From Lingula anatina (lineage: Eukaryota > Animalia > Brachiopoda): 64,000 nucleotides of DNA. The stretch lies in NCBI GenBank assembly GCA_051362555.1, contig CM120648.1, positions 10,226,587 to 10,290,586 on the forward strand. The letters are read 5' to 3'. Numbering within the stretch: the stretch's first letter is position 1; every line of letters starts with the position of its first letter. This document shows, in pieces, positions 1 through 64,000 of the stretch. The translations under genes and the position numbers were made by a program. The notes beneath the pieces are model-generated. The model made no database searches, was not told the DNA's origin, and saw only the letters and a list, made by a program, of their open reading frames with translations.

Positions 1-655
1 AATACCTTGTATCGTTCACTCCCCCACTGGCCCCGCCTTCCTGACATGCAGCGATGACTTCAGAGCAAGGTTCTGGTACAAGAAAGCTTTGGACTAGCAC
101 TGTCCTGGTTATGGATTGGGTTGTATTGATTGAGTAGCCATTTCCTGGCCAAGAGTGATCAGACGCAGTGGTTTTAGCCTCTTGGTTATAGCGCCATCTA
201 TCAATCCTGTGATTTGGATGTTGTCCAATGGGACAGGAGGCCTGCTGTTGATGTTGAGTTTTCTTGACAAAAGAAATTGCAGAGAGTTTGCTGCATTTCT
301 GTGGCTGGTTCAGAATTGGATTTTATGGTAACCTGGGGATTTTACAGTTATATATGTGGCCCATTGTCTTAAAACATAAGTGAGTGGGAAGATATGCTCA
401 TGGCTGCAAAAACTTTGAAAGAAAATCACCCGTTGTGCTGGGCCAAGACTGAATTATACCACAGCCGGTTTACTGAAATTAGACTGAGAAAAGTTTGAAA
501 AAAAACCCTGTTTTTACAGCGCTGACAAGGCAGTAGTCTTGAGGATTTGACTGTAAAGGGAGGGAGAAGAAAAAAGTAGGAGATAAAAAGTAGTTTAACG
601 CCTTTGTAATTTTGCATGTATTTCTGTATCTGTATCGGTTAGAGCAAATAAAAAT
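1..655 (+). mobile_element. Possible decayed 3' end of an L1/Tx1-type LINE
   Basis: Broken frames give HCPGY...SHFL...W (resembles the C-terminal zinc-knuckle region of L1/Tx1 ORF2) and FLWLVQNWILW, followed by AATAAA at ~647. Very degenerate. Confidence 0.3.
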
Positions 656-2396
656 CACTTTATCAATTCCAAGGCGATGAACATTTTTGTTCAGGATACT
701 GCCTCTGTCGCGCCATTCAGTGCTATAGATGCCAACATTATCATGAAATACTATAATAATCTATACCAGTAGTATAGAGAAAACGTGCTAGCGGTGTTAG
801 CCCATATGGTCTGACCGGAAACTATGTTTAGATACGAGCATATGCTGTTCCATTTTTGCGAGTGTGAAATATGAACTCCAAATATCCCAAAGATATTACT
901 TGTCCGTTAACGTCATATTCCTAACCAATGTGCCATGATTTAAATATTTAGACCGGAACATATTCTCTTTTGACTTTGACCGTTACTATCAAAGGAAAGG
1001 TAGAAGAGCGCGAGTGAGTACTGCTAAGCAACCAAGGCAGTCCCTTCAAAAACGCCAAGGTCAAATACCCTTGTTACCGGCAATATAGGCCTTTCTGTTG
1101 GTTAGAAGGTATAAATTATTCCGAAAGGGCAAAGTGTTGTCTTTTACTGACGACCTACTGAAAATTTGGCGCATTTAGTGCGGTTCACGACCTTTAATAT
1201 TTATTAATTGAAACTTCTTTTAGTAAAATATGTAAACAAAAGTTACCACGACGTACAACACGCTTCTACTTGGTCGGCCATTTCCTCGGTGGCCGTCATG
1301 GATGCGCCATACGCGGAGAATTTACAGGTACGTTTGTACGCCTTTAGACTATAAACTCATTTCGCAGTTCGATTTTCGAATTTTACTGTCACAAATGAAA
1401 TTCACCTGTCTCTATCTTCGTTACGATTGGCTCAAAACTAGATGAGGAATGGTACATTAGGGTAACTATTAAAAAAAAATTAATAGTCTCTAGTACGTTA
1501 ATAAAGCTTTTTATTTCTTCAAAATTAGTAAGCCAATCGATAGAGATGTAAGATAATGGTACAAAGAAAGACAAAATTACCAGAAAATGATAATGTTAAA
1601 GTTTATTTATTTGCCTGCTAAAAAGTAGTAACCGGGGGTGCAAATATGACACTGGTCTATTTCAATTCTGTCCAACCGCCACTCTCGAGTTTCGATGCCA
1701 AATTTTCTATTCTCATCGTATAAACACTAAGAGGCCTTTTTTCATTTGCTTTTGATCGAATCACCGGTTACGTGATTTTAAGCATCTACATGAAACCTGA
1801 ATAAGCAATTTTTCAGTCCTTGAAAGTGAACTTTATGATTCAAAGAGAATGCAACCTATACGCTGCTGGATTTTCTCCTTGGTCAACTGAAGAGATAAAT
1901 AGAATGATTTAAGATAACAAATCATCTCTTAACACAGTTCATACACTAGATATCGGTGCAAGTGACACATAAAATGCGCACTGAATTTTTCTGTGGTATA
2001 TCTCCCTTGCTAATATTGTGGTTTTAACCACACTGTCCACATCTACATAAGTGGCCAAGAAAAGCGTTTCTACGCGAAGAAGAATGTTGAATAAGCGAAA
2101 ATACATTATGGGCATAATGACCAAGTGGATTTTGTCACTATTCAGCCATGTACTCTTGGTTTTCAACATGAATGCCTGATTGTTTTACAAATAATGATCA
2201 GTCTCTAATTTATCACTGAATTAAGTCATTTATCTCTAAATTGCGAAAAAATGCCCCGAAACGCGTTCAAATTGTGCAAAGGGTTATAGGCGTGAATCAT
2301 TGGTTTGCATTGCTGCAACGGGCCCTGACGTCACTTAGGCAGGTGCAGTGTGACGTCACCGACCTAAAAGTCGTGACGTCAAGGTTAAATGACTGT

Positions 2397-3444
2397 TTAA
2401 TTGCAAGGGCCCAGGTCATCAATCTTAACCGACCCACTGCGAGCATTCATGCCGTCATAGATCCCTTCCACGCTGTACTTGTAGCTGTTGCCGTTCACAA
2501 GGTCGATCTGCATGTTGGCCTTGTACTCCGTGTCTATGGAGTCGGCGTACATGGTACCTGTGGCATACAGCTTTCGGTTTGGAGGGCACTTGATCGGCCA
2601 TTCCCACGTGCGCTGTTCCGTTGTCGTTGTGGACCTCCCGTATGAGGCACTCGCGGTGACCTTCCAGGTTGAACTGACCTCGACGTCTGCAACCCCTGGG
2701 ATACCCCCGGAGACCGTTGTCTGCAAAGAGTACTCCAAACCTGTGGTAATGCTCCACTGTCGCGTAATGGTGACGGATCGGGAACCCTTCACGGTGTAGG
2801 TCTGTTCCACGGACGATTCATTGGTGATCCTCTGCTGGACGACGGTTTCCGGGACCGAGGCGACAATCTCCGTGTCAAGATTTGGGTAGGTTACGTCCAC
2901 CAATCGTGCCTGCTTAATTGGATGTAGTATGGCGAACCCCAGACTGTCGACGTCCTCGCCCCCGGCGCCGAACATTCCGCAGACGATGCCGGAGCCCACA
3001 TCCGGCCAATAACGGCCGTTTTCATCCAACCAACGTGAGAAGATTCCCCAGTCGCGCCCTTTGTCCGTCTGCAACCAGATGGCGCCGAGACGATGATTCC
3101 CGCCAGAGCTGGTCTCTCCGCTGGCCTGGATGTTGAGCTTGGTCAGCTTCTCGCCGCTGTTCAAGCGAAACTCGCTGGAAGCTCCAGATCGCTTCCCAAC
3201 AAGGTGAGACTTCCCGTCGCTCATCCACATCTCCACTCCACGGATACGCCAATCGTCTTTCCAGGCTTTTAGCCTGGTCATAATGGCGCCGTCGTCCAGC
3301 CTTACGTACGTGAATGGCGTTCCGCCATTTCCGCCAGAGGCCTGAAAAGGAAAGTCAGGTCTCACTACTAATTACAATCCATGAAAATTTCCCTCCCAAA
3401 TCTCCCCCCCCCCCCCTCCAAAAAAAAAAAAAAAAAAAAAAGAA

Positions 3445-3491
<47 letters not shown>

Positions 3492-4084
3492 AATAATATA
3501 AATAATAGTTATAATGATAAATTTCGGTAGCTCTCTCCAATTCCCGCCAATCCCATCAGAGAACTGAAATTATTACTGTGCATGAACCCCTCCCACCCTA
3601 CCACCTGGCCTACCAACTTTATCTTTTGTAGTTCACTCTAAGTTCAGATCTCCAACCACCATAGAGCGTGCTATACACTATTGTGCTGCAAAAATAGGCG
3701 GAAATCTTCAATTGCGGCAGTAACCGGTTTATATTAAATACCACACTTTTTTTTCTTTTTCTTTTTAAGTTTTGTAAGTGAATAGTTTTGTGAAGTGGCA
3801 TGTAGGACCTCATTAAACGAGCACCAATTCTGTACAGTCACTTTCACAGCGAAAGTGCAATGTCGAAAAACGTAATTCCGAATTAATTCATTTTAATTCA
3901 AATATACTGCAATATGTTGCATAAAATCGCGCATAATTAGGGCAAGGACATGTTTTCTTAAATACAATTTTCGCGACGAACCCCGTACCGATCTGTAGTG
4001 CATGCAGTATGGTAAGAATTAACATACCTGATTGGTGGTGAAATACCTCTTGTCAATGCTGCTGAATTCTTTGAGGTGAGGCAT
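2397..4084 (-). CDS. Aerolysin-like pore-forming protein with N-terminal jacalin-type lectin domain (Dln1/natterin-like), copy 1, 333 aa, 2 exons
   Basis: Exon 1 4028..4084 (MPHLKEFSSIDKRYFTTNQ, donor CAG|GTATGT) joins in phase 0 to exon 2 2397..3341 (acceptor ttttcag|GCC). Jacalin motifs GGNGGTPF and DVGSG..CG..GAGGEDVDSLGF; aerolysin Ser/Thr-alternating stem SVTITRQWSITTGLEYSLQTTVSGGIPGV. No signal peptide. Confidence 0.92.
3443..3495. repeat. (AAAT)n microsatellite next to poly-C and poly-A tracts in the aerolysin-1 intron
   Basis: Visible directly. Confidence 0.95.
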
Positions 4085-4183
4085 TCTGGAGTAAAGTGCT
4101 GTGATTCCTCGATCCTGGATGGATTTGGTGTATAACCAGCGGAGACAGCGTGACAGGTGGGAAGATGTGAAGCACGGGCGTTG

Positions 4184-4235
4184 TATTTATATGCATTTTC
4201 CACCCCTACTTCTGCGCAAGGCCGACGCTGATTGG
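4184..4235 (-). promoter_or_regulatory. Core promoter of aerolysin-like copy 1 (TATA + CCAAT)
   Basis: Minus-strand TATAAATA at 4184-4191 and CCAAT at 4231-4235; the same 40-bp spacing recurs in copy 2. Confidence 0.75.
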
Positions 4236-6635
4236 TTGTCCTAGATATGTCGTGTACAGGAGTAGGTGTTTTGGCTGCTGTGACTTTGTTGCACTTACTA
4301 CCGGTACACTCCTGTATTTATTCTAACGTTTGATATGCAGAAAAAAGCATTTTTGATGACCTTGTTTATGGTCGCTTTTTCCATTTCCTGACACACATGT
4401 CAACTAGAGACAAACCGGACGTACACTGAATATTTTTAGACACCTGAAAACCATGGGCCCGGTACTCGGTAACCAACGAGTTAAGCCCACCCCCACAAGT
4501 ATCAAACTGTACCTTTTTTACCCCAGAATAAAGTCATTATACAAAAAAGTGGAAACTTGAGTCACGCCATTGGCGATCACATTTTGTGTAATCTTTGCAT
4601 GTAATTCTGCCTGTAGTCCAACATTTTCACTGCTTTATACCATGCCCCCTCTCCCATCCAAGTATGGAAAGACAAAAAAAAAAAGTCAATTAAATGTCGC
4701 ACGAAACAGCTATGCAAATAGGCTATCACACAAAATGTGTGCGTCGTCGACGTCACTCATGTTCACTACTTACGTCGACAGGACTTATCATTTTACACCA
4801 GGTTTTAAAGGTCAGCGAAAAATTTATGAAGATTCAAAATGGAAGAAAATTTTGAGGGCAGACATATTTCCTGTCTTGTGCTTATTTATCATTTATATAA
4901 TCGGATTTATGTCTAACCCTATATGATAACCTTGAACTTCATACAAGCCGCCTCTATTATACAAACTAAGATAAGATAACCGTAAAATCACGCGTTGCAG
5001 TAACCTTGCCTATGCGTACGCCCCGTTTAAAGGTAAAAAAGTTTAAATATTAGCTTTAAATAATAACATTTGACACAGTGTGCTTCAACGATTTTTTTTC
5101 TTTATGGCAAATGAGCTTTTGCGCTGCTTCATCATCCATTCATACATCATAGCCTTTTCATACCTGAGCAGGATGTGATAATTATGCAGTTCGGTTTGTC
5201 TTTAATACATAGTCATTTCATCTCTTTATAAGCTTCTCTGAACATTCTAATGTTTTGATGGCTGTCTTACAAAAATCTTACAAGTTCAGGGTAAGGTTAA
5301 ATAACACCTGCGTTGGCCTCGGTTAAAAAAATAGAAAAAGAAGATTAAGTCTACGACCCAAAGGCTCTCTCGCCTGCGTCGCAGGTCAAAACAGACCATA
5401 TTCCGGCATTCAATGCATATCAAGCACAAAAGATGTCCTCTTTTGACGAGAATTAAACACCCCCTTCCTTTGAAAATGGTTTATTTTGTACTTGGACATG
5501 GACATGGACTACAACGATTCGCAATTTTCGTCCATGTTTTGTATCTGCTTATCTTCGGAGGAGCAACACGTTCCTAACCTCGCATTAACCTTTCGTGTGA
5601 TAGCCACAAAATCATGCAATGGATATGGGGCGGTCAAGTGACCTGACCGCAATTATCTCTTTTATTTTATTTGCTTGTGATGCATTTGCGCGTAGTATGC
5701 ATACTGGCTTTGTTCAGCATAAATTCAGTCGACATTTTAAATGTAAAACGGTTCATGATGAAGATACGAACGTTCAGACGAGAACTATTTTGAAACGAAA
5801 ATCTTCCAAGTGGCCTTCTAGCTTTGCGTATTTGATTGTTTTTCTCCATTCTAGTATTTATGAAAGTTCCGGGGTACAGTTCTAAGTGTCTTCGATGGCA
5901 TACCCCAATTTTTCAGATATAAGAAGTATCAGTCCTCATTAACAATAATTACAACTTGGAGCCGTGAATTAGTGACTTTGATATCCGAATTAATGACTTT
6001 GAACCACAGTTTCCTGTTCCAAATGGGAGCATTGCATTATTGGCTGCGAGCAATTTAAATTGTTTTGGCCAGTTTTAATCTGGGTCTTTTGCTGTTTTTA
6101 CACGTTTTTTTTTCTTGACTGCAAACTACTTTCACTATGGCAGACGATCACAAGAAAATGCTCGTTAAAGCTTTTTGTGGTTCCTAATAAAATGACAACA
6201 TTTCTCTTCCTTCTATAAAAATAACGAAAGGGATGTAAGTGAAACGCACCATCAGGAAAATAATGAAGCAACAAAAATTTATCTTAAAAGAAATGCAAAG
6301 GCTGGATATATCCCGATCTGTTTTAGCCTAGGGTCCGAAAATAAATTAACAAATAAGTAAATAAATAAATAAATTGATGAGAAGCTTATGGTTGACCTTC
6401 TGACCTTGAAACACTTGTTGACAAACAAAAAGAAAGCTAGTGCGAACAATTCCAAGCAAACAACCAAAAACTGACCATTATAACAGGAAATTGCTGGACC
6501 ACATAATGTACAGTTGACTGTACTTTGCGGCTGTCAAAGCATAAGTAACATTAATGGACCCTCCAAACCTCAAACAATATAATAAATCAAGATGTTTTTC
6601 ACTGCGAAGATGACAGTTGTAGTTCGTACTGTTTA

Positions 6636-6857
6636 AGCCCCCTTTACACTGGACGGCGTCCTTTCTGCGTCCAGCAGTACGGCCCCATTTAAGAGTTAAA
6701 AATTATAATACTTTACGTGCCGACAACTGGTCGATCATTGAGCATTCATTCTGATACAAAATCAATGCTCGTGCCTCCTTATTTAGACCACAGCGATGCC
6801 AAATTTCATGGTCGCAGATAGGACGCAGAAAGGACGCAGTCCAGTGTAAAGGGGGTA
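6636..6857. mobile_element. PIF/Harbinger-type MITE (~220 bp)
   Basis: ~35-bp TIRs (AGCCCCCTTTACACTGGACGGCGTCCTTTCTGCGTCC ... GGACGCAGAAAGGACGCAGTCCAGTGTAAAGGGGG) flanked by TTA; second copy at 43196-43415. Confidence 0.85.
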
Positions 6858-8546
6858 TTAGGAAATAACGCAGATTAGACCACATACTCATAAAATCGAG
6901 ACGCATTCGTGGTCTTTCAAACTATGGTGGGGGGGGGGGGGGGGGGGGGGGGGTTCAAATTGAAAAATACATTTCATTGGGAACTTGCCATCCGCACTGT
7001 AAATATGACCTTGCGTAACTCTTTTTTTTTCTTTTTACCTGATATATTCAAACTTCCACTTAGAAACTATGTAGCATGCACGTATTTCCAAAACACAAGT
7101 ACCCTTTAAACGGTTGGTTACAGTTACATTGTAAACAAATCCCTTTACTGAAATTAGGCAAGTCGCATTCAAAATTTTCCAAAACAAAAGCATCATTAAA
7201 TAATGTCTGTCCACCAAAACTGAATAAACTAAAATCTGCTAATGGATTATGAGACTAAACTTTTCTTTCGTTTACTACACTAAATTCAAGATGCACCTTG
7301 CTAAGTTTTCGGTCACTCTGTGACCTTCCTCTGTAGGCGTATGTGTATCCATGAAACTGAGCACTTATATATTTACTATGGTCTCAGTAAGAGTGCTGTC
7401 CCGTATGTGCGACAGTTGGCGTCTCTTCCTTGTCAGTTCAAGCTTCGGTTGTGAGCACAGATGTAAATAATCTCCTTGACCCCCCCCCCACCCCCCCCCC
7501 ACCCCCCCACCCCCCCCCCGTCCCCCACCCCCTCTCAAGATCTCAAACAAGCTTTACTACCTGTGCATGTTCTTTCCACGGGATATGGTGCCCCGGTTTC
7601 TTCGAGTGAATGTGTGTAAAGACCTTTTAGGTGGTGGAGCTTCTTCTCTTGTGTTCCATGATCCAAGAGTTCTTTCTGTCTCCCCGATGTATTTATTGTC
7701 ACATCCACAGTCCTTGTCCCCGTGGCTCTTAAAATGATCGATCGAAGCACTTATAGCTTCCCTGTATGTCTTGTCTTTGGGGTTAGGGCTGTCTTGGGCT
7801 GTTAATGGATTATTTTAAAAACTGTTTAAATACCATGGCGGGTTTGAATTTAAGTTACTTTTGCACATGTTATAATATTTTGAGCACCCTGTACTAGTTA
7901 ACCTGCGGCTAGAGGGAACATATGCATTATACTGTGTCAGCTTTTCCATGTATAATAGAGCGGCATGGCAAACTAGTGTAAGGGGGCGTGGTCGCTGCCG
8001 TTGTATTCAGTGTGTGTGTGTGGGGGGGGGGGGGGGGAGCGATCACTTTCTCAACCCACCCCTAAAATTAGAAGAGAATTATGAAGCTGACAGTGATGTA
8101 AATTTTCAAAGTCGCTTTTATCGGGGAGATTTGGTCATCCGCGCGGGAGACCAGGAGATTCGTTCTGTATCCGGGAGACTCCCGGGTTATCTGGGACAGT
8201 TGACATGAAGGCATTTGTATGAAACCATGGTGGCTCCTTTACAAGTTGAAAACGTTGAAGCACTAGCTTAAAGAATGCATAATCCATGTATGCAATTGAA
8301 CGGGTGATATTTTTTTCAACTGAAGTTGGTAAAAAACTTAACAAAGGTTTCTCACCTGAATATAGTCCACTGGGGGCCAGCACATCCTAAACTATATCAC
8401 AACGAAATCCAAAATGGCAGACAGCGTGAAGGGGAGGAAATTATAATCCAAATGGATAAATTAAAAGCTACAGGAGGTATCATTTCCAACAAATAAATGT
8501 ATGGCCCATTTTTCTATAACAGAATGGAAGTCATAACAGATCAAGG

Positions 8547-8548
<2 letters not shown>

Positions 8549-8594
<46 letters not shown>
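8549..8594. repeat. (CA)n microsatellite
   Basis: Visible directly. Confidence 0.95.
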
Positions 8595-8596
<2 letters not shown>

Positions 8597-8794
8597 CGGT
8601 TGAAGCTCCAAAAAGGGCAAAAGCCGCTATGGTTTCATACATAGTAATTTCATAAACCACACAGTCGACACTTTTGAATGGATAGCAGTCGGTGCCAGGG
8701 CAAATAACACTAATTTGTTTATGCAACATCGTTTGAAATATTTCTTTCACCCGACCGCATCCCGGATCTTTAAAGTCAAAGTTCTATAGAATTA

Positions 8795-9659
8795 CAATCG
8801 GCAATCCTCGGCTCATTTCGCAAGCTCCATACAATCAAACATTGATGCCTCCGTAGCACACGAACGAAACGTAGTGCCTCGATATGAAACCAGACAACTT
8901 TTGTGTTTTTAATCTCCAAATACGAAAAATAATCAATTAAGCTAATAAATAAGCTAACGTTAAGAACATATTATATCGTTTGTTTTATATTAATTATTAT
9001 TTAAGATCATAATAATAAACAAGTTGCATTTCGATGTACTCCACGCTATGACCTTTATATAAAAATAGCAATTTTTACGAGATTAAAAATTGTATCGCAT
9101 TGTTTGGTTCCATTGCCTCGCTTTCAAAAATTAAAACAGGCGCTCCAATATCGTAAAACGAAGTTAAAAATTTTATATTGGCCGAGTTCCCCCACTGTTA
9201 AGAATATCCTCGCAGCATTAACTGCAGTTAACCTTCCTACGATTTTCAATGTTTTTTGCAATATAATTTACAATCCTCCAGATGAAGAATTTTATTAATC
9301 AAGAGTGGGGGAGGGGTGGAAAATCCCCTTGGGGCCACATATAACACTATAAATGCGAAGGGAATCCCCCTTACAATGGCGGCAATTATGAATGTTAATC
9401 AGGAAAGTTCGATGGATTTGCTTTTTAAAACATACAATCAACAGAATATTTCTAATATAATTTCTTAAAACAACACCAGAAAGCAAATGAAATCAAATCA
9501 ACCAGACGGTAAACACCGACAGGCTTTGTCAATTTCACCATTTGTTTATTTCAAACAGCGTACTGTTCGCGCATGTGCAGTAGTTTGAGACCTGTGCTTG
9601 CCTCCGTATCATGTCCGAGGTCATTGTCGAGTGCGGAGACATCCGAGTAGTTCCGAGTG
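8795..9659. mobile_element. Non-autonomous TIR DNA element with CA...TG ends and 8-9-bp TSD
   Basis: Flanked by ATAGAATT(A)/ATAGAATT(G); imperfect TIRs caatcggcaatcctcgg / ccgagtagttccgagtg; the empty site is present in the homologous segment at ~44150. Confidence 0.7.
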
Positions 9660-10704
9660 ATAGAATTGGGTCGATCATGTTTGACAAACCACAGGCAATA
9701 CCTGACTATTTGCAGTATGTCTGAATTACACTGTAGAAGCATATATAAAAAGATGATTCATGCTGCACTAAAACATCTTCGTTGAGGTGAAAATGATTTT
9801 CAAGTTTAAAGAATATTATTTAAATAAGGTGCATGAATAATGAGGTGAAAACGTGTTGTGATTGCGTTTTGTTGTGCCATTGTGTTTTTATGTTCGTGCA
9901 TCTAGTCATGTCATTGCGGTGTAAAGACAGCGTTCAGTTCATTCTCAGATAAACTGGCACCGTAAAAAACTCTTCATTTTCAGACTCTGGTTGAGAAAAT
10001 TGTAATGAAAATAAGCTTATACTTTATCAAGGCGAGTGTAAAAGTAAACCCAAAATAATTTACATATTCCTAGTGCCTTTTTGTTTGTTTATCTTAAAGC
10101 ACCATCGTGTAAATATTTTGTGTTATGTCTTATACGTTTTTATATTCACAAATGGCTACATAAAATGTTTTTATTATTTCTCATTCTGTCTTGTATAATT
10201 GTATGTACTTATTGCATGTACCCAATTAGCTAACACCTGCGAGGCATTTAAAAAGATACAATGGCAATGGGATTTACCAAAGAAACTACGTTACATGAGG
10301 TTTTCAAAAATGATGTGTTACAAGTCTATGTCTTTCAAGCCCACAGTGCAATTGATTAGAAAATAATTGAGGCCTGTCCTTATATTGTATTATCAGTTCT
10401 TGACAGATTTCATAAATGCAAGGTTTATTTTCGACTACTTTGTGGTAATTGGAAGACCATTTCATGTACTACCACTTAGTGTATTTCATGTTGTGGGGAT
10501 AGTATTGAACACAAGATTTAATAAGAGAACATCCTTATATCTTTACCTTTCTTTATTCTTTACCTTTGCAGCTGAGATTTTGTGGCAACGAGGAAGGAAA
10601 ACGAATAGACACTGAGGCCTATTTTTAGTGCTACGTTTAATGGTTTAACAGAGCTAAGGTGCTTCTCGTCTTCTCGCCAACTTTTTCAGCATTGCGTTTG
10701 TTGA

Positions 10705-12060
10705 ATGCGTGGCAACGTGTCTATGGACCAAATCGCAACTGCAGCATTTGACAAAAATGTAGGCAAATGGGCATGAGTATGAATATGAGTAAAATAATAG
10801 CTGAAAAAATAAATAGAAAACCTAAACCCTATACAATAAAGTTATGTATGAATGAATAAAAAGAATTAATCTCAGTGAATATGAATGACAACTACGTGCA
10901 ACTATTATGCATGAAATTGTATGAAATTCGAAGTATGTGGTGAAATAACAAAAAGTTTCCGAATTGTTGCCAGGAAACATGTGCAGGGTTTGTATAATGG
11001 TCAGGTAAAAGGCGTGAGTTGAAGCTTTAAGCTGCTTCATGGGTCTATGGCATTACATGGATGGTTGCACCATTTTTGTTCAGTTAAATACATCACAAGA
11101 ATGCACAAAATGTAATCGTTTGTTGATTTAGGAAGATTTAAACACCGAGTGGGCGACAGGCCTTTTTTAAAAGATTTTCGGTCAACAAACTCACCAAAAG
11201 GTCTTGTTTTTTGATAATAACCCAACCGCTGTTTGCACGGACTGGCAACACAAACGATAGGTGGACGAATATACCTGTAAATTACGCGCATTGAATCATA
11301 AAGATGTTGTGACAAATGACGCGCGGGATTTATTATTCATTGGTACCCGTCGCAGTGCAGTGATTTTTTTTTCACAATTTAAATACGTTACTCTGGACAG
11401 TTTTATAGCGTTGGGGGTATTATAGTAGTCAGAAGCAATATTCTTTTGTGGAAAGGTTCAATATTCTTAATTCTATTAAATTTACAAATGAAAACATGCA
11501 CTTGAAATACGTGGGACGGACCAGGTGTTACTTGACCCCCTCTTGGTCGCAAAAACAAACTATTCTTGATGATTTAAGTTTACCTAGACAGTGGAATGGG
11601 CATGGAAAACTGGTTTTAAACTTTATTAGGGAAAACATGGAGAGTAGGCATAAAGAGATCAAAGTATAAAGAAAATAAACACGCAGACTTTAAAAACATG
11701 CAAATACCCTCACGACAGAGCGTTACGCTTACATTGATAATATGTAATTGTTGAAACTCAATCAAACATTTCCTCAAAGAGTATATATGTTGTTTTGATA
11801 CAGAATTGAGTGTTAACAAGCAGAGTATCTTAACTAGCCATCAAAAGTACTAACATGCAAATACAACGTTTTTAATGTGGCTTTGCTCATTCTGTCAACG
11901 TAGTCTAATTAAAAACAAGGTCACGCCAGACATCAACATCTTCTATAAATTCTACATTTCATACCACAAGATTATAATGTATTTTGTTGTTTACATCTTA
12001 ATTACGGATCTCAAGCCAGTTTAGATTTGTCTCAGTTGAAAAAGTGCATAGACGTGTGTG
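10705..12060. repeat. Duplicated segment Z, copy A (3' flank of aerolysin-like copy 2)
   Basis: Collinear blocks shared with 15545-16868, e.g. accgagtgggcg, ggtgttac..gaccc, tttaagtttacctagacag, cgacagagcgttacgcttaca, catagacgtg. Confidence 0.85.
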
Positions 12061-12286
12061 AGTTGTATTGATAAAAATGTCACATTTAAACGAATAGTCT
12101 CTTGTCACGTATTTTCAACATTTAGCAGAATAGTTGCCAGGGAACATGTGCATATGTTTAAACGGTGCTAAGTAAAAAAGGCGTGAGTTGTAGTTTTCAG
12201 ATGCAACATCAGTCCACGATATCACATGAGCAAGCGCACAGTGACGTCACCCAACTGAAAACCGTGACGTCGGCAGTCTTGACTGA

Positions 12287-14606
12287 TTAACTGCATGGGC
12301 CCAGGTCATCAATCTTAACTGACCCACTGCGAGCATTCATGCCGTCATAGATCCCCTCCACGCTGTACTTGTAGCTGTTGCCGTTCGCAAGGTCGATCTG
12401 CATGTTAGCCTTGTACTCCGTGTCTATGGAGTCGGCGTACATGGTACCTGTGGCATACAGCTTCCGGTTTGGAGGGCACTTGATCGGCCATTCCCACGTG
12501 CGCTCTTCGGTGTTTGTAGTGGACCTCCCGTATGAGGCACTCGCGGTGACCTTCCAGGTTGAGCTGGCCTCTACGTCTGCAACCTCTGGGATACCTGCGG
12601 AGACCGTTGTCTGCAAAGAGTACTCCAAACCGGTGGTAATGCTCCACTGTCGCGTAATAGTGACGGATCGGGTACCCTTCACGGTGTAGGTCTGTTCTAC
12701 GGACGATTCATTTGTGATCCTCTGGTGGACAACGGTGTCTGGGACCGTAGCGACAATCTCCATGTCCAGATTCGGGTAAGTCACGTCCACAAGGCGTGCC
12801 TGCTTAATTGGATGCAATATGGCAAACCCCAGACAGTCGACGTCCTCGCCCCCGGCGCCGAACATTCCGCAGACGATGCCGGAGCCCACGTCTGGCCAGT
12901 AACGGCCGTCCTCATCCAACCAGCGAGAGAAGATTCCCCAGTCGCGCCCTTTGTCCGTCTGCAACCAGATGGCACCGAGACGATGATTCCCGCCTGAGCT
13001 GGTCTCTCCGCTGGCCTGGATGTTAAGCTTGGTCAGCTTCTCGCCGGTGTTCAAGCGGAATTCGCTGGAAGATCCAGATCGCTTTCCAACAAGGTGAGAC
13101 TTCCCATCGCTCATCCACATCTCCACTCCACGGATACGCCAATCGTCTTTCCAGGCTTTTAGCTTGGTCATGATGGCGCCATCGTCCAGCCTTACGTACG
13201 TGAACGGCGTTCCCCCATTTCCACCAGAGGCCTGAAAAAGTAAGTAAGGGTTCAGTTCTTAAAACAAACTAATTTCATTTTTGGTACTTCACTTCCGGTG
13301 CAGCCCTTAGCGACCGACCACGACTGAGCATTTTAAACACCAACGACATCACTACACATAACAATGAGTGGTGATCCGCACTTTAGGGCCGTAGCCTCCG
13401 GGGGGGGGGGGGGGGGGGGGCAGGGGATTTGAGGTGTAAAAAAAAAAATAATCGCAATTTCTGACTTCTGATTGAGCAATAAATAACAGTTAAAATTCAC
13501 CAGAATGCTGTATTATACATACAGATTTTAAAAATTTTCCACATCGTGGGAGGGGGACACCCCCACCCTTCCCCATCGGGGGCTTCGCCCCCTCGTGTCC
13601 GCTTACTGCCCCCCCTGGCATTTTGCTCAGGCTACGGCCCTGCACTTGCACCAGTAAGGTCAACAACCTGTTGATAACCCTGCCTTCACCATTATCGAGC
13701 CCCTGGAATGGGCACAATATGCAGAAAATAAATTCATTTGTAGGCCCCAGAGAGATACGCTCCTCTTGAAGTTGTTTTGTTTTAGGTCTTACCTTTCTAT
13801 TATCATAAATGGCTCTCATTTTTTACTTAATTGTCAACTATTTTTTACTTAGACCTTAGGATTATCCCGCCAATTTTTTTTTTACTAAATATAAGCAATT
13901 TGCCCTTCTTGCAAATCATTGTTCGTTCCTCTCCTGCACTAAAATTCGATGTTTTCTACAATGCCTAATAAAACAATTTAGTTCTGAAAGACTTCCTACT
14001 TATTTAGACTTTATTCTATCTTCCTAAACATTTAAATTAAAGAGGAAATATAAGCTTTTGTTTTATCGTTTAAAGTGTCTGAATTGGGATAATAAAGTAG
14101 CTATGTAGGGTATGTAAACACAGAAAACATGAGATAATTTCAAATGCATACTGCATATATTTAATGGTCTTGTTTTAACAGACTTACGGTAACTCAATAC
14201 CGAAAACCAGAAAAACTCATATTGCCCGTTTAGTTCTCGTGCCCAATGCAGAAGCATCTCCACTTTTCGTAAACTTAAGCTTTTCAGCAGAAGGGGCTAG
14301 AAATTCTATTTTTGCAACAGTTTTTGACTAGAAAACCTTTAGATTTGTGGATTGTAACCGTGCTTTCTTTTTTCAAAGTGAAAATTGTGCAGTGTGAAAA
14401 AAAAAGCGCAGTGCCTTGGCTAAATTGCCGTTTCATAATAGCTACAAATTATGCAAGGAATAAATACACAGTGGCATTTTTCTTAAAGACCAATTTTTGC
14501 GAGACGCACCGATAATTAAAATACATAGAGTGTGGCAGTGATTACATACCTGATTAGAAGTAAAGTATCTCTTGTCAATGTTACTGAATTCTCTCAAGTG
14601 AGGCAT
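12287..14606 (-). CDS. Aerolysin-like pore-forming protein with jacalin-type lectin domain, copy 2, 333 aa, 2 exons
   Basis: Exon 1 14550..14606 (MPHLREFSNIDKRYFTSNQ, CAG|GTATGT); exon 2 12287..13231 (945 nt, same length as copy 1). About 20 aa differences from copy 1 by manual count. Confidence 0.92.
13384..13642. mobile_element. Short TIR element in the aerolysin-2 intron
   Basis: AGGGCCGTAGCC ... GGCTACGGCCCT inverted ends, flanked by CACTT on both sides. Confidence 0.65.
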
Positions 14607-14706
14607 CCTGAAGTAGGTATCTGTTGTGCCTTGGTACTGGGTGCACTTGGTGTCTTAACCGAGCAGACAGCGTTCGAGGTAGGAAGATATGAAGGAAGGC
14701 GTTTGC

Positions 14707-14757
14707 TTTTATACATGGCTTCCCCGCCTACCTGTGTACAAAACGCACTCTGATTGG
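14707..14757 (-). promoter_or_regulatory. Core promoter of aerolysin-like copy 2 (TATA + CCAAT)
   Basis: Minus-strand TATAAAA at 14707-14713 and CCAAT at 14753-14757; spacing identical to copy 1. Confidence 0.75.
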
Positions 14758-15544
14758 CTGCGTGGGTTGGCGTTGGCGTTTTGACTGTTGTGTCTTTGGC
14801 GTATCTACTCTGTTGTATTGAGCAAAAAATATTCTGATCACCATGTTTTCAACCTCTTTTTGTTTATATTTCAGGTCACATGTTAAATAGGACATCAAAG
14901 TGTGTGTGTGTGTGCGCGCAGAAGCCTTAATGCAATGAATCCGTCATCCGATAATAAATAAATAAATAAATAAAAAATAAATATGGATCCGCTTGTTAAT
15001 AATTATACAAAAAATTACTTACAATAGAGTTTTTTTAGGGGAAAATACCGTGCGTCTCATAGAAAATACCCCTATATTGTCCTAATACCGTGCATACTGA
15101 TTCAGTTACTTGCCCCCTCCTCTGCTTGCCCCCAGGCACGTCCATGAAGAGTGACGGAAGAGGTTGGGTAACTCTGTTCTATCATTTCTATTAGTTTTGC
15201 CCCATGCAGTGTTATTTTGGTCTCTTTGGACTCGGAATTGGTCACGCCGCAGGTGATTAAACTTAGATCTGAAATATTGCATTAAAATGCATATACTCAT
15301 AAAATATTTATTCAACACAATTTTCCATATCAAATTTGGTCAATTTCGTACTAATCTTGGTTAGCAGAAGCCCCGTTAAATAAATAAAATGTCCCTTACA
15401 ATTTGAGGTTGAAACTTATTGAGGAAGCGAATGTGGTAAACACATTTAGCGATGAAGACCAGGCAACATCATGTCAAATTTTGTCGAAATGAACATCCCA
15501 GATGAATGTTTATCAAATGCAAGTGAACGTATAAGACGTTTACG

Positions 15545-16868
15545 TTGCAACGTGTCCATAATGAACCAAATCGAGACTGCAGCATTTGACAAAATTAGAA
15601 GATAAATGAAATGATATGAGTTAAATGAATATAAAATATTAAAACTTAATACAATAAATAAATATATGAAAAAAAAATTAACCCCAACGCCTGTGAATTA
15701 CAACAGTAAAGTTTTTCATGCAAGCAGTGCGTTTTAAATATAAAATAAGAAATAAATAAAATGCGAGGTTTGTGTTGAAATAACGAGAGGTCTCTGAATA
15801 GTTGCCAGGAAAACATGTGCAATATTTGTATTGTGAAAAGGTAATAGGCGTGACTTGTAGTTTTATGCTGCAACATGGTCTATGACATTACAAGGATAGT
15901 TGCACTGCAAGACATACAGTGTAACCCAGAAACACCCACGGTCAGATTTGTTTAATAAAATAAATAAGGCATAGTATGTAGTCGTTTGTTGATTTTAGCA
16001 AGGAGTTTCACTCCTTGATTTTAGAAAGATTCAACTACCGAGTGGGCGGCCGGCTCTTTTTAATTTCTTTTAAGATGTCCAGTCAACAAGTTTATTTAAA
16101 GGTTTTATTTATTTATAATGATCCAAGCACTGTTTGTACTGATTGAAAACGATTTAGAAGGACAGGTGGGTGAATTTTTCTGTTAATAACGTGCATGGAT
16201 TCATAATAATGATGTGAAATGAAGCGCGGACTTATTTTTCATAAGGCCTCTGTGGGCAGTGCAATGTACAATTGAATACACAATTCTAGGTATCTTTATA
16301 ACGTAGGTGGTAGTATACAAAGCAGAAACATTTTTCTTTTGTGGAAAGGTTCAAAACTCTTCATATTATGACATATACAAATTAAAAACATGCACTGAAA
16401 ATAAATGCGTGGAACGGGCCAGGTGTTACTCTGACCCCGCCCACAAGCTAAGCGTTCTTTATGGTTTAAGTTTACCTAGACAGATGCGTGGGTATGGATA
16501 AACACATGACCGGTTTTTAAACTTTATTACGGAACGCATGGAGAGTGGACACAAAGAGATCAACTATTAAAAAAAATAAATAAACATACCTTCCCGACAG
16601 AGCGTTACGCTTACAATCATAATTTGCAATTGATGAAACTCATCCAAACGTATATCAAAGTGTATGTATGTTACTTTGATCTTGTCACAAACTTAAGCGC
16701 TTACAAACAAGGCATCTTGACAGGCCACCAAAAGTATTGACATAAAATGTTTTAAATGTTTCTTTTTTCATCTTTTCAACGTGGTTTTATAAACAAGTTG
16801 TTTACATTTTAGTGATGCATCTTAAACAAACTTATATTTTTCTCAATTGAAGAAGTACATAGACGTGC
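15545..16868. repeat. Duplicated segment Z, copy B (orphan aerolysin-type 3' flank with no coding exon)
   Basis: Collinear with 10705-12060; homology stops about 230 bp short of where the aerolysin stop codon would be. Confidence 0.8.
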
Positions 16869-17453
16869 GGGAATTCAAGATAAGTTCCTTTGTATATTGT
16901 ATCCCGCGAGGCAAATATGATCGTTGCATTAGTCTTTTTTTTTTTCAATTTTACCTGTAAGAACAAGGCAATCCTATCAATCATAAACAAAACACAATAG
17001 TATTTATAATTGCAAGTTGCCATTGTATTGTAAACAAATTTGCCCTTATAATTAAGCCAAATCGAAATTTGAGCGTTCACAAAACACACAGATCATTAAC
17101 AATGAATGACCGCCAATTGAAAAACTGAATGCAACAAAAATCTATAAAGAAATAATAAAATTGTTCAAGCGCTATAAAATATTTGGATATGTATGTTAAT
17201 GCTTGAACACGCTGCTTGCGTACTTGTTGACCTGCTGAGGTTACATGACACAATGACATTTTTATTCAGTTTTCTAAGTCAAACAGAGAATGCCTTTAAG
17301 CGAAGCGGTATGCCGCTTATTTGTATTAAACAAGGGTGGTCCCTTTTATAAGTTGAAAACGTTAAAGTATTAGCTTACAACAAGGGGGGGGGGGGGGTAC
17401 GTATAAGCAATCAGCAAGAAATAACATCCACAGCTAGATAAATCCCAACCTAT

Positions 17454-17455
<2 letters not shown>

Positions 17456-17519
<64 letters not shown>
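17456..17519. repeat. Compound (TA)n(TG)n microsatellite
   Basis: Visible directly. Confidence 0.95.
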
Positions 17520-17521
<2 letters not shown>

Positions 17522-18530
17522 TTACTACACTAAACTGTAGTCAACATTCACCAAAACACCATTCACATTCAACATAACCATCATCTACGTCCAGTTGTGT
17601 CCTGTAGGGCAGTCTGCACTATTCTTGGTCATCAAATACTTCAACATAAATCAAATGTCATTATGTTTATATGGTCGGAAACTGCATAAAATCCCGAACA
17701 AGGTTAATATTTATGGGGGTGACCAGGCAACATTATTAATCAAAATGAACACCACAATGTGAAAGAGGCATAACTGTTGACCAGTTGTGAGATTCCAGAA
17801 CATGTTTTCATAGATGTTTGGAAAATAAGATTCCTCAAACTTCGTCAATGCAAGTCAGTCAGCCTATAATATTTATTACCGACATAAGGTCTGCTTTGGT
17901 GCTACGTTTCTTTGTGTATCGATTATTGGGTTCTCTTAGATTCCCTCGATTTTTTTCGCCATTGCATTTGTTGTCGATTGCGTTGGAATTTATCATGTTT
18001 ATCATATGGACCGTGCCTCAACTGCAGCATTTGACATATTTCATGGATAAATGAAATAATGACAAATAAAGGCTTTTAATAGTGAATGAATACAAATAAT
18101 AATCAAAATAAAAAGAACATATGATAAATAGATAAACTGATACAAAGAATGAATTCAACAGACACAATTCTGAAAACAAAAAGCAATTTGCAAAGAGGCA
18201 TATAGTTCGTAGACACGCATTATGTATAAAATGCATATAATCAATCGTGTGGAGTTAATCACAAAATACATCATATTTAAAGCTTCATGTGCTTTTATTC
18301 TACAACCAAAGAAGAAAAACATTAAAATATTATTTAAATATGAAGTGTACCCTATATGTTAATTTTTCATGTACTCAAAAAGATAAAAATGACATCCCTG
18401 CGCCTTTTACAACATAAAGAAGCATGGAATCACATGGGGGTACATTTGACTTTTTGTTCTGTCCAATTAATTGATATACAAAGAGTTTAGTACCTATTAT
18501 GTACCTCTGATCAAGCCAACGTGTCCTTTG

Positions 18531-18575
<45 letters not shown>

Positions 18576-18718
18576 TGTAAGATCGTCCTCAATTATATGA
18601 AATCGTAAGTGGGGTCATGGATACAGTTTTCGATGTATAATAAAGCTGAATGTTCACATTTTCTAGTTGATATACAGGCACTGGAAGTTCTTTCTTTACG
18701 TCATTGGTACCGTTTTGG

Positions 18719-21700
18719 CTAATAGGTTGACAGTCGAAAGATAATGACGTCTCCAGGATTCGGGATATAGCCATCAACTCCTAGAATTCAAGAAGAAAAT
18801 AGCTTAATTGACTCGTTTGCTACGACACGAGTCGTATGCACCACATCTTGCAAGGTAAATTAATTTTGTCATTCATCCATTTATACCTGACTTTTATATC
18901 TATATTTTAAAATTAAATAAAAGCAACTACATGTGTGAATCAGACGCCAATAAAACATAAAATATAAAATAGCTAGAGGTTTTTAAAATATATTATTCTA
19001 AATGATTGACAAAATATTAAAAACGTATGGATAGAAGCATAGTAAAGGCATTATTAAATCAATCAATCAAATTTATTGACTATGCAAACAAATAAACGAA
19101 GCAATTTCAAATAAGCTAGATAAGATTAATTAAGGAATAAAGTTATAATTGAACCAAAAATTATAACATACTATGAATTGATCACAAACTAGTGCGGGTG
19201 CAAATATTTATAAACAAATAGCATACATACCCACTTCCAGTGGGGTGTCCGGTGCCTTAAGAATTTGCCAATATGTTCTCTTCTCTGGATCCTCCGATAT
19301 GCCGTTAATCTCGGTGATGTAGTGACCAAGGGAGGTGTCCTTGGCCTTGAAACTGAAAACAAGACCGACGAGATTAATTATTTACCAGTGTGATCGTTGA
19401 TCGCAACCTTTTTTTCGTCGTAATTTTTAAAAGATGCATTATTTGATATCATTGACAGAGTTATAAACTTATATCAATTTAATTGACAATTTTTTGACAT
19501 GTATAAAGTCCAGATTTATTACGCACTGTGCAAGTTAAAGTACATTTCTGTAAAACGAAAGGTTTAAAAGCAAAAGGTTTAAAACCCAAATGAAGGAATT
19601 TGTTTTTGTTATTTCGATATTTAATTAGCCTTGGAAAAAGTGAACGTAATAGAAATATTGGAAAATCAAGCAGCCTACCTGAAATCTGATACACTGTCCT
19701 GAAGAATACCCATGGAATCGTACAAGGATGATCCTACTGGAACGGTCACATAGTAACTCTGGTTTTCACTGTGTCCTTCTATATTAGCAACTACCTGGAT
19801 GGTGAATGTGAGTTGTGTGGGAGTTGTGGTCGTAGTTGGCGGAGCTTGAGTAGTAGTGAGCTTCTGACAGATATTGATGTCTCCCAAATCAGCGTATGAT
19901 TTGCCAGCAAGGGCGGGGAGAACCTGATTGGCAGCTGTCACTCCTCCAAACGATCCATCTGGCTCTGTTAAATTCAAGAGTGCAAGTAAGCTGTCCATTA
20001 GCTACAATTATAATCTTTACTTATGATCTAACATAATGCCTCAAAATATAAATAAATTCATAAATAGAATAAAATAAAAAATATAAAATAAATTGTCACA
20101 TCTCAGTAAAATGTTTTATAAAATACATATTTTTACCCCTTATGCATCAATGAAATAAGGAAAGTCTTTACTTACGTTGATAGGCCAAGAGGGTAAGTTG
20201 AGCTTTCTTCTTGATCAGTTTTCGACTGTTTTCATTATCTGCGTACAGAGCCTACAATAGCAAAAAATATCAATATACATTTACATATCATTACGTACAT
20301 GTGACGTCACAGCAACAGCAGAAGCAGTGGACTGACTCCGTGTCCGTGGTGTCTAAGTAAAGGCTTTTTTTGCAATAAAATTATCTTGTCGTTTAATAGT
20401 ATCAAAACAACCGCCTGGTTCGATATTTTAAAAAGTTAAAAACTATTACGACCTCGACCTTTGCACTGTATTGCCTTACAGGTAGTTCTATACCTGAACA
20501 GCCAGTCCGGTAGTGTATTGGTTGCCAAATGAACCATCCGGTTTGATATTAGACAGAATATACTGGACCCCAGTATTGATGGCAGGTATGACGTCAGATG
20601 CCCCAGTCCGGTCTCTCACACAACACAATGCAATCACTGATATTGCAGCTTCATCTGGAAACAGAGACAGACAACGGAAGTGAATCGTTTGCCAAAGAGA
20701 ATTAAAAAACGAAAGTGAAAGTGTATGGAAAAAGGTCAAGACGGTGGCTGAATTTAAACATGTAAATCAATTGGTTAAGTAACCAAACAACCATAAGAAC
20801 AACAACAAAAAAGAATAAAAGAAAAATGACTATCACAACAAATGTTAAAAAGAAAAAAATATGATAAAAATATGACATTACCAACTCCGAAAGTATAATT
20901 CCCCGCTCCATCCAGAAGACGTTTGTAGTACGTCTCGTTTATAGCACCAGAGTTGCACAGAGCTAGCACAGCCCAGCTGTAGGCGAAATTGTGGTTAAAG
21001 TAATACTTGGGAAAGTTGTTCATTTGGTTCATGAGAAGTTCTATAAGGTTATGGTCATAGAAATTTGCCGGGTTTTGACAGGTAGACACAAGGCCGTTGA
21101 TGAACTGGCCAAGTTTTCCGCCATACCAGGCGGCAGTGTCCAATCCTGGGTAGCTGCAAGAAAAAATATTTATCATTCTTATTATTCATTTATTTATTTA
21201 TTAGCTAATCAATTAATTAATCACTTAAAATAATTCTTATTATTACTAATTAATTATTGATTAACGCAGCATTATTTGTTATTAGACAATAAACTAAATA
21301 TTTAGCCAATAAATTGACTAAGCAAACCCAAGTAAATCCCTCCATAACTTTTTGCATAATTTTGCTAACAAACACACAAATAAGTAACTAATAATTAACA
21401 AAAAATTAATAAATGGTCATCACCAAAATATTATCAGTTTTCAGCCCTTTTCAGATCTAGCCTGAAATGTCATCAAAACCCAACGATATATCTTTTTGAC
21501 TTACTAGTAGACTCAGTAACTGGCCGACAAATAAACAAACGGAGGTAAAACACTTCCTGGACGAAGCTTACTACCCAGTACAAACTGTTACTGGTCAGAT
21601 ATCAACGTACTTGCTAATAGCTGCCAGGAGAACCAAATTCATTTCTTTGACGCTGGCGACGGTGTTTGGCTTATCGGGATTATACCAGCCACTTCCTTTA

Positions 21701-22572
21701 GCCAACTGAAGCGCCGTGATGGCCTCCGCCTCACTTCGCATTCCCCAACCCCAATCTTCATTTCGGTTCTTCAGCAGCCATCTTATTCCTTTCTCTCTCA
21801 CTTTGAATTTGTAAATATTGTCGAATTTATCTTCATGTAAATGACGAGATCATAGTAAATTGTAACAATAATTGAGTGAAAGTTTGAGTCTTGGAGTTTA
21901 TCAGTTATTGGAAAACGCATTGCCTCCTTATGACATTGCTGGTTGGCCGGGGGGGGGGGGGGTGTCGTGTTTTTTTCCTTACTCCTTTATGTCAGTTTTA
22001 ACATCCATATAACTTATCTCACCCGAAACATGCTGTTATGTTCCATGTGTGATATGTTATATGGATGATTATTGCGTTGAACAGAAATGACGTGGTCTTC
22101 AGTGGACGCAGGTGGCAAAAAGCTATAGATCAACAGTTAATTACGCTTTTCATTCGAACTTTAAAATATTCGATGCACTTGTTGTTAAATACCGCGGTGA
22201 TTAAAACACAAATGCTAATAAGACTCTTCAATGATATTTGAAAATACATAATTTGGATAGCCTAAACAATCAGAACTAACTACATCCTGTTGTAAAATAG
22301 GTCGGTTTTATATATAATTAAAGTAAAAAAGCGAAATGTAAATCATACATTTATTACCTCGACTTATGTAAAAATGTTATCTATGGTAAATCCTCACTTG
22401 AAAACAAAGCCATTGCACGCAAATATTTTATATAAGTCAGATATCAATATCCACGGTTTGCAGTAGTGCAACTAATGAAAATGACTTATGAATATCACAA
22501 TATCACACTTTACTTACCACCTAGGCAATGCACGGATACCAAGGTGCATAAAACTGCATACAAGATCTTCAT
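18719..22572 (-). CDS. Secreted cobalamin-binding protein, transcobalamin/intrinsic factor/haptocorrin family, copy 1 (~407 aa, 8 exons)
   Basis: Exons 22518..22572, 21611..21800, 20882..21153, 20494..20654, 20176..20251, 19679..19964, 19231..19352, 18719..18780; all GT-AG, intron phases 1,2,1,0,1,2,1, total 1224 nt. Signal peptide MKILYAVLCTLVSVHCLG. Family motifs GKLGQF, DGSFGNQYTTGLAVQAL, AANQVLPALAGKSY; beta-domain motifs GSSLYD, GHYITEINGI, YWQIL, GVDGYIP. Confidence 0.9.
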
Positions 22573-22654
22573 GGCGTTCCGTTTTCTTTTCACGTTGGTT
22601 CTTTACCTGCAAGATTCTAGAGCCGTAACATACGTAGACCACTGAATGATTTCC

Positions 22655-22752
22655 TTTTATACCTTACGTAGGCCTAAATAAGGAGTCACCTGATGTCTTT
22701 ATCATCAGTTAATTTAATCATATTTTAAAGAAGGAAGTGAACTCTGAACTGT
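22655..22752 (-). promoter_or_regulatory. Promoter of cobalamin-binder copy 1 (TATA, GTCACCTGATGT box, AAGGAAGTGAACTCTGAACT box)
   Basis: TATAAAA at 22655-22661; the two boxes are conserved in copy 2 and partly in copy 3. Confidence 0.7.
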
Positions 22753-23479
22753 ATATTAAATGCGTATGGATTCAGAATTCTTGAAATGAATCGAAGGATA
22801 TTCCTTCCTACGTTTCTTTCTGTCACAGATTTTAGTTGATTGTTGGGGGAACATCCAGTTGCTTCGGTTCCATCATCTTATTGGCTGGCCGTGTTATTAC
22901 GTCTGATCGTGGAACATGGACTCATTTGATTTGTGTATAATGTAGATATTCCTTTCATTATATCGTAACTGACAGGGTTTCTTGTCGTTCTCTGTCAGTC
23001 ATATGGCAACTGGCTGCGCGAATGAAGATATTCAGGACAGATCGAGTGAGCTGAGATGACTTCGAGTTTGCAACCTTTGCGGGAATCCAAGAATTTGCAT
23101 TATTTTAACCATAACTGCCTAGAACAAAATTACAATATAGTACAGACTCCATTACTTCATCAATTCGATTTAAAACTCAGTGGAATAATCTTTGAACAAG
23201 CTGCTTAAATTGACTTGAAAAACATAACAATACGCACTGCAATATAATAAATCTAGGATCGATTCACATAACCTAACTTCTATATTATGCTAAGAATTAA
23301 GAGACCAAGTAAATTTCTTTCTGCTCATTATTTCGAACTTAAATCTCCTTCCCTTCTTCAGTCTTCATACATTATTAAAGTGTTTTCATCATTTGCATAT
23401 AAAGCATCATTGCTTTAAATCATGCAGAAGAAGAGATTTACATGTATATCACCATACTTCAACACATTGAAAGGCATCA

Positions 23480-23880
23480 ATATTTCCTCTCTTATCATTA
23501 AGGCCAATTTATTTTGGAGAGAATAATTGAAATCTCACATATCATTACATGTACCTTGCATACTTTGTCAAAGTCACTTAAGCTATCTGTCACTGTGAAA
23601 GCCTATTTGTGGTCTGGGAGATATTTATACATAGCAACATACTGGAGTGATACCATGGAAAATGCATGCTCTTCTATTATTGTGTAATATTTCAGTTGCA
23701 AAGCTGATATGAGTTGAACTGAAAGATGTTGCATTATTTTATTTAGTAAATTCTTTAAAATGTCTTCCCGAGCAAATGTAACATTTAGCATTATAATTCA
23801 AATAATTCTGAAAGGTTTAGTAAATCAAAGTATTTCATTTAAACTCCTTCTGTGCATGGTGTGTCAGTATGAAGGTGGTG
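23480..23880. repeat. Upstream block duplicated at ~36190-36560 (part of the ~10-kb tandem unit)
   Basis: Near-identical stretches such as aagctatctgtcac, cctatttgtgg.ctggga, acatagcaacatactggag, ggaaaatgcatgctcttcta. Confidence 0.85.
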
Positions 23881-23999
23881 TGTCAGGGAAGAAAGACAAT
23901 AAAATGTTGGGTTTCCAAAAAGCTGAAATGATAGTAATAAGAAATGAGTATTCATTTTGCATCTTTTGGTTAAAAAATTAAATTTTACAAGACATGTTC

Positions 24000-24110
24000 T
24001 AATGTGCATATCAGTCGGCCTGCAAATAGTTTATCTTGCCAATCCACAGTGATGTAAGCCGTGTGGGAATTTGCTCCATCTTGCTGGAACCATTTGTCCC
24101 CTCCCCACAC
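24000..24110 (-). mobile_element. Tc1/mariner transposase fragment
   Basis: WFQQDGANSHTA...WQDKLFAGRLI matches the second-Asp motif region of Tc1/mariner DD(E/D) transposases. Confidence 0.65.
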
Positions 24111-24656
24111 GCCACAACGGGTAACAATCCCCTCCCCCCCCCCCAAATAATTAAGCACCGGAATGTTACCCTCTTTATTGACAGTCACTGTCTCACCAAC
24201 ACCATGCTGAAATCAAAATAATCTGATAATGACCTTTATGTCTCCTCCATCCCAGTGCATCACAAACTTGCATAGTCCCGTTCAAAGCAAAAGAGAATGC
24301 AACAAATACTATCGGATGTTCGTGATTTGACCAAACAAGGCCGCGTTTATTATATAAACTCACTATCCTAATAATTTTAACAATAATAACAATGTGGCAA
24401 ATTGTTGCCTGCATTAAATGTTATGGCCTTAGGGATAAAAATTAAATATGAAATATTAAATAAGACTCCTCATCCTAAAAATAATGATGTGACGAGTCAG
24501 CAAAAGTTATCATTTCCAAGCAATTTTGCAAAAATTTCGTTTGTGGGGTTGCAAAGAGGCCCCCACCGACCTTTTTTGAGGTTGCAACCCATGGGGAGAG
24601 TGCAATAGCATCTGAAGAACTTATCTGGTACTCCAAATGGAGTTCTTTCTGCTGAC

Positions 24657-24947
24657 CTGTCCCGCAAGAAGATGCAGTAGTATCGAAGTAGCAAAGAGGC
24701 ATTAACGCAGTAGTGGTGTGGAGCATATTTGCAGTAGAAATGCAGCATAGCCTACTGCTATTCTACTTCAAAAATTACATAGGGTTGTACAGAGGAGGAG
24801 CATTAATGCAGTAGATTAGCAGCATGATAGAAGCATGTTTCAAATATGCTAATTAGCTCCCCAATCGAAGCAGATTTGAAGCATGTTTGCAGTATGATTG
24901 CAGTAGTCTACTGCGCTGGAGTATCTACTTCGTTATCGTGAGGGGAC
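24657..24947. repeat. Low-complexity element rich in GCAGTAG/GAAGCA units (probable non-autonomous DNA-transposon relic)
   Basis: Repeated gcagtag and aagcatgttt motifs; boundaries uncertain. Confidence 0.4.
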
Positions 24948-27900
24948 CTAATAGAGTGAAAATGGCTTCATCATTGAACTGCACATTCTGGAGAAAAAAA
25001 TCTGACATCTCTTCAGTCTCGTATTCGAACCACATTAATAACATATTTTTTAAAGTTATTTTTTAAAACGAGATACAGATAGAACACTCATTTCAATTGT
25101 TATTATTTAAGTCTTTAAGAAAAGTCAAGATTTGATTGTCCTTTATTTCTGGTTCATAAGCCATGAGTGTGTATAGATGAGTCACATTTATACCGACACA
25201 TCTGTATAGGCCTAAATTTTACAGAAATGCTGAGTAACAGAAATGTAGCGGCTCTGGCTGATTGAGCTGAGGCTCTGACTAGATTGGCTTCAGGGACAAT
25301 ATGTCACTAACTGAGTTCAAAGTATCACAAATTACACAACAAGTTAATGCATACTGAAGTTTACACGTGTGACAGCATTTCCACCGGCGAATCTAATACA
25401 TGTACGTAAAGAGAAGGATGGGCCTATTTTAGACACCTTTCACACTTACTCCCTACAAACACCAGAGTAAGTGGAGCTCAGGTCAGACTGCCCCTGAAGA
25501 AGGCCAGCCCTGAACTTTTTGAACCAATGGACACATCATCATCATCATCATTAAAAATAAAAATACACTGAGAAATAAAATGGCACAGGCGTCTCACGTG
25601 CAATAAGCTGCATATAAAATAAAGCTGTCGTCTTACCACAAACCTAGGAGGTCAGACAACAGCTGATGGAATTAAATCAAACTACACTTGCCAATACTCC
25701 AGGCACTCTCTAGATACTTAATATTGCGCAACAATTTCATATAATACCGAATAGTAACAGTAATTGTTTATTACTTAGATAAGAAAATGTTCATCCGTGT
25801 AGAATCTTATTTTGTAAGTCTTTGCCACTAACGTTACCGACATGTGCGTGATTACCACCCAGACACTCTGCTATAATTCGAGTGTAGCAGTGCCTGTTTT
25901 CAACGGCCATATGTTACCAGCTCTGTTTTCATCGTACTCTTTTTTCCATCTGAAGCTTTTTGGTAACCGTAGGTAAGATATGATGAAATTAGCTAAGACG
26001 TCGCATATTTAATGAAGTAAATGAACCGCAAACCTTCTATTTGCAAAGATACTTTAAACATAAAACCCCAATACTTAAATAATTAAATCAGCTACTATTT
26101 CTTTTCCTTATGTCAAGACGACAAAAATCAAACACGAAAAGCATAACGCTGTGTATAATGGTGGATGGACTATTTGTTAAAATTATTTCAGTAGCAATAT
26201 ATTATTTTCGAATATAATGAACCAGAAAAGCAAACCGTTCTTCTTTTAGTGAATATTTTCATTTACAAATGGGCACCATGTGCCTTCAAGCTACATGTGC
26301 CTGTTCTCGTGTGCTAACAGCCGCTGTTTTTTTTAACTAAAATTTATTCTCCATTTCAGAGTATATACAATTAAAATAAATCATGTTGATAGAAAAAATA
26401 CCACAATATAAGATTTTTTTCTTCTCTAAATTCATTTAGATGAATGGTGGCCAGGGAGAAATTTACCAGTAGCAACATACTCCAGAACAGTGCTATTATA
26501 ATGAATACTATTTATGAGGCTGATGAAATGAACTGAATACTATGATACTGCTCACCTTGTGAGCACTTCAAACTGGTGCATATGTATATGAATGTAGTAT
26601 TAGTACCTTTCGGATTACTGGGGAAATATAATAAACCAAAATGGATTATTTTATTGATAAACCTTATGATAAAATTGATATTTTACAGAAATAAAAATAT
26701 TGTTACATCAAACTGATTAGACTGCGTTTGGGACCAATGTTGCAGAGTATTACGTCTAAATGAATTCCTTTAGATTTGAAAATTACTAGTGTCTTCTATG
26801 CTTGCTCCTAATAGCACTGTATATTTAGCACTACGAGTGTACGTGTACATACAGACACTATTTAGTGGCATTTAATCTTCTTCCTTCCAGATAAGTTCGG
26901 TATTAAAGCCTATAAAATTAAATAGCACAAGGTACCTCAGGACTTCACCCGTGCATGCGTGGCAGGTGAATATGGCCAATTAGTATGCTGTCCCAAGCCG
27001 GTTCCTCTCCTGGTGCCGTACATACCCAGGTGTAAACGAGAGTTTACTGTAGGAACCTTCATCCAGAACTATGAGAGAAGCGCTGCCCTCTACCTGAGGT
27101 CATGGACGTTTAAACATTGGCTATCACCATAATATATTGAGTCTCACCATATAAATCAGCAATTGCTGCTCCGTAAGATTACGATAGATGGTAATTTACA
27201 TTAAAAGAAAGTAAAAATACAGACTATAAAAACATGGACTTGCACGTTTAAAAGGGCAATTTAGGATGAGTGAAATACACACAAACATTTTAATGATTAG
27301 TATAATTTATTCGATAATTTCACACTAAAGGTGCTTATCATATGAACCAAATCTCAACTACAGCAATTGGCAAAATAAAAACATACACTGTGTAAATGAA
27401 AAAATAGGAGTTGATATGAAAATGAATAACTAAAAAAGTAAAACAGGATATGAGAAAGCTATAGATGAATAAATATAAATAGTGAAATAGCCACAGTTTT
27501 GAAAAAAAAAACGTGATGACTTTGATATACAAATACACCTATGTCCCCAAAGAGAGAGAGAGAGAGAGAACCAATTTTAATTTTTTTTTTATTCTTTTAA
27601 TCTAAAGCCAAGGGAGAAATAGGCCTACATCATCTACATGTATGTATATATTATTCATATTTGACTTACACTCAATGTCATGCACTCCATATAACAGTTG
27701 AAATTCCTGCGGCTTAAAAAAAGAGGAGAGCATACACAAATAGATACATTATTGATACACGAAGCATTTAGACCTCGGATAGAGCCAAAGTATATGTGTT
27801 TCGGGGGAAGTCAAAATTCAAAAGAAACGATCCTCAAATTCAAAATACCCCAAGACAAGGTCACGATACTATTTGTGCTGTGCAATTTTTCATGAACTTA

Positions 27901-28411
27901 GCATGTTTTTCATATACAGCAATCTGCGTCGTTAACCACTGGTCCTACGCCCATGGCCAGTAAATTTTTATGGCTAGTAGATTTTTCAGAATATGTGAAT
28001 TAAGTGGCCGGACATGACTATAAGAATCTGAAGTGTAGCTGTCGCCTAATATTTCTGAAAAAAAAACTTCAACAAAATCAACGTCTTGTCATTACAAACA
28101 TTCATGCAGTAATGGAACATGTCCCTGTCTGATTGATGTTTTTAATCGGACCAGTGAATCATGATTTGGACCAGTAGATTATAGGTAAGTAGTGGTCCGA
28201 AAGACCATTAAGTTCAAAGTTTATGGCACAAAAGAGACTGAATACAGGCGCTGGAAGATCATTATTACATATAACACTTTGGCAAATAAATAAATAAATA
28301 TCGTGGAGAGTCGAAAGATAATGAATTCAGTGGGTTATAGCCGATGTATTCAATGTCTAATTGATATACAGGTACTTGATGATCTCTCATTTTGTAATTA
28401 GTACCAGCTAG

Positions 28412-31086
28412 CTAATACTTAGACAGTCGGAAGATAATGATATCTCTGGGTTTCGGGATATAGCCGTCGACTCCTAGAATTCAAGAAGAAAATAATTAAA
28501 TTATAATTCGTTCGACATAAACACCAGTGTATGCATAACTAAATATAATTTAAATGATTACTAAAATATATAGAATGTATGGGTAAAAATACATGCATAA
28601 ATAAATCCATGGAGTAGCAATTGATTGAATATACAAACAAATAAATGAGGCAAATTCAAATCAGGTAGAACAAATAGATAAAGAAATACATTGACAATTG
28701 TACTAATACCTATTACATATAAACAATGTATCCAAAATTAGCACGGGTGCAAATAAAAAAGAGATAACATTTCGGTTACATACCCACTTGCAATGGGGTG
28801 TTCGGTGCCTTAAGAATTTGCCAATACGTTCTTTTAACTGGATCCTCCGATATTCCGTTAACCTCGGTGATGTAGTGACCAAGGGAGGTGTCCTTTGCCT
28901 TAAAACTATAGGCAAGATCAATGAAATTATTAATTTACCAGCTTGATCATTGATCACAAAATACTGTTTCGTCGAACGCTACAGTGTTTCGATGCCAATG
29001 CATTATTTTTATTTCAATAACGGACTAATTAACTCATTTCAATTCAATTCAATTACACGTAATTCCTGTACTAGTGCATGTATTTTGTACGCCATACATA
29101 AGGTCCAAATGTATTACGACCTGTTAAAATTTTGGTACATATCTGTGGAAAATCGCAAAATAGTGTAAAGATTTCACCCAAATGAATGGATTTGTATTCT
29201 CATTATGCTGTCATTAGCCGAAAAAAAAGTGAATTTCATATAAGAAATTTGAAAATCAAGCAGCCTACCTGAAATTTGATACTCTTTTCTGAAGAATATC
29301 CATAGAGACGTACAAGGATGATCCTATTGGAACGTTGACGTGGTAACTCTCTTTTTCATTGTGTCCTTCTATATTAGCAACTGCCTGGATGGTGAATGCT
29401 AGTTGTGTTGGGGTTGTAGTCGTACTGGGCGGACCTTGAGTAGTAGTGACAGGGGGCGTGGCCTTCTGACAGATCTTGATGTCCCCCAAATCAGCGTATG
29501 ATTTGCCAGCAAGGGCGGGGAGAACCTGATTGGCAGCTGTCACTCCTCCAAACGAACCATCCTGTTCTGTTAGAATCAAAAGGCACAAATAAGCTGTGTA
29601 TCATGCTACAATTTTAATTTATCCTTACATTCTAACAGAATGTCACAAAAAGTAGATAAAATAAATTGTCAAATATCAGTTTAATGTTATATAACATATA
29701 TATTATTCAGGGGCGAAGCCAGAGCTATTTTCTGACAGTCTTCCAAATTATCTTTGTTGATCCATGTTCCATTTTTGACCGTACTTCCGACAGAAAAATA
29801 AAATACCGGTAAATGCAAACTCGAAAAACTGACCGTCTCCCGGAAGACCCAGAAGACGGCCTCAATCCGCTCCTGTTTTTACCCCTTATGCATTAAGAAA
29901 GTCTTTACTTACGTTGATGGGTCAAGAGGGAAAGTTGAGCTTTTTCCTTGATCTGATTTCGACTGCTTTTATCATCTGCATACAGAGCCTAAATAACAAA
30001 AGATTTGAGCATTCAGAGCACAATACTTACTAATTTTGTGCATGAGCCCTGACAGGAAAAGGCCTTGGGAAAATTCCGTATGATCTGTGATATCCCATTC
30101 AATTATTATTTGCAATTAGATTAGTTTGTCTTTTACTGGTATTCAAACAACCATCTGGTTGAATATGAACATTGGATTAATGTGAAACATGTCATGACCT
30201 CGTCATATTTTACACTGAATAGTTTTAGCTGTATACCTGAACTGCCAGTCCAGTAGTGTATTGGTTGCCAAATGAACCATCCTTCTTGATATTCGACAGT
30301 ATATACTGGATCCCGGTGTTGATGGCAGGTGTGACGTCAGCGGCCCCTGTCCGGTCTCTCACACAAGACAATGCAGTCACTGATATTGCAGCTTCATCTG
30401 GAAACGGAGACAGGAAACGGAAGTGAAATCGCTTGCAGAAAGGGACGAAAAATGGAAAGTGTAAGTGTAATAGAAAGCAAAAGATTAAGAAGGTGGTGGA
30501 TTTGAACATGTAAGCAAATTTATTAATTGAACAAGCAACCATACGACCAATAAGGCATAAAATAAAATAAAAAGACAATCATGCACAAAACGATATTAAA
30601 TGGAAAAATATATGATAAAAAGAAGATGACATTACCAACTCCAAAAGCATAATTTCCAGCACCATCCACAAGACGTTTGTAGTACGTCTCATTTATAGCA
30701 CCAGAGTTGCACAGAGCTAACACAGCCCAACCGTAGGCGAAGTTCTGGTTAAAATAATACTTGGGAAAGTTGTTCATTTGGTTCATGAGAAGTTTTATGA
30801 GGTTATTGCCATTGAACTTTGTCGGATTTTGACAGGTAGACACAAGACCGTTGATGAACTGGCCAAGTTTCCCGCCATACCAAGCGGCCGTGTCCAAACT
30901 TGGGTAGCTGCAGAAAAAGTTACGCTTGATTCATTTATCTATTCATTCATTATTTATAAGTACGTGTATGTTATACAAATTAAAGCAGATACTATATATG
31001 GTGAATGTATATATTAAGAAGGCACTCAGAGAACGCAGACCTATCCATGGCAGCTAAATTCGTATTCTCGTTAATCGCTTATTTAT

Positions 31087-31118
<32 letters not shown>

Positions 31119-32297
31119 TCTAATTAGTACTATTTAATAATTGATTACCTATTTTATTAAGTCAATTCTAAGAATTATTAATTATGTGACAATTAGCTAA
31201 ATAATTAGCCAAGAGATTAATTAAACTAAACCACCAAAATATAGCGCAATAAATTCCTCAATAACACTTTGTATAATTTTGGTAACAAGCACACAAATAA
31301 ATAACTTATAATTAACCAATATTTGATTGATGGCTCATCACAAAAATCTTGTCAGATTTTAAAACGTTAGGCCTTTCTGACCTTTTCTAAAAATTATCAT
31401 CAATATCCATAGATTTAACTTTTTGAGTTTGGCTGGTAATAATGGACAAGACATTTAAAAAGACAAACGGAGGTAAAACAACCTCCTTGACGAAGCTAAC
31501 TACCCAGTACAAACTGTTACTGGTCAGATATCAACGTACTTTCTTATAGCTGTCAGGAGAACCAAATTCATTTCTTTGACGCTGGCGACGGTGTCCAGGT
31601 TGTTGGGACCATACCAGCCATCTCCGTCAGCTAACTGAAGCGCCGTGATGGCCTCCGCCTCACTTCGCATTCCCCAACCCGACTCGGCGTTTCTGGCCTT
31701 TAGCAGCCATTTTATCCCATTCTCTCTCGCCTTGTCAATGACTGAATTGGTAAATATTATCAATATACGATATGCAATTTATGTTCATGTAAAGGAAGAG
31801 ATCACAGTAAATGTTAACAGTTACTGAGTGAAAATCTGAGCCTTGCATTTTATCAGTAAAAGGAAAATACATTGTCTACTTATGTGTACCAACATTGTTG
31901 GTTGGCTGGGGGGGGGGGGGGGGAGGGGGGGGGGCTTTCCCTTGTTTTTTCACTATACTAATGATGTCAGCTCTGACATCCATATTACTTATTTTGTACG
32001 AAACATGATGTTATGTGCCATGCTTGGTATTTTATATGTATAACGTTGAACACAAATGACGTAGACTGAAACGTCTCGGTCGACGACCAAGGCAGATGAC
32101 AAAAAACATATAACAACAATTAATCAGGTTTTTTATTTGAACACAAAAATATTCGCTGCCCTTGTTAAATAACGTGGTGACTCTAAAACACAAACGCTGA
32201 AAAGACTTTTTAATGATATTTGAAAATATAAAATTTCGCCTAAGCAACCAGGAACACAGTTATCAGAATTAACTTCATCCTCTTGCAAAATGGGGCG

Positions 32298-32340
<43 letters not shown>

Positions 32341-32559
32341 TAAAGTTAAAAAGAGAAATATACATTATAGATTTGCCACCTCGATCTGTATAAAATTGGT
32401 ATCTATGGTATATCCTCACTTGAAAACAAAGCCAAATATCAATACCCAATGTTTGCACTAGTGCACCTAATAAAATTGAAATATGAACATCACATTTTAC
32501 TTACCACTTTTACACTGCACGGACACCAAGGTGAATAAAACAGCATAAAAGATCTTCAT
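28412..32559 (-). CDS. Secreted cobalamin-binding protein, copy 2 (~415 aa, 8 exons)
   Basis: Exons 32505..32559, 31540..31741, 30636..30907, 30237..30397, 29913..29988, 29269..29566, 28784..28905, 28412..28473; GT-AG, same phases as copy 1, 1248 nt, no internal stops seen. Signal peptide MKIFYAVLFTLVSVQCKS. Confidence 0.92.
29708..29875. mobile_element. Small TIR-like insertion in intron 5 of copy 2
   Basis: CAGGGGCGAA ... TCCGCTCCTG ends; absent from the same intron of copies 1 and 3. Confidence 0.55.
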
Positions 32560-32652
32560 GGCGTTCTTTTTTTTTTTTTTCACGTCGGGTTTTGCCTGCA
32601 AATATCTTTGCACAAAGGCCTGTACACGTACATAGACCAGTGAATGGTTTCC

Positions 32653-32741
32653 TTTTATACTTTTTAAATTGGATGTGCAAATGAGGAGTCACCTGATGTG
32701 TTACGTATATATTTCAGAGAAGGAAGTGAACTCTGAACTGT
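32653..32741 (-). promoter_or_regulatory. Promoter of cobalamin-binder copy 2
   Basis: TATAAAA at 32653-32659; plus-strand GTGCAAATGAGGAGTCACCTGATGT and AAGGAAGTGAACTCTGAACT. Confidence 0.7.
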
Positions 32742-32941
32742 GGCTGAAACTGTGTGGATTGAAAGGTTTTCAATTCCTAGGTTTCTTACTGTCCCAGCGA
32801 TTAATTGATTGTTTGGGTGAATGCCCATTGGTTTTTGCTTGATCGCCTTAATGGCTGGCTATATTTTTTCCGTCTGAATGTGGAGCATGAACTATAGTGA
32901 TTGGTGTAGACCATACCCTAGGTTCTAGATTTCGGTAATGC

Positions 32942-33557
32942 CACCCTGAGCTTCAGAGCTGACTTGACACTAACCTTTTCACTGTAGCCTATCTCCATCG
33001 TGTCAAGTAACCTCTGACGAAAATAGTTTGACCTATTTTATATAAGCCAATCGAATCCATGTTTCAAAATTTTTCACCAAAGTTTGGTGAAAACGCTGAT
33101 TGGTTGATCGTCAATCGGCAATCCTCGGCTGATTCCGCAAGCTCCATACTAACAACATAGTTATTGTCGAGTGCGGAGACATCCGAGTAGTTCCGAGTGG
33201 TTCCGAGTGCATAACCGTACACAAAGAAAGCATGGAGTATATCGGAATATTGAAACCAGAGCAGTATGATGCCCTGCATCATTATCTACTGAGGGATGAT
33301 GTATTTTGCGTGCTGCCCACAGGTTACGGCAAGTCCCTGATATTCAGCCTTATCTTTGATTGGTCCGGATTTGAACAAAGCGCGCTTTGACTCGTTCGCG
33401 TTCATTGGCTAGATCGTTCAATGAGTCATTGAGTGCGGGCTTTAAATTTGATTGGCGGGCAGCGGGGGCACTCGAATCTGGTCAGAGGTAACTTGACACG
33501 ATGGAGATAGGCTACAGTGAAAAGGTTAGTGTCAAGTCAGCTCTGAAGCTCAGGGTG
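32942..33557 (+). mobile_element. 616-bp non-autonomous TIR transposon carrying a RecQ-like helicase fragment (AcademH-like candidate)
   Basis: ~77-bp TIRs with 1 mismatch (CACCCTGAGCTTCAGAGCTGACTTGACAC...); 8-bp TSD GGTAATGC at 32934-32941 and 33558-33565; internal frame 33232-33390 encodes LKPEQYDALHHYLLRDDVFCVLPTGYGKSLIF (Q-motif + Walker A). Confidence 0.8.
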
Positions 33558-35629
33558 GGTAATGCCAGCTCGATCTTGATTTCAAATGTAACCTACATCA
33601 GCAACACCGATTCAAGCCACCACTTGCATACTGGGGGCGTGTTAGGAAAATTTTTGCCTGGGACACTTCCATATTTGGCAGTGACATGTCTTGTACTTAA
33701 TAGCTACGTCCAGTTTTTAGCTGCCTTTCCCGCCTTGAGCTGCCGTCATCTCGTCAGATGACACAAAGAACAAAGAAGCAAAATGGCTGATTCGGAGTTT
33801 GAAGTTTGAACTAAGAATACTTGCAGTCGGAAATCAATGCCACATTACAAGCACCTTTCTGCTTTAAAACCTTTTGGGTGTGTAGCCATTGCGTAATTCT
33901 TACACTGGTATCTGCCATAGCTGTCAAACTTGACAAACAGCAAGCCCGTGATAGATATAGGGAGCAAGCTAGCTTTTTAGTGCTCTGACAATCAGGGTAG
34001 TAGACTATAGATAAGAGTAAATTTATCTCGTAACTCACAAGGTTTGTTGTTGTTCTCTATCAGTCATACGGATACTGGCTGCGCATAGAAAGGTATTCAG
34101 TACAGACCGCAGGCGCTGAGATGACGTCAAGTTTGCAACCATTTTGTAAAATGAAGGCAACTTTCCAGATGTTTAAATAGCTCCTGAACCCACATCCCCA
34201 AGAGTTCCCACAACATGAACTCCCAGTTTCAAAGTCAGTATATCTAAAACGAAGAAATGATATTTGATTTTACCAAATCTTCTTAAAATGAAAAAGTAAT
34301 CTCCTGAGAACATACATGTATGAAGAAAATCTGCATAATTAACCCATTTTAAACTATCTGATCTATTCATATTAGTATCATTCATTATGTGATAATACAA
34401 TTTTTAACGTTGTCATATGTACCACAAATTGCAACTCTAATCAAGATGCGTTTATCTTGGTACTCCCTGCTATCGGATAAGTTATTCTCTATACCTAGTG
34501 CATTATTTATAGGTGATAAGATTATTGCATTGTTTTCAATTAAAACAACACGATCATTTGTCATGATTCTCACTATCTCGATCAGAAGTAGCAACCAAGC
34601 TAATTCGGCCGTAACGAATACATTTCTGTGATAAAATTGTACTACAAAGAACAATGCAAAATTCGAATTTTAGGCCACTAAAGGGGGGGGGGGGGGTCAG
34701 AATAAGATGATATAAAAAGCATAAAATGCATAAAACATGTGACAACAAAGTAAAAGATGCTTTAGAAAGGGTCCGGGGTAGTCAGTTATATGTAGATTAA
34801 TGCTGTTTCATCTGAAGCTTTTTGACGGCATTTTAGGAGCTGTTATTTAAAGTATGAGGGAAACATTAAAGTCGGTGCATATTCAACAGAGTGACGCTGT
34901 GATGCATTGTCATTTGTTTCTTTTCATTTGCATATAATTGAACTGTTTCACAAGATAACACCGCTATTTAAAGCATAAGTTTCTATTTCCATGCCTGTTA
35001 TCATATCCCTTCTGATTTTATGTCACTCGTATTCAGTTTACCTTTTTTTCAGCACCCCTTCACACATTTAAATATTTCCCGGTTAATTTTTGTACCGTTT
35101 TTTATTTTACCGTGCACTGGGTCGCACTCACCCTGGTATTACATTGTGTAGCTTCACATTTCGAGTCTTACTGAATCTCCTTTTAGCAATCTAGGTAATA
35201 GCCGTAGTTATCACGTAGACTGGACAAGGGTCATAATTTGACACTGAATTATTGTGACTTTGAAATAGGAGTCCTTTTTTTTTGCACCGAAATATCTGGC
35301 GATTTTGGCCATCGTTGACAACACGTGTTAATTTTACAGCTTCTCTGAGTTCAATCAGACGTTTATGACATACAGGATAGATTAGCAAAGTCTAATTTCA
35401 ATATTTTGCTAAAAATTAAGAAATCAAGTTAAATTCTTTCTGCTCAGAATTTCTTCAACTACCCATTTTTCTTCCCACGTCCCCATAATTTTTTTGCTCC
35501 TTTATCATCATGTAGCCAGCTGATAACATCGTGAAAACGTTATTTGTTATTTGGATTATTACTTAATAGGCCTATTTTAAATAATCACACGTTACTGCAA
35601 GGAAAGACACAACAGCCTCCAACAGCTCC

Positions 35630-36045
35630 ATACATTTACAAGGGGAAGTGTTAGGCCAAATTGTTGAGTCTTGTAAGAAACTTGTTATGGGATCGTATAC
35701 ATGGGGTCGCAAAGCATTTTTTCTGTGACAAGTTTGAACAGCTAAACGTGGTGTTCAGCGGCTCCACGCGTTTAGGACTTCTACACCTATAGCAGCTCCA
35801 TATGTTTAGCAGCCTCACGCGCTTAGCAGGGAAAGTGCTTAGCCAATGTGCTTAGCTTGTGATAGACTTATCATAGAATCATATGCCGGTGAAGCTAAAC
35901 ACATAGCTAAACGTGTAACACTGCCACTTCTGTGAAACGCTTGAAAAGCTATACATGTTTAGCTTTTACACATATTTCTAAATGCGTATAGGTGCCTAAC
36001 GTGTGTTGTATGTATTTAAATGCTAAACACTGTTTTTACAGTGTG
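35630..36045. repeat. Degenerate element rich in GCTAAAC/GTTTAGC units ending in TTTTACAGTG
   Basis: Recurrent motif in both orientations; absent upstream of copy 1. Confidence 0.4.
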
Positions 36046-37041
36046 TATTAAATAACAATAGTGTTCTTCTAGCCAGCAGAAAAAAATTACATGTGCATGT
36101 ATGCAAATAAAGTCAAACTCTCTTTACTTCATGCCACCCTCGTAGTCATTATACGTTCCTTCAACAAATAGCACTTTATATATATATACCCCCTCTTGTC
36201 ATTAACGACCATTTGTTTTAGAGAGGATGTTTGAAATCTAACATGTCACAACCTTGTGTATGATTTTCAAAGTCATATAAGCTATCTGTCACCATGTTGA
36301 CCTATTTGTGGCCTGGGATATATCTTACATAGCAACATACTGGAGCGATACCGTGGAAAATGCATGCTCTTCTAATACTGTGCATTTGCTAAGCCGATAT
36401 GACTTGGACTGAAAGATGCTGCTACCTTCACTATGTAGATTCTTTAAAATGTTTTCCCTTGCAAATGCGACATTCAAATAATGCTGAGAGGTTTAGTAAA
36501 TCAACATATTTAAATTAACATATTTTCATTTAAACTCCTACTGTGCATGGCGTTTCAGTATATAAAGCTAACTCATCTACACACTCATGACTCAGGAACC
36601 AGGAAAAAAAAAGACAATATTTAGCAGCATTATATCTTCAAAGCCTATTAAGTTAAACAACACAAGGTTACTCAAGGGTTCAGTACGATAGCACTTTTCA
36701 TCTACCAGTAGATTACTAGAAACATTTTTAGTGTGAAGGTCTACTACGTTACATAATGAAGTAGAGAGAACAAATGCTGCACCAATATCACGTGGGACGG
36801 GCTAGGTATTACATTGCCCCCATCTCAGTTCTTCAGATAAATCGTTCCCAATTGATAAAACCCACCTAGACAGGTTAATTGATAGGGGATTAACACAAAG
36901 AACCGATGCTTGAATGTCCGAATGGAGTGTGTTCTTAAAGAGAAACTGAATATTTAATCAAAATAAACCCACTTAAAAAGTAACTTATTTCTTATGTAAA
37001 ATCTACTGAATATTTTTAATTGATTTTTGACTTAAGATAGA

Positions 37042-37095
<54 letters not shown>
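37042..37095. repeat. (ATT)n microsatellite
   Basis: Visible directly. Confidence 0.95.
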
Positions 37096-37099
<4 letters not shown>

Positions 37100-37329
37100 T
37101 AGTAACTGAATGTTAGAAAAGAGAATTTGGGATGATTAAAATAAACCCAAACATTTTAATATACTATACTAGAGTTAATCGTGTTGCAACTAAACGCTAT
37201 TATTGTATGAACCATATCTCAACTGCAGCAATTGACAAAACAAAAAACTAAATGAAATAAATAGGAGTTCATATGAAAATGAATGAATAAAAAATTGAAA
37301 TTTGAAAACAAACGACTGACTTCTCAATA

Positions 37330-37630
37330 TATATGAGCACACCCTTTTGTAAATTGTGTGTAAATTTGGTGGTTGGTAGTGTCCATTCAATTTAGTGAAC
37401 ATTTCTTTGCCTCTTTGGAAATCTCAGTAAAATATTGGATTTGAATAAATGGTATAAAAGTGGATATTTTCACCGCTGTTTTGTATTTTCTGCATGATTA
37501 ATCATCTTAAATATGGTATATATATAATAAAGAGCACTGATCTTGACAATTTACATCTCTGAGGTGACCATTTGTAGACAAAAGCATATGAAATGGGGGT
37601 GGGATAACCTTACTGACCAATGCTGTATAT
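37330..37630. mobile_element. Partial copy of the Tc1-like MITE family of 61195-61998
   Basis: Shares gcacacc..., aaatggtataaaa, gggggtggga...tgaccaatgctgtata. Confidence 0.7.
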
Positions 37631-38448
37631 TATTATTCATATTTGATTTATACTCTGTATATTTTAATATAAATTAAATTAAAATACCACGTACTCCAAA
37701 ACAAAGTTTCAAAATACAAATATGAGGATATCATACATAAGGATTTTATTTGCTCTCTACTTTATTGATGCACAAAGCGCTAAATCCATGTATCTCTTCT
37801 CAATATATATGAGCACACCCTAATGTTAATTGGAGCAAGAAAATATGTATTTATAACATGGTCCTCAGATTCACGATACTGTAAGCGCTTACGCATAGAC
37901 AAGGTCTACATTATGCTAATGATATGTTTTATATACTCCATGTGTAATTCATATACAGCAGTTTACGTCGTTGATCACTGGTTTTATGCTCACGGCCAGT
38001 ATAATTTTGTTTTGACTAGTAGTTTTTTCAAAATATGTGAATTTAGTGGTCCGACATGGCTTTAAAATTTTTCATTTTATTTTTGTGAAATCTAGCTGTT
38101 AAATTATGTCACAAAGATCTTGTTATTACTAATATAAATGCAATAGTGGAAATATCTATGTCCAGTGCATCGTGATACATTTTAGGTAATTATCGCCCGT
38201 GAGCCAAATGACACAGATCAGACTGTATACAGGCACTGGATGGAAGACTTTTATTATCAATTTGGCTAATACGTGGAGAGCCGAAATATAATGACATCTC
38301 TGGCTTTTGTTACATTCGTGGAGCCGATGTATTCAATGTCAAATTGATATACAGGTATACATGTAGACGGTTGGAGAGTAATAGTGTCTCTGGGTTTCAG
38401 GATATATGTCTTATTTATTTACAGGTACCGGGTGATATTTCAGTTTGT

Positions 38449-41400
38449 CTAATACTTAGACAGTCGGAAGATAATGACATCTCTGGGTTTCGGGATATAG
38501 CCGTCCACTCCTAGAATTCAAGAAAAAAATAATTAAGTTAACTACTTAAATCATAAACAATAGTGTATGCATTAATTCACTGAATTATTTATAGTAAACA
38601 TTTACCTTTTTATCCAAGTATACCTGATTTTTTTATGAAAAATTAGTAAAGAGATCTACAAATATGAGACAGACACAAACTAAATATAAAAAAGTTCAAG
38701 TAGCTATACAGGTAGGTACTTATCAGATATAATTTAGATGATTACTAAAATATACAGGACATACAGGAAAAACATAAGCATTAATAAACCAATTAAGTAA
38801 TAGGCCTAACTAATTGAGTAAACAGACAAATAAACTAGATAAATTAAAATCAAGTGCAACAGATTGATAAAGAAAAAAAAATTGATAACTGAACCAACAA
38901 CTATAACATATAATGGATTAATCCAAAATTAGCACAGGTGTAAATATCAATTAAGAGATAAAATTTCGGTTACATACCCACTTGCAATGGGGTGTCTGGT
39001 GCCCTAAGAATTTGCCAATACGTTTTCTTATCTGGATCCTCCGATATGCCGTTGATCTCGGTGATGTAGTGACCAAGAGAGGTGTCCTTAGCTTTGAAAC
39101 TAAAGGCAAGATCAACGAGATTAATGAACGAGCTTGGACATTGTTCGCAATTTTTTCGTCATGATTTTTTAAAATATAAATGTGACTCAATGCCATTATA
39201 CATTATTTGATTTCATTAACAGACCAATAAACTTATATCAATATTATTCACTTCAAAGAGCACACACAGAACAGCTGACTAACAGATCCGCGGTTCATAT
39301 ATTCGCTTCAATTCATTTATGAATTGGTACATGTATTTAGGCGTGCATAGGGTCCATATTTATTATGTCCTGTGCAAATTAAAGCAGTACATTTCTTTAA
39401 ATGTATATGTTAAAAGACAAAATATTTAATCCAAATGAAAGAATTTGTTTTCGCCATTAAGCTGTCATAAACCGTGAAAAAAGAGAACTTTATATTAAAA
39501 AATTGAAAATTAAGCAGCCTACCTGAAATCTGATACTCTTTTCTGAAGAATTTCCATGGAATCGTACAAGGATGATCCTATTGGAACGGTCACATAGTAA
39601 CTCTGGTTTTCACTGTGTCCTTCTATATTAGCAACTACCTGGATGGTGAATGTTAGTTGTGTGGGGGTTGTGGTCGTAGTGGGCGGAGCTTGAGTAGTTG
39701 TGACAGGGGGCGTGGCCTTCTGACAGATCTTGATGTCCCCCAAATCAGCATATGATTTGCCAGCAAGGGCGGGGAGAACCTGATTGGCAGCTGTCACTCC
39801 TCCAAACGATCCATCCGGTTCTGTGGAATTAAAGGGCACTAGTAAGCTATGTATCGAGCTACAATTATAATGTATCCTCGCAATGTAAAAGGTTGTCGCA
39901 AAAAGTTAATAAAAGAAAGAAATTGTCACAACACTGTTAAATGTTATACAAAAAATACATTTAACCCCATATGAATTCAGAATTCAGAAAAAATCTTTTC
40001 TTACGTTGATGGGCAACTAGGGTAAGTTGAGCTTTCTTCTTGATCTGTTTTCGACTGCTCTTATTATCTGCGTACAGAGCCTACAATCACAACGAACATA
40101 TAAATACACGCGCGTGAGCGCAGATTCAGGCATTTATAACACAATGCTGGCTGATTTTATACATGAGCCGTGACAGCAAAAGCGCTAAGAATTACCATAT
40201 GTGTGATAACCCATTCAATTTATTAACTGAATTCAGATTGTTTTGTCTTTCACTGGTATTTGAACAACGACTTGGTTCAATATTAACATGGAAGCAATGT
40301 AAAAAATGTGGGAACCTCGTCATATTTTACACTAAATAGTCTTAGTTGTATATACCTGAACGGCCAGTCCAGTAGTGTATTGGTTGCCAAATGAACCATC
40401 CGGTTTGATATTAGACAGTATATACTGGATCCCGGTGTTGATGGCAGGTATGACGTCAGCGGCCTCGGTCCTGTCTCTCACACAAGACAATGCAGTTACT
40501 GATATTGCAGCTTCATCTAGAAACGGAGACAGGATACGGGAATGAGATTTCAAAGTAGAATAAAAAACCAAAGTGAAAGTGTATGAGAAAAGCTCAAGAC
40601 GGTGACTGGGTTTAAACATGTAAATTAATTGCTTAAATAATCAAACAACCTTTCGGCCAACAGAGCAAAGAATAAAATGAAATAAGACAGTCAAGCCCAA
40701 AAATGCTAAAAAGACAAACATGACAAAAAATGCCATTACCGACTCCGAAAGTATAATTTCCAGCACCATCCACAAGACGTTCGTAGTACGTCTCATTTAT
40801 TGCACCAGAGTTGCACAGAGCTAGCACAGCCCAGCTGTAGGCGAAGTTCTGGTTAAAGTAATACTTGGGAAAGTTGTTCATCTGGTTCATGAGAAGTTCT
40901 ATAAGGCTATGGTCATAGAAATTTGCCGGGTCTTGACAGGTAGACACAAGGCCGTTGATGAACTGGCCAAGTTTCCCACCATACCAGGTGGCAGTGTCCA
41001 AACCTGGGTAGCTGCAACAAAAAGTTTTATTGATTAACGTATTTATTTATTTATTTATTTATTTATTTATCTGTACTTGTCAACCCTGTTTAAAAAACAA
41101 ACCAGGTAGAATTATATCATACAATTTATATTTTAATAAAATAGTTAAATATTAAATATTAGTTAAAACTACCCAGTATATACTGCAGGAAATGTTGCAC
41201 TTTATTGATCAATTTATTTCTAGACAAGTGAATAGACAATTAAAACCAAATAGAATCTTAGACCATAAATAAACCACCCAGCATTTAAAAATTATTAAAA
41301 GTTGGTTGTCAGATATCAACGTACTTGCTAATAGCTGCCAGGAGAACCAAGTTCATTTCCTTGACGCTGGCGACGGTGCTTGGCCTTTTCGGATTATACC

Positions 41401-42332
41401 AGCCATCTCCGTCAGCTAACTGAAGTGCCATGATGGCCTCCCCCTCACTTCGCATGCCCCAACCCCAATCTTCATTTCGGTCCTTAAGCAGCCATCTTAT
41501 TCCTTTCTCTCTCGCCTTGTCAATGTCTGAGTTGGTAAATATTATCGATGTATTATATCAACTTTATATTAGTTTAAATGACGAAAATTTAGTAAATGTG
41601 TGCGTGTGCATGTGTGTTTGTGTAAGGATTTTTAGATACATGTAGCATTAGGCGCATGGCAAAGTCAATGGTAAAAATTTTCTTAAGTGTCACTTATTGT
41701 GCGTAGTCATTCTGACTAAGAAAATAGGTATTTTAACGTTTGGTTGCAAACGAGTTTTCACAAGTCATATCACTCAAACTAATGTTTAGCACTACTCTTA
41801 TTGATGATAATTCTATTCAGTTAATACATATATAGAGAATAAATATGAGATATCTTAAAGTAAAATAATAAGGTTGGGCCGCAGTGTCTGGAGGCAGTGT
41901 TGTTGATGTTAGTTTTTAAAATTGTGCATTCCCTGATTTGAAAGTACAATCAGGATGTCATCAAAAATGTTAATTTTTACTGATACATGCAAACTTCCGT
42001 CAATTATGGCATAAAGAGAAAATAAGTTATAGGTAGTCGTCGCGTAACTACACGCAAGAACGTAAAAATATGCTAGTAAGCAGTTGTTTAATCTTTACTC
42101 TAAATGTGCATTCTTTTCCATATTATCAACGAAGACACACGCCTGATTCTCATTTCAAACACCTTTTGATCATGTATCCCAGCTGTAACATCTTAATATT
42201 TTATCCGAAACACGATGTGTATACAGATGTGTATAGTATGTAATAGGAACGTGCTACTTTGTGAAAAAAAAAACACGTGGCCTGGGAAGTCAAAGTCACA
42301 AATGTAAACAAATGTGAAAAGCCGTATACCCT

Positions 42333-42385
<53 letters not shown>

Positions 42386-43049
42386 GGTTTCTTTTCGAAC
42401 ATCATAGAATTGATCCACAGGCAAAAAGGACATGCATTAAACGTTCCTTAATTAACTGGTCTGTTATACAGTATTGATATAGAATAGCATTTTTTCTTTC
42501 CCACATATCAAGATTTTCATTAATTTAATGTCATGGGAGTGTACATGTACATGTAGTGTTTGATTAGTTCTCCAGCTCAGCGGAATCATCGTGTTTTATT
42601 GGTAAATGATTACCATATATTTACGATTTCGGGCCGAAATCTGTTTTTTAAAGAACGTGGTGAAAAAATTCAAGTGTTGAAAAGACTCGTCCACGATAAT
42701 TGAAAAAAAAAAAAATAATAATGGTAGCAAAGAGGGGGCAGTTACTAGTAGTTGTTGTATCCTCTTGTATAACGGGACATATTTATACAGTAAAAAGAAA
42801 ATGTAAAGGTATATGCATTATATATCATAATTTTGCCACATCGGCTTTCATACAATATTTCTTCCTGTGGTTCATTTTAGATTGAAAAAATAAAAAACAC
42901 TGCATACAAAATATTCGATTTATATAAATTAAATATCAATATTTCTGATTTAAAAATTACGGTTTGAACTAGAGCGTCTTATTCTTCTTACCACTGGGAC
43001 AAAATATGGTGAATCCCAAGGTGCATAAAAGTGCGTAAAAACCCCTCAT
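38449..43049 (-). CDS. Secreted cobalamin-binding protein, copy 3 (~416 aa, 8 exons)
   Basis: Exons 42992..43049, 41325..41526, 40740..41011, 40356..40516, 40005..40080, 39523..39820, 38978..39099, 38449..38510; GT-AG, same phases, 1251 nt. Signal peptide MRGFYALLCTLGFTIFCPS. Confidence 0.92.
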
Positions 43050-43137
43050 AATGTTCCACTTTTCTTTAACTCCGGGTATATGCCTGCAAATATCTACACT
43101 CAAAACACTGACGCGCGTTGATCGGTCTGTAGCTTTC

Positions 43138-43184
43138 TTTTATACCTTTCAAAGAGGATATGCAAACGAGGTGTCACCTGATGT
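43138..43184 (-). promoter_or_regulatory. Promoter of cobalamin-binder copy 3
   Basis: TATAAAA at 43138-43144; plus-strand ATGCAAACGAGGTGTCACCTGATGT. Confidence 0.65.
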
Positions 43185-43195
43185 GTTATCTTTTA

Positions 43196-43415
43196 AGCCC
43201 CCTTTACACTGGACGGCGTCCTTTCTGCGTCCCTTGGTACGGCCCCATTTGAGAGTAAAAAACATTTTTTGCGCCAACAACTGGCCGATCATTGAGCATT
43301 CATTCTGCAATTGCAACCAAAGGGATGCTTGTGCCTCCTTTTTACGACCATAGTGATTCCAGATTCATTGTCGCACAAAGGACGCAGAAAGGGCGCCGTC
43401 CAGTGTAAATGGGCT
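43196..43415. mobile_element. PIF/Harbinger-type MITE inserted in the copy-3 promoter
   Basis: Same TIRs as 6636-6857; TTA on both sides; absent from the promoters of copies 1 and 2. Confidence 0.85.
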
Positions 43416-44395
43416 TTAAAGGAGGTTTTAGAGAAGGAAATGAAGTCTTCACTTTGTCATAAACGTATCCGTATTCAGAATTCACTCAATTATAGGCGGT
43501 GACAAACAGTTTTGCTTCAATTTTTCAATTCTTACTCCAGCAGCTATTAATTGATTATTTGATGAAAAATCAATTAGCTTGGGCTTGATTACCTTGACGA
43601 CAGGCTATGTCGTTGTAATCGATATTGTTTCGATCAGTCTGACCGTCATGGGAGCATGACGTGTTGATTCGTGTGGATATGACTTGCATTATATTGAAAC
43701 TAGCAGGGTTTGATGTCGTTGTCTTTATTCCACTGTCTGTCCATCTTTCTATCCACTTATCTGTTTATCTGCCCTTCCAATTACTTACCTTACCAACAAA
43801 CCTATCTACTCATATCTATAGATCGATCGATTTATCTATCTTTTTATCAATCCATTTACTCAACCATTTATCTAACAATTTTCTCTTTCTACATATTTGC
43901 ACTCTGTCATATAATTATTGTTATTTTAAAGAACATCACTACAGATAATGGCCCTTTTTATTTCGCCGTCAGAAAAGAAAATATATAGGCATGATTTCAT
44001 ACAGAACATAGTAATTTCATAAACCACACAGTCGATTCTTTTTATTTTAAGTCGGTCGGTGTTAACGCAAATAACACTAACATGTTTATACGACATCGTT
44101 TGGAATATTTCTTTTACCGCATCCCGGATCTTTGAAGTCACAGTTCCACAGAAATGGATCACGTTTAACAAACCACAGGTAATAATCAGCTATTTTTGAC
44201 TGAATTTCAAGGTGAATAATTTATATAAATATATATGTGATTCATGACATACTTAACATTTTTGTTGAGGTGATAATGCGTTTCAAGTTAAAGAAAGAAC
44301 TATTAACAAGGTGCATAAATAGTGAGCGTGAATAACGTGTTGTGATTGCGTTTTGTTGTGTCATTGCATTTGTTGTTTGTCGTGCACCTGGTCAT

Positions 44396-44925
44396 CATCA
44401 TCATCATCAAGTGTCAGGCCTGGTGGAGGCATCGACGATCATGGTCCTCTATATAGTTTACTCTATTTTCAGTCGATTGGATGATCTCGTTATTGTACAG
44501 TTGTTGATTTGTTGCGAAGGCATTATAAAGACCATAAATGTATGATATTCCTCGTCTTCCTCTACTTCTTCCCTAAATTTTGAAATGGCTTAGAGATTTC
44601 ATTTGTCTTTTTCTGATTATTTTGATCAATGAGAGTTGTATTCCTGCAAGTTGTAACCCTTCTTTATTGGTCTTTCTTTCTGTCCAAAATATTCTCAACA
44701 ATCTTAGTAATTACCACATGTCGGTAGCTTGCAACTTCTTTTTAATTTTGATAGAGATATCCCAGTATTCACAACCAAACAAGAATACTGACTACACGAA
44801 GGATTTCTATGGTTTAATTATTGTGTTGATAGGGGTGTTTCTATTTTTAGTATTGTGCTAATCTTGTAAAATTTTTGCATTTTGCATCTGATGACAACAT
44901 GCATCTGAAATATTTAAATTGGTAA
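44396..44925 (-). mobile_element. 5'-truncated RTE-clade LINE with (CAT)n tail
   Basis: Decayed frames read FLFGCEYW, WTERKTNKEGL...SLIKIIRKRQMK..H and GRSRGRR; TSD ACCTGGTCAT/ACTTGGTCAT; empty site at ~9900. Confidence 0.8.
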
Positions 44926-45544
44926 ACTTGGTCATGTCATTGTGGTCTCATTCGCGTAACTTACGGATACTAATACGGTAAAATAAGGTCCAAGAAACTG
45001 GAGGTGAAATTTCGCATTTTGTCTAAATGTCTAGTACTTGTGTTCGTCTTCACTTGCTAGAAACCCTTGTATGCCAGAGATGCCCCTTACTTATTCTTGT
45101 TTTAATTTCTGAATGCTTTTTACAATCAAATTACGTCGCGTATTCTCCCTCAGATGCCTCAAAAACAATTGGAAAGCATTTTTAAAAGGCTTTTGTGGTG
45201 TCTTTTTTTCATCGAAACCAACTGCAAGATTTGAAAACCCCATGTATTATAGACTTTTGCCTTGGGGTGAGCAAAAAAGGTCATAGTAGTTTAATGTCCA
45301 AGTTTTCTATACAATCGTATGTTCTCTGTTTTAGGTGCATTTTGGTTACACGTTTGCATTAGCTTGGGAAACATAACAGGTTGAGTAGTATCGTTCAAGT
45401 TTTCGGTTTTGGAAACCACCCTCCCCATATTAATGCCGTTAAGAGAAGGTAGATCTAACCCCGGGTGCATCCAGCATGCTGTGTAGCGACAAACTCTGTT
45501 TATTAAGCTCACAGAATCAAGCGTCCACACTATTTAATAATAAT

Positions 45545-47400
45545 ATGTATTTATTTGCAACTTAAAAACTTAAATTAAAAAAGGATTTTACAATGAAAAC
45601 AAATAGACGTGAGATGCACAATCTTGAAATATACTTGTAAGTGTTAAAATGATTTGATACACATTAAAAGTTCGTAAAAACCTCAGTTCTTAAAATTTGA
45701 TAAAGCCCATGGGATAAAAGTATTTGTCGATCATACAGTCCTCAGTTTTAGCACAGTGTAATTATAAACCCGCGCAAAGTGTAGAAACTTTCATTTACCT
45801 TTGGTAGCAAATGATGGATTTTGTGTCCTTCAGAGTACATGTTATGCAATAATGTTTTAGATAGTTCATCTCTTCTACAAGCAAGAGTGATAAGTTTACA
45901 TGTTTCAAGTGACCCATCATAGGGCAGCTCTGGGAATATAATCTTACATGCTCTAATCAGGATCGATTCAATTTTATCAACTTGTTGTTGTGTGAGACCT
46001 GGGTGCCACACCTGACATGCATATTCTAATGTGGGTCTGATTACTCATGTGTAAAAGCTTACAAGTTCATTGGTTGAAATACCCGCTCTTTTCAGAAGCT
46101 TAAGATTGTGTAGCCTTTTACTTGCTTTTTTACAAATATCACAGATGTGACCTTCCCAGCTCAAATCACTACTGATCCTAACCCCTAAGAAGACAGCAGA
46201 CCCACTCTCTCAATCCTTTGATTATCTACCAATAAGAGTGTAGTTTTGTGTCCTTTTTGGGAGAAATCAAATATGATCTCTTTGGTCTTGGTAGTATTTA
46301 TTGTTAGTTTATTAGCATGGGACCAGAGAGGAAGTTCTGTTGTTGCATCAGTGAAATTGTCTTGTATTTTGGTATTCCCGTAGCTTAGAATTGTGGTATC
46401 ATCTACATATTTGAATGTGTCACATTTGGTGCTCAGATCGTTAATCATAATGACAAATAAAACTGGACCATGTTTTGTGCCTTGTGGTACACCAGCATTA
46501 ATGCATTGCCAGTCTGATTTCACACTGCCCATTTTCACTATTTGTTTCCTCCAGTTATAAAGCTGTAAATCCAGTTTGAAATAATTCCTAGGATACCTAA
46601 TTCAGACCGTTTTTGATAAAGCAGGGTGTGGTCTATTCTATCGAATGCTTTGGTATAATCAACCAAAAGCATTCTGGCATATTGTCCTAGAGTGTCAGTC
46701 TGCCTTGCAATAAGGTCAAAAGCTTCGATCAGTGCGTATGTCGTACAGCTCCCCTTCATGCTGCCGAACTGGACAATATTATTGGTCACAATGTCCCAAA
46801 TCCATTTAACTATAACACCCTCCAATAACTTAGGGAGCACTGGAGTTAGAGATATGGGTGTAATGTTTGTCTCTATGGTCTTTGGGGGAATGCACTTAGG
46901 TAGTGGTGACACATATGCATGTTTCCAGAGTGGTCGGACACATCCTTCACGAACTGATGAGTTGCATATAGCACATACTGGGGCAGCTAGGTACTCTGCT
47001 AGGTCATGTAGGATACAGTTGGGAATTTCGTCGGGACCTGTGGACTTGTGTACGTTTACCTGGAGCAAGGCTTTTTCGACATCTTGTTTTGTGATGATAT
47101 ATGTGGCTGGTACAGGGTCTGCTGCTTCCACGTGTTTCGGTTCAAGTGGCACAAAGCCATTCGTGACAGATTGAAAGAAAGCGTTTATTTTCTGGGCTAA
47201 TAAGCTGAAATCACCATTGCACTCGCTGTTAGCCAAGCCCAGTAAGGAATTATTTTGTGTTGTTTGCCCTGTAAGCAACTTAATGTCTTTCCACCACTGC
47301 CTTGATGTACCGTCAGACAGGACGTTCAGTTTCCCTTCATAGAAGCTTTTCCGAGTTTTGGTAAGTCTGTTTACTCTGTTTCTGTCATGTTCTGTAGAGG
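45545..47400 (-). mobile_element. 5'-truncated, frameshifted CR1/L2-group LINE (reverse transcriptase)
   Basis: KSTGPDEIP, PISLTPVLPKLLE, LVDYTKAFDRIDH, GVPQGTKHGPVLF, KYVDDT and WHPGLT spread across three broken ORFs. Confidence 0.92.
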
Positions 47401-47693
47401 TTAGTCTGATTTCCCATCCAAGCACGTTGTCTCTTCTTAATTAAGTTCCTAAACTGATCATTGAATCATGGCTTTTCATTTATACCGTAATCGTTCATTA
47501 AATAGCATTACAATATCATTAAATATGATTAAAATATCTGCACTGATTTCAACTATTTTTTACTGTGAACGCTCATGGACTATTGTGGTCACACCCATTC
47601 TTTCTGTTATCGTTCAAAAGGCCAATATATTAGTACACAACATGTTGTTTTGTAACTTAAAATACACCCCTTATCAATCATTTTGTACACAAT

Positions 47694-48687
47694 TTAGTTT
47701 CCGTCTGTTGCCTCGACAGACACGCTGCTTTGATCAGACGGAGATTCAATACTATGGCCACTCACCAAGCTTCTTCCGCTACCACCGAAAATATGACTGT
47801 AGTTTTTGTCCTTTCTTAGAACTTTCATGCAATCATCATATTTAAGTTCTTTAAAGATTTTAGAGAGTTTAACAGCATCTCCATTATACACGATATTGAA
47901 TATCGTGTCTATAGTTTCCTCTTTCGTTGACCTGTCATCAGTGCATTGCTTGAGAACATGTCCCAAGCCATTCTTTTCAGCCAACTCGATATATCTGTCA
48001 TCTTGAGCCAACTTTTCTTGCAACTCCTTTATTATTGTACCCTCCAATGTTGTTACTTTGGTGTCAAGCCTGGGGTTCGATTCAGATAGTGGCTGTAAAA
48101 AAGTTGAAATGGTGAAGATTGGTCATTATAATACGTAGTGAAGGTTTCAACACGTTGCATCATTACGTTGTAGTGACGCAGAGTTTAATGTATCAAATAC
48201 GATAAATTCCCTGATGAAGTCTGTCAGGAGACGAAATATTTGCTGGTTAATCTCGCATAATATTTTGCAGTTACTGACAACCGAAACTTAACCTGTTTTT
48301 TTTATTTTTAATTTAAAAATAATATATAGCAACTACGACTGTTTAACATGACAAATGCCATTTCCATTCCAGGTGATGCTTTCATAAGAATGGATTAAAT
48401 AAGGTTTATATTATAATAATGTACTTTTCACGATGCAAAGATCCATATCCATATAGAGATTTCATGAAGAGGAAGAAAGAAAATCCACTCTAAACTCTCT
48501 ACCCTCATATACTTTCAGTGGATATTAAATAAACGTTACCTCGACAACACCGCTGTAAAGGAGAGAAACTATGACGGGCTGAACTGCTTTGTCTTTTTCG
48601 TGTTGTATTGATGCAGTAAATTCAATTTTGTTCGCACTGTCAGGAAGACTGGTAAACGTGAAGTTTGCCTCACAAATAGTGATAAGC
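47694..48687 (-). pseudogene. Remnant paralog of the receptor 3' end: truncated UPA exon + death-domain exon
   Basis: Exons ~48540..48687 (ICEANFTFT...IQHEKDK...VE|GT) and 47694..48092 (DDRYIELAEKNGL...KELKYDDC) align to 55615..55791 and 54585..54980. No ZU5 or TM exons were found upstream. Confidence 0.7.
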
Positions 48688-49067
48688 CTGAGAAGGCAAT
48701 AGTTTCTGATGTACATGTACAGTTAATTCGTGGTATGTACGCATTCGGTAATAGGCCTACAGATAAGGATTCAACCGTTAAAATGGTAGGAAAGGTTTTA
48801 TTGAATTGTATAAAAGGTGGTTAAATATTCAATATGTAAAACAAAGAAAATAGCAGATGCATTGGCTATGAGAATCTGGTAGATGGTTGTAATTTGAAAG
48901 TGTGTGAAGTACAGATAATGCGTGGTACGTACGCATTCTGCGACGCAGACAGGCACGCAACAGCTCATACAATGTATCAAGGCCACGTCACATTGCATTT
49001 TGTGGCTGTGTACACATTTGGACGCTTACAATCGGAAATTTAGCATAATAACAACATTGAAATTTAC

Positions 49068-49251
49068 CTCTGTTACATTTTTTACAAAGCTCATCGATAT
49101 CGTCGGCAAGGCAATGCAATTTCTTGGAGGCTTCTTCAGCGCTTTGAATGAGCTCGCGATGGCCATTTTCCAACTCTTTAGCCAACTCCAAAGGGTCATC
49201 AAGCTCCATTTCTACATCAAACAATTCTTTATCACTACCTAGCTTGGCAGG
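49068..49251 (-). pseudogene. Isolated exon with an apolipoprotein-L-like helical motif
   Basis: ttttag|CCT...AGAG|GTAAAT; PAKLGSDKELFDVEMELDDPLELAKELENGHRELIQSAEEASKKLHCLADDIDELCKKCNR. Its phase-1 donor is incompatible with the next exon. Confidence 0.45.
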
Positions 49252-49554
49252 CTAAAAGGATCAAAACAAAACAAATAAACAACTACAATTACAATACATC
49301 GGGTGTCTGAAAAAGTTACAAATTTAAAAGTTCAACAACTTCAAAATTTGTTCTTAGTAAATGCCCGTAATTTCATGTCAATTTTCAGTTTTGGCACACC
49401 GAAAATATGAGAATCTTTACCTCCGCCAAGGAGGTTATGTTTTCCCACCTGTTTGTCTGTTTGTTTGTTTGTAATCAACATAACTCTAACAGTTATGTCT
49501 GTGTCCAAGATTTAAGCGCTGTGTTAGTGTCACGGCTAGGAAATAAAAAAGTGG

Positions 49555-49990
49555 ACAATATCCCACAAAACAGAATTGTAACCCGTGTTGAAGGCTTGTC
49601 GCGCCGTCTACAGGAAATAATTGCAGTACGCGGTAGACACACACGCTGTTAGGCACGTGATCTTTAATAAGCACACCCTAATGCTAATTGTGTGTGAATT
49701 TGGTGACATTTGATGGCGTCTTTTTAATTTTATAGTCATTTCTTTACATCTTTAGAAGTCACAGTGAAACAGTCGATTTGAGGGGGTACCTCTTATAAAT
49801 TTTACTAAATGGTATAAAATATGTATATTTTCACCACTATTTTGTATTTTTTAAACCATTTATCATGTTAGACACGGTATACGTAAAAAAAAAACACTAT
49901 TTCTAACAATTAACAGCTGTTAGGTGATCATTTGTAAATAAAAGTACATGGAAATGGGGGTGGGACAACCTTTTTGACCAATGCTGTATA
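49555..49990. mobile_element. Partial copy of the Tc1-like MITE family of 61195-61998
   Basis: acaatatcccacaaaacagaattg through ggggtggga...tttttgaccaatg.tg.ata is shared with 61569-62000. Confidence 0.8.
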
Positions 49991-50287
49991 TCTGCTAACA
50001 AACTGACATCTTTTCATCCTTTTGTGTGTTCATGCCCTACTACAGATTTCGAAAGTGGCCCATTTCAAAGAAATTCGATCCATAATCCTGTTCGCCTGTG
50101 GTAAAGTACAAGCCTTGTGTGATCTACATTGTGTGATATCTATTAGCTAGACAGTAGTCTGGAGAACCTGTTAATGTAAGGATATTTAAGAGGACAAATC
50201 TTTGCTCTGGTTTTTTTTTTTGTGGTAACAATAATTAAGAACTACTATATGTAACGTTGTAAAAATCGTACATGTAACTCCAGATAT

Positions 50288-50840
50288 CAGGCCTACCCAA
50301 CTACCAGACTCGGCACCTAAGGATCCTGAATTAACCGGTATATCGGACCACGCTACCCGTTTTCAAGGTGTGTGTCAGATTGCATTTCGGAGTATCATAC
50401 CCCAGAACAAATTTTGCAGCACGACTGCGGGCTCATCCACGCTCGGCTGAACAACCTTTAACTGTACTCTTACTTTAGAGTACTCTATTTTATTGTCTCT
50501 ATGGGGATATATGGGGACTTTACGACATTCGGTTTGAATGTTTTAACCACTTTTGATAGGGCTTTTTTGCATTGTATTAGATTAATGTGGCAGTCTAAGG
50601 TTCATCTAGGTGGCTTTCAAATTTATGCACCCGGTTTTAAAATCATATAGCGATTTTACGACAATCGTTTGCTATCCACTCAAGGTGACAGCCGTGCATG
50701 CCAGGGCTCATCCTGTCGGTGTTCTGGCTGATACTCCGAAATGCGATCTGACACACACACCTTGAAAACGGGTAGTGTGGTCCGATATACCGGTTAATTC
50801 AGGATCCTTAGGTACCGAGTCTGGTAGTTGGGTAGGCCTG
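50288..50840. mobile_element. 553-bp MITE with ~110-bp TIRs and 5-bp TSD
   Basis: CAGGCCTACCCAACTACCAGACTCGG... / ...CCGAGTCTGGTAGTTGGGTAGGCCTG; GATAT on both sides. Confidence 0.9.
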
Positions 50841-51484
50841 GATATGAGCTAATTTTTGATAAGTTTTTAGACCTGCACACATTGCATCCAGCCCCGTTTC
50901 TAAACCGCATCTACCCAGCAAACACTTACAGAACAGTATAATTATTACGTTACTATTACGAAAATCTTTTTGGGCTGTTTTCAATTTTATAAATCATTAA
51001 ACTGATAATAGTCACCTGCCTCGAAGACGTCAACAAGTTATTATAGTGTTGTGTCAGCAAACGATAAGTGCAATACAGATTGATGAACAACCAACTCAAA
51101 GATAAAAACCACGGGCCAATATACCCTTATCATATTTATTTGACTCTTTGTGTGTATTAGTAGGTCAGTACTGGTGATTTGACATTGAAAACTATGAACG
51201 AAAATGCTACCGGAGTTCCTTAACATTGCATGGGTGAATGGAGAGATCTCCGTTCTAAATTTAATTAATTTCAAGTGTTTAATTGCAATCACTCTTTTAC
51301 AAAAAAAAAAAGTAATTGTATCTCATTTTCAATGAAAAAAAAGACCATTAATAAACTATTTACTTCATGCATAGAATATATTTGGGACCCGTGATCACCC
51401 AGTTATGTTTCAGCATAATAATGCTACTCCACGTGCAGCCAATACAACATTTAGATTTCTATATTTACGTCTTTTATAATTTTT

Positions 51485-51755
51485 TCCCCGATCAAGTGAA
51501 GGTCTTTTTTGGCGTCTTCATTATCTTGTCCTGATCATGTGAAGGCGATATTAGTTACAGCGTTCTTATAACCCTTTGTCGGGCAAATAAAGCCGATAAT
51601 AGTCTTTATATTCGTTTTCCGGTCAAGTAAATGTGATTTTAGGTACAATGTCCTTTAAACATTTACCCGGTCAAAAAAGGCAATTGCAGTTACCTCTTTA
51701 TTACTCTTTTACGAACAAGGAAAGGCGATTTTAGGCACAATTTTATAACCCTTTT
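51485..51755. repeat. Degenerate ~44-bp minisatellite (~6 units)
   Basis: Recurrent ggtcaa..aaggcgattttag.taca...ttataaccctt. Confidence 0.65.
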
Positions 51756-52380
51756 TATCTAAGCTAAGCTTTAAGCTTTAAGCTATCCAATTACTTATCT
51801 ATTCACCGTGTGTAAAAAGCCCTCACCGAAACGCCACAGAACTTTTGATTCCATGCAAAAACACATCAGTTGCGTCCTCCAGAACAAAATTTAAAATATT
51901 CTGAAAATGCTAAGATGTGACTTTAATTTCTCTTTTCTTATTATAGCTAGCTTATTCAACAATCATTAACATTTTGAGAAAAAAAAAACATCTTAGATGT
52001 TGAATAAAACTTTGTTTATTGTTTGAATATCTGCATCTCTTTATCAGTGCATGAGCGTTAATTGACACGCTTTTGGTAAAGGAGTATAGCTACTTGAATC
52101 AAAGATATCAAGAACGTGTTATTATCAGTGATGATTACCTCCTACTGGTTAAGGTCTATAATTTGGGCTCACGTGTTCAACTCCAAAGGGCATTTGGGCG
52201 TATATAAATATGATTTAAATATAATGTCGGGACAACTTTGAACACGAAGGGATGTTTTCGACGAATCGCAAAGTAGGTTCTTCTGGCTCAGGGAATAACG
52301 CTGGTTAGCATTGTTTCAGCCTGTCTATTTTCCAGGTCCTCATATATTTTATCTCATTTCAAGGAGCATTGTTGAAGTAA

Positions 52381-52470
52381 GCTGTACTCAGGAGGCCTAC
52401 TTTGAAACAATGTGAGTGTATGATAGTAATTCTACTTACATTGTTTCTAAGTAGGCCTCCTGAGTACAGC
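52381..52470. mobile_element. 90-bp hairpin element with 4-bp flanking duplication
   Basis: ~37-bp arms (GCTGTACTCAGGAGGCCTACTT.GAAACAATGT.AGT); GTAA on both sides. Confidence 0.75.
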
Positions 52471-52951
52471 GTAACTACCACATGATAGTCAAAAGGTACT
52501 CGTAAGTGCCATATTCAAACACAACCAAACGGGAAAAGTTTTACATCAGAACAATCATTATGTATCAATTGGATCGTTGATTATCAAAACTATAGATAAT
52601 ATCTTGTACGACAGTAAAGTAGTTTATTTTCTTGTGACCAACAATTAAGAAGTTCATTGCTTGTTATTACCTACATTGTATTAAGCATATGCATACATTT
52701 TTAATGAAGTAATTCTCTTTGATTTCACTTTCCGTTTGGATTATTTTTTTCATTAAAATGGAAAATATGTCAAGTCCTTATTTTAGCTTAATAGTGCATT
52801 CTCAAATATGTCCACTTACAGGTTATTTTTTGTCTGTTGACAGTCATTCTGTGTCAGGGAGGTATCTCTTGTTTGTCCTCTGGCTTTAAAACCCAAATAA
52901 ACCATAGATAATATACCAGTATTATTTAAAAATCCAAAACAGCAAAAACGT

Positions 52952-53006
<55 letters not shown>

Positions 53007-53049
53007 ATAAGTACAGCACTTAAATATAGACGTATTTTAAAGTTTAAAA

Positions 53050-53400
53050 TATACACAAATCTTTAAATAAAACTCTTTGCTAAATTTTTAGCCAATGTGA
53101 CTTTTTTAAAGACTGGAGTAATATTTATGATTTTTTTTACTAATCTAGCTGTGAGTACTTGAATTAATATTGAGTTCTTTAAATTATTCTCACTCACTCC
53201 AAAAAGAGCACTACTACAATAGTCAAGATTTGAGGTAATAAAAGCATGAACCAATTTCATGGTTGTTGCTATAACAAAAAATTATCAATCCTACCAATCT
53301 TCCATTGTGAAAAAAGGTGCTTACATACGGGTATTGTTTATTTGCTTCTCAAAAATGTTCCAGCTAAATGATAAACAACCTAACTTAATCTCTCGCACTC
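53050..53400 (-). mobile_element. Decayed L2-type LINE fragment near a 50-nt poly-A tract (52953-53002)
   Basis: LVHAFITSNLDYCSSALFG...ARLV...ITPV motif. Confidence 0.7.
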
Positions 53401-54584
53401 TGACTTAACGATGCCCTTACTGACAATCTTTCAACACAAATATTTGTTTTTTGTTGCACAGTCATTATGGTCTTTTCAAAAAAAGAAGAAAAAAAACAGG
53501 CAATTTCAGCTTTACTGTCAAACAAGCTAGCAAATAAAGTTAGCAGAAGATTATTTGGATAAACTATAAGCATAATGCTAATTACTAAAAACATCACTAT
53601 AAAAATTAAACACTGAATTTCCTTTCAATAAATCTATTTAGAAAACTGTTCGTATCTTCAATATTGAATTTGTCATTCGCAATTCTAATTTAAACCCATA
53701 CAAAACACATTTGGTGTCAATAAATATGATTTCATTAATACAACAAAATACTTTGTCAGGCGTCCAAATGCTTGTGAGATATCAGTCTAGATGTGAACTC
53801 TCACTAAAACCATAACTAATTTCAACATTTGTCTCGATTCGAGTAGGCCATGCGACTGATATATGGAATATTAAACCCGCCTGATATCATGAATCAACGA
53901 GCTTGTCATTCCCTCTTTTAAAGCAATATGCCCCAATACACTGCAAACTTGGCCTATAACCATTAAGCAACGCTATGCAGAATTAAAGCATTGTAGTAAG
54001 TTGTGTGTCATATACTTGTGGGGCAATTAAGATATCACAACAACAAACCCGCTGAATTATGATGGAAGTTCACCTGTGTAATTTTTAGATGATGTTATTT
54101 GTTTAAACTTTCCAATTTCTACACTTATTTGAGCAAGAACTAAGGAACTAGTTAATAATGCTCAATCGCATAGTAACACACACTGATGGAGGTCACAGCA
54201 ATGTTCAAAAGCTTCGTTAGGTACAGCTTTTAAGTACAATTATAAAAGTGTATACGTATTACAATACCCGCTGAATGTTCGTATACTGTAGTAAGTGTAG
54301 TAAAACGTATAGTAAAACTCCTAAAATGCAACCTGTTCTATATTTGTCAATATATTATACAATTATCTACTTTGTCTGAGATTAAAATGTTGTTTTGCTG
54401 ACTTAAGAAAAGTGTTATTGACCAGTGTGCAGCCGAGAAGATATTTTGTTTTTTGGCGACGTCAGGAAGGTAGAAATGTAGTTGTACTACATAGAAAATT
54501 TCCGGCTATAAGATTGTTTTGGTTATCAATTATATTACAGTTATATATATTGATATATACTCTAAACCGAACCAGGAAATCTCC

Positions 54585-57500
54585 TTATTCGGGCTGATTT
54601 TGATCCGTTGTCCCTTCAAGCACATTGCTGTTATCGTCAGTCGGTGTTCCAATACTTTTTCCACTTGCCGAACTTTTCCCCTGTTCAATACAATAATGAC
54701 TGAAGTTTCTATCCTCTTCTATAGCCTTTGTGCAGTCATCATATTGAAGAGCTTTGAATTTTTCAAAGAGTTTGAAAACATCTCCTCCATACAAAACAAG
54801 GAGAATTTTTTCTATAGTTTCTTTTGTAGTGGCACCGGGGGTAAGTTGTCCCCATTCCATACTGCCTCTTAACTCGAGATGCCTGTCATTAATACTCAGT
54901 AGCGTGCATAGTTTTTCAATTGTTGTTTTTTCCAATGTTGGCGGTTTCTTTTCCAGTGTGGAGTAGCGTTCGTGAGATGACTGTTAGGATAAAAATATTA
55001 AAAAGATTAAAAGGTGAAAATTACAGCGGCGGTTGCAACACAATCCGTCACCAGGGCCCAGCTTCACTGGATAATGCTATCCTATGGATAACACTATCCA
55101 TTGAATACAAATGTTTTTCACTGGACAGTAATTCTGAAAATAGCAGCCATTTTTATCCTTTGGAAAGAATTTTTAGAAACCAAAATATATATCTAGGGTT
55201 TACCCATATGATACCTAACCAGAGGAAAACAATATCATCTAAAGTGTTGATGAAACCGGGCCCAAGTTTAAAACATTCTATACTTATAAACGGTTTAAAG
55301 TAAAAAATTCCAGTGCATTCCGATCTGTTAAATCATAAGCACGCACAAAACAGACATGTCTTGATCAATCACAAAAATGCACATATTAACCCTGGGAAAA
55401 CAAGTAATCATAACACTGACAATAGGTAGCCCTGTGTATTTATACAAAACAGTGGTCTCTAACAAACATTAAATGAAAAATTATAAGGTTGGGATTACCA
55501 TAACAGAAATGAAAGATCCAGCCCCTTTTTCCAAGGCGATGGGAGAAAAGTGTCCCCCCCCCCCACACACACACACACACACAAACCTCTAGTGGACTTT
55601 AAATCGTACGCTACCTCATCACTGTCAGCAGAGAGTGAAACATTTCCCAACTCAATTTTGGGTTTGTCTTTTTCGTGTTCTATTGTAACAAAAAATTCTA
55701 CCACGTCCGCATTGTGGTTGGTAAACGTAAAGTCCGCCTTGCAAATATCAAAACTTCTGCCGTTGTCGAAACATCTTTCCGTTAGTATTTTCTATAAAGA
55801 AAATAATTAATCACAAACCAAATGCATGATAAAGAGGAAGTCATTCATTAATTATAAGCTTATTCTGACTTTAAAATCATGGTTCTATTAATTCCTCGTG
55901 GAACTGAAACGGATATGAAGGTTTTGATATATATACAATAGTCATTGAGGCAAAAAAAAAAACTGTTAAAGGTGAGATGTTAAGCCATACATGCATTTGA
56001 TATGAAATATCATAAAACCGAAAAGGTTTGACGTTTCATTTTAATCAGCCTATATTAGCGACTAAAATTCTCACCTGAAAAATGGTTACGTTAGCTTTCA
56101 TCCGAGTCAATACACTTTTGTTACTTCCAATTGCCATTTGTACATGTTTTTTGTAACTTTTATAAGGTAAATAAAAAATCCAACCTGTTCTTGAGAATGT
56201 TGCATCGTAGGTATGTCCATTTTGATGATGATGGTCTTCATGTCAAATGTACCGTGGTAGTCCGTATTTAACAAACATATAACGTGCTCATTCTCCCACT
56301 TCTCCCTTTTAGTATCCTAGGTGATTGAGGAAAAATCCAGTTCCAGTAACAGCCGACTGGTAAGACTACAGAGTACAGTATATTAGATTTTCAAGATATG
56401 TGCCACTTTTCTACTCTAGCTGTCTCTAAATTTTAGCAAAATTACCTGTCAGCTCCATACGTTTGACACAAAATGCGGTGATAGAATGATTCACAGCTTT
56501 TTGATTATATCATAAAAAGTATTTAACTAGTGTAGCATACGTCATTTGCTTTAACACAGTAATACTTACTTTGAATCTTTCTGTGGGAACTAAGCACACT
56601 TGGATGTTGTTACCAAGTCTTTGCAGTGATTTTGGTCCAAATACTGCCGCCGTCAAACTGATTCTACTCCTGCTTCCAAATGCAGCCTGCATTTCTTGCT
56701 CACATTCACTCTGGCCACCACTAAAATGTTCCAAAGCGATATTTTTCATGTCTCCATTAATCACATAAAACAAATTGCTTTCTTCCCATTTATCCTGTTC
56801 GTACAAGCTGGTATCCGTCTCCCGAAAAATAGAGTAGCCGTCTGTCGGAAATGAAATAACTGCAGCACGATTTAACTTTAGACCATGTGGTCCATATCTA
56901 AAATGATATCCCTGTCCTGGGCCTCCTTTTACGTAAAGATAGACTAAGTACAAATCATCAGTTGGCATTGAGTCTGGTGGTATGTATAAACTGACCAGGC
57001 CTACGTTGATCTGAGCGCCTTCTTCTTTTGACACAATGCATGCACCAAACGACCGGTCATCACTCTTGTAGACTACTTTTCGGAAGTCGATTGGTAACCA
57101 ACCATTTTCTCTAGAAACTTCAGCCTGTTCACATACATCTAGAATGTGTTTGCATAATTGAGGGTAAGCTAATCGGCTTTTGGGATCCTGCGCCTCTCTT
57201 CGAAGATCTGACGTTTTCAAAAGTTTGTGGTCGTTTTCGTGTGTTAAACTAAAGATAGATACAAATTGTTGAAATGTATAGGAGGTATTAAAACGTCAAC
57301 AAAATATTAAGAAACTTTTTAAAGTGGACTTGCCAAAAACTATACATTCACAGCATTTCAATGAACCAGGTTGGGAAATGTTAATGTTGTTTAAATAACT
57401 CACCACTGAAAAAAAGATATTTGGCAAATCCCAAGACCATATGGATAGCAATGCAATTGATTTAATTTTCAAGTTCCAATTGTTAATAGGGCATAACGAT

Positions 57501-59875
57501 AGCTACGAAAGAAAAAAAAAACAGTTAAGTAGGCTTGAGATATCCAAAGGACAGGGTTCTTTTAAACGGTCTGTCTAACTGTAAAAACCTGTTTACCTAT
57601 TTTATTGATGTTGTTGTAAAATTACTAACGTTATGCCCTTATTAGAATTTTATAATTCATGGGCCTTCAATTGGGCTATTTTAATAGCTGACAGTTCTTA
57701 AAGCCATACATGTAGCATACCTGTTGTTATCATCAGTGAACGAAGCAGAACCGGTGTTGTATCCTACAGCAGAATCGGAATCAGCCTCGCTTCGACTGTC
57801 TATACTTGAAAAAACCGGCCATGTTTCCATAAACTGCTTTTCCTTGGTTATTGCTTGGAAAAAATAATGCTCATTAGCTGGGACCACCTGGGCATTTGAA
57901 AGTAGTGTGGTGCGTTCTGTTTGACCGATGAACATATCTGTTGTGTCATTTGGTGTACTGTGATCTTGATTATTGTCATGGATTCGACACCCGACTTCCG
58001 GCAAAGTATCAAGCAAATCATCCCCCGAAGTATCTGGCAAGGTGTCCGGCAAGGTATTCAACAAAGTATACCCTTTTTTATACCGTTTTGCTGGAATATA
58101 ATAATGTAAACGTGAAAATGTTACGTTTGTTGTATTATTACAAACCGGAATACGCTGATGTCCCCAAAATGTTGGTACATACATGACCCCACTTGGTCAT
58201 TTCAGTCAGTAAAATTACTTGGTCGCTTGAGGGTAAATACTCAGGTATGCATGTACATGTATTTGTAAGAATATTTCATAATGGTAGCTCCGCGTCTCAA
58301 TTCTGTGAACTCATGCGAATCCTTATATGGCTAAGTAGTCTTATATCGGATTTCCAATGCACCTGGCATATCTGGCAACGGGGAGCAATGTTAACACAAG
58401 CAGGAATGGGTAATATTCCGTGCCGCGCTCCCTTGTTGATTAATTTTATTGCTTTTTTTATTTTCAACGTTTTTCATAAGACCTTTGAAGATTCATTTCA
58501 GTAGAGAGCAACCGTTCCCAGTATCTAGCTGTAGTGATCAGTTCAGCAGGTGAGATATTACGCCACTTCAGGTTTACTTTAAGATTGGCTTTGACGCGAT
58601 TCCTTGGCCTCTGTTTCTCTTCAAGCTACAGTGATTTGTGGGAGCAAAGAGATTTGAAAAACGCGTATCTATCAATAAATAAACATTTTCCACGCATCAC
58701 GGTGACTTAACGGTCAGGAACGCGTGCTTAGAATCGATATGTAGAGTGAAACCAAGAGCGAAATTCCGTTAACTTGAAAAATGACTACAAATAGTGGTAG
58801 ACGTTCGAAGTCGAATTACACCAATTTTTGTCCCTCACATGTATTGTACAAATGATATACAATGAAAAAGGCCATCAATATTGAAGGTACATGTAAATGC
58901 CCTGAAAAAGTCTAAAATACGAAAAATCATGATGCACTTGTATCATCCTTTTGATGCAAAAGTGTATAAAAAATTGTTTAAAACTGTATGCCACTGAACT
59001 GTATATAATATTACGCTACACCGTGCCTCCAGTACCACAATCCCGAGATGACCTTGAATATTATCAGGCATTTTAAATCGCAAATTAAGCTGTTTATACC
59101 ATTTCATATTGCATTTAATCATCCACAACAAACATCTTTTCAAAAGCGGCCTCAAATTGATCCTTACCTTTACAGCGTACAACCACAGCATACAAGACAG
59201 CAAAGAAAAGAATCGCTACAAAGAGAGCAATGTACCCAACGTCGCTTGCAAGAGCTAAAATAAAAAACACAACGTCTTTTATAGTGCGATATTGAACTCC
59301 AAATTATTACAAACAACATATATTGTTTAGAAAATGATTCAGACACGCATAGGTTAGCGTACTTTATCGAATTAACAAAATATTTTGTCAAAAACATAAG
59401 AAATACTGTGTATTGTATACAATTAAGCTAACTTTGAATATACCATTACATTATTTCACTTGAATTATAATAGCTATAATGTAATATGTTTATTCACAAA
59501 ACAGCATCATGAAACCACCAATTCACCTTTTACGTCCGAAAACTTTGCCAATCTGGGTAATAGCATACACGGGTCATAATTGTCAAGTCTTAAACCAAAG
59601 TAGAAGTTATCTTCATCCCTGCGTATGTAAATACAAACGTTTTATTAATTCAGTAAACTGCAATATAAAATGTTCTTATTTAAAAGTGTCCTGGACACCA
59701 GCACATTCACAATGGATTATATATATATATATATATATAGAAAGACAAGAAAACTGTTATCTCCATGTTGATTAATATAAGGCCCTACAGCCGTGTTCTT
59801 GTCTTTCTGTATCAGATACCCATGGTCCGTCATCATGGGTAGAGCACGCTTCCAAAGTGAATCGATTACATTTTC

Positions 59876-59911
<36 letters not shown>

Positions 59912-61135
59912 TCTTGCTCAAAATGGCTGGAACAAGGAAATTCTGGGATGCATTTCGCCCTGTTTCTTTCATTATAATTGTTATTACCAATATTATACCG
60001 TTTATATTGTTTTTAAGCAAATTAAAATATGTGAAGCTGGGGGATTAGCAAAGTTAAAGAGAAACAAATAATGCATATCTAAGAAAAGCATTAATTTATT
60101 TAGGGTTTTTGCCTCATGCCCTCAAAAATGAGTATTATTTACACAAAAGTTACAGGTAAAAAAATTAGCATAAATTTGCAATGTGATTGACAATATATAT
60201 GAAATTTGGGGAAATTGTCATGAAAACCCTTCACACTTCATTATTAATCTCAGTAGCGGGGATACTCCACTGCGAGTTTGGATTATGACCACCAGACGGC
60301 GTGGCATACTGTGATCTAGAGTTACAGCTCTTTATAGAGGATTTCTGGTCCATTCAACTTGAATGGCGTCTCGAAGATGATCTAAATTTGCAGCGGGAGG
60401 GTTTCTCCTTTAAATTACACTACCAAGTTCGTCCCACTTGTGCACAATTGGGTATGCATTTGGGCTGCTTTCTAGCTGTGGCATCAGCTGAATGTTGTTT
60501 TGGCGGATATAGTTGTCAATTAAGCGGGTTGTATGGGGAGTTGCATGATTATGGTGCAATCTTCAATTGTGTCTGTATATTCCTTTAGAGAACGGCTACA
60601 GGTTCTGTTGAAAAAAATGTCCCTGTATCTGGCAGTGTTAATGTTTTCATCAGGAGGAAGCAATGGGCATATGCCGTTGCTGCAAATGGCACCCAAACAT
60701 GTACGGAACCATCTCTTCCAGATATTGTTTCTTGGATATTTTCAGTCAAGGAGTCTACGCACTCTCATTCTTCAATCTGTTGGATACAGTAGAAAACGGG
60801 ACTCATCTGCAAACACCACGTAGTTCCAATGTTGGACCGTAAGGTTACGGTTCTGCCGCGCCCGCTGCAGCCTGCCTGCGGTTTACCGTCTGGCGAGACT
60901 ATCGAGCCAAACGTCGGGCCTGTAGCTTTGGTCCGCTCTCTTCTTGCCAGCTCGATGATGACACAATCACTTCTGGTTTTTGTACTTCGCGGTCATTAGT
61001 TCACATCTAGTACATGTTACCTAATGTCGTGCCAATTGGTTTAATGACTCTTTTTTCGTACCAAGTGTTGCGTTTTAGAAATACGAATAAAATATCCCAT
61101 TAAGTTATTTTCGACGTGTACCAACCATTTTTGGC

Positions 61136-61197
<62 letters not shown>

Positions 61198-63319
61198 CAT
61201 TGGTCAAAAAGATTGTCCCACACCCATGTGCATTTATTTATAAATGACCACATCACAGGTGAAAATTGTTATAAATAGTGATTTTCATTCCGGATACCAC
61301 AACTGACATGGTACAGAAAATACAAACTAGCGGTTAAGATATCCATATTTAATACCTTTTATGCATATTTATCACATGTACCCCCTCAAATGGGACGTGG
61401 CACGAATTGTTGCAGAAACCCAAGGTTGTGAGGCTGCAGAGACCATCTTTGAGTCCTGCTAATAAAGCTACTGAGCACCCGTGGCACGAATTGTTGTGTG
61501 CAATCTACAGGAAAACCAAACTCCAAATAGTCCGGACCAATTCCTTCAAGCTCTTTAGGAAACATGGTACAATATCCCACAAAACAGAATTGGTACCCTT
61601 GTTGAAGGCAGCGGCGCCGTCTACAGGAGATAATTACTGTATGCGGTAAACCCACACGCTAATACACAAATGATCTCTAACAAGCACACCCTAATGCTAG
61701 ATGTGCGTAAATTTTGTGACATTTGGTGGTTTTTATTTTTAATTCAATGAACATTTCTTTACATCTGTGGAAATGACAGTGGAACATCGGATGCGAGGGG
61801 GTACATGTGATAAATGTGAATAAATGGTATGAAATATGGATATCTTCACCGCTAGTCTGTATTTTCTGTATCACTAATCATGTAAGTTACAGTGTCTGGA
61901 ATGAAAATCACCATTCATAACAACTTACCCCTGAGATGTGATCATTTATAAATAATAGCACATGAAACTGGGGGTGGGACTTTTTGACCAATGTTGCATA
62001 TCTACAGTGTATCTCTCTATATATAAGACGTGTAATAGTAATTACAACCGCCAAACCTCGATTTAACTCCTATTTCAAAATTGATATATCCACATATAAG
62101 GCCTTCACCACATCATATAAATAAAAACCCCTGAAGACGCAATGAAACCGGTCGGGGCAAAATAACTGCTGTTCTTTATTTCTTTTATCATATATAATAA
62201 TAATAATAAAAAAATTATTTTAAGTCAACATCCATTTAAAATGTTCAGTAGACTTTACATAAAATATCATAAATAATAATACATAAAATATCATAAATAA
62301 AATCTAGGTAAAACAGCCATTATTCCATACAATTAAATGCAATTAATACAAGATTTATAAAACCAATTAAGAGTTAATCAAAATATTTCCTAAAAAGGTA
62401 TGTTTTGATTTCTTTTTTTAAATGTTTGGTAGACTGAATTGCTCGGATTTCCAGCGGTAATAGATTCCATTCCTTTGGACCTGCAGCTTTAAAAGATATA
62501 TCACCGTAGGTTTTTAATCGCATTTTTACTGGGTTGAGTAGCAATTGGTCTACAGACCGCAGATTTCGCATTGGAACATAGTGACTGACTAATTCATTGA
62601 TGTAGATTGGTGCCAATCCATAAAAAGCATCGTGAGTAAAAACTAAAAATTTGAATAAAATTCTGCCTTGTATAGAGGTAGCCAGTGTAAACTTTTTAAA
62701 CTGGGGAGATGTGTATGCTTGTGGATGTCCGAGTTAATAATCTGGCCGAAATATTTTGAATGCGCTGCAGTCTGGCAATTTGTTTCTTTGGACAACCGTA
62801 TAAAATGAAGTTGCAGTAATCTAATCGAGATGTAACTAAACAATTTATGACTGTGGCTGCAGCAGAGTCGGACAACTGATTGCGAATTGCACTTATGTTC
62901 CTAATGTTAAAAACCGCTGACCTGCATACACTGGCAATATGTTTGTTCATACAAAGCGATCCATCTAAAAATACACCAAGATTTTTTGCATAGGTTGTTG
63001 GCTTAATAATGCTTGATCCAATTTTGAGCTGAATTTGTTGTGCTATCATACGATTATGTGGCTGACTTATTACCAAAAGTTCAGACTTTCCATCGTTAAT
63101 TTTCAACTTATTACTAATCAGCCACCTGCGAAGATCGTCAATACATTTAGACAATATATCAATAGATATATAAATATATTACCCAGCAAAACAGTCACCA
63201 CATATTGTGTCTCTGGTTAAATTACAAGGCTCTTTGGTTTCTCTGTACAAGTCAAGACAGTCGGTGCAATTTCGCCATGACATTTCGTCGAAACTGAAGT
63301 ATCGTTGGAACTCGCACAC
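54585..63319 (-). CDS. Single-pass receptor: TNFR cysteine-rich domain - stalk - TM - ZU5 (HF|S) - UPA - death domain (>=689 aa; 5' end unresolved)
   Basis: Exons 63183..63319 (VCEFQRYFSFDEMSWRNCTDCLDLYRETKEPCNLTRDTICGDCFAG), 59527..59618, 59168..59254 (TM YIALFVAILFFAVLYAVVV then RCK), 57721..58090, 56570..57248 (ZU5: VSLYIPP, GPHGL, LEHFS; UPA start AAVFGP), 56185..56316, 55615..55791, 54585..54980 (death-fold). All GT-AG, phases 2,1,1,2,0,0,0 match, 2070 nt without internal stop. Confidence 0.8.
59910..61140 (-). mobile_element. Decayed Tc1 transposon within (TA)n, inside a receptor intron
   Basis: WNYVVFADESRFLLYPTD*RMRVRR, GSVHV, PPAANLDHLRDAIQVEW, MPRRL...SRY*; degenerate TIRs abut TA tracts. 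Confidence 0.85.
61195..61998. mobile_element. Tc1-like MITE with ~190-bp TIRs
   Basis: AACATTGGTCAAAAAG...ATCACATGTACCCCCTC / GAGGGGGTACATGTGAT...TTTTTGACCAATGTT; adjacent to TA. Confidence 0.8.
62128..62157 (+). ncRNA. Minimal type-I hammerhead-ribozyme-like motif (Penelope-type), helix II degenerate
   Basis: CCC-CTGAAGA-cgcaat-GAAA-CCGG-TC-GGG: catalytic boxes, palindromic helix III (ACCGGT) and CCC/GGG helix I. Confidence 0.45.
62340..63140 (-). mobile_element. L2-type LINE 3' fragment in a receptor intron
   Basis: KLKINDGKSELL, KNLGVFLD, SRLDYCN, LQRIQN, LHWLP, RNLRS, AGPKEWNLLP. Confidence 0.88.
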
Positions 63320-63699
63320 CTGTGTATCAAACAAAAGACCGTTTTAAATTTGATAATTTGGCATCAATACCCCAAAAACAAACTATCAGCTTAAAAAGAT
63401 GAATAATGTGCACTGATATCTTAATTAATATGATCCGCTAGCCTAACTAGAAAACTGCCTTATATGGTACGTTCTAGTTAAGTATAACCATACAAGTTAT
63501 GAAAAAGCATTACAAACTTAACAAACCGTGCAATGACCTCGTCATCTAAGAACAGAAATTGAAACCCAACAAACAGTGCTTTTAACTGTGCATGTGAATT
63601 GATTTCAGACAAATCACTGTGTGTTGGAATATTCGATTTGTTTTTTTTTTTATCCAATTCATTTTTTACAAAGATGTGTCTGTACATATAGCCGTCAAC

Positions 63700-63752
63700 T
63701 GCGTCTGTCGTCGCCGTCGCCGCTGTCGTCGCCGTCGCCGCTGTCGTCGCCT
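63700..63752. repeat. 18-bp GC-rich tandem repeat (CTGTCGTCGCCGTCGCCG)n, probably inside an interspersed repeat
   Basis: Visible directly. Confidence 0.85.
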
Positions 63753-64000
63753 TGCACTTTCACCGATAAGTGGAAAACCTGTTTACCTTTTGGCTTGAAA
63801 CATACAGCGCTGTTGAATATTCATAATACGCAGGTCAAGTTAAAAAAAATCAGCATGACCGGGGCATTTTCATAAAAGTTATGCTGTTTTTTTTTCACTT
63901 TTTTCAGTATAAATGCAAAACCGATAACACGATAAGTAGAAAACCATTTGAACTTTTGGCTTGAAACTGCAGGTCAAGCGCGAAAATCAGCATGATCAGG

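Follow-up and report, generated by a model that had tools for sequence, protein, structure and literature searches.

The question raised by this 64-kb stretch of Lingula anatina DNA (hereafter the window, meaning everything that was analysed) is whether the genes lying side by side in it belong to one defence system or have simply come to be neighbours. Three families were recognised (Table 1): the jacalin-aerolysins, with two intact genes; the transcobalamin family, with three; and a receptor, present as one gene and a partial second copy. We consider it probable that these families are chance neighbours, each multiplied by head-to-tail duplication, and not one defence system. The transcobalamin-family proteins have signal-like N-termini and the aerolysins have none, which speaks for this reading, while the presence of immune-type domains in two of the three families speaks against it.

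Table 1. Features of the window, by position on the forward strand
Feature	Position	Strand	Evidence or remark
Jacalin-aerolysin gene A, intact, 333 aa	2397..4084; exons 4084-4028, 3341-2397	-	Pfam, PDB match
Flank F, copy upstream of aerolysin A	10708..11919	.	66% alike to 15543-16797; element E at 10756
Jacalin-aerolysin gene B, intact	12287..14606; exons 14606-14550, 13231-12287	-	Pfam, RefSeq match
Flank F, copy upstream of aerolysin B	15543..16797	.	element E at 15594
Transcobalamin-family gene 1, 8 exons, 407 aa, 3 N-glycan sequons	18719..22572	-	PF01122, DUF4430, RNA joints
Transcobalamin-family gene 2, 8 exons, 415 aa, 2 sequons	28412..32559	-	PF01122, RNA joints
Transcobalamin-family gene 3, 8 exons, 416 aa, 4 sequons	38449..43049	-	PF01122, DUF4430
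LINE reverse-transcriptase relic, broken	45748..47440	-	RVT_1 in two frames
Partial second receptor copy	47694..48705	-	UPA-like exon ~48705-48540; open death-fold exon 48092-47694
Orphan coding-like helical exon, 184 nt	49068..49251	-	coding score
Receptor last exon, death fold	54585..54980	-	fold model
Receptor beta-rich exon, UPA-like by position only	55615..55791	-	without library match
Receptor ZU5-like exon, ends in His-Phe-Ser, then UPA-like start	56570..57248	-	Atlas 0.95 (lead), motif
Receptor juxtamembrane linker exon	57721..58090	-	
Receptor transmembrane exon	59168..59254	-	only hydrophobic segment in chain, mean hydropathy 2.9
TNFR-type cysteine-rich exon	63183..63319	-	PF00020 E 1e-3, 20 bits vs cut-off 29.4

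All recognised host genes lie on the minus strand, as an earlier note on this DNA had stated, and the plus-strand scan bears this out: all 127 open stretches of at least 58 aa were without a host-gene family, and the sole credible match was a DEAD-type fragment within a 93-bp inverted-repeat element. On the minus strand no further gene emerged from the 113 of 179 open stretches of at least 55 aa that were scanned, the others being omitted as already scanned or as lying in or beside known exons, a procedure that small exons of an unrecognised gene could escape. The same two scans found no housekeeping gene between the recognised genes, again in line with the earlier note. The common orientation has P=0.016 if the seven gene copies are treated as independent, but with three duplicated families as the independent units it would arise one time in four (P=0.25; P=0.125 if the orphan exon is added as a fourth), and it cannot be read as more than chance. 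Most copies share their strand because they arose by head-to-tail (tandem) duplication. The duplicated units are collinear and synonymous divergence is similar among copies (dS 0.24-0.27), with dN/dS values of 0.11 for the aerolysins and 0.26-0.35 for the B12 binders that point to purifying selection and do not indicate rapid diversification. The statement that most genes are tandemly duplicated thus holds for the aerolysins (two) and the B12 binders (three), but only in part for the receptor, whose second copy is incomplete. Transposon relics sit between and inside the genes.

The description of the first family as pore-forming lectins stands, given that both copies, 94.6% identical to each other in amino acids, carry an N-terminal jacalin and a C-terminal ETX/MTX2 domain above the Pfam cut-off. 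Exon 2 of aerolysin A is 99.4% identical to XP_013404334 and aerolysin B is 99.1% identical to XP_013404328, both in RefSeq, where the Lingula annotation already reads ‘aerolysin-like protein’. The family extends past the window, with nine Lingula aerolysin-like proteins on two scaffolds, and in a tree these form one clade with the window copies (support 100/99). Searches with a window aerolysin returned the natterin-like chain 5ZU4 (lamprey LIP) with E 2e-42 and 4ZNO with E 2e-40. The fish jacalin-aerolysins (zebrafish Dln1/Aep1, 4ZNO and 5DI0; 5ZU4) show the same order of jacalin and ETX/MTX2 domains over the full length, and their GG loop, G-x-D-x-D segment and (A/G)GIP motif align with the window proteins, whereas the latter, whose sugar binding and pore formation are predicted, fall into a distinct group among invertebrates, with relatives scattered over starfish, bivalves and a red alga. 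By analogy with their fish relatives, the window proteins, which lack a signal-peptide-like start (N-terminal hydropathy -0.4 and -0.7 for the two copies), would bind glycans via the lectin domain and oligomerise into pores.

The assignment of the second family to the vitamin-B12 binders also proved sound, with three eight-exon genes and the secreted alpha plus beta domain architecture (PF01122 and DUF4430). All three have open frames and AG/GT splice sites, exon 2 of gene 1 having a weak AAG acceptor, and RNA joints confirm several introns of copies 1 and 2. As in the transcobalamin/haptocorrin/intrinsic factor family, a signal-like start (hydrophobic N-termini, hydropathy 2.3) is followed by an alpha domain, a Thr/Pro linker and a beta domain. 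All three vertebrate binders are matched by single window exons, the best match being TCN1 for exon 6 and GIF for exon 7 and, among family members, TCN2 for exon 4. The window genes differ from the vertebrate family in being a Lingula-specific triplication, and loose read ends, compared by eye, suggest a further, more distant paralogue beyond the window. One study places the Tcn1/Gif/Tcn2 split in early vertebrates (PMC4350170), and on that dating the window binders would not be haptocorrin orthologues. Cobalamin binding by the window proteins is predicted from sequence likeness to solved binders; as secreted proteins they would clamp B12 between the alpha and beta domains and most likely serve to take up and transport it, and the lectin-toxins are plausibly made in the same tissue. 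The precedent invoked by the earlier note, that haptocorrin has been proposed to withhold B12 from microbes, is a weak one, as apo-haptocorrin inhibited one of 34 strains in the study concerned (PMC3146852).

As regards the receptor, the joining of five exons yields an uninterrupted chain of 568 aa with transmembrane, ZU5-like, UPA-like and death-fold parts, and the cysteine-rich exon lies upstream. The name death receptor can be kept in the sense of a death-fold receptor, on the strength of a six-helix fold and of structural matches; the TNFR-type exon scores below the Pfam cut-off and found no TNFR match in the PDB. No earlier exon was seen 5' of it within the window. Joining it to the transmembrane exon gives a phase mismatch at the best acceptor and an open frame at an AAG acceptor 10 nt further; none of 16 candidate bridging exons was credible, and no reads spanned the gap. 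The last exon was predicted to form six helices (pLDDT 62). Its top five VIA rows are all death domains, with Z of 9.3-8.0 (below the 13 that the tool requires for helical bundles), rmsd 2.5-4.7 and 80-90 aligned residues, and 48 of its 50 VIA rows are death-fold entries, while Foldseek returned nothing at E<=0.001 and alignment against PDB sequences gave no match to a death domain. The ZU5-like exon reached Atlas values of 0.95 and 0.94 to ZU5 clusters, at a low recognition score. It had no match in Pfam or the PDB, two weak matches to very long unnamed or hypothetical proteins in a full HMMER search, and no longer relative in a word-indexed search; a fold search found no ZU5, the single-sequence model being poor (pLDDT 40) and uninformative. 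The UPA-like part is so called for its position and beta-rich look, and a ZU5+UPA cluster stands further down the Atlas list, at 0.88. A single His-Phe-Ser occurs at residue 326 of the chain, about 110 aa past the ZU5-like start.

The death-fold exon of the partial second copy is 40% identical to that of the first, and its UPA-like exon runs into a stop 11 aa past the acceptor equivalent to that of copy 1; no ZU5, transmembrane or cysteine-rich remnant was found. The nearby orphan exon is coding-like, only three of 117 non-coding open stretches scoring equally high, and has no reads of its own. It had been taken for an ApoL-like relic, which none of Pfam (PF05461), the protein collection, Atlas and the PDB confirmed, its 61-aa piece being a weak query that matched only generic helical or coiled-coil chains in the PDB. 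The short helical motif at its end presumably resembles the segment preceding the hydrophobic hairpin of apolipoprotein L, from which the exon differs in having no library match and no hairpin exon beside it in a motif scan. The partial copy and the orphan exon were probably left behind by the same region, prone as it is to duplication.

Expression was assessed from raw-read runs of the same species label, unlabelled for tissue and challenge status (X1, X4, X7 and X9 for aerolysins and B12 binders, mates summed; X1, X2, X4 and X7 for the receptor, three runs being common). Aerolysin-family and B12-binder-family depths were 0 and 0 in X1, about 6-8 and 0.5-2 in X4, 119-227 and 59-105 in X7, and 303-920 and 81-123 in X9, figures that are not copy-specific, since about half of the mapped reads fall below 95% identity and many derive from further paralogues or from a population that has diverged. 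With regard to the co-expression proposed by the earlier note as a check, these two families follow the same rank order in all four runs (absent, low, high, high), and the receptor was near zero in its four runs: depth over its ZU5-like and death-fold bins was 0 in X7, where both other families were abundant, and at most 0.46 in X1, X2 and X4, without splice joints.

Could the aerolysin and B12-binder arrays, minus the receptor, then form a co-regulated secretory-surface (gut/mucus) module with shared enhancers, one array killing microbes and the other capturing their B12? We regard this as unlikely. Besides the common rank order and similar duplication ages, it would account for an element E of 110-130 bp, non-coding, that occurs downstream of all three B12-binder genes (at 18039, 27375 and 37240, at a distance of 0.7-1.2 kb) and upstream of both aerolysins, and for a flank F common to both arrays where they border. 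Element E could be a shared control element, but it may have arisen as a by-product when crossing-over was unequal; across four unlabelled runs from three studies, co-variation is expected of any pair of tissue-specific genes, and the low identity of many reads also weighs against the module. Furthermore, aerolysin B, which adjoins the B12 binders, is without exon-1 reads, the bin concerned having a depth near 0 in all four runs. With B12 carriers expanded in an invertebrate and their transcripts tracking those of pore-forming lectins, the contested question of whether B12 binders act against microbes can be put to the test outside mammals. A series of matches links the sequences upstream of aerolysin A with those upstream of B12-binder gene 3. 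Promoter capture, which these suggested, was rejected: one of them is a small inverted-repeat element that inserted into the promoter of gene 3, and genes 1 and 2 have none of the others upstream.

Far less probable is the single unit of sensing, killing and B12 withholding that the earlier note had envisaged, in which the receptor senses microbes, the lectin-toxin and ApoL kill them, the B12 binders starve them and selection preserves the linkage. Such a unit would fit the co-oriented genes with no housekeeping gene found among them and the TNFR-type and death-fold domains; yet duplication explains the strand, the ApoL component went unconfirmed, the haptocorrin precedent is slight, and the receptor is silent where the other families are abundant. 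This silence is weak evidence, because receptors are often expressed at low levels and the runs need not include a challenged sample; on the preferred reading, the receptor would be a membrane protein made at a low level under regulation of its own. Were the unit real, a single locus in an animal would combine the killing of microbes with the capture of a vitamin, whereas the evidence points to ordinary tandem arrays. Hardly credible is a role of the glycosylated B12 binders as physical partners or carriers of the lectin-toxin, since their 2-4 N-glycan sequons are common to most secreted proteins and the toxin, having no signal-peptide-like start, would not share their classical secretory route, even if the jacalin loops that align with fish proteins are kept and the runs that show expression of one family also show that of the other.

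Chance neighbours remaining the preferred reading, the receptor deserves attention in its own right. We tentatively propose, as a possibility somewhat short of an even chance, that the gene spanning 63319-54585 encodes a TNF-receptor-family protein with a self-cleaving ZU5-UPA-death-domain tail, which, like PIDD1 or NLRP1, would hold an effector fragment already cut, for release by a ligand; the TNF-receptor head on a UNC5CL/PIDD-type tail depends on the predicted head-to-tail splice. If true, sensing by a TNF receptor would be coupled to self-cleavage of the PIDD/UNC5CL type, and a death receptor would be switched on by a different route. Coral TNF receptors are annotated with ZU5. An order of TNFR followed by ZU5, UPA and death domains was not found in the literature searched, a set whose coverage leaves out the likeliest papers, and the supplements of PMC8195603, which list domain architectures, may bear on it. 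As in UNC5CL, UNC5 and PIDD1 (the last cytosolic), ZU5-like, beta-rich and death-fold parts follow in order, here after a transmembrane segment, in a sequence too diverged for Pfam ZU5, UPA and Death. The ectodomains differ: UNC5 has Ig and thrombospondin domains, UNC5CL none and cytosolic PIDD1 leucine-rich repeats, whereas the window receptor has a TNFR-type cysteine-rich exon upstream. The His-Phe-Ser that closes the ZU5-like part is the motif cut in PIDD1 (PMC9162469), and UNC5CL keeps a transmembrane segment with ZU5-UPA-DD and cleaves itself (PMC10084454). By analogy, the window receptor may cut itself at His-Phe-Ser and signal via a UPA-death-domain fragment. The p75NTR-like ‘PITA’ death receptors of invertebrates, reported for Lingula in a preprint that never mentions ZU5 or UNC5 (bioRxiv 10.1101/2021.12.26.474206), resemble the predicted window receptor in their cysteine-rich domain, single transmembrane segment and death fold, but in the window receptor about 400 residues, including the ZU5- and UPA-like parts, separate the transmembrane segment from the death fold.

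The genes in this stretch of Lingula anatina DNA are genuine (see table), and an earlier note, which had proposed a co-oriented innate-immune 'defence island' of pore-forming lectins, B12 binders, a death receptor and an ApoL-like relic, gave the right family names to three of these four parts; the island itself is without evidence, and we consider the tandem arrays to be probably chance neighbours.

Features of the locus (window coordinates)
Feature	Position	Strand	Basis or remark
Jacalin + ETX/MTX2 gene A	4084-2397	minus	Pfam
Jacalin + ETX/MTX2 gene B	14606-12287	minus	Pfam
Cobalamin-binder gene 1	start 22572	minus	8 exons, AG/GT sites
Cobalamin-binder gene 2	start 32559	minus	8 exons, AG/GT sites
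Cobalamin-binder gene 3	start 43049	minus	8 exons, AG/GT sites
TNFR-type cysteine-rich (CRD) exon, upstream of the five receptor exons	63319-63183	minus	PF00020, E 1e-3, under cut-off
Receptor exon	59254-59168	minus	
Receptor exon	58090-57721	minus	
Receptor exon, long, ZU5-like	57248-56570	minus	
Receptor exon	55791-55615	minus	
Receptor last exon, death fold	54980-54585	minus	
Second copy of receptor's last two exons	48705-47694	minus	last exon 40% identical to copy 1
Orphan exon, only possible source of the 'ApoL-like relic'	49251-49068	minus	splice sites, coding-like codon use
Element E copies	10756, 15594, 18039, 27375, 37240	minus	35-bp non-coding core after T-rich tract
620-bp element, 93-bp inverted arms, DEAD-type helicase fragment	32941-33558	plus (fragment)	E 6e-4

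The two jacalin-aerolysins (A and B, 333 aa each) are encoded by a first exon of 19 codons and a single long exon 2, which can be aligned over its full length to the solved natterin-like proteins 5ZU4 (E 2e-42) and 4ZNO (E 2e-40), bearing out the lectin-toxin family name. The exon-2 proteins show 99.4% and 99.1% identity to the L. anatina records XP_013404334 and XP_013404328, without being letter-identical to them, and the window is therefore Lingula DNA. Nine aerolysin-like proteins are on record for Lingula (four on a 488-kb scaffold, five on another of 112 kb) and group with the window copies in a single clade, so the window truncates the arrays. Close relatives are patchily distributed (P0002-P0015): a protein of the starfish Patiria (57%) clusters with Lingula and not with bivalves (99/98; unrooted, with a long-branch warning), and a protein from a red alga shares 44% identity with the lectin-toxin. 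Gene transfer or repeated loss may explain this pattern.

The B12-binder family name holds as well: the three transcobalamin-family genes are intact, without internal stops and with a hydrophobic N-terminus, they are 82-88% identical to one another, and individual exons have matches in all three of haptocorrin, intrinsic factor and transcobalamin. Among the introns of copies 1 and 2, several are spanned by RNA joints. In gene 1, the CAG acceptor of exon 2 (21800-21815), kept in genes 2 and 3, is lost, and an in-frame AAG remains as candidate acceptor, four codons shorter. Uptake and transport are established for the transcobalamin family, and B12 uptake and transport would be the default function in Lingula. 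PMC4350170 places the three-way split of haptocorrin, intrinsic factor and transcobalamin within vertebrates, so haptocorrin's proposed role is not transferable to Lingula by orthology. That antimicrobial role is itself disputed; apo-haptocorrin inhibited one of 34 strains (PMC3146852).

All recognised host genes indeed lie on the minus strand, and Pfam scans of 127/127 plus-strand open stretches (>=58 aa) and 113/179 minus-strand ones (>=55 aa; the remainder had been scanned before, or overlapped or adjoined known exons) revealed no further host gene. The seven gene copies belong to three families of head-to-tail duplicates, and since copies inherit their strand, a shared strand must be counted over families; its chance is 0.25 for three families (0.125 for four), and the orientation does not exceed chance.

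Of nine raw RNA runs labelled as this species, five were used, with 6-30% of each run covered. For region 12200-32190 (runs X1, X4, X7 and X9, drawn from three studies; 94% cut-off; both mates summed), depths in the two aerolysin exon-2 bins were 0 and 3 in X1 (the 3 being a repeat at 13.5 kb), 8 and 6 in X4, 119 and 227 in X7, and 303 and 920 in X9, and in the B12-binder bins 19537-20203 / 30209-30875 they were 0 / 0.1, 0.5 / 2, 105 / 59 and 123 / 81, respectively. The identical ranking of both families in all four runs makes a shared tissue plausible. About half of the reads here were <95% identical to the window. By eye, loose read ends resemble the A-type first exon of the aerolysins and, on the binder side, gene 3 or something more distant; depth was near 0 in the exon-1 bin of aerolysin B. 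Loose read ends at 30849-30882 (X4, X7, X9) point to a minimum of one further, more diverged paralogue of the B12 binders that would lie beyond the window.

The two aerolysins show a synonymous divergence of 0.25 from each other, and the B12 binders one of 0.24-0.27, with dN/dS of 0.11 and 0.26-0.35, respectively; both families are under purifying selection and their duplicates are of similar age. A 1.2-kb flank (F) lies upstream of both aerolysins, its copies 66% alike, and contains element E, a 35-bp core with weaker similarity over 110-130 bp, which is also found downstream of each B12 binder, i.e. once per unit in both arrays (five copies) and nowhere else in the window. On the simplest reading, the edge of the B12-binder array was copied together with the aerolysin when the latter duplicated, and the adjacency of the families would therefore predate that duplication. 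Element E could alternatively serve as a control element or derive from an old repeat; although it looks like a splice acceptor, its frame is not conserved and it draws almost no reads. The sharing of F and E shows common history, not common function, and a co-regulated module of these two families, for which the matching depths speak, appears rather unlikely.

The full island is very improbable. In region 44600-64000 (X1, X4, X7 and X2; 92% cut-off), reads piled up on repeats only, no splice joints were found in the receptor, and depth in its ZU5-like and death-fold bins was 0 in X7 and <=0.46 in the other three runs; co-expression of the receptor at a comparable level is therefore absent in the three shared runs. 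A physical partnership of glycosylated B12 binders with the lectin-toxin is hardly credible: the binders' N-glycan sequons are ordinary ones, and neither aerolysin begins with a hydrophobic, signal-like leader.

The part of the locus most deserving a second look is the architecture of the receptor; TNF receptors annotated with ZU5 occur in corals. The five receptor exons join with matching splice phases, and the resulting chain of 568 aa is open and has a single transmembrane (TM) segment. The last exon is predicted as six helices (pLDDT 62, 2-row alignment), and among 48,161 chains the best five matches of this model were all death domains and 48 of 50 rows death-fold entries, led by Pelle/Tube (Z 9.3, rmsd 3.6, 87 aligned) and followed by a Myddosome chain, MyD88, p105 and Fas/FADD (Z 8.4-8.0); Foldseek returned nothing at E<=0.001, Pelle/Tube being its highest-probability row. 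The long exon matched ZU5 clusters of the Atlas at 0.95 and 0.94 with a low recognition score, its ten best named matches all within one family or clan, and Pfam and PDB searches gave no match. His-Phe-Ser occurs once in the chain, within this exon and ~110 residues past the ZU5-like start. PIDD1 cuts itself at this motif (PMC9162469), CARD8 has an equivalent SFS at the ZU5 C-terminus (PMC3210808), and UNC5CL, with a TM and ZU5-UPA-DD retained, self-cleaves (PMC10084454); the receptor would resemble the last in its TM followed by a ZU5-like, UPA-like and death-fold tail. Because of these parts, the motif and the precedents, the tail would most likely work like UNC5CL or PIDD1.

The CRD exon has a phase 2 donor versus phase 1 at the best TM acceptor; a weaker AAG acceptor 10 nt beyond would connect it in frame, and none of 16 candidate bridging exons was credible. 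The death-receptor label is upheld by the death fold, with the CRD match below cut-off. The receptor would putatively combine a TNFR-type CRD exon, one TM, a ZU5-like part ending in His-Phe-Ser, a UPA-like part and a death fold. Such a domain order was not found in the part of the literature on ZU5 with TNFR or related terms that was covered (including PMC8195603, PMC4979521, PMC11463336 and two preprints).

The second receptor copy has a stop 11 codons past the acceptor equivalent to that of copy 1, and tblastn found no ZU5, TM or CRD remnant. The codon use of the orphan exon is equalled by only 3/117 non-coding stretches, and no match to ApoL came from Pfam, the protein collection, the Atlas or PDB, nor was a hydrophobic hairpin exon found downstream; its putative ApoL likeness lies in a short motif.

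The intron after the CRD exon is filled by what we take, by eye from sequence motifs and with no Pfam match, to be Tc1/mariner-like transposase (61000-60250, minus) and LINE-like (63178-62374, minus) relics. The 620-bp element is likely a non-autonomous DNA transposon, and pieces related to it flank an insertion at 8726-9765. Small inverted-repeat elements and one repeat lie at 50284-50845, 43189-43423, 6632-6860 and 63660-64000; those at 50.3-50.8 and 63.7-64 kb draw most RNA reads of the right-hand 20 kb.

Follow-up and report, generated by a model that had tools for sequence, protein, structure and literature searches.

Gene model, expression and a downstream copy

The window analyzed here, i.e., the whole stretch of 64,000 nucleotides, carries on its minus strand eight exons that join into a single open frame of 689 amino acids plus stop (2070 nt). 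All seven introns are of the GT-AG type, and the phases at the exon ends are, in order, 2, 1, 1, 2, 0, 0, and 0. The preliminary description of this DNA had proposed such a set of eight exons with matching phases and an uninterrupted frame, which the DNA confirms. Exon 1 (63183..63319; aa 1-46) encodes a predicted TNFR-type cysteine-rich domain (CRD) with two N-glycosylation sequons, and exon 2 (59527..59618; aa 46-77) encodes a stalk. The sole transmembrane helix (aa 82-103) is found in exon 3 (59168..59254). Exon 4 (57721..58090; aa 106-229) leads from juxtamembrane basic residues into an acidic low-complexity linker. Exon 5 (56570..57248; aa 229-455) comprises a short helical lead-in, a ZU5 domain (~aa 291-417), and the beginning of a likely UPA domain, whose middle and last parts would be contributed by exon 6 (56185..56316; aa 456-499) and exon 7 (55615..55791; aa 500-558), neither of which has a family match. 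A predicted death domain (~aa 572-650), a polar tail, and the stop are located in exon 8 (54585..54980; aa 559-689).

Open, phase-compatible candidates for five exon slots were ranked by a simple splice score based on consensus frequencies. The model exon came first in four of these slots: exon 2 (among 175 phase 2-to-1 candidates), exon 3 (among 44), exon 6 (among 27 phase 0-to-0 candidates), and exon 7 (among 41). Exon 4 ranked fifth of 81, and three of the four better candidates use the same donor and differ in the acceptor alone; the choice of this acceptor is less certain. The donor of exon 3 is the strongest in the gene. An alternative gene model that lacked exon 6 and had an additional short exon separating exons 7 and 8 was dropped due to stops. 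No start codon or signal exon is present in the last 680 bases of the window, upstream of exon 1. The model, without start codon or signal peptide, is therefore 5'-incomplete, and both lie outside the window.

Expression was sought in eight RNA runs, of each of which 6-26% was read. None of the seven junctions was crossed by a splice joint in these runs, the search covering exon 1 in four of them. This includes the junctions 63183/59618, 59527/59254, and 59168/58090, by which the preliminary description had proposed to verify the model; exons 2 and 3 had no coverage in the four runs aligned to the whole gene. Exonic reads were few overall, with roughly one pair for every 12 million reads. In each of runs X1 and X2, exon 5 received about one pair, whose strand is the one expected for the gene in most stranded libraries, and X3, X4, and X5 showed no depth in this exon. 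In X8, three bins had depths of about 45, 138, and 74 bases, the second being twice the 69 bases of exon 7 in that bin, which indirectly fits one fragment spanning exons 7 and 8. Reads at 55065-55100, 58178-58238, 61.8 kb, 62-63 kb, and 63668-64000 were set aside as repeat-derived partial matches.

About 7 kb downstream, on the same strand, tblastn revealed a partial duplicate of exon 7 (48540..48689, minus strand; 50% identity over 34 aa) and a duplicate of the death-domain exon 8 (47694..48092, minus strand; 39% identity) with an open frame and a phase-0 acceptor. The duplicate retains the exon 7/8 boundary and its phase. Between the death-domain copies, dN is 0.52 and dS 1.07, giving a dN/dS of about 0.5. 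The exon 7 duplicate has a phase-0 donor, as exon 7 does, and a likely acceptor of phase 2, so that it was rejected as an alternative 3' end of the gene.

The outer domain and the membrane helix

In the standard CRD of TNFRs, six cysteines are paired C1-C2, C3-C5, and C4-C6. The domain in exon 1 is a weak match to Pfam TNFR_c6 (E 7.8e-4; 20.2 bits against a cut-off of 29.4), with five of the six cysteines in register and Trp15 (TGG at 63277) at the place expected for C2; the codon differs by one base from a cysteine codon. The cysteine pattern reported in the preliminary description lies at aa 18-46. When a looser CRD spacing is allowed, the six frames of the window contain a single match, and such a match turned up in 2 of 100 shuffled windows. 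The spacing presumably resembles that of TROY in the EDAR/XEDAR/TROY (EXT) group. A search of exon 1 against PDB sequences returned no TNFR.

The tryptophan at a disulfide position bears on whether the gene, as a paralogue within a family that evolves fast, could be decaying or serve as a decoy, barely expressed and with an outer domain that may have lost ligand binding. The scarcity of reads, the adjoining truncated duplicate, and a sequence too diverged for Pfam would all be in line with such a fate. However, 2070 nt remain open across eight exons with good splice sites, the His-Phe-Ser motif described below has been retained, the dN/dS between the death-domain copies is about 0.5, and the expression figure derives from a fraction of each run. 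Decay is thus regarded as rather unlikely.

The window contains about one and a half CRDs. Exon 1 closes on an unpaired Cys43, which opens a further half-domain, and exon 2 contributes exactly one cysteine, Cys63, together with a Phe-Tyr pair, and is likely to hold the second half of this split module. From their positions, Cys43 and Cys63 could pair across intron 1. No direct splice from exon 1 to exon 3 is in phase. Exon 1 might nevertheless be foreign to the gene, the protein then being an UNC5CL-like, signal-anchored ZU5-UPA-death-domain protein that starts from or near Met64 in exon 2. UNC5CL has exactly such a layout devoid of an ectodomain, exons 1 and 2 are not linked by any read, the 3.6 kb intron between them contains a LINE fragment, and the donor of exon 1 ranks last among the seven (top 17%). 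Against this, the sole CRD pattern of the 64 kb is located just upstream, with the strand shared and the phase compatible, the cysteines on both sides of the intron complement each other, and the full layout is present in coral gene models. A foreign exon 1 is held to be quite improbable. Exon 1 is presumably joined to the remaining exons, and the receptor may sense a ligand.

The membrane helix (aa 82-103) has a hydropathy of 2.86 over 19 residues and is the only strong one, the next best value elsewhere being 0.92. In the predicted-splice model, basic residues at aa 104-111 lie on its inner side, and the transmembrane helix with a positive-inside flank that had been described for this protein is thus substantiated. 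The modelled ectodomain consists of the CRD and a short stalk and, within the window, lacks the two Ig and two TSP1 modules of the UNC5 type.

Cytoplasmic linker, ZU5 domain and death fold

The linker separating the helix from the ZU5 domain measures about 185 aa. No TRAF6 or minor TRAF motif occurs in the protein, and the linker is devoid of TRAF motifs. Two TRAF2-like matches are located within folded domains. Two DxxD sites are observed in the linker versus 1.9 expected (P 0.59).

The ZU5 assignment of the preliminary description is confirmed by a profile derived from 40 Pfam-ZU5 domains of bacterial origin. Among 674 ORFs of the window, the exon 5 ORF was its sole match (E 4.1e-6; next 0.42), and the score of 22.5 bits was reached by none of 1000 shuffles, the best of which gave 7.3. 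The Atlas values for exon 5 were 0.95 for ZU5, 0.88 for the ZU5+UPA of UNC5B, and 0.87 for FIIND. The Pfam ZU5 profile gave an E of 0.27 on a trimmed piece of exon 5. A single-sequence structure model of this exon had a pLDDT of 37, and Foldseek is uninformative on such a model.

The ZU5 domain contains the motif His403-Phe404-Ser405 (HFS; 56720..56728, minus strand), a predicted self-cleavage site with the cut between Phe and Ser. The chemistry of HFS self-cleavage has been described (PMC9162469, section 6). The motif aligns with the HFS columns of the bacterial profile, i.e., it occupies the homologous ZU5 position, and HFS is present in 22 of these 40 domains. It is the only such motif in the protein; within 20 residues, one would arise by chance with a probability of about 0.002. 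The searches gave no sequence relative with which its conservation could be tested. An intact HFS at the homologous position points to self-cutting of the PIDD1/UNC5CL/CARD8 type and not to a dependence receptor of the UNC5 type; by its sequence, the protein is a predicted self-cutting receptor of the former kind. The HFS motif is absent from the preliminary description.

The two residues following Ser405 are Gly-Gly, whereas the ZU5 profile has aromatics there, which makes for an unusual last ZU5 strand and a cut that might fail to take place. The receptor could accordingly be real and uncut, its ZU5-UPA-death-domain module forming a closed UNC5B-like switch that is opened by loss of ligand or by a caspase cut within the linker, where two DxxD sites are available. 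A closed conformation of the supramodule is possible without cleavage (PMC10084454). However, the motif, whose Phe position is occupied by Leu in UNC5B (PMC3210808), is intact here, and the number of DxxD sites equals chance. Such an uncut switch is judged unlikely, and the dependence-receptor output that had been suggested finds no support, as canonical UNC5 does not self-cleave and the HFS motif is intact in the present protein.

In the ZU5-UPA-death-domain supramodule of UNC5, UNC5CL, PIDD1, and ankyrin, a UPA domain directly follows ZU5. The Pfam and NCBIfam profiles, searched with the three exon pieces separately, and the structure searches gave no UPA match. The distance from Ser405 to the death domain is 167 residues, compared with 158 in CARD8 (S297 to the CARD at 455) and 194 in PIDD1 (S588 to ~782), and the stretch has a beta-type periodicity of 1.0 versus 0.76. 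On spacing, periodicity, and the Atlas lead of 0.88, aa 418-558 are likely to be a UPA domain. The UPA claimed previously thus fits in length, place, and beta periodicity but not by any profile or structure match.

The AlphaFold model of exon 8 (pLDDT 72) has four helices, the first of them long, and not six. Its best Foldseek match is the Pelle death domain (TM 0.61, E 1.6). In VIA, 48 of 50 rows were death-fold proteins and the top ten all belonged to the death-domain family; the best Z was 9.5 (rmsd 3.4, 84 aligned), which is below about 13, the value under which the tool advises caution with helical bundles. The Z values were 9.5 for Pelle, 8.4 for IRAK2, 8.2 for both MyD88 and FADD, and 7.5 for both UNC5H2 and the PIDDosome. 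The structure matches confirm the predicted C-terminal death fold, as had been claimed, but no preference for PIDD emerges from them. Exon 8 had no Pfam or NCBIfam death-domain match, and neither exon 5 nor exon 8 had a relevant match among PDB sequences. Of the HMMER families that had been suggested for verification, TNFR_c6 was therefore found under its cut-off and ZU5 at the E value given above, and UPA and Death were not found.

Relatives, known systems and a possible mode of signaling

Searches for relatives among longer proteins yielded none of 406 candidates at E 0.001 and none of 225 at E 10 for exon 5, and no candidate for exon 1. HMMER against 1.84 billion representatives gave three matches, which were rejected as noise: the two examined were long bacterial-type repeat proteins, and one was scanned and lacked ZU5. 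None of 74 metagenome contigs held a relative. The layout itself is not new, since it is already recorded in gene models of Acropora digitifera that share the domain order of this gene (PMC4979521, Quistad and Traylor-Knowles 2016). Table S1 of that study lists ZU5 in 10 TNFR entries, all from Acropora, two of which are ordered TNFR-ZU5-death: 07000Acd (TNFRSF 43-134, ZU5 251-311, Death 548-620) and 02522Acd (TNFRSF 62-146, ZU5 354-444, Death 704-775). Its main text mentions ZU5 zero times. The statement in the preliminary description that TNFR-ZU5 combinations had been noted in invertebrate surveys was right, which makes the find less surprising. The spacing from ZU5 to the death domain, 297 and 350 residues in the coral models and about 280 here, leaves room for a UPA domain. 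The Acropora entries are CDD matches only, with no UPA, HFS, or function given, and the likeness is one of domain order. Among mostly titles and abstract openings, a literature search gave no paper on a TNFR-ZU5 receptor and no functional study; Liao 2014 and Quistad 2014 may show the layout. We regard the gene as a new and divergent member of a receptor type that is on record yet uncharacterized.

UNC5CL (ZUD), in which a membrane helix precedes a ZU5 that cleaves itself, a UPA, and a death domain (PMC10084454), matches the arrangement predicted for this gene, but it lacks an ectodomain, whereas the present model includes a CRD of the TNFR kind and its linker is longer. PIDD1 (HFS) and the FIIND proteins NLRP1 and CARD8 (SFS) are cut ahead of the last ZU5 strand and give a UPA and death-fold fragment similar in length to the one predicted here. 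These sensors, however, are cytosolic and contain LRR or NACHT parts. Two ZU5 domains are present in PIDD1, while here one follows a membrane helix. UNC5A-D, like the protein predicted here, are type I membrane proteins with cytoplasmic ZU5-UPA-death domains, but their ectodomain is made of Ig and TSP1 modules and not of a CRD, and the canonical members do not self-cleave (PMC10084454). Death receptors and the EXT group share with the predicted protein the CRD ectodomain, the single membrane helix, and the C-terminal death domain, and differ from it by the predicted ZU5-UPA inserted between membrane and death domain and by the second CRD cysteine missing here. Within the EXT group, a death domain is found in only 3.4% of the receptors (bioRxiv 10.1101/2021.12.26.474206).

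Taken together, the eight predicted exons somewhat more probably than otherwise encode most of a single-pass TNFR-type death receptor with a predicted self-cutting ZU5. By analogy with PIDD1, UNC5CL, and CARD8, the chain would be cut at His403-Phe404/Ser405 on folding, the halves would stay together, and ZU5 would restrain the UPA-death-domain part. Before engagement of the outer domain, this fragment might be retained beneath the membrane. As in TNFR biology, a TNF-family trimer may cluster the receptor, and clustering, or loss of the membrane half, would expose the UPA-death domain and seed a platform for death-domain adaptors. NF-kB-type inflammatory signaling would be the most likely output, and caspase activation is possible. 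UNC5CL reportedly has an IRAK output.

Vertebrate death receptors signal by clustering of their death domains, and NLRP1, CARD8, and PIDD1 by release of a UPA-death-fold fragment that has been cut beforehand. Both routes would be united in one chain that combines an intact HFS site with the outer domain of a TNFR, and a clean question would arise, namely whether a ligand controls the release of the fragment. There might even be an overlooked invertebrate class of self-cleaving death receptors, in which a TNF-type ligand controls the release from the membrane of a pre-cut UPA-death-domain fragment and firing resembles that of NLRP1/CARD8, although this broader proposal is tentative and somewhat doubtful. 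Should the host be a bilaterian whose CRD is of the TROY/EDAR type, this design would predate the cnidarian split or would have been rebuilt by exon shuffling. As about one quarter of the coral TNFR entries carry ZU5 (10 ZU5 rows, 40 TNFRs; PMC4979521), the answer would bear on coral stress and immune signaling as well. Such receptors escape annotation because no Pfam domain is above cut-off and four of the exons are below the length that an ORF scan can catch.

Gene model and transcription

Reconstruction from the window DNA places the eight exons of the receptor gene on the minus strand at 63319-63183, 59618-59527, 59254-59168, 58090-57721, 57248-56570, 56316-56185, 55791-55615 and 54980-54585. 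The spliced model has 2070 nt, encoding 689 residues and a stop codon, and all seven introns are GT-AG, the same count as in the preliminary description. The 5' end of the gene is placed beyond the window, because the frame opens at a phase 0 acceptor without Met and the last 680 bases of the window hold no convincing signal-peptide exon. As a chance test, all splice sites were scored with consensus frequencies, and open, phase-compatible exons were enumerated for five slots. By splice score, exons 2, 3, 6 and 7 ranked first (among 175, 44, 27 and 41 candidates, respectively), and exon 4 ranked fifth of 81. The exon 7-8 junction gains independent support from a partial tandem duplicate of these two exons 7 kb downstream (47694-48092 and 48540-48689, minus strand), since it retains the exon 7 donor and exon 8 acceptor in unchanged phase. 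Both frames of the duplicate are open. No copies of exons 1-6 were detected between 41000 and 54500. As a gene model, the feature is real. It is highly divergent: sequence searches (exon 5 against longer proteins, exon 1, protein representatives, metagenome contigs) gave no relative. Its gene neighbors and the style of the introns suggest that the host is an invertebrate animal.

Eight of nine RNA sequencing runs (X1-X8), with 6% or 25-26% of the reads of each, were compared with the locus, four against exons 2-8 and four against the whole gene. In these reads no splice joints were listed within the gene, and exons 2-3 had zero depth. X1 and X2 each contributed about one pair to exon 5, with the strandedness expected of the gene; depth there was slight in X6, X7 and X8 and nil in X3, X4 and X5. 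The three-bin depth of X8 is consistent with a single fragment spanning exons 7-8, an indirect sign under the tool threshold, and the ~295 bases that this run places in the bin of exon 1 are indistinguishable from the adjoining LINE. The locus seems to be transcribed at a very low level. That it is a decaying or decoy copy is judged improbable. At 63668-64000 lies a dispersed repeat that contains a short tandem unit; diverged, strand-biased RNA reads derived from its other copies pile up here in large numbers.

Domain composition

Exon 1 matches Pfam TNFR_c6 with E 7.8e-4 and 20.2 bits, below the 29.4 cut-off. The spacing of the proposed TNFR-type cysteine-rich domain (CRD) is found at a single place in the window and turns up in 2 of 100 shuffled windows; five of six cysteines are in register, the second position being Trp15 (TGG, 63277). 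We presume a likeness to TROY/EDAR. An additional cysteine (C43) lies close to the end of exon 1, and exon 2 contains a Phe-Tyr pair and a single cysteine (C63). Both exons may form one CRD half-module split by an intron, which is the best DNA argument that they belong together; an UNC5CL-like gene to which exon 1 does not belong is judged improbable. A single membrane helix follows the CRD at aa 82-103.

For ZU5, UPA and Death, pieces of the model gave no Pfam or NCBIfam match above cut-off; the sole Pfam match of a trimmed piece (aa 290-400) was ZU5, with E 0.27. In the ESM Atlas, the top cluster for the inner part was ZU5 (0.95; 166 of 256 features common), with leads to UNC5B ZU5+UPA (0.88) and FIIND (0.87). 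For an independent check, Pfam-ZU5 matches were gathered in two sets of bacterial genomes (9 of 401 and 88 of 301 carried one), and the 40 loci listed yielded a profile lengthened beyond the Pfam model end. Among 674 window ORFs it matched the exon 5 ORF alone (E 4.1e-6; next 0.42), a score reached by none of 1000 shuffles, which bears out the ZU5 assignment. Two short helices, assigned to no family, are predicted directly before ZU5 (~57216-57112, minus strand; aa 241-275) from a low-confidence model and helical periodicity. In a Pyxidicoccus assembly, one contig of 356 bases carries a match to a Bacteroidales-type 16S primer and is probably contamination.

The likely UPA is the weak link of the domain reading: its length and beta periodicity fit, and there is no direct match. 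Ser405 lies 167 residues from the death domain, against 158 in CARD8 and about 194 in PIDD1. Exon 8, folded together with the duplicate, gave four helices, the first long (pLDDT 72). In Foldseek, the Pelle death domain came top (TM 0.61; E 1.6, alone not significant). In VIA, 48 of 50 rows were death folds, the top ten all of the DD family, with a best Z of 9.5, modest for a helical bundle. This clear enrichment in the modelled structure upholds the death fold claimed for exon 8, which lacks a Pfam Death match; the matches are too similar in score to single out an adaptor.

Putative self-cleavage and known systems

His403-Phe404-Ser405 aligned to the HFS columns of the bacterial profile. PIDD1 is split between Phe and Ser through attack of its HFS serine on the bond before it (PMC9162469). 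In CARD8, the two parts remain associated after a cut located ahead of the final ZU5 strand (PMC3210808), and self-cleavage is described as kept in UNC5CL and absent from canonical UNC5 (PMC10084454). Because PIDD1, CARD8 and UNC5CL cut themselves while canonical UNC5 does not, we lean towards a receptor that would be pre-cut at the predicted HFS site, its UPA-death fragment retained by the membrane half and exposed upon ectodomain clustering. Gly-Gly directly follows Ser405, where the bacterial profile has aromatic residues; a switch that does not cleave is nevertheless unlikely. The linker contains neither a TRAF motif nor an excess of caspase sites, so the suggested dependence-receptor output is unsupported. 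Beyond the favoured pre-cut receptor, an overlooked invertebrate class of self-cleaving death receptors, in which a TNF-type ligand would control fragment release, is a tentative possibility.

A term search of the main text of PMC4979521 returned no ZU5; its Supplementary Table S1 has 10 ZU5 rows, all from Acropora digitifera (40 TNFRs), in line with the TNFR-ZU5 combinations noted in some invertebrate surveys. Two of them, 07000Acd and 02522Acd, share the TNFRSF-ZU5-Death order of the receptor, whereas in the remaining eight, including one id given twice and one with overlapping coordinates, ZU5 is not followed by a listed death domain. In that table, the sets for sea urchin, amphioxus, oyster and Nematostella have zero ZU5 rows. 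Amphioxus grafted a TNFR ectodomain to another output, a cDNA-confirmed TNFR-caspase (PMC2575513). No TNFR-ZU5 protein appears in the sections consulted of the PITA preprint, PMC11874512, PMC11087794 and PMC8195603. The architecture was already recorded in coral gene models, yet is apparently unstudied; an intact self-cleavage motif in such a receptor is added here.

Neighboring features

Just upstream of the duplicate exons, a coding-looking helical stretch of 59 codons (49069-49245, minus strand) ends in a good donor. It has no meaningful Pfam match and could be the N-terminal part of a separate gene using the duplicate death domain, with phases that do not fit directly; by eye, we take it to resemble apolipoprotein L. 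Broken LINE reverse-transcriptase fragments lie on the minus strand at 45748-47440 (RVT_1 match) and 62374-63178 (named by eye, without Pfam match), the latter with its start immediately behind the donor of exon 1. A transcobalamin/intrinsic-factor-like multi-exon gene is present in three tandem copies at ~19675-21185, 29265-30930 and 39519-41046 (minus strand); exons of the last match Pfam Cobalamin_bind, and the others were assigned by ORF-list likeness. Two near-identical natterin-like ORFs (2397-3371 and 12287-13258, minus strand) combine a jacalin lectin with an aerolysin-type ETX/MTX2 domain, and the second matches the solved natterin-like proteins 4zno (E 2e-44) and 5zu4 (E 1e-42).
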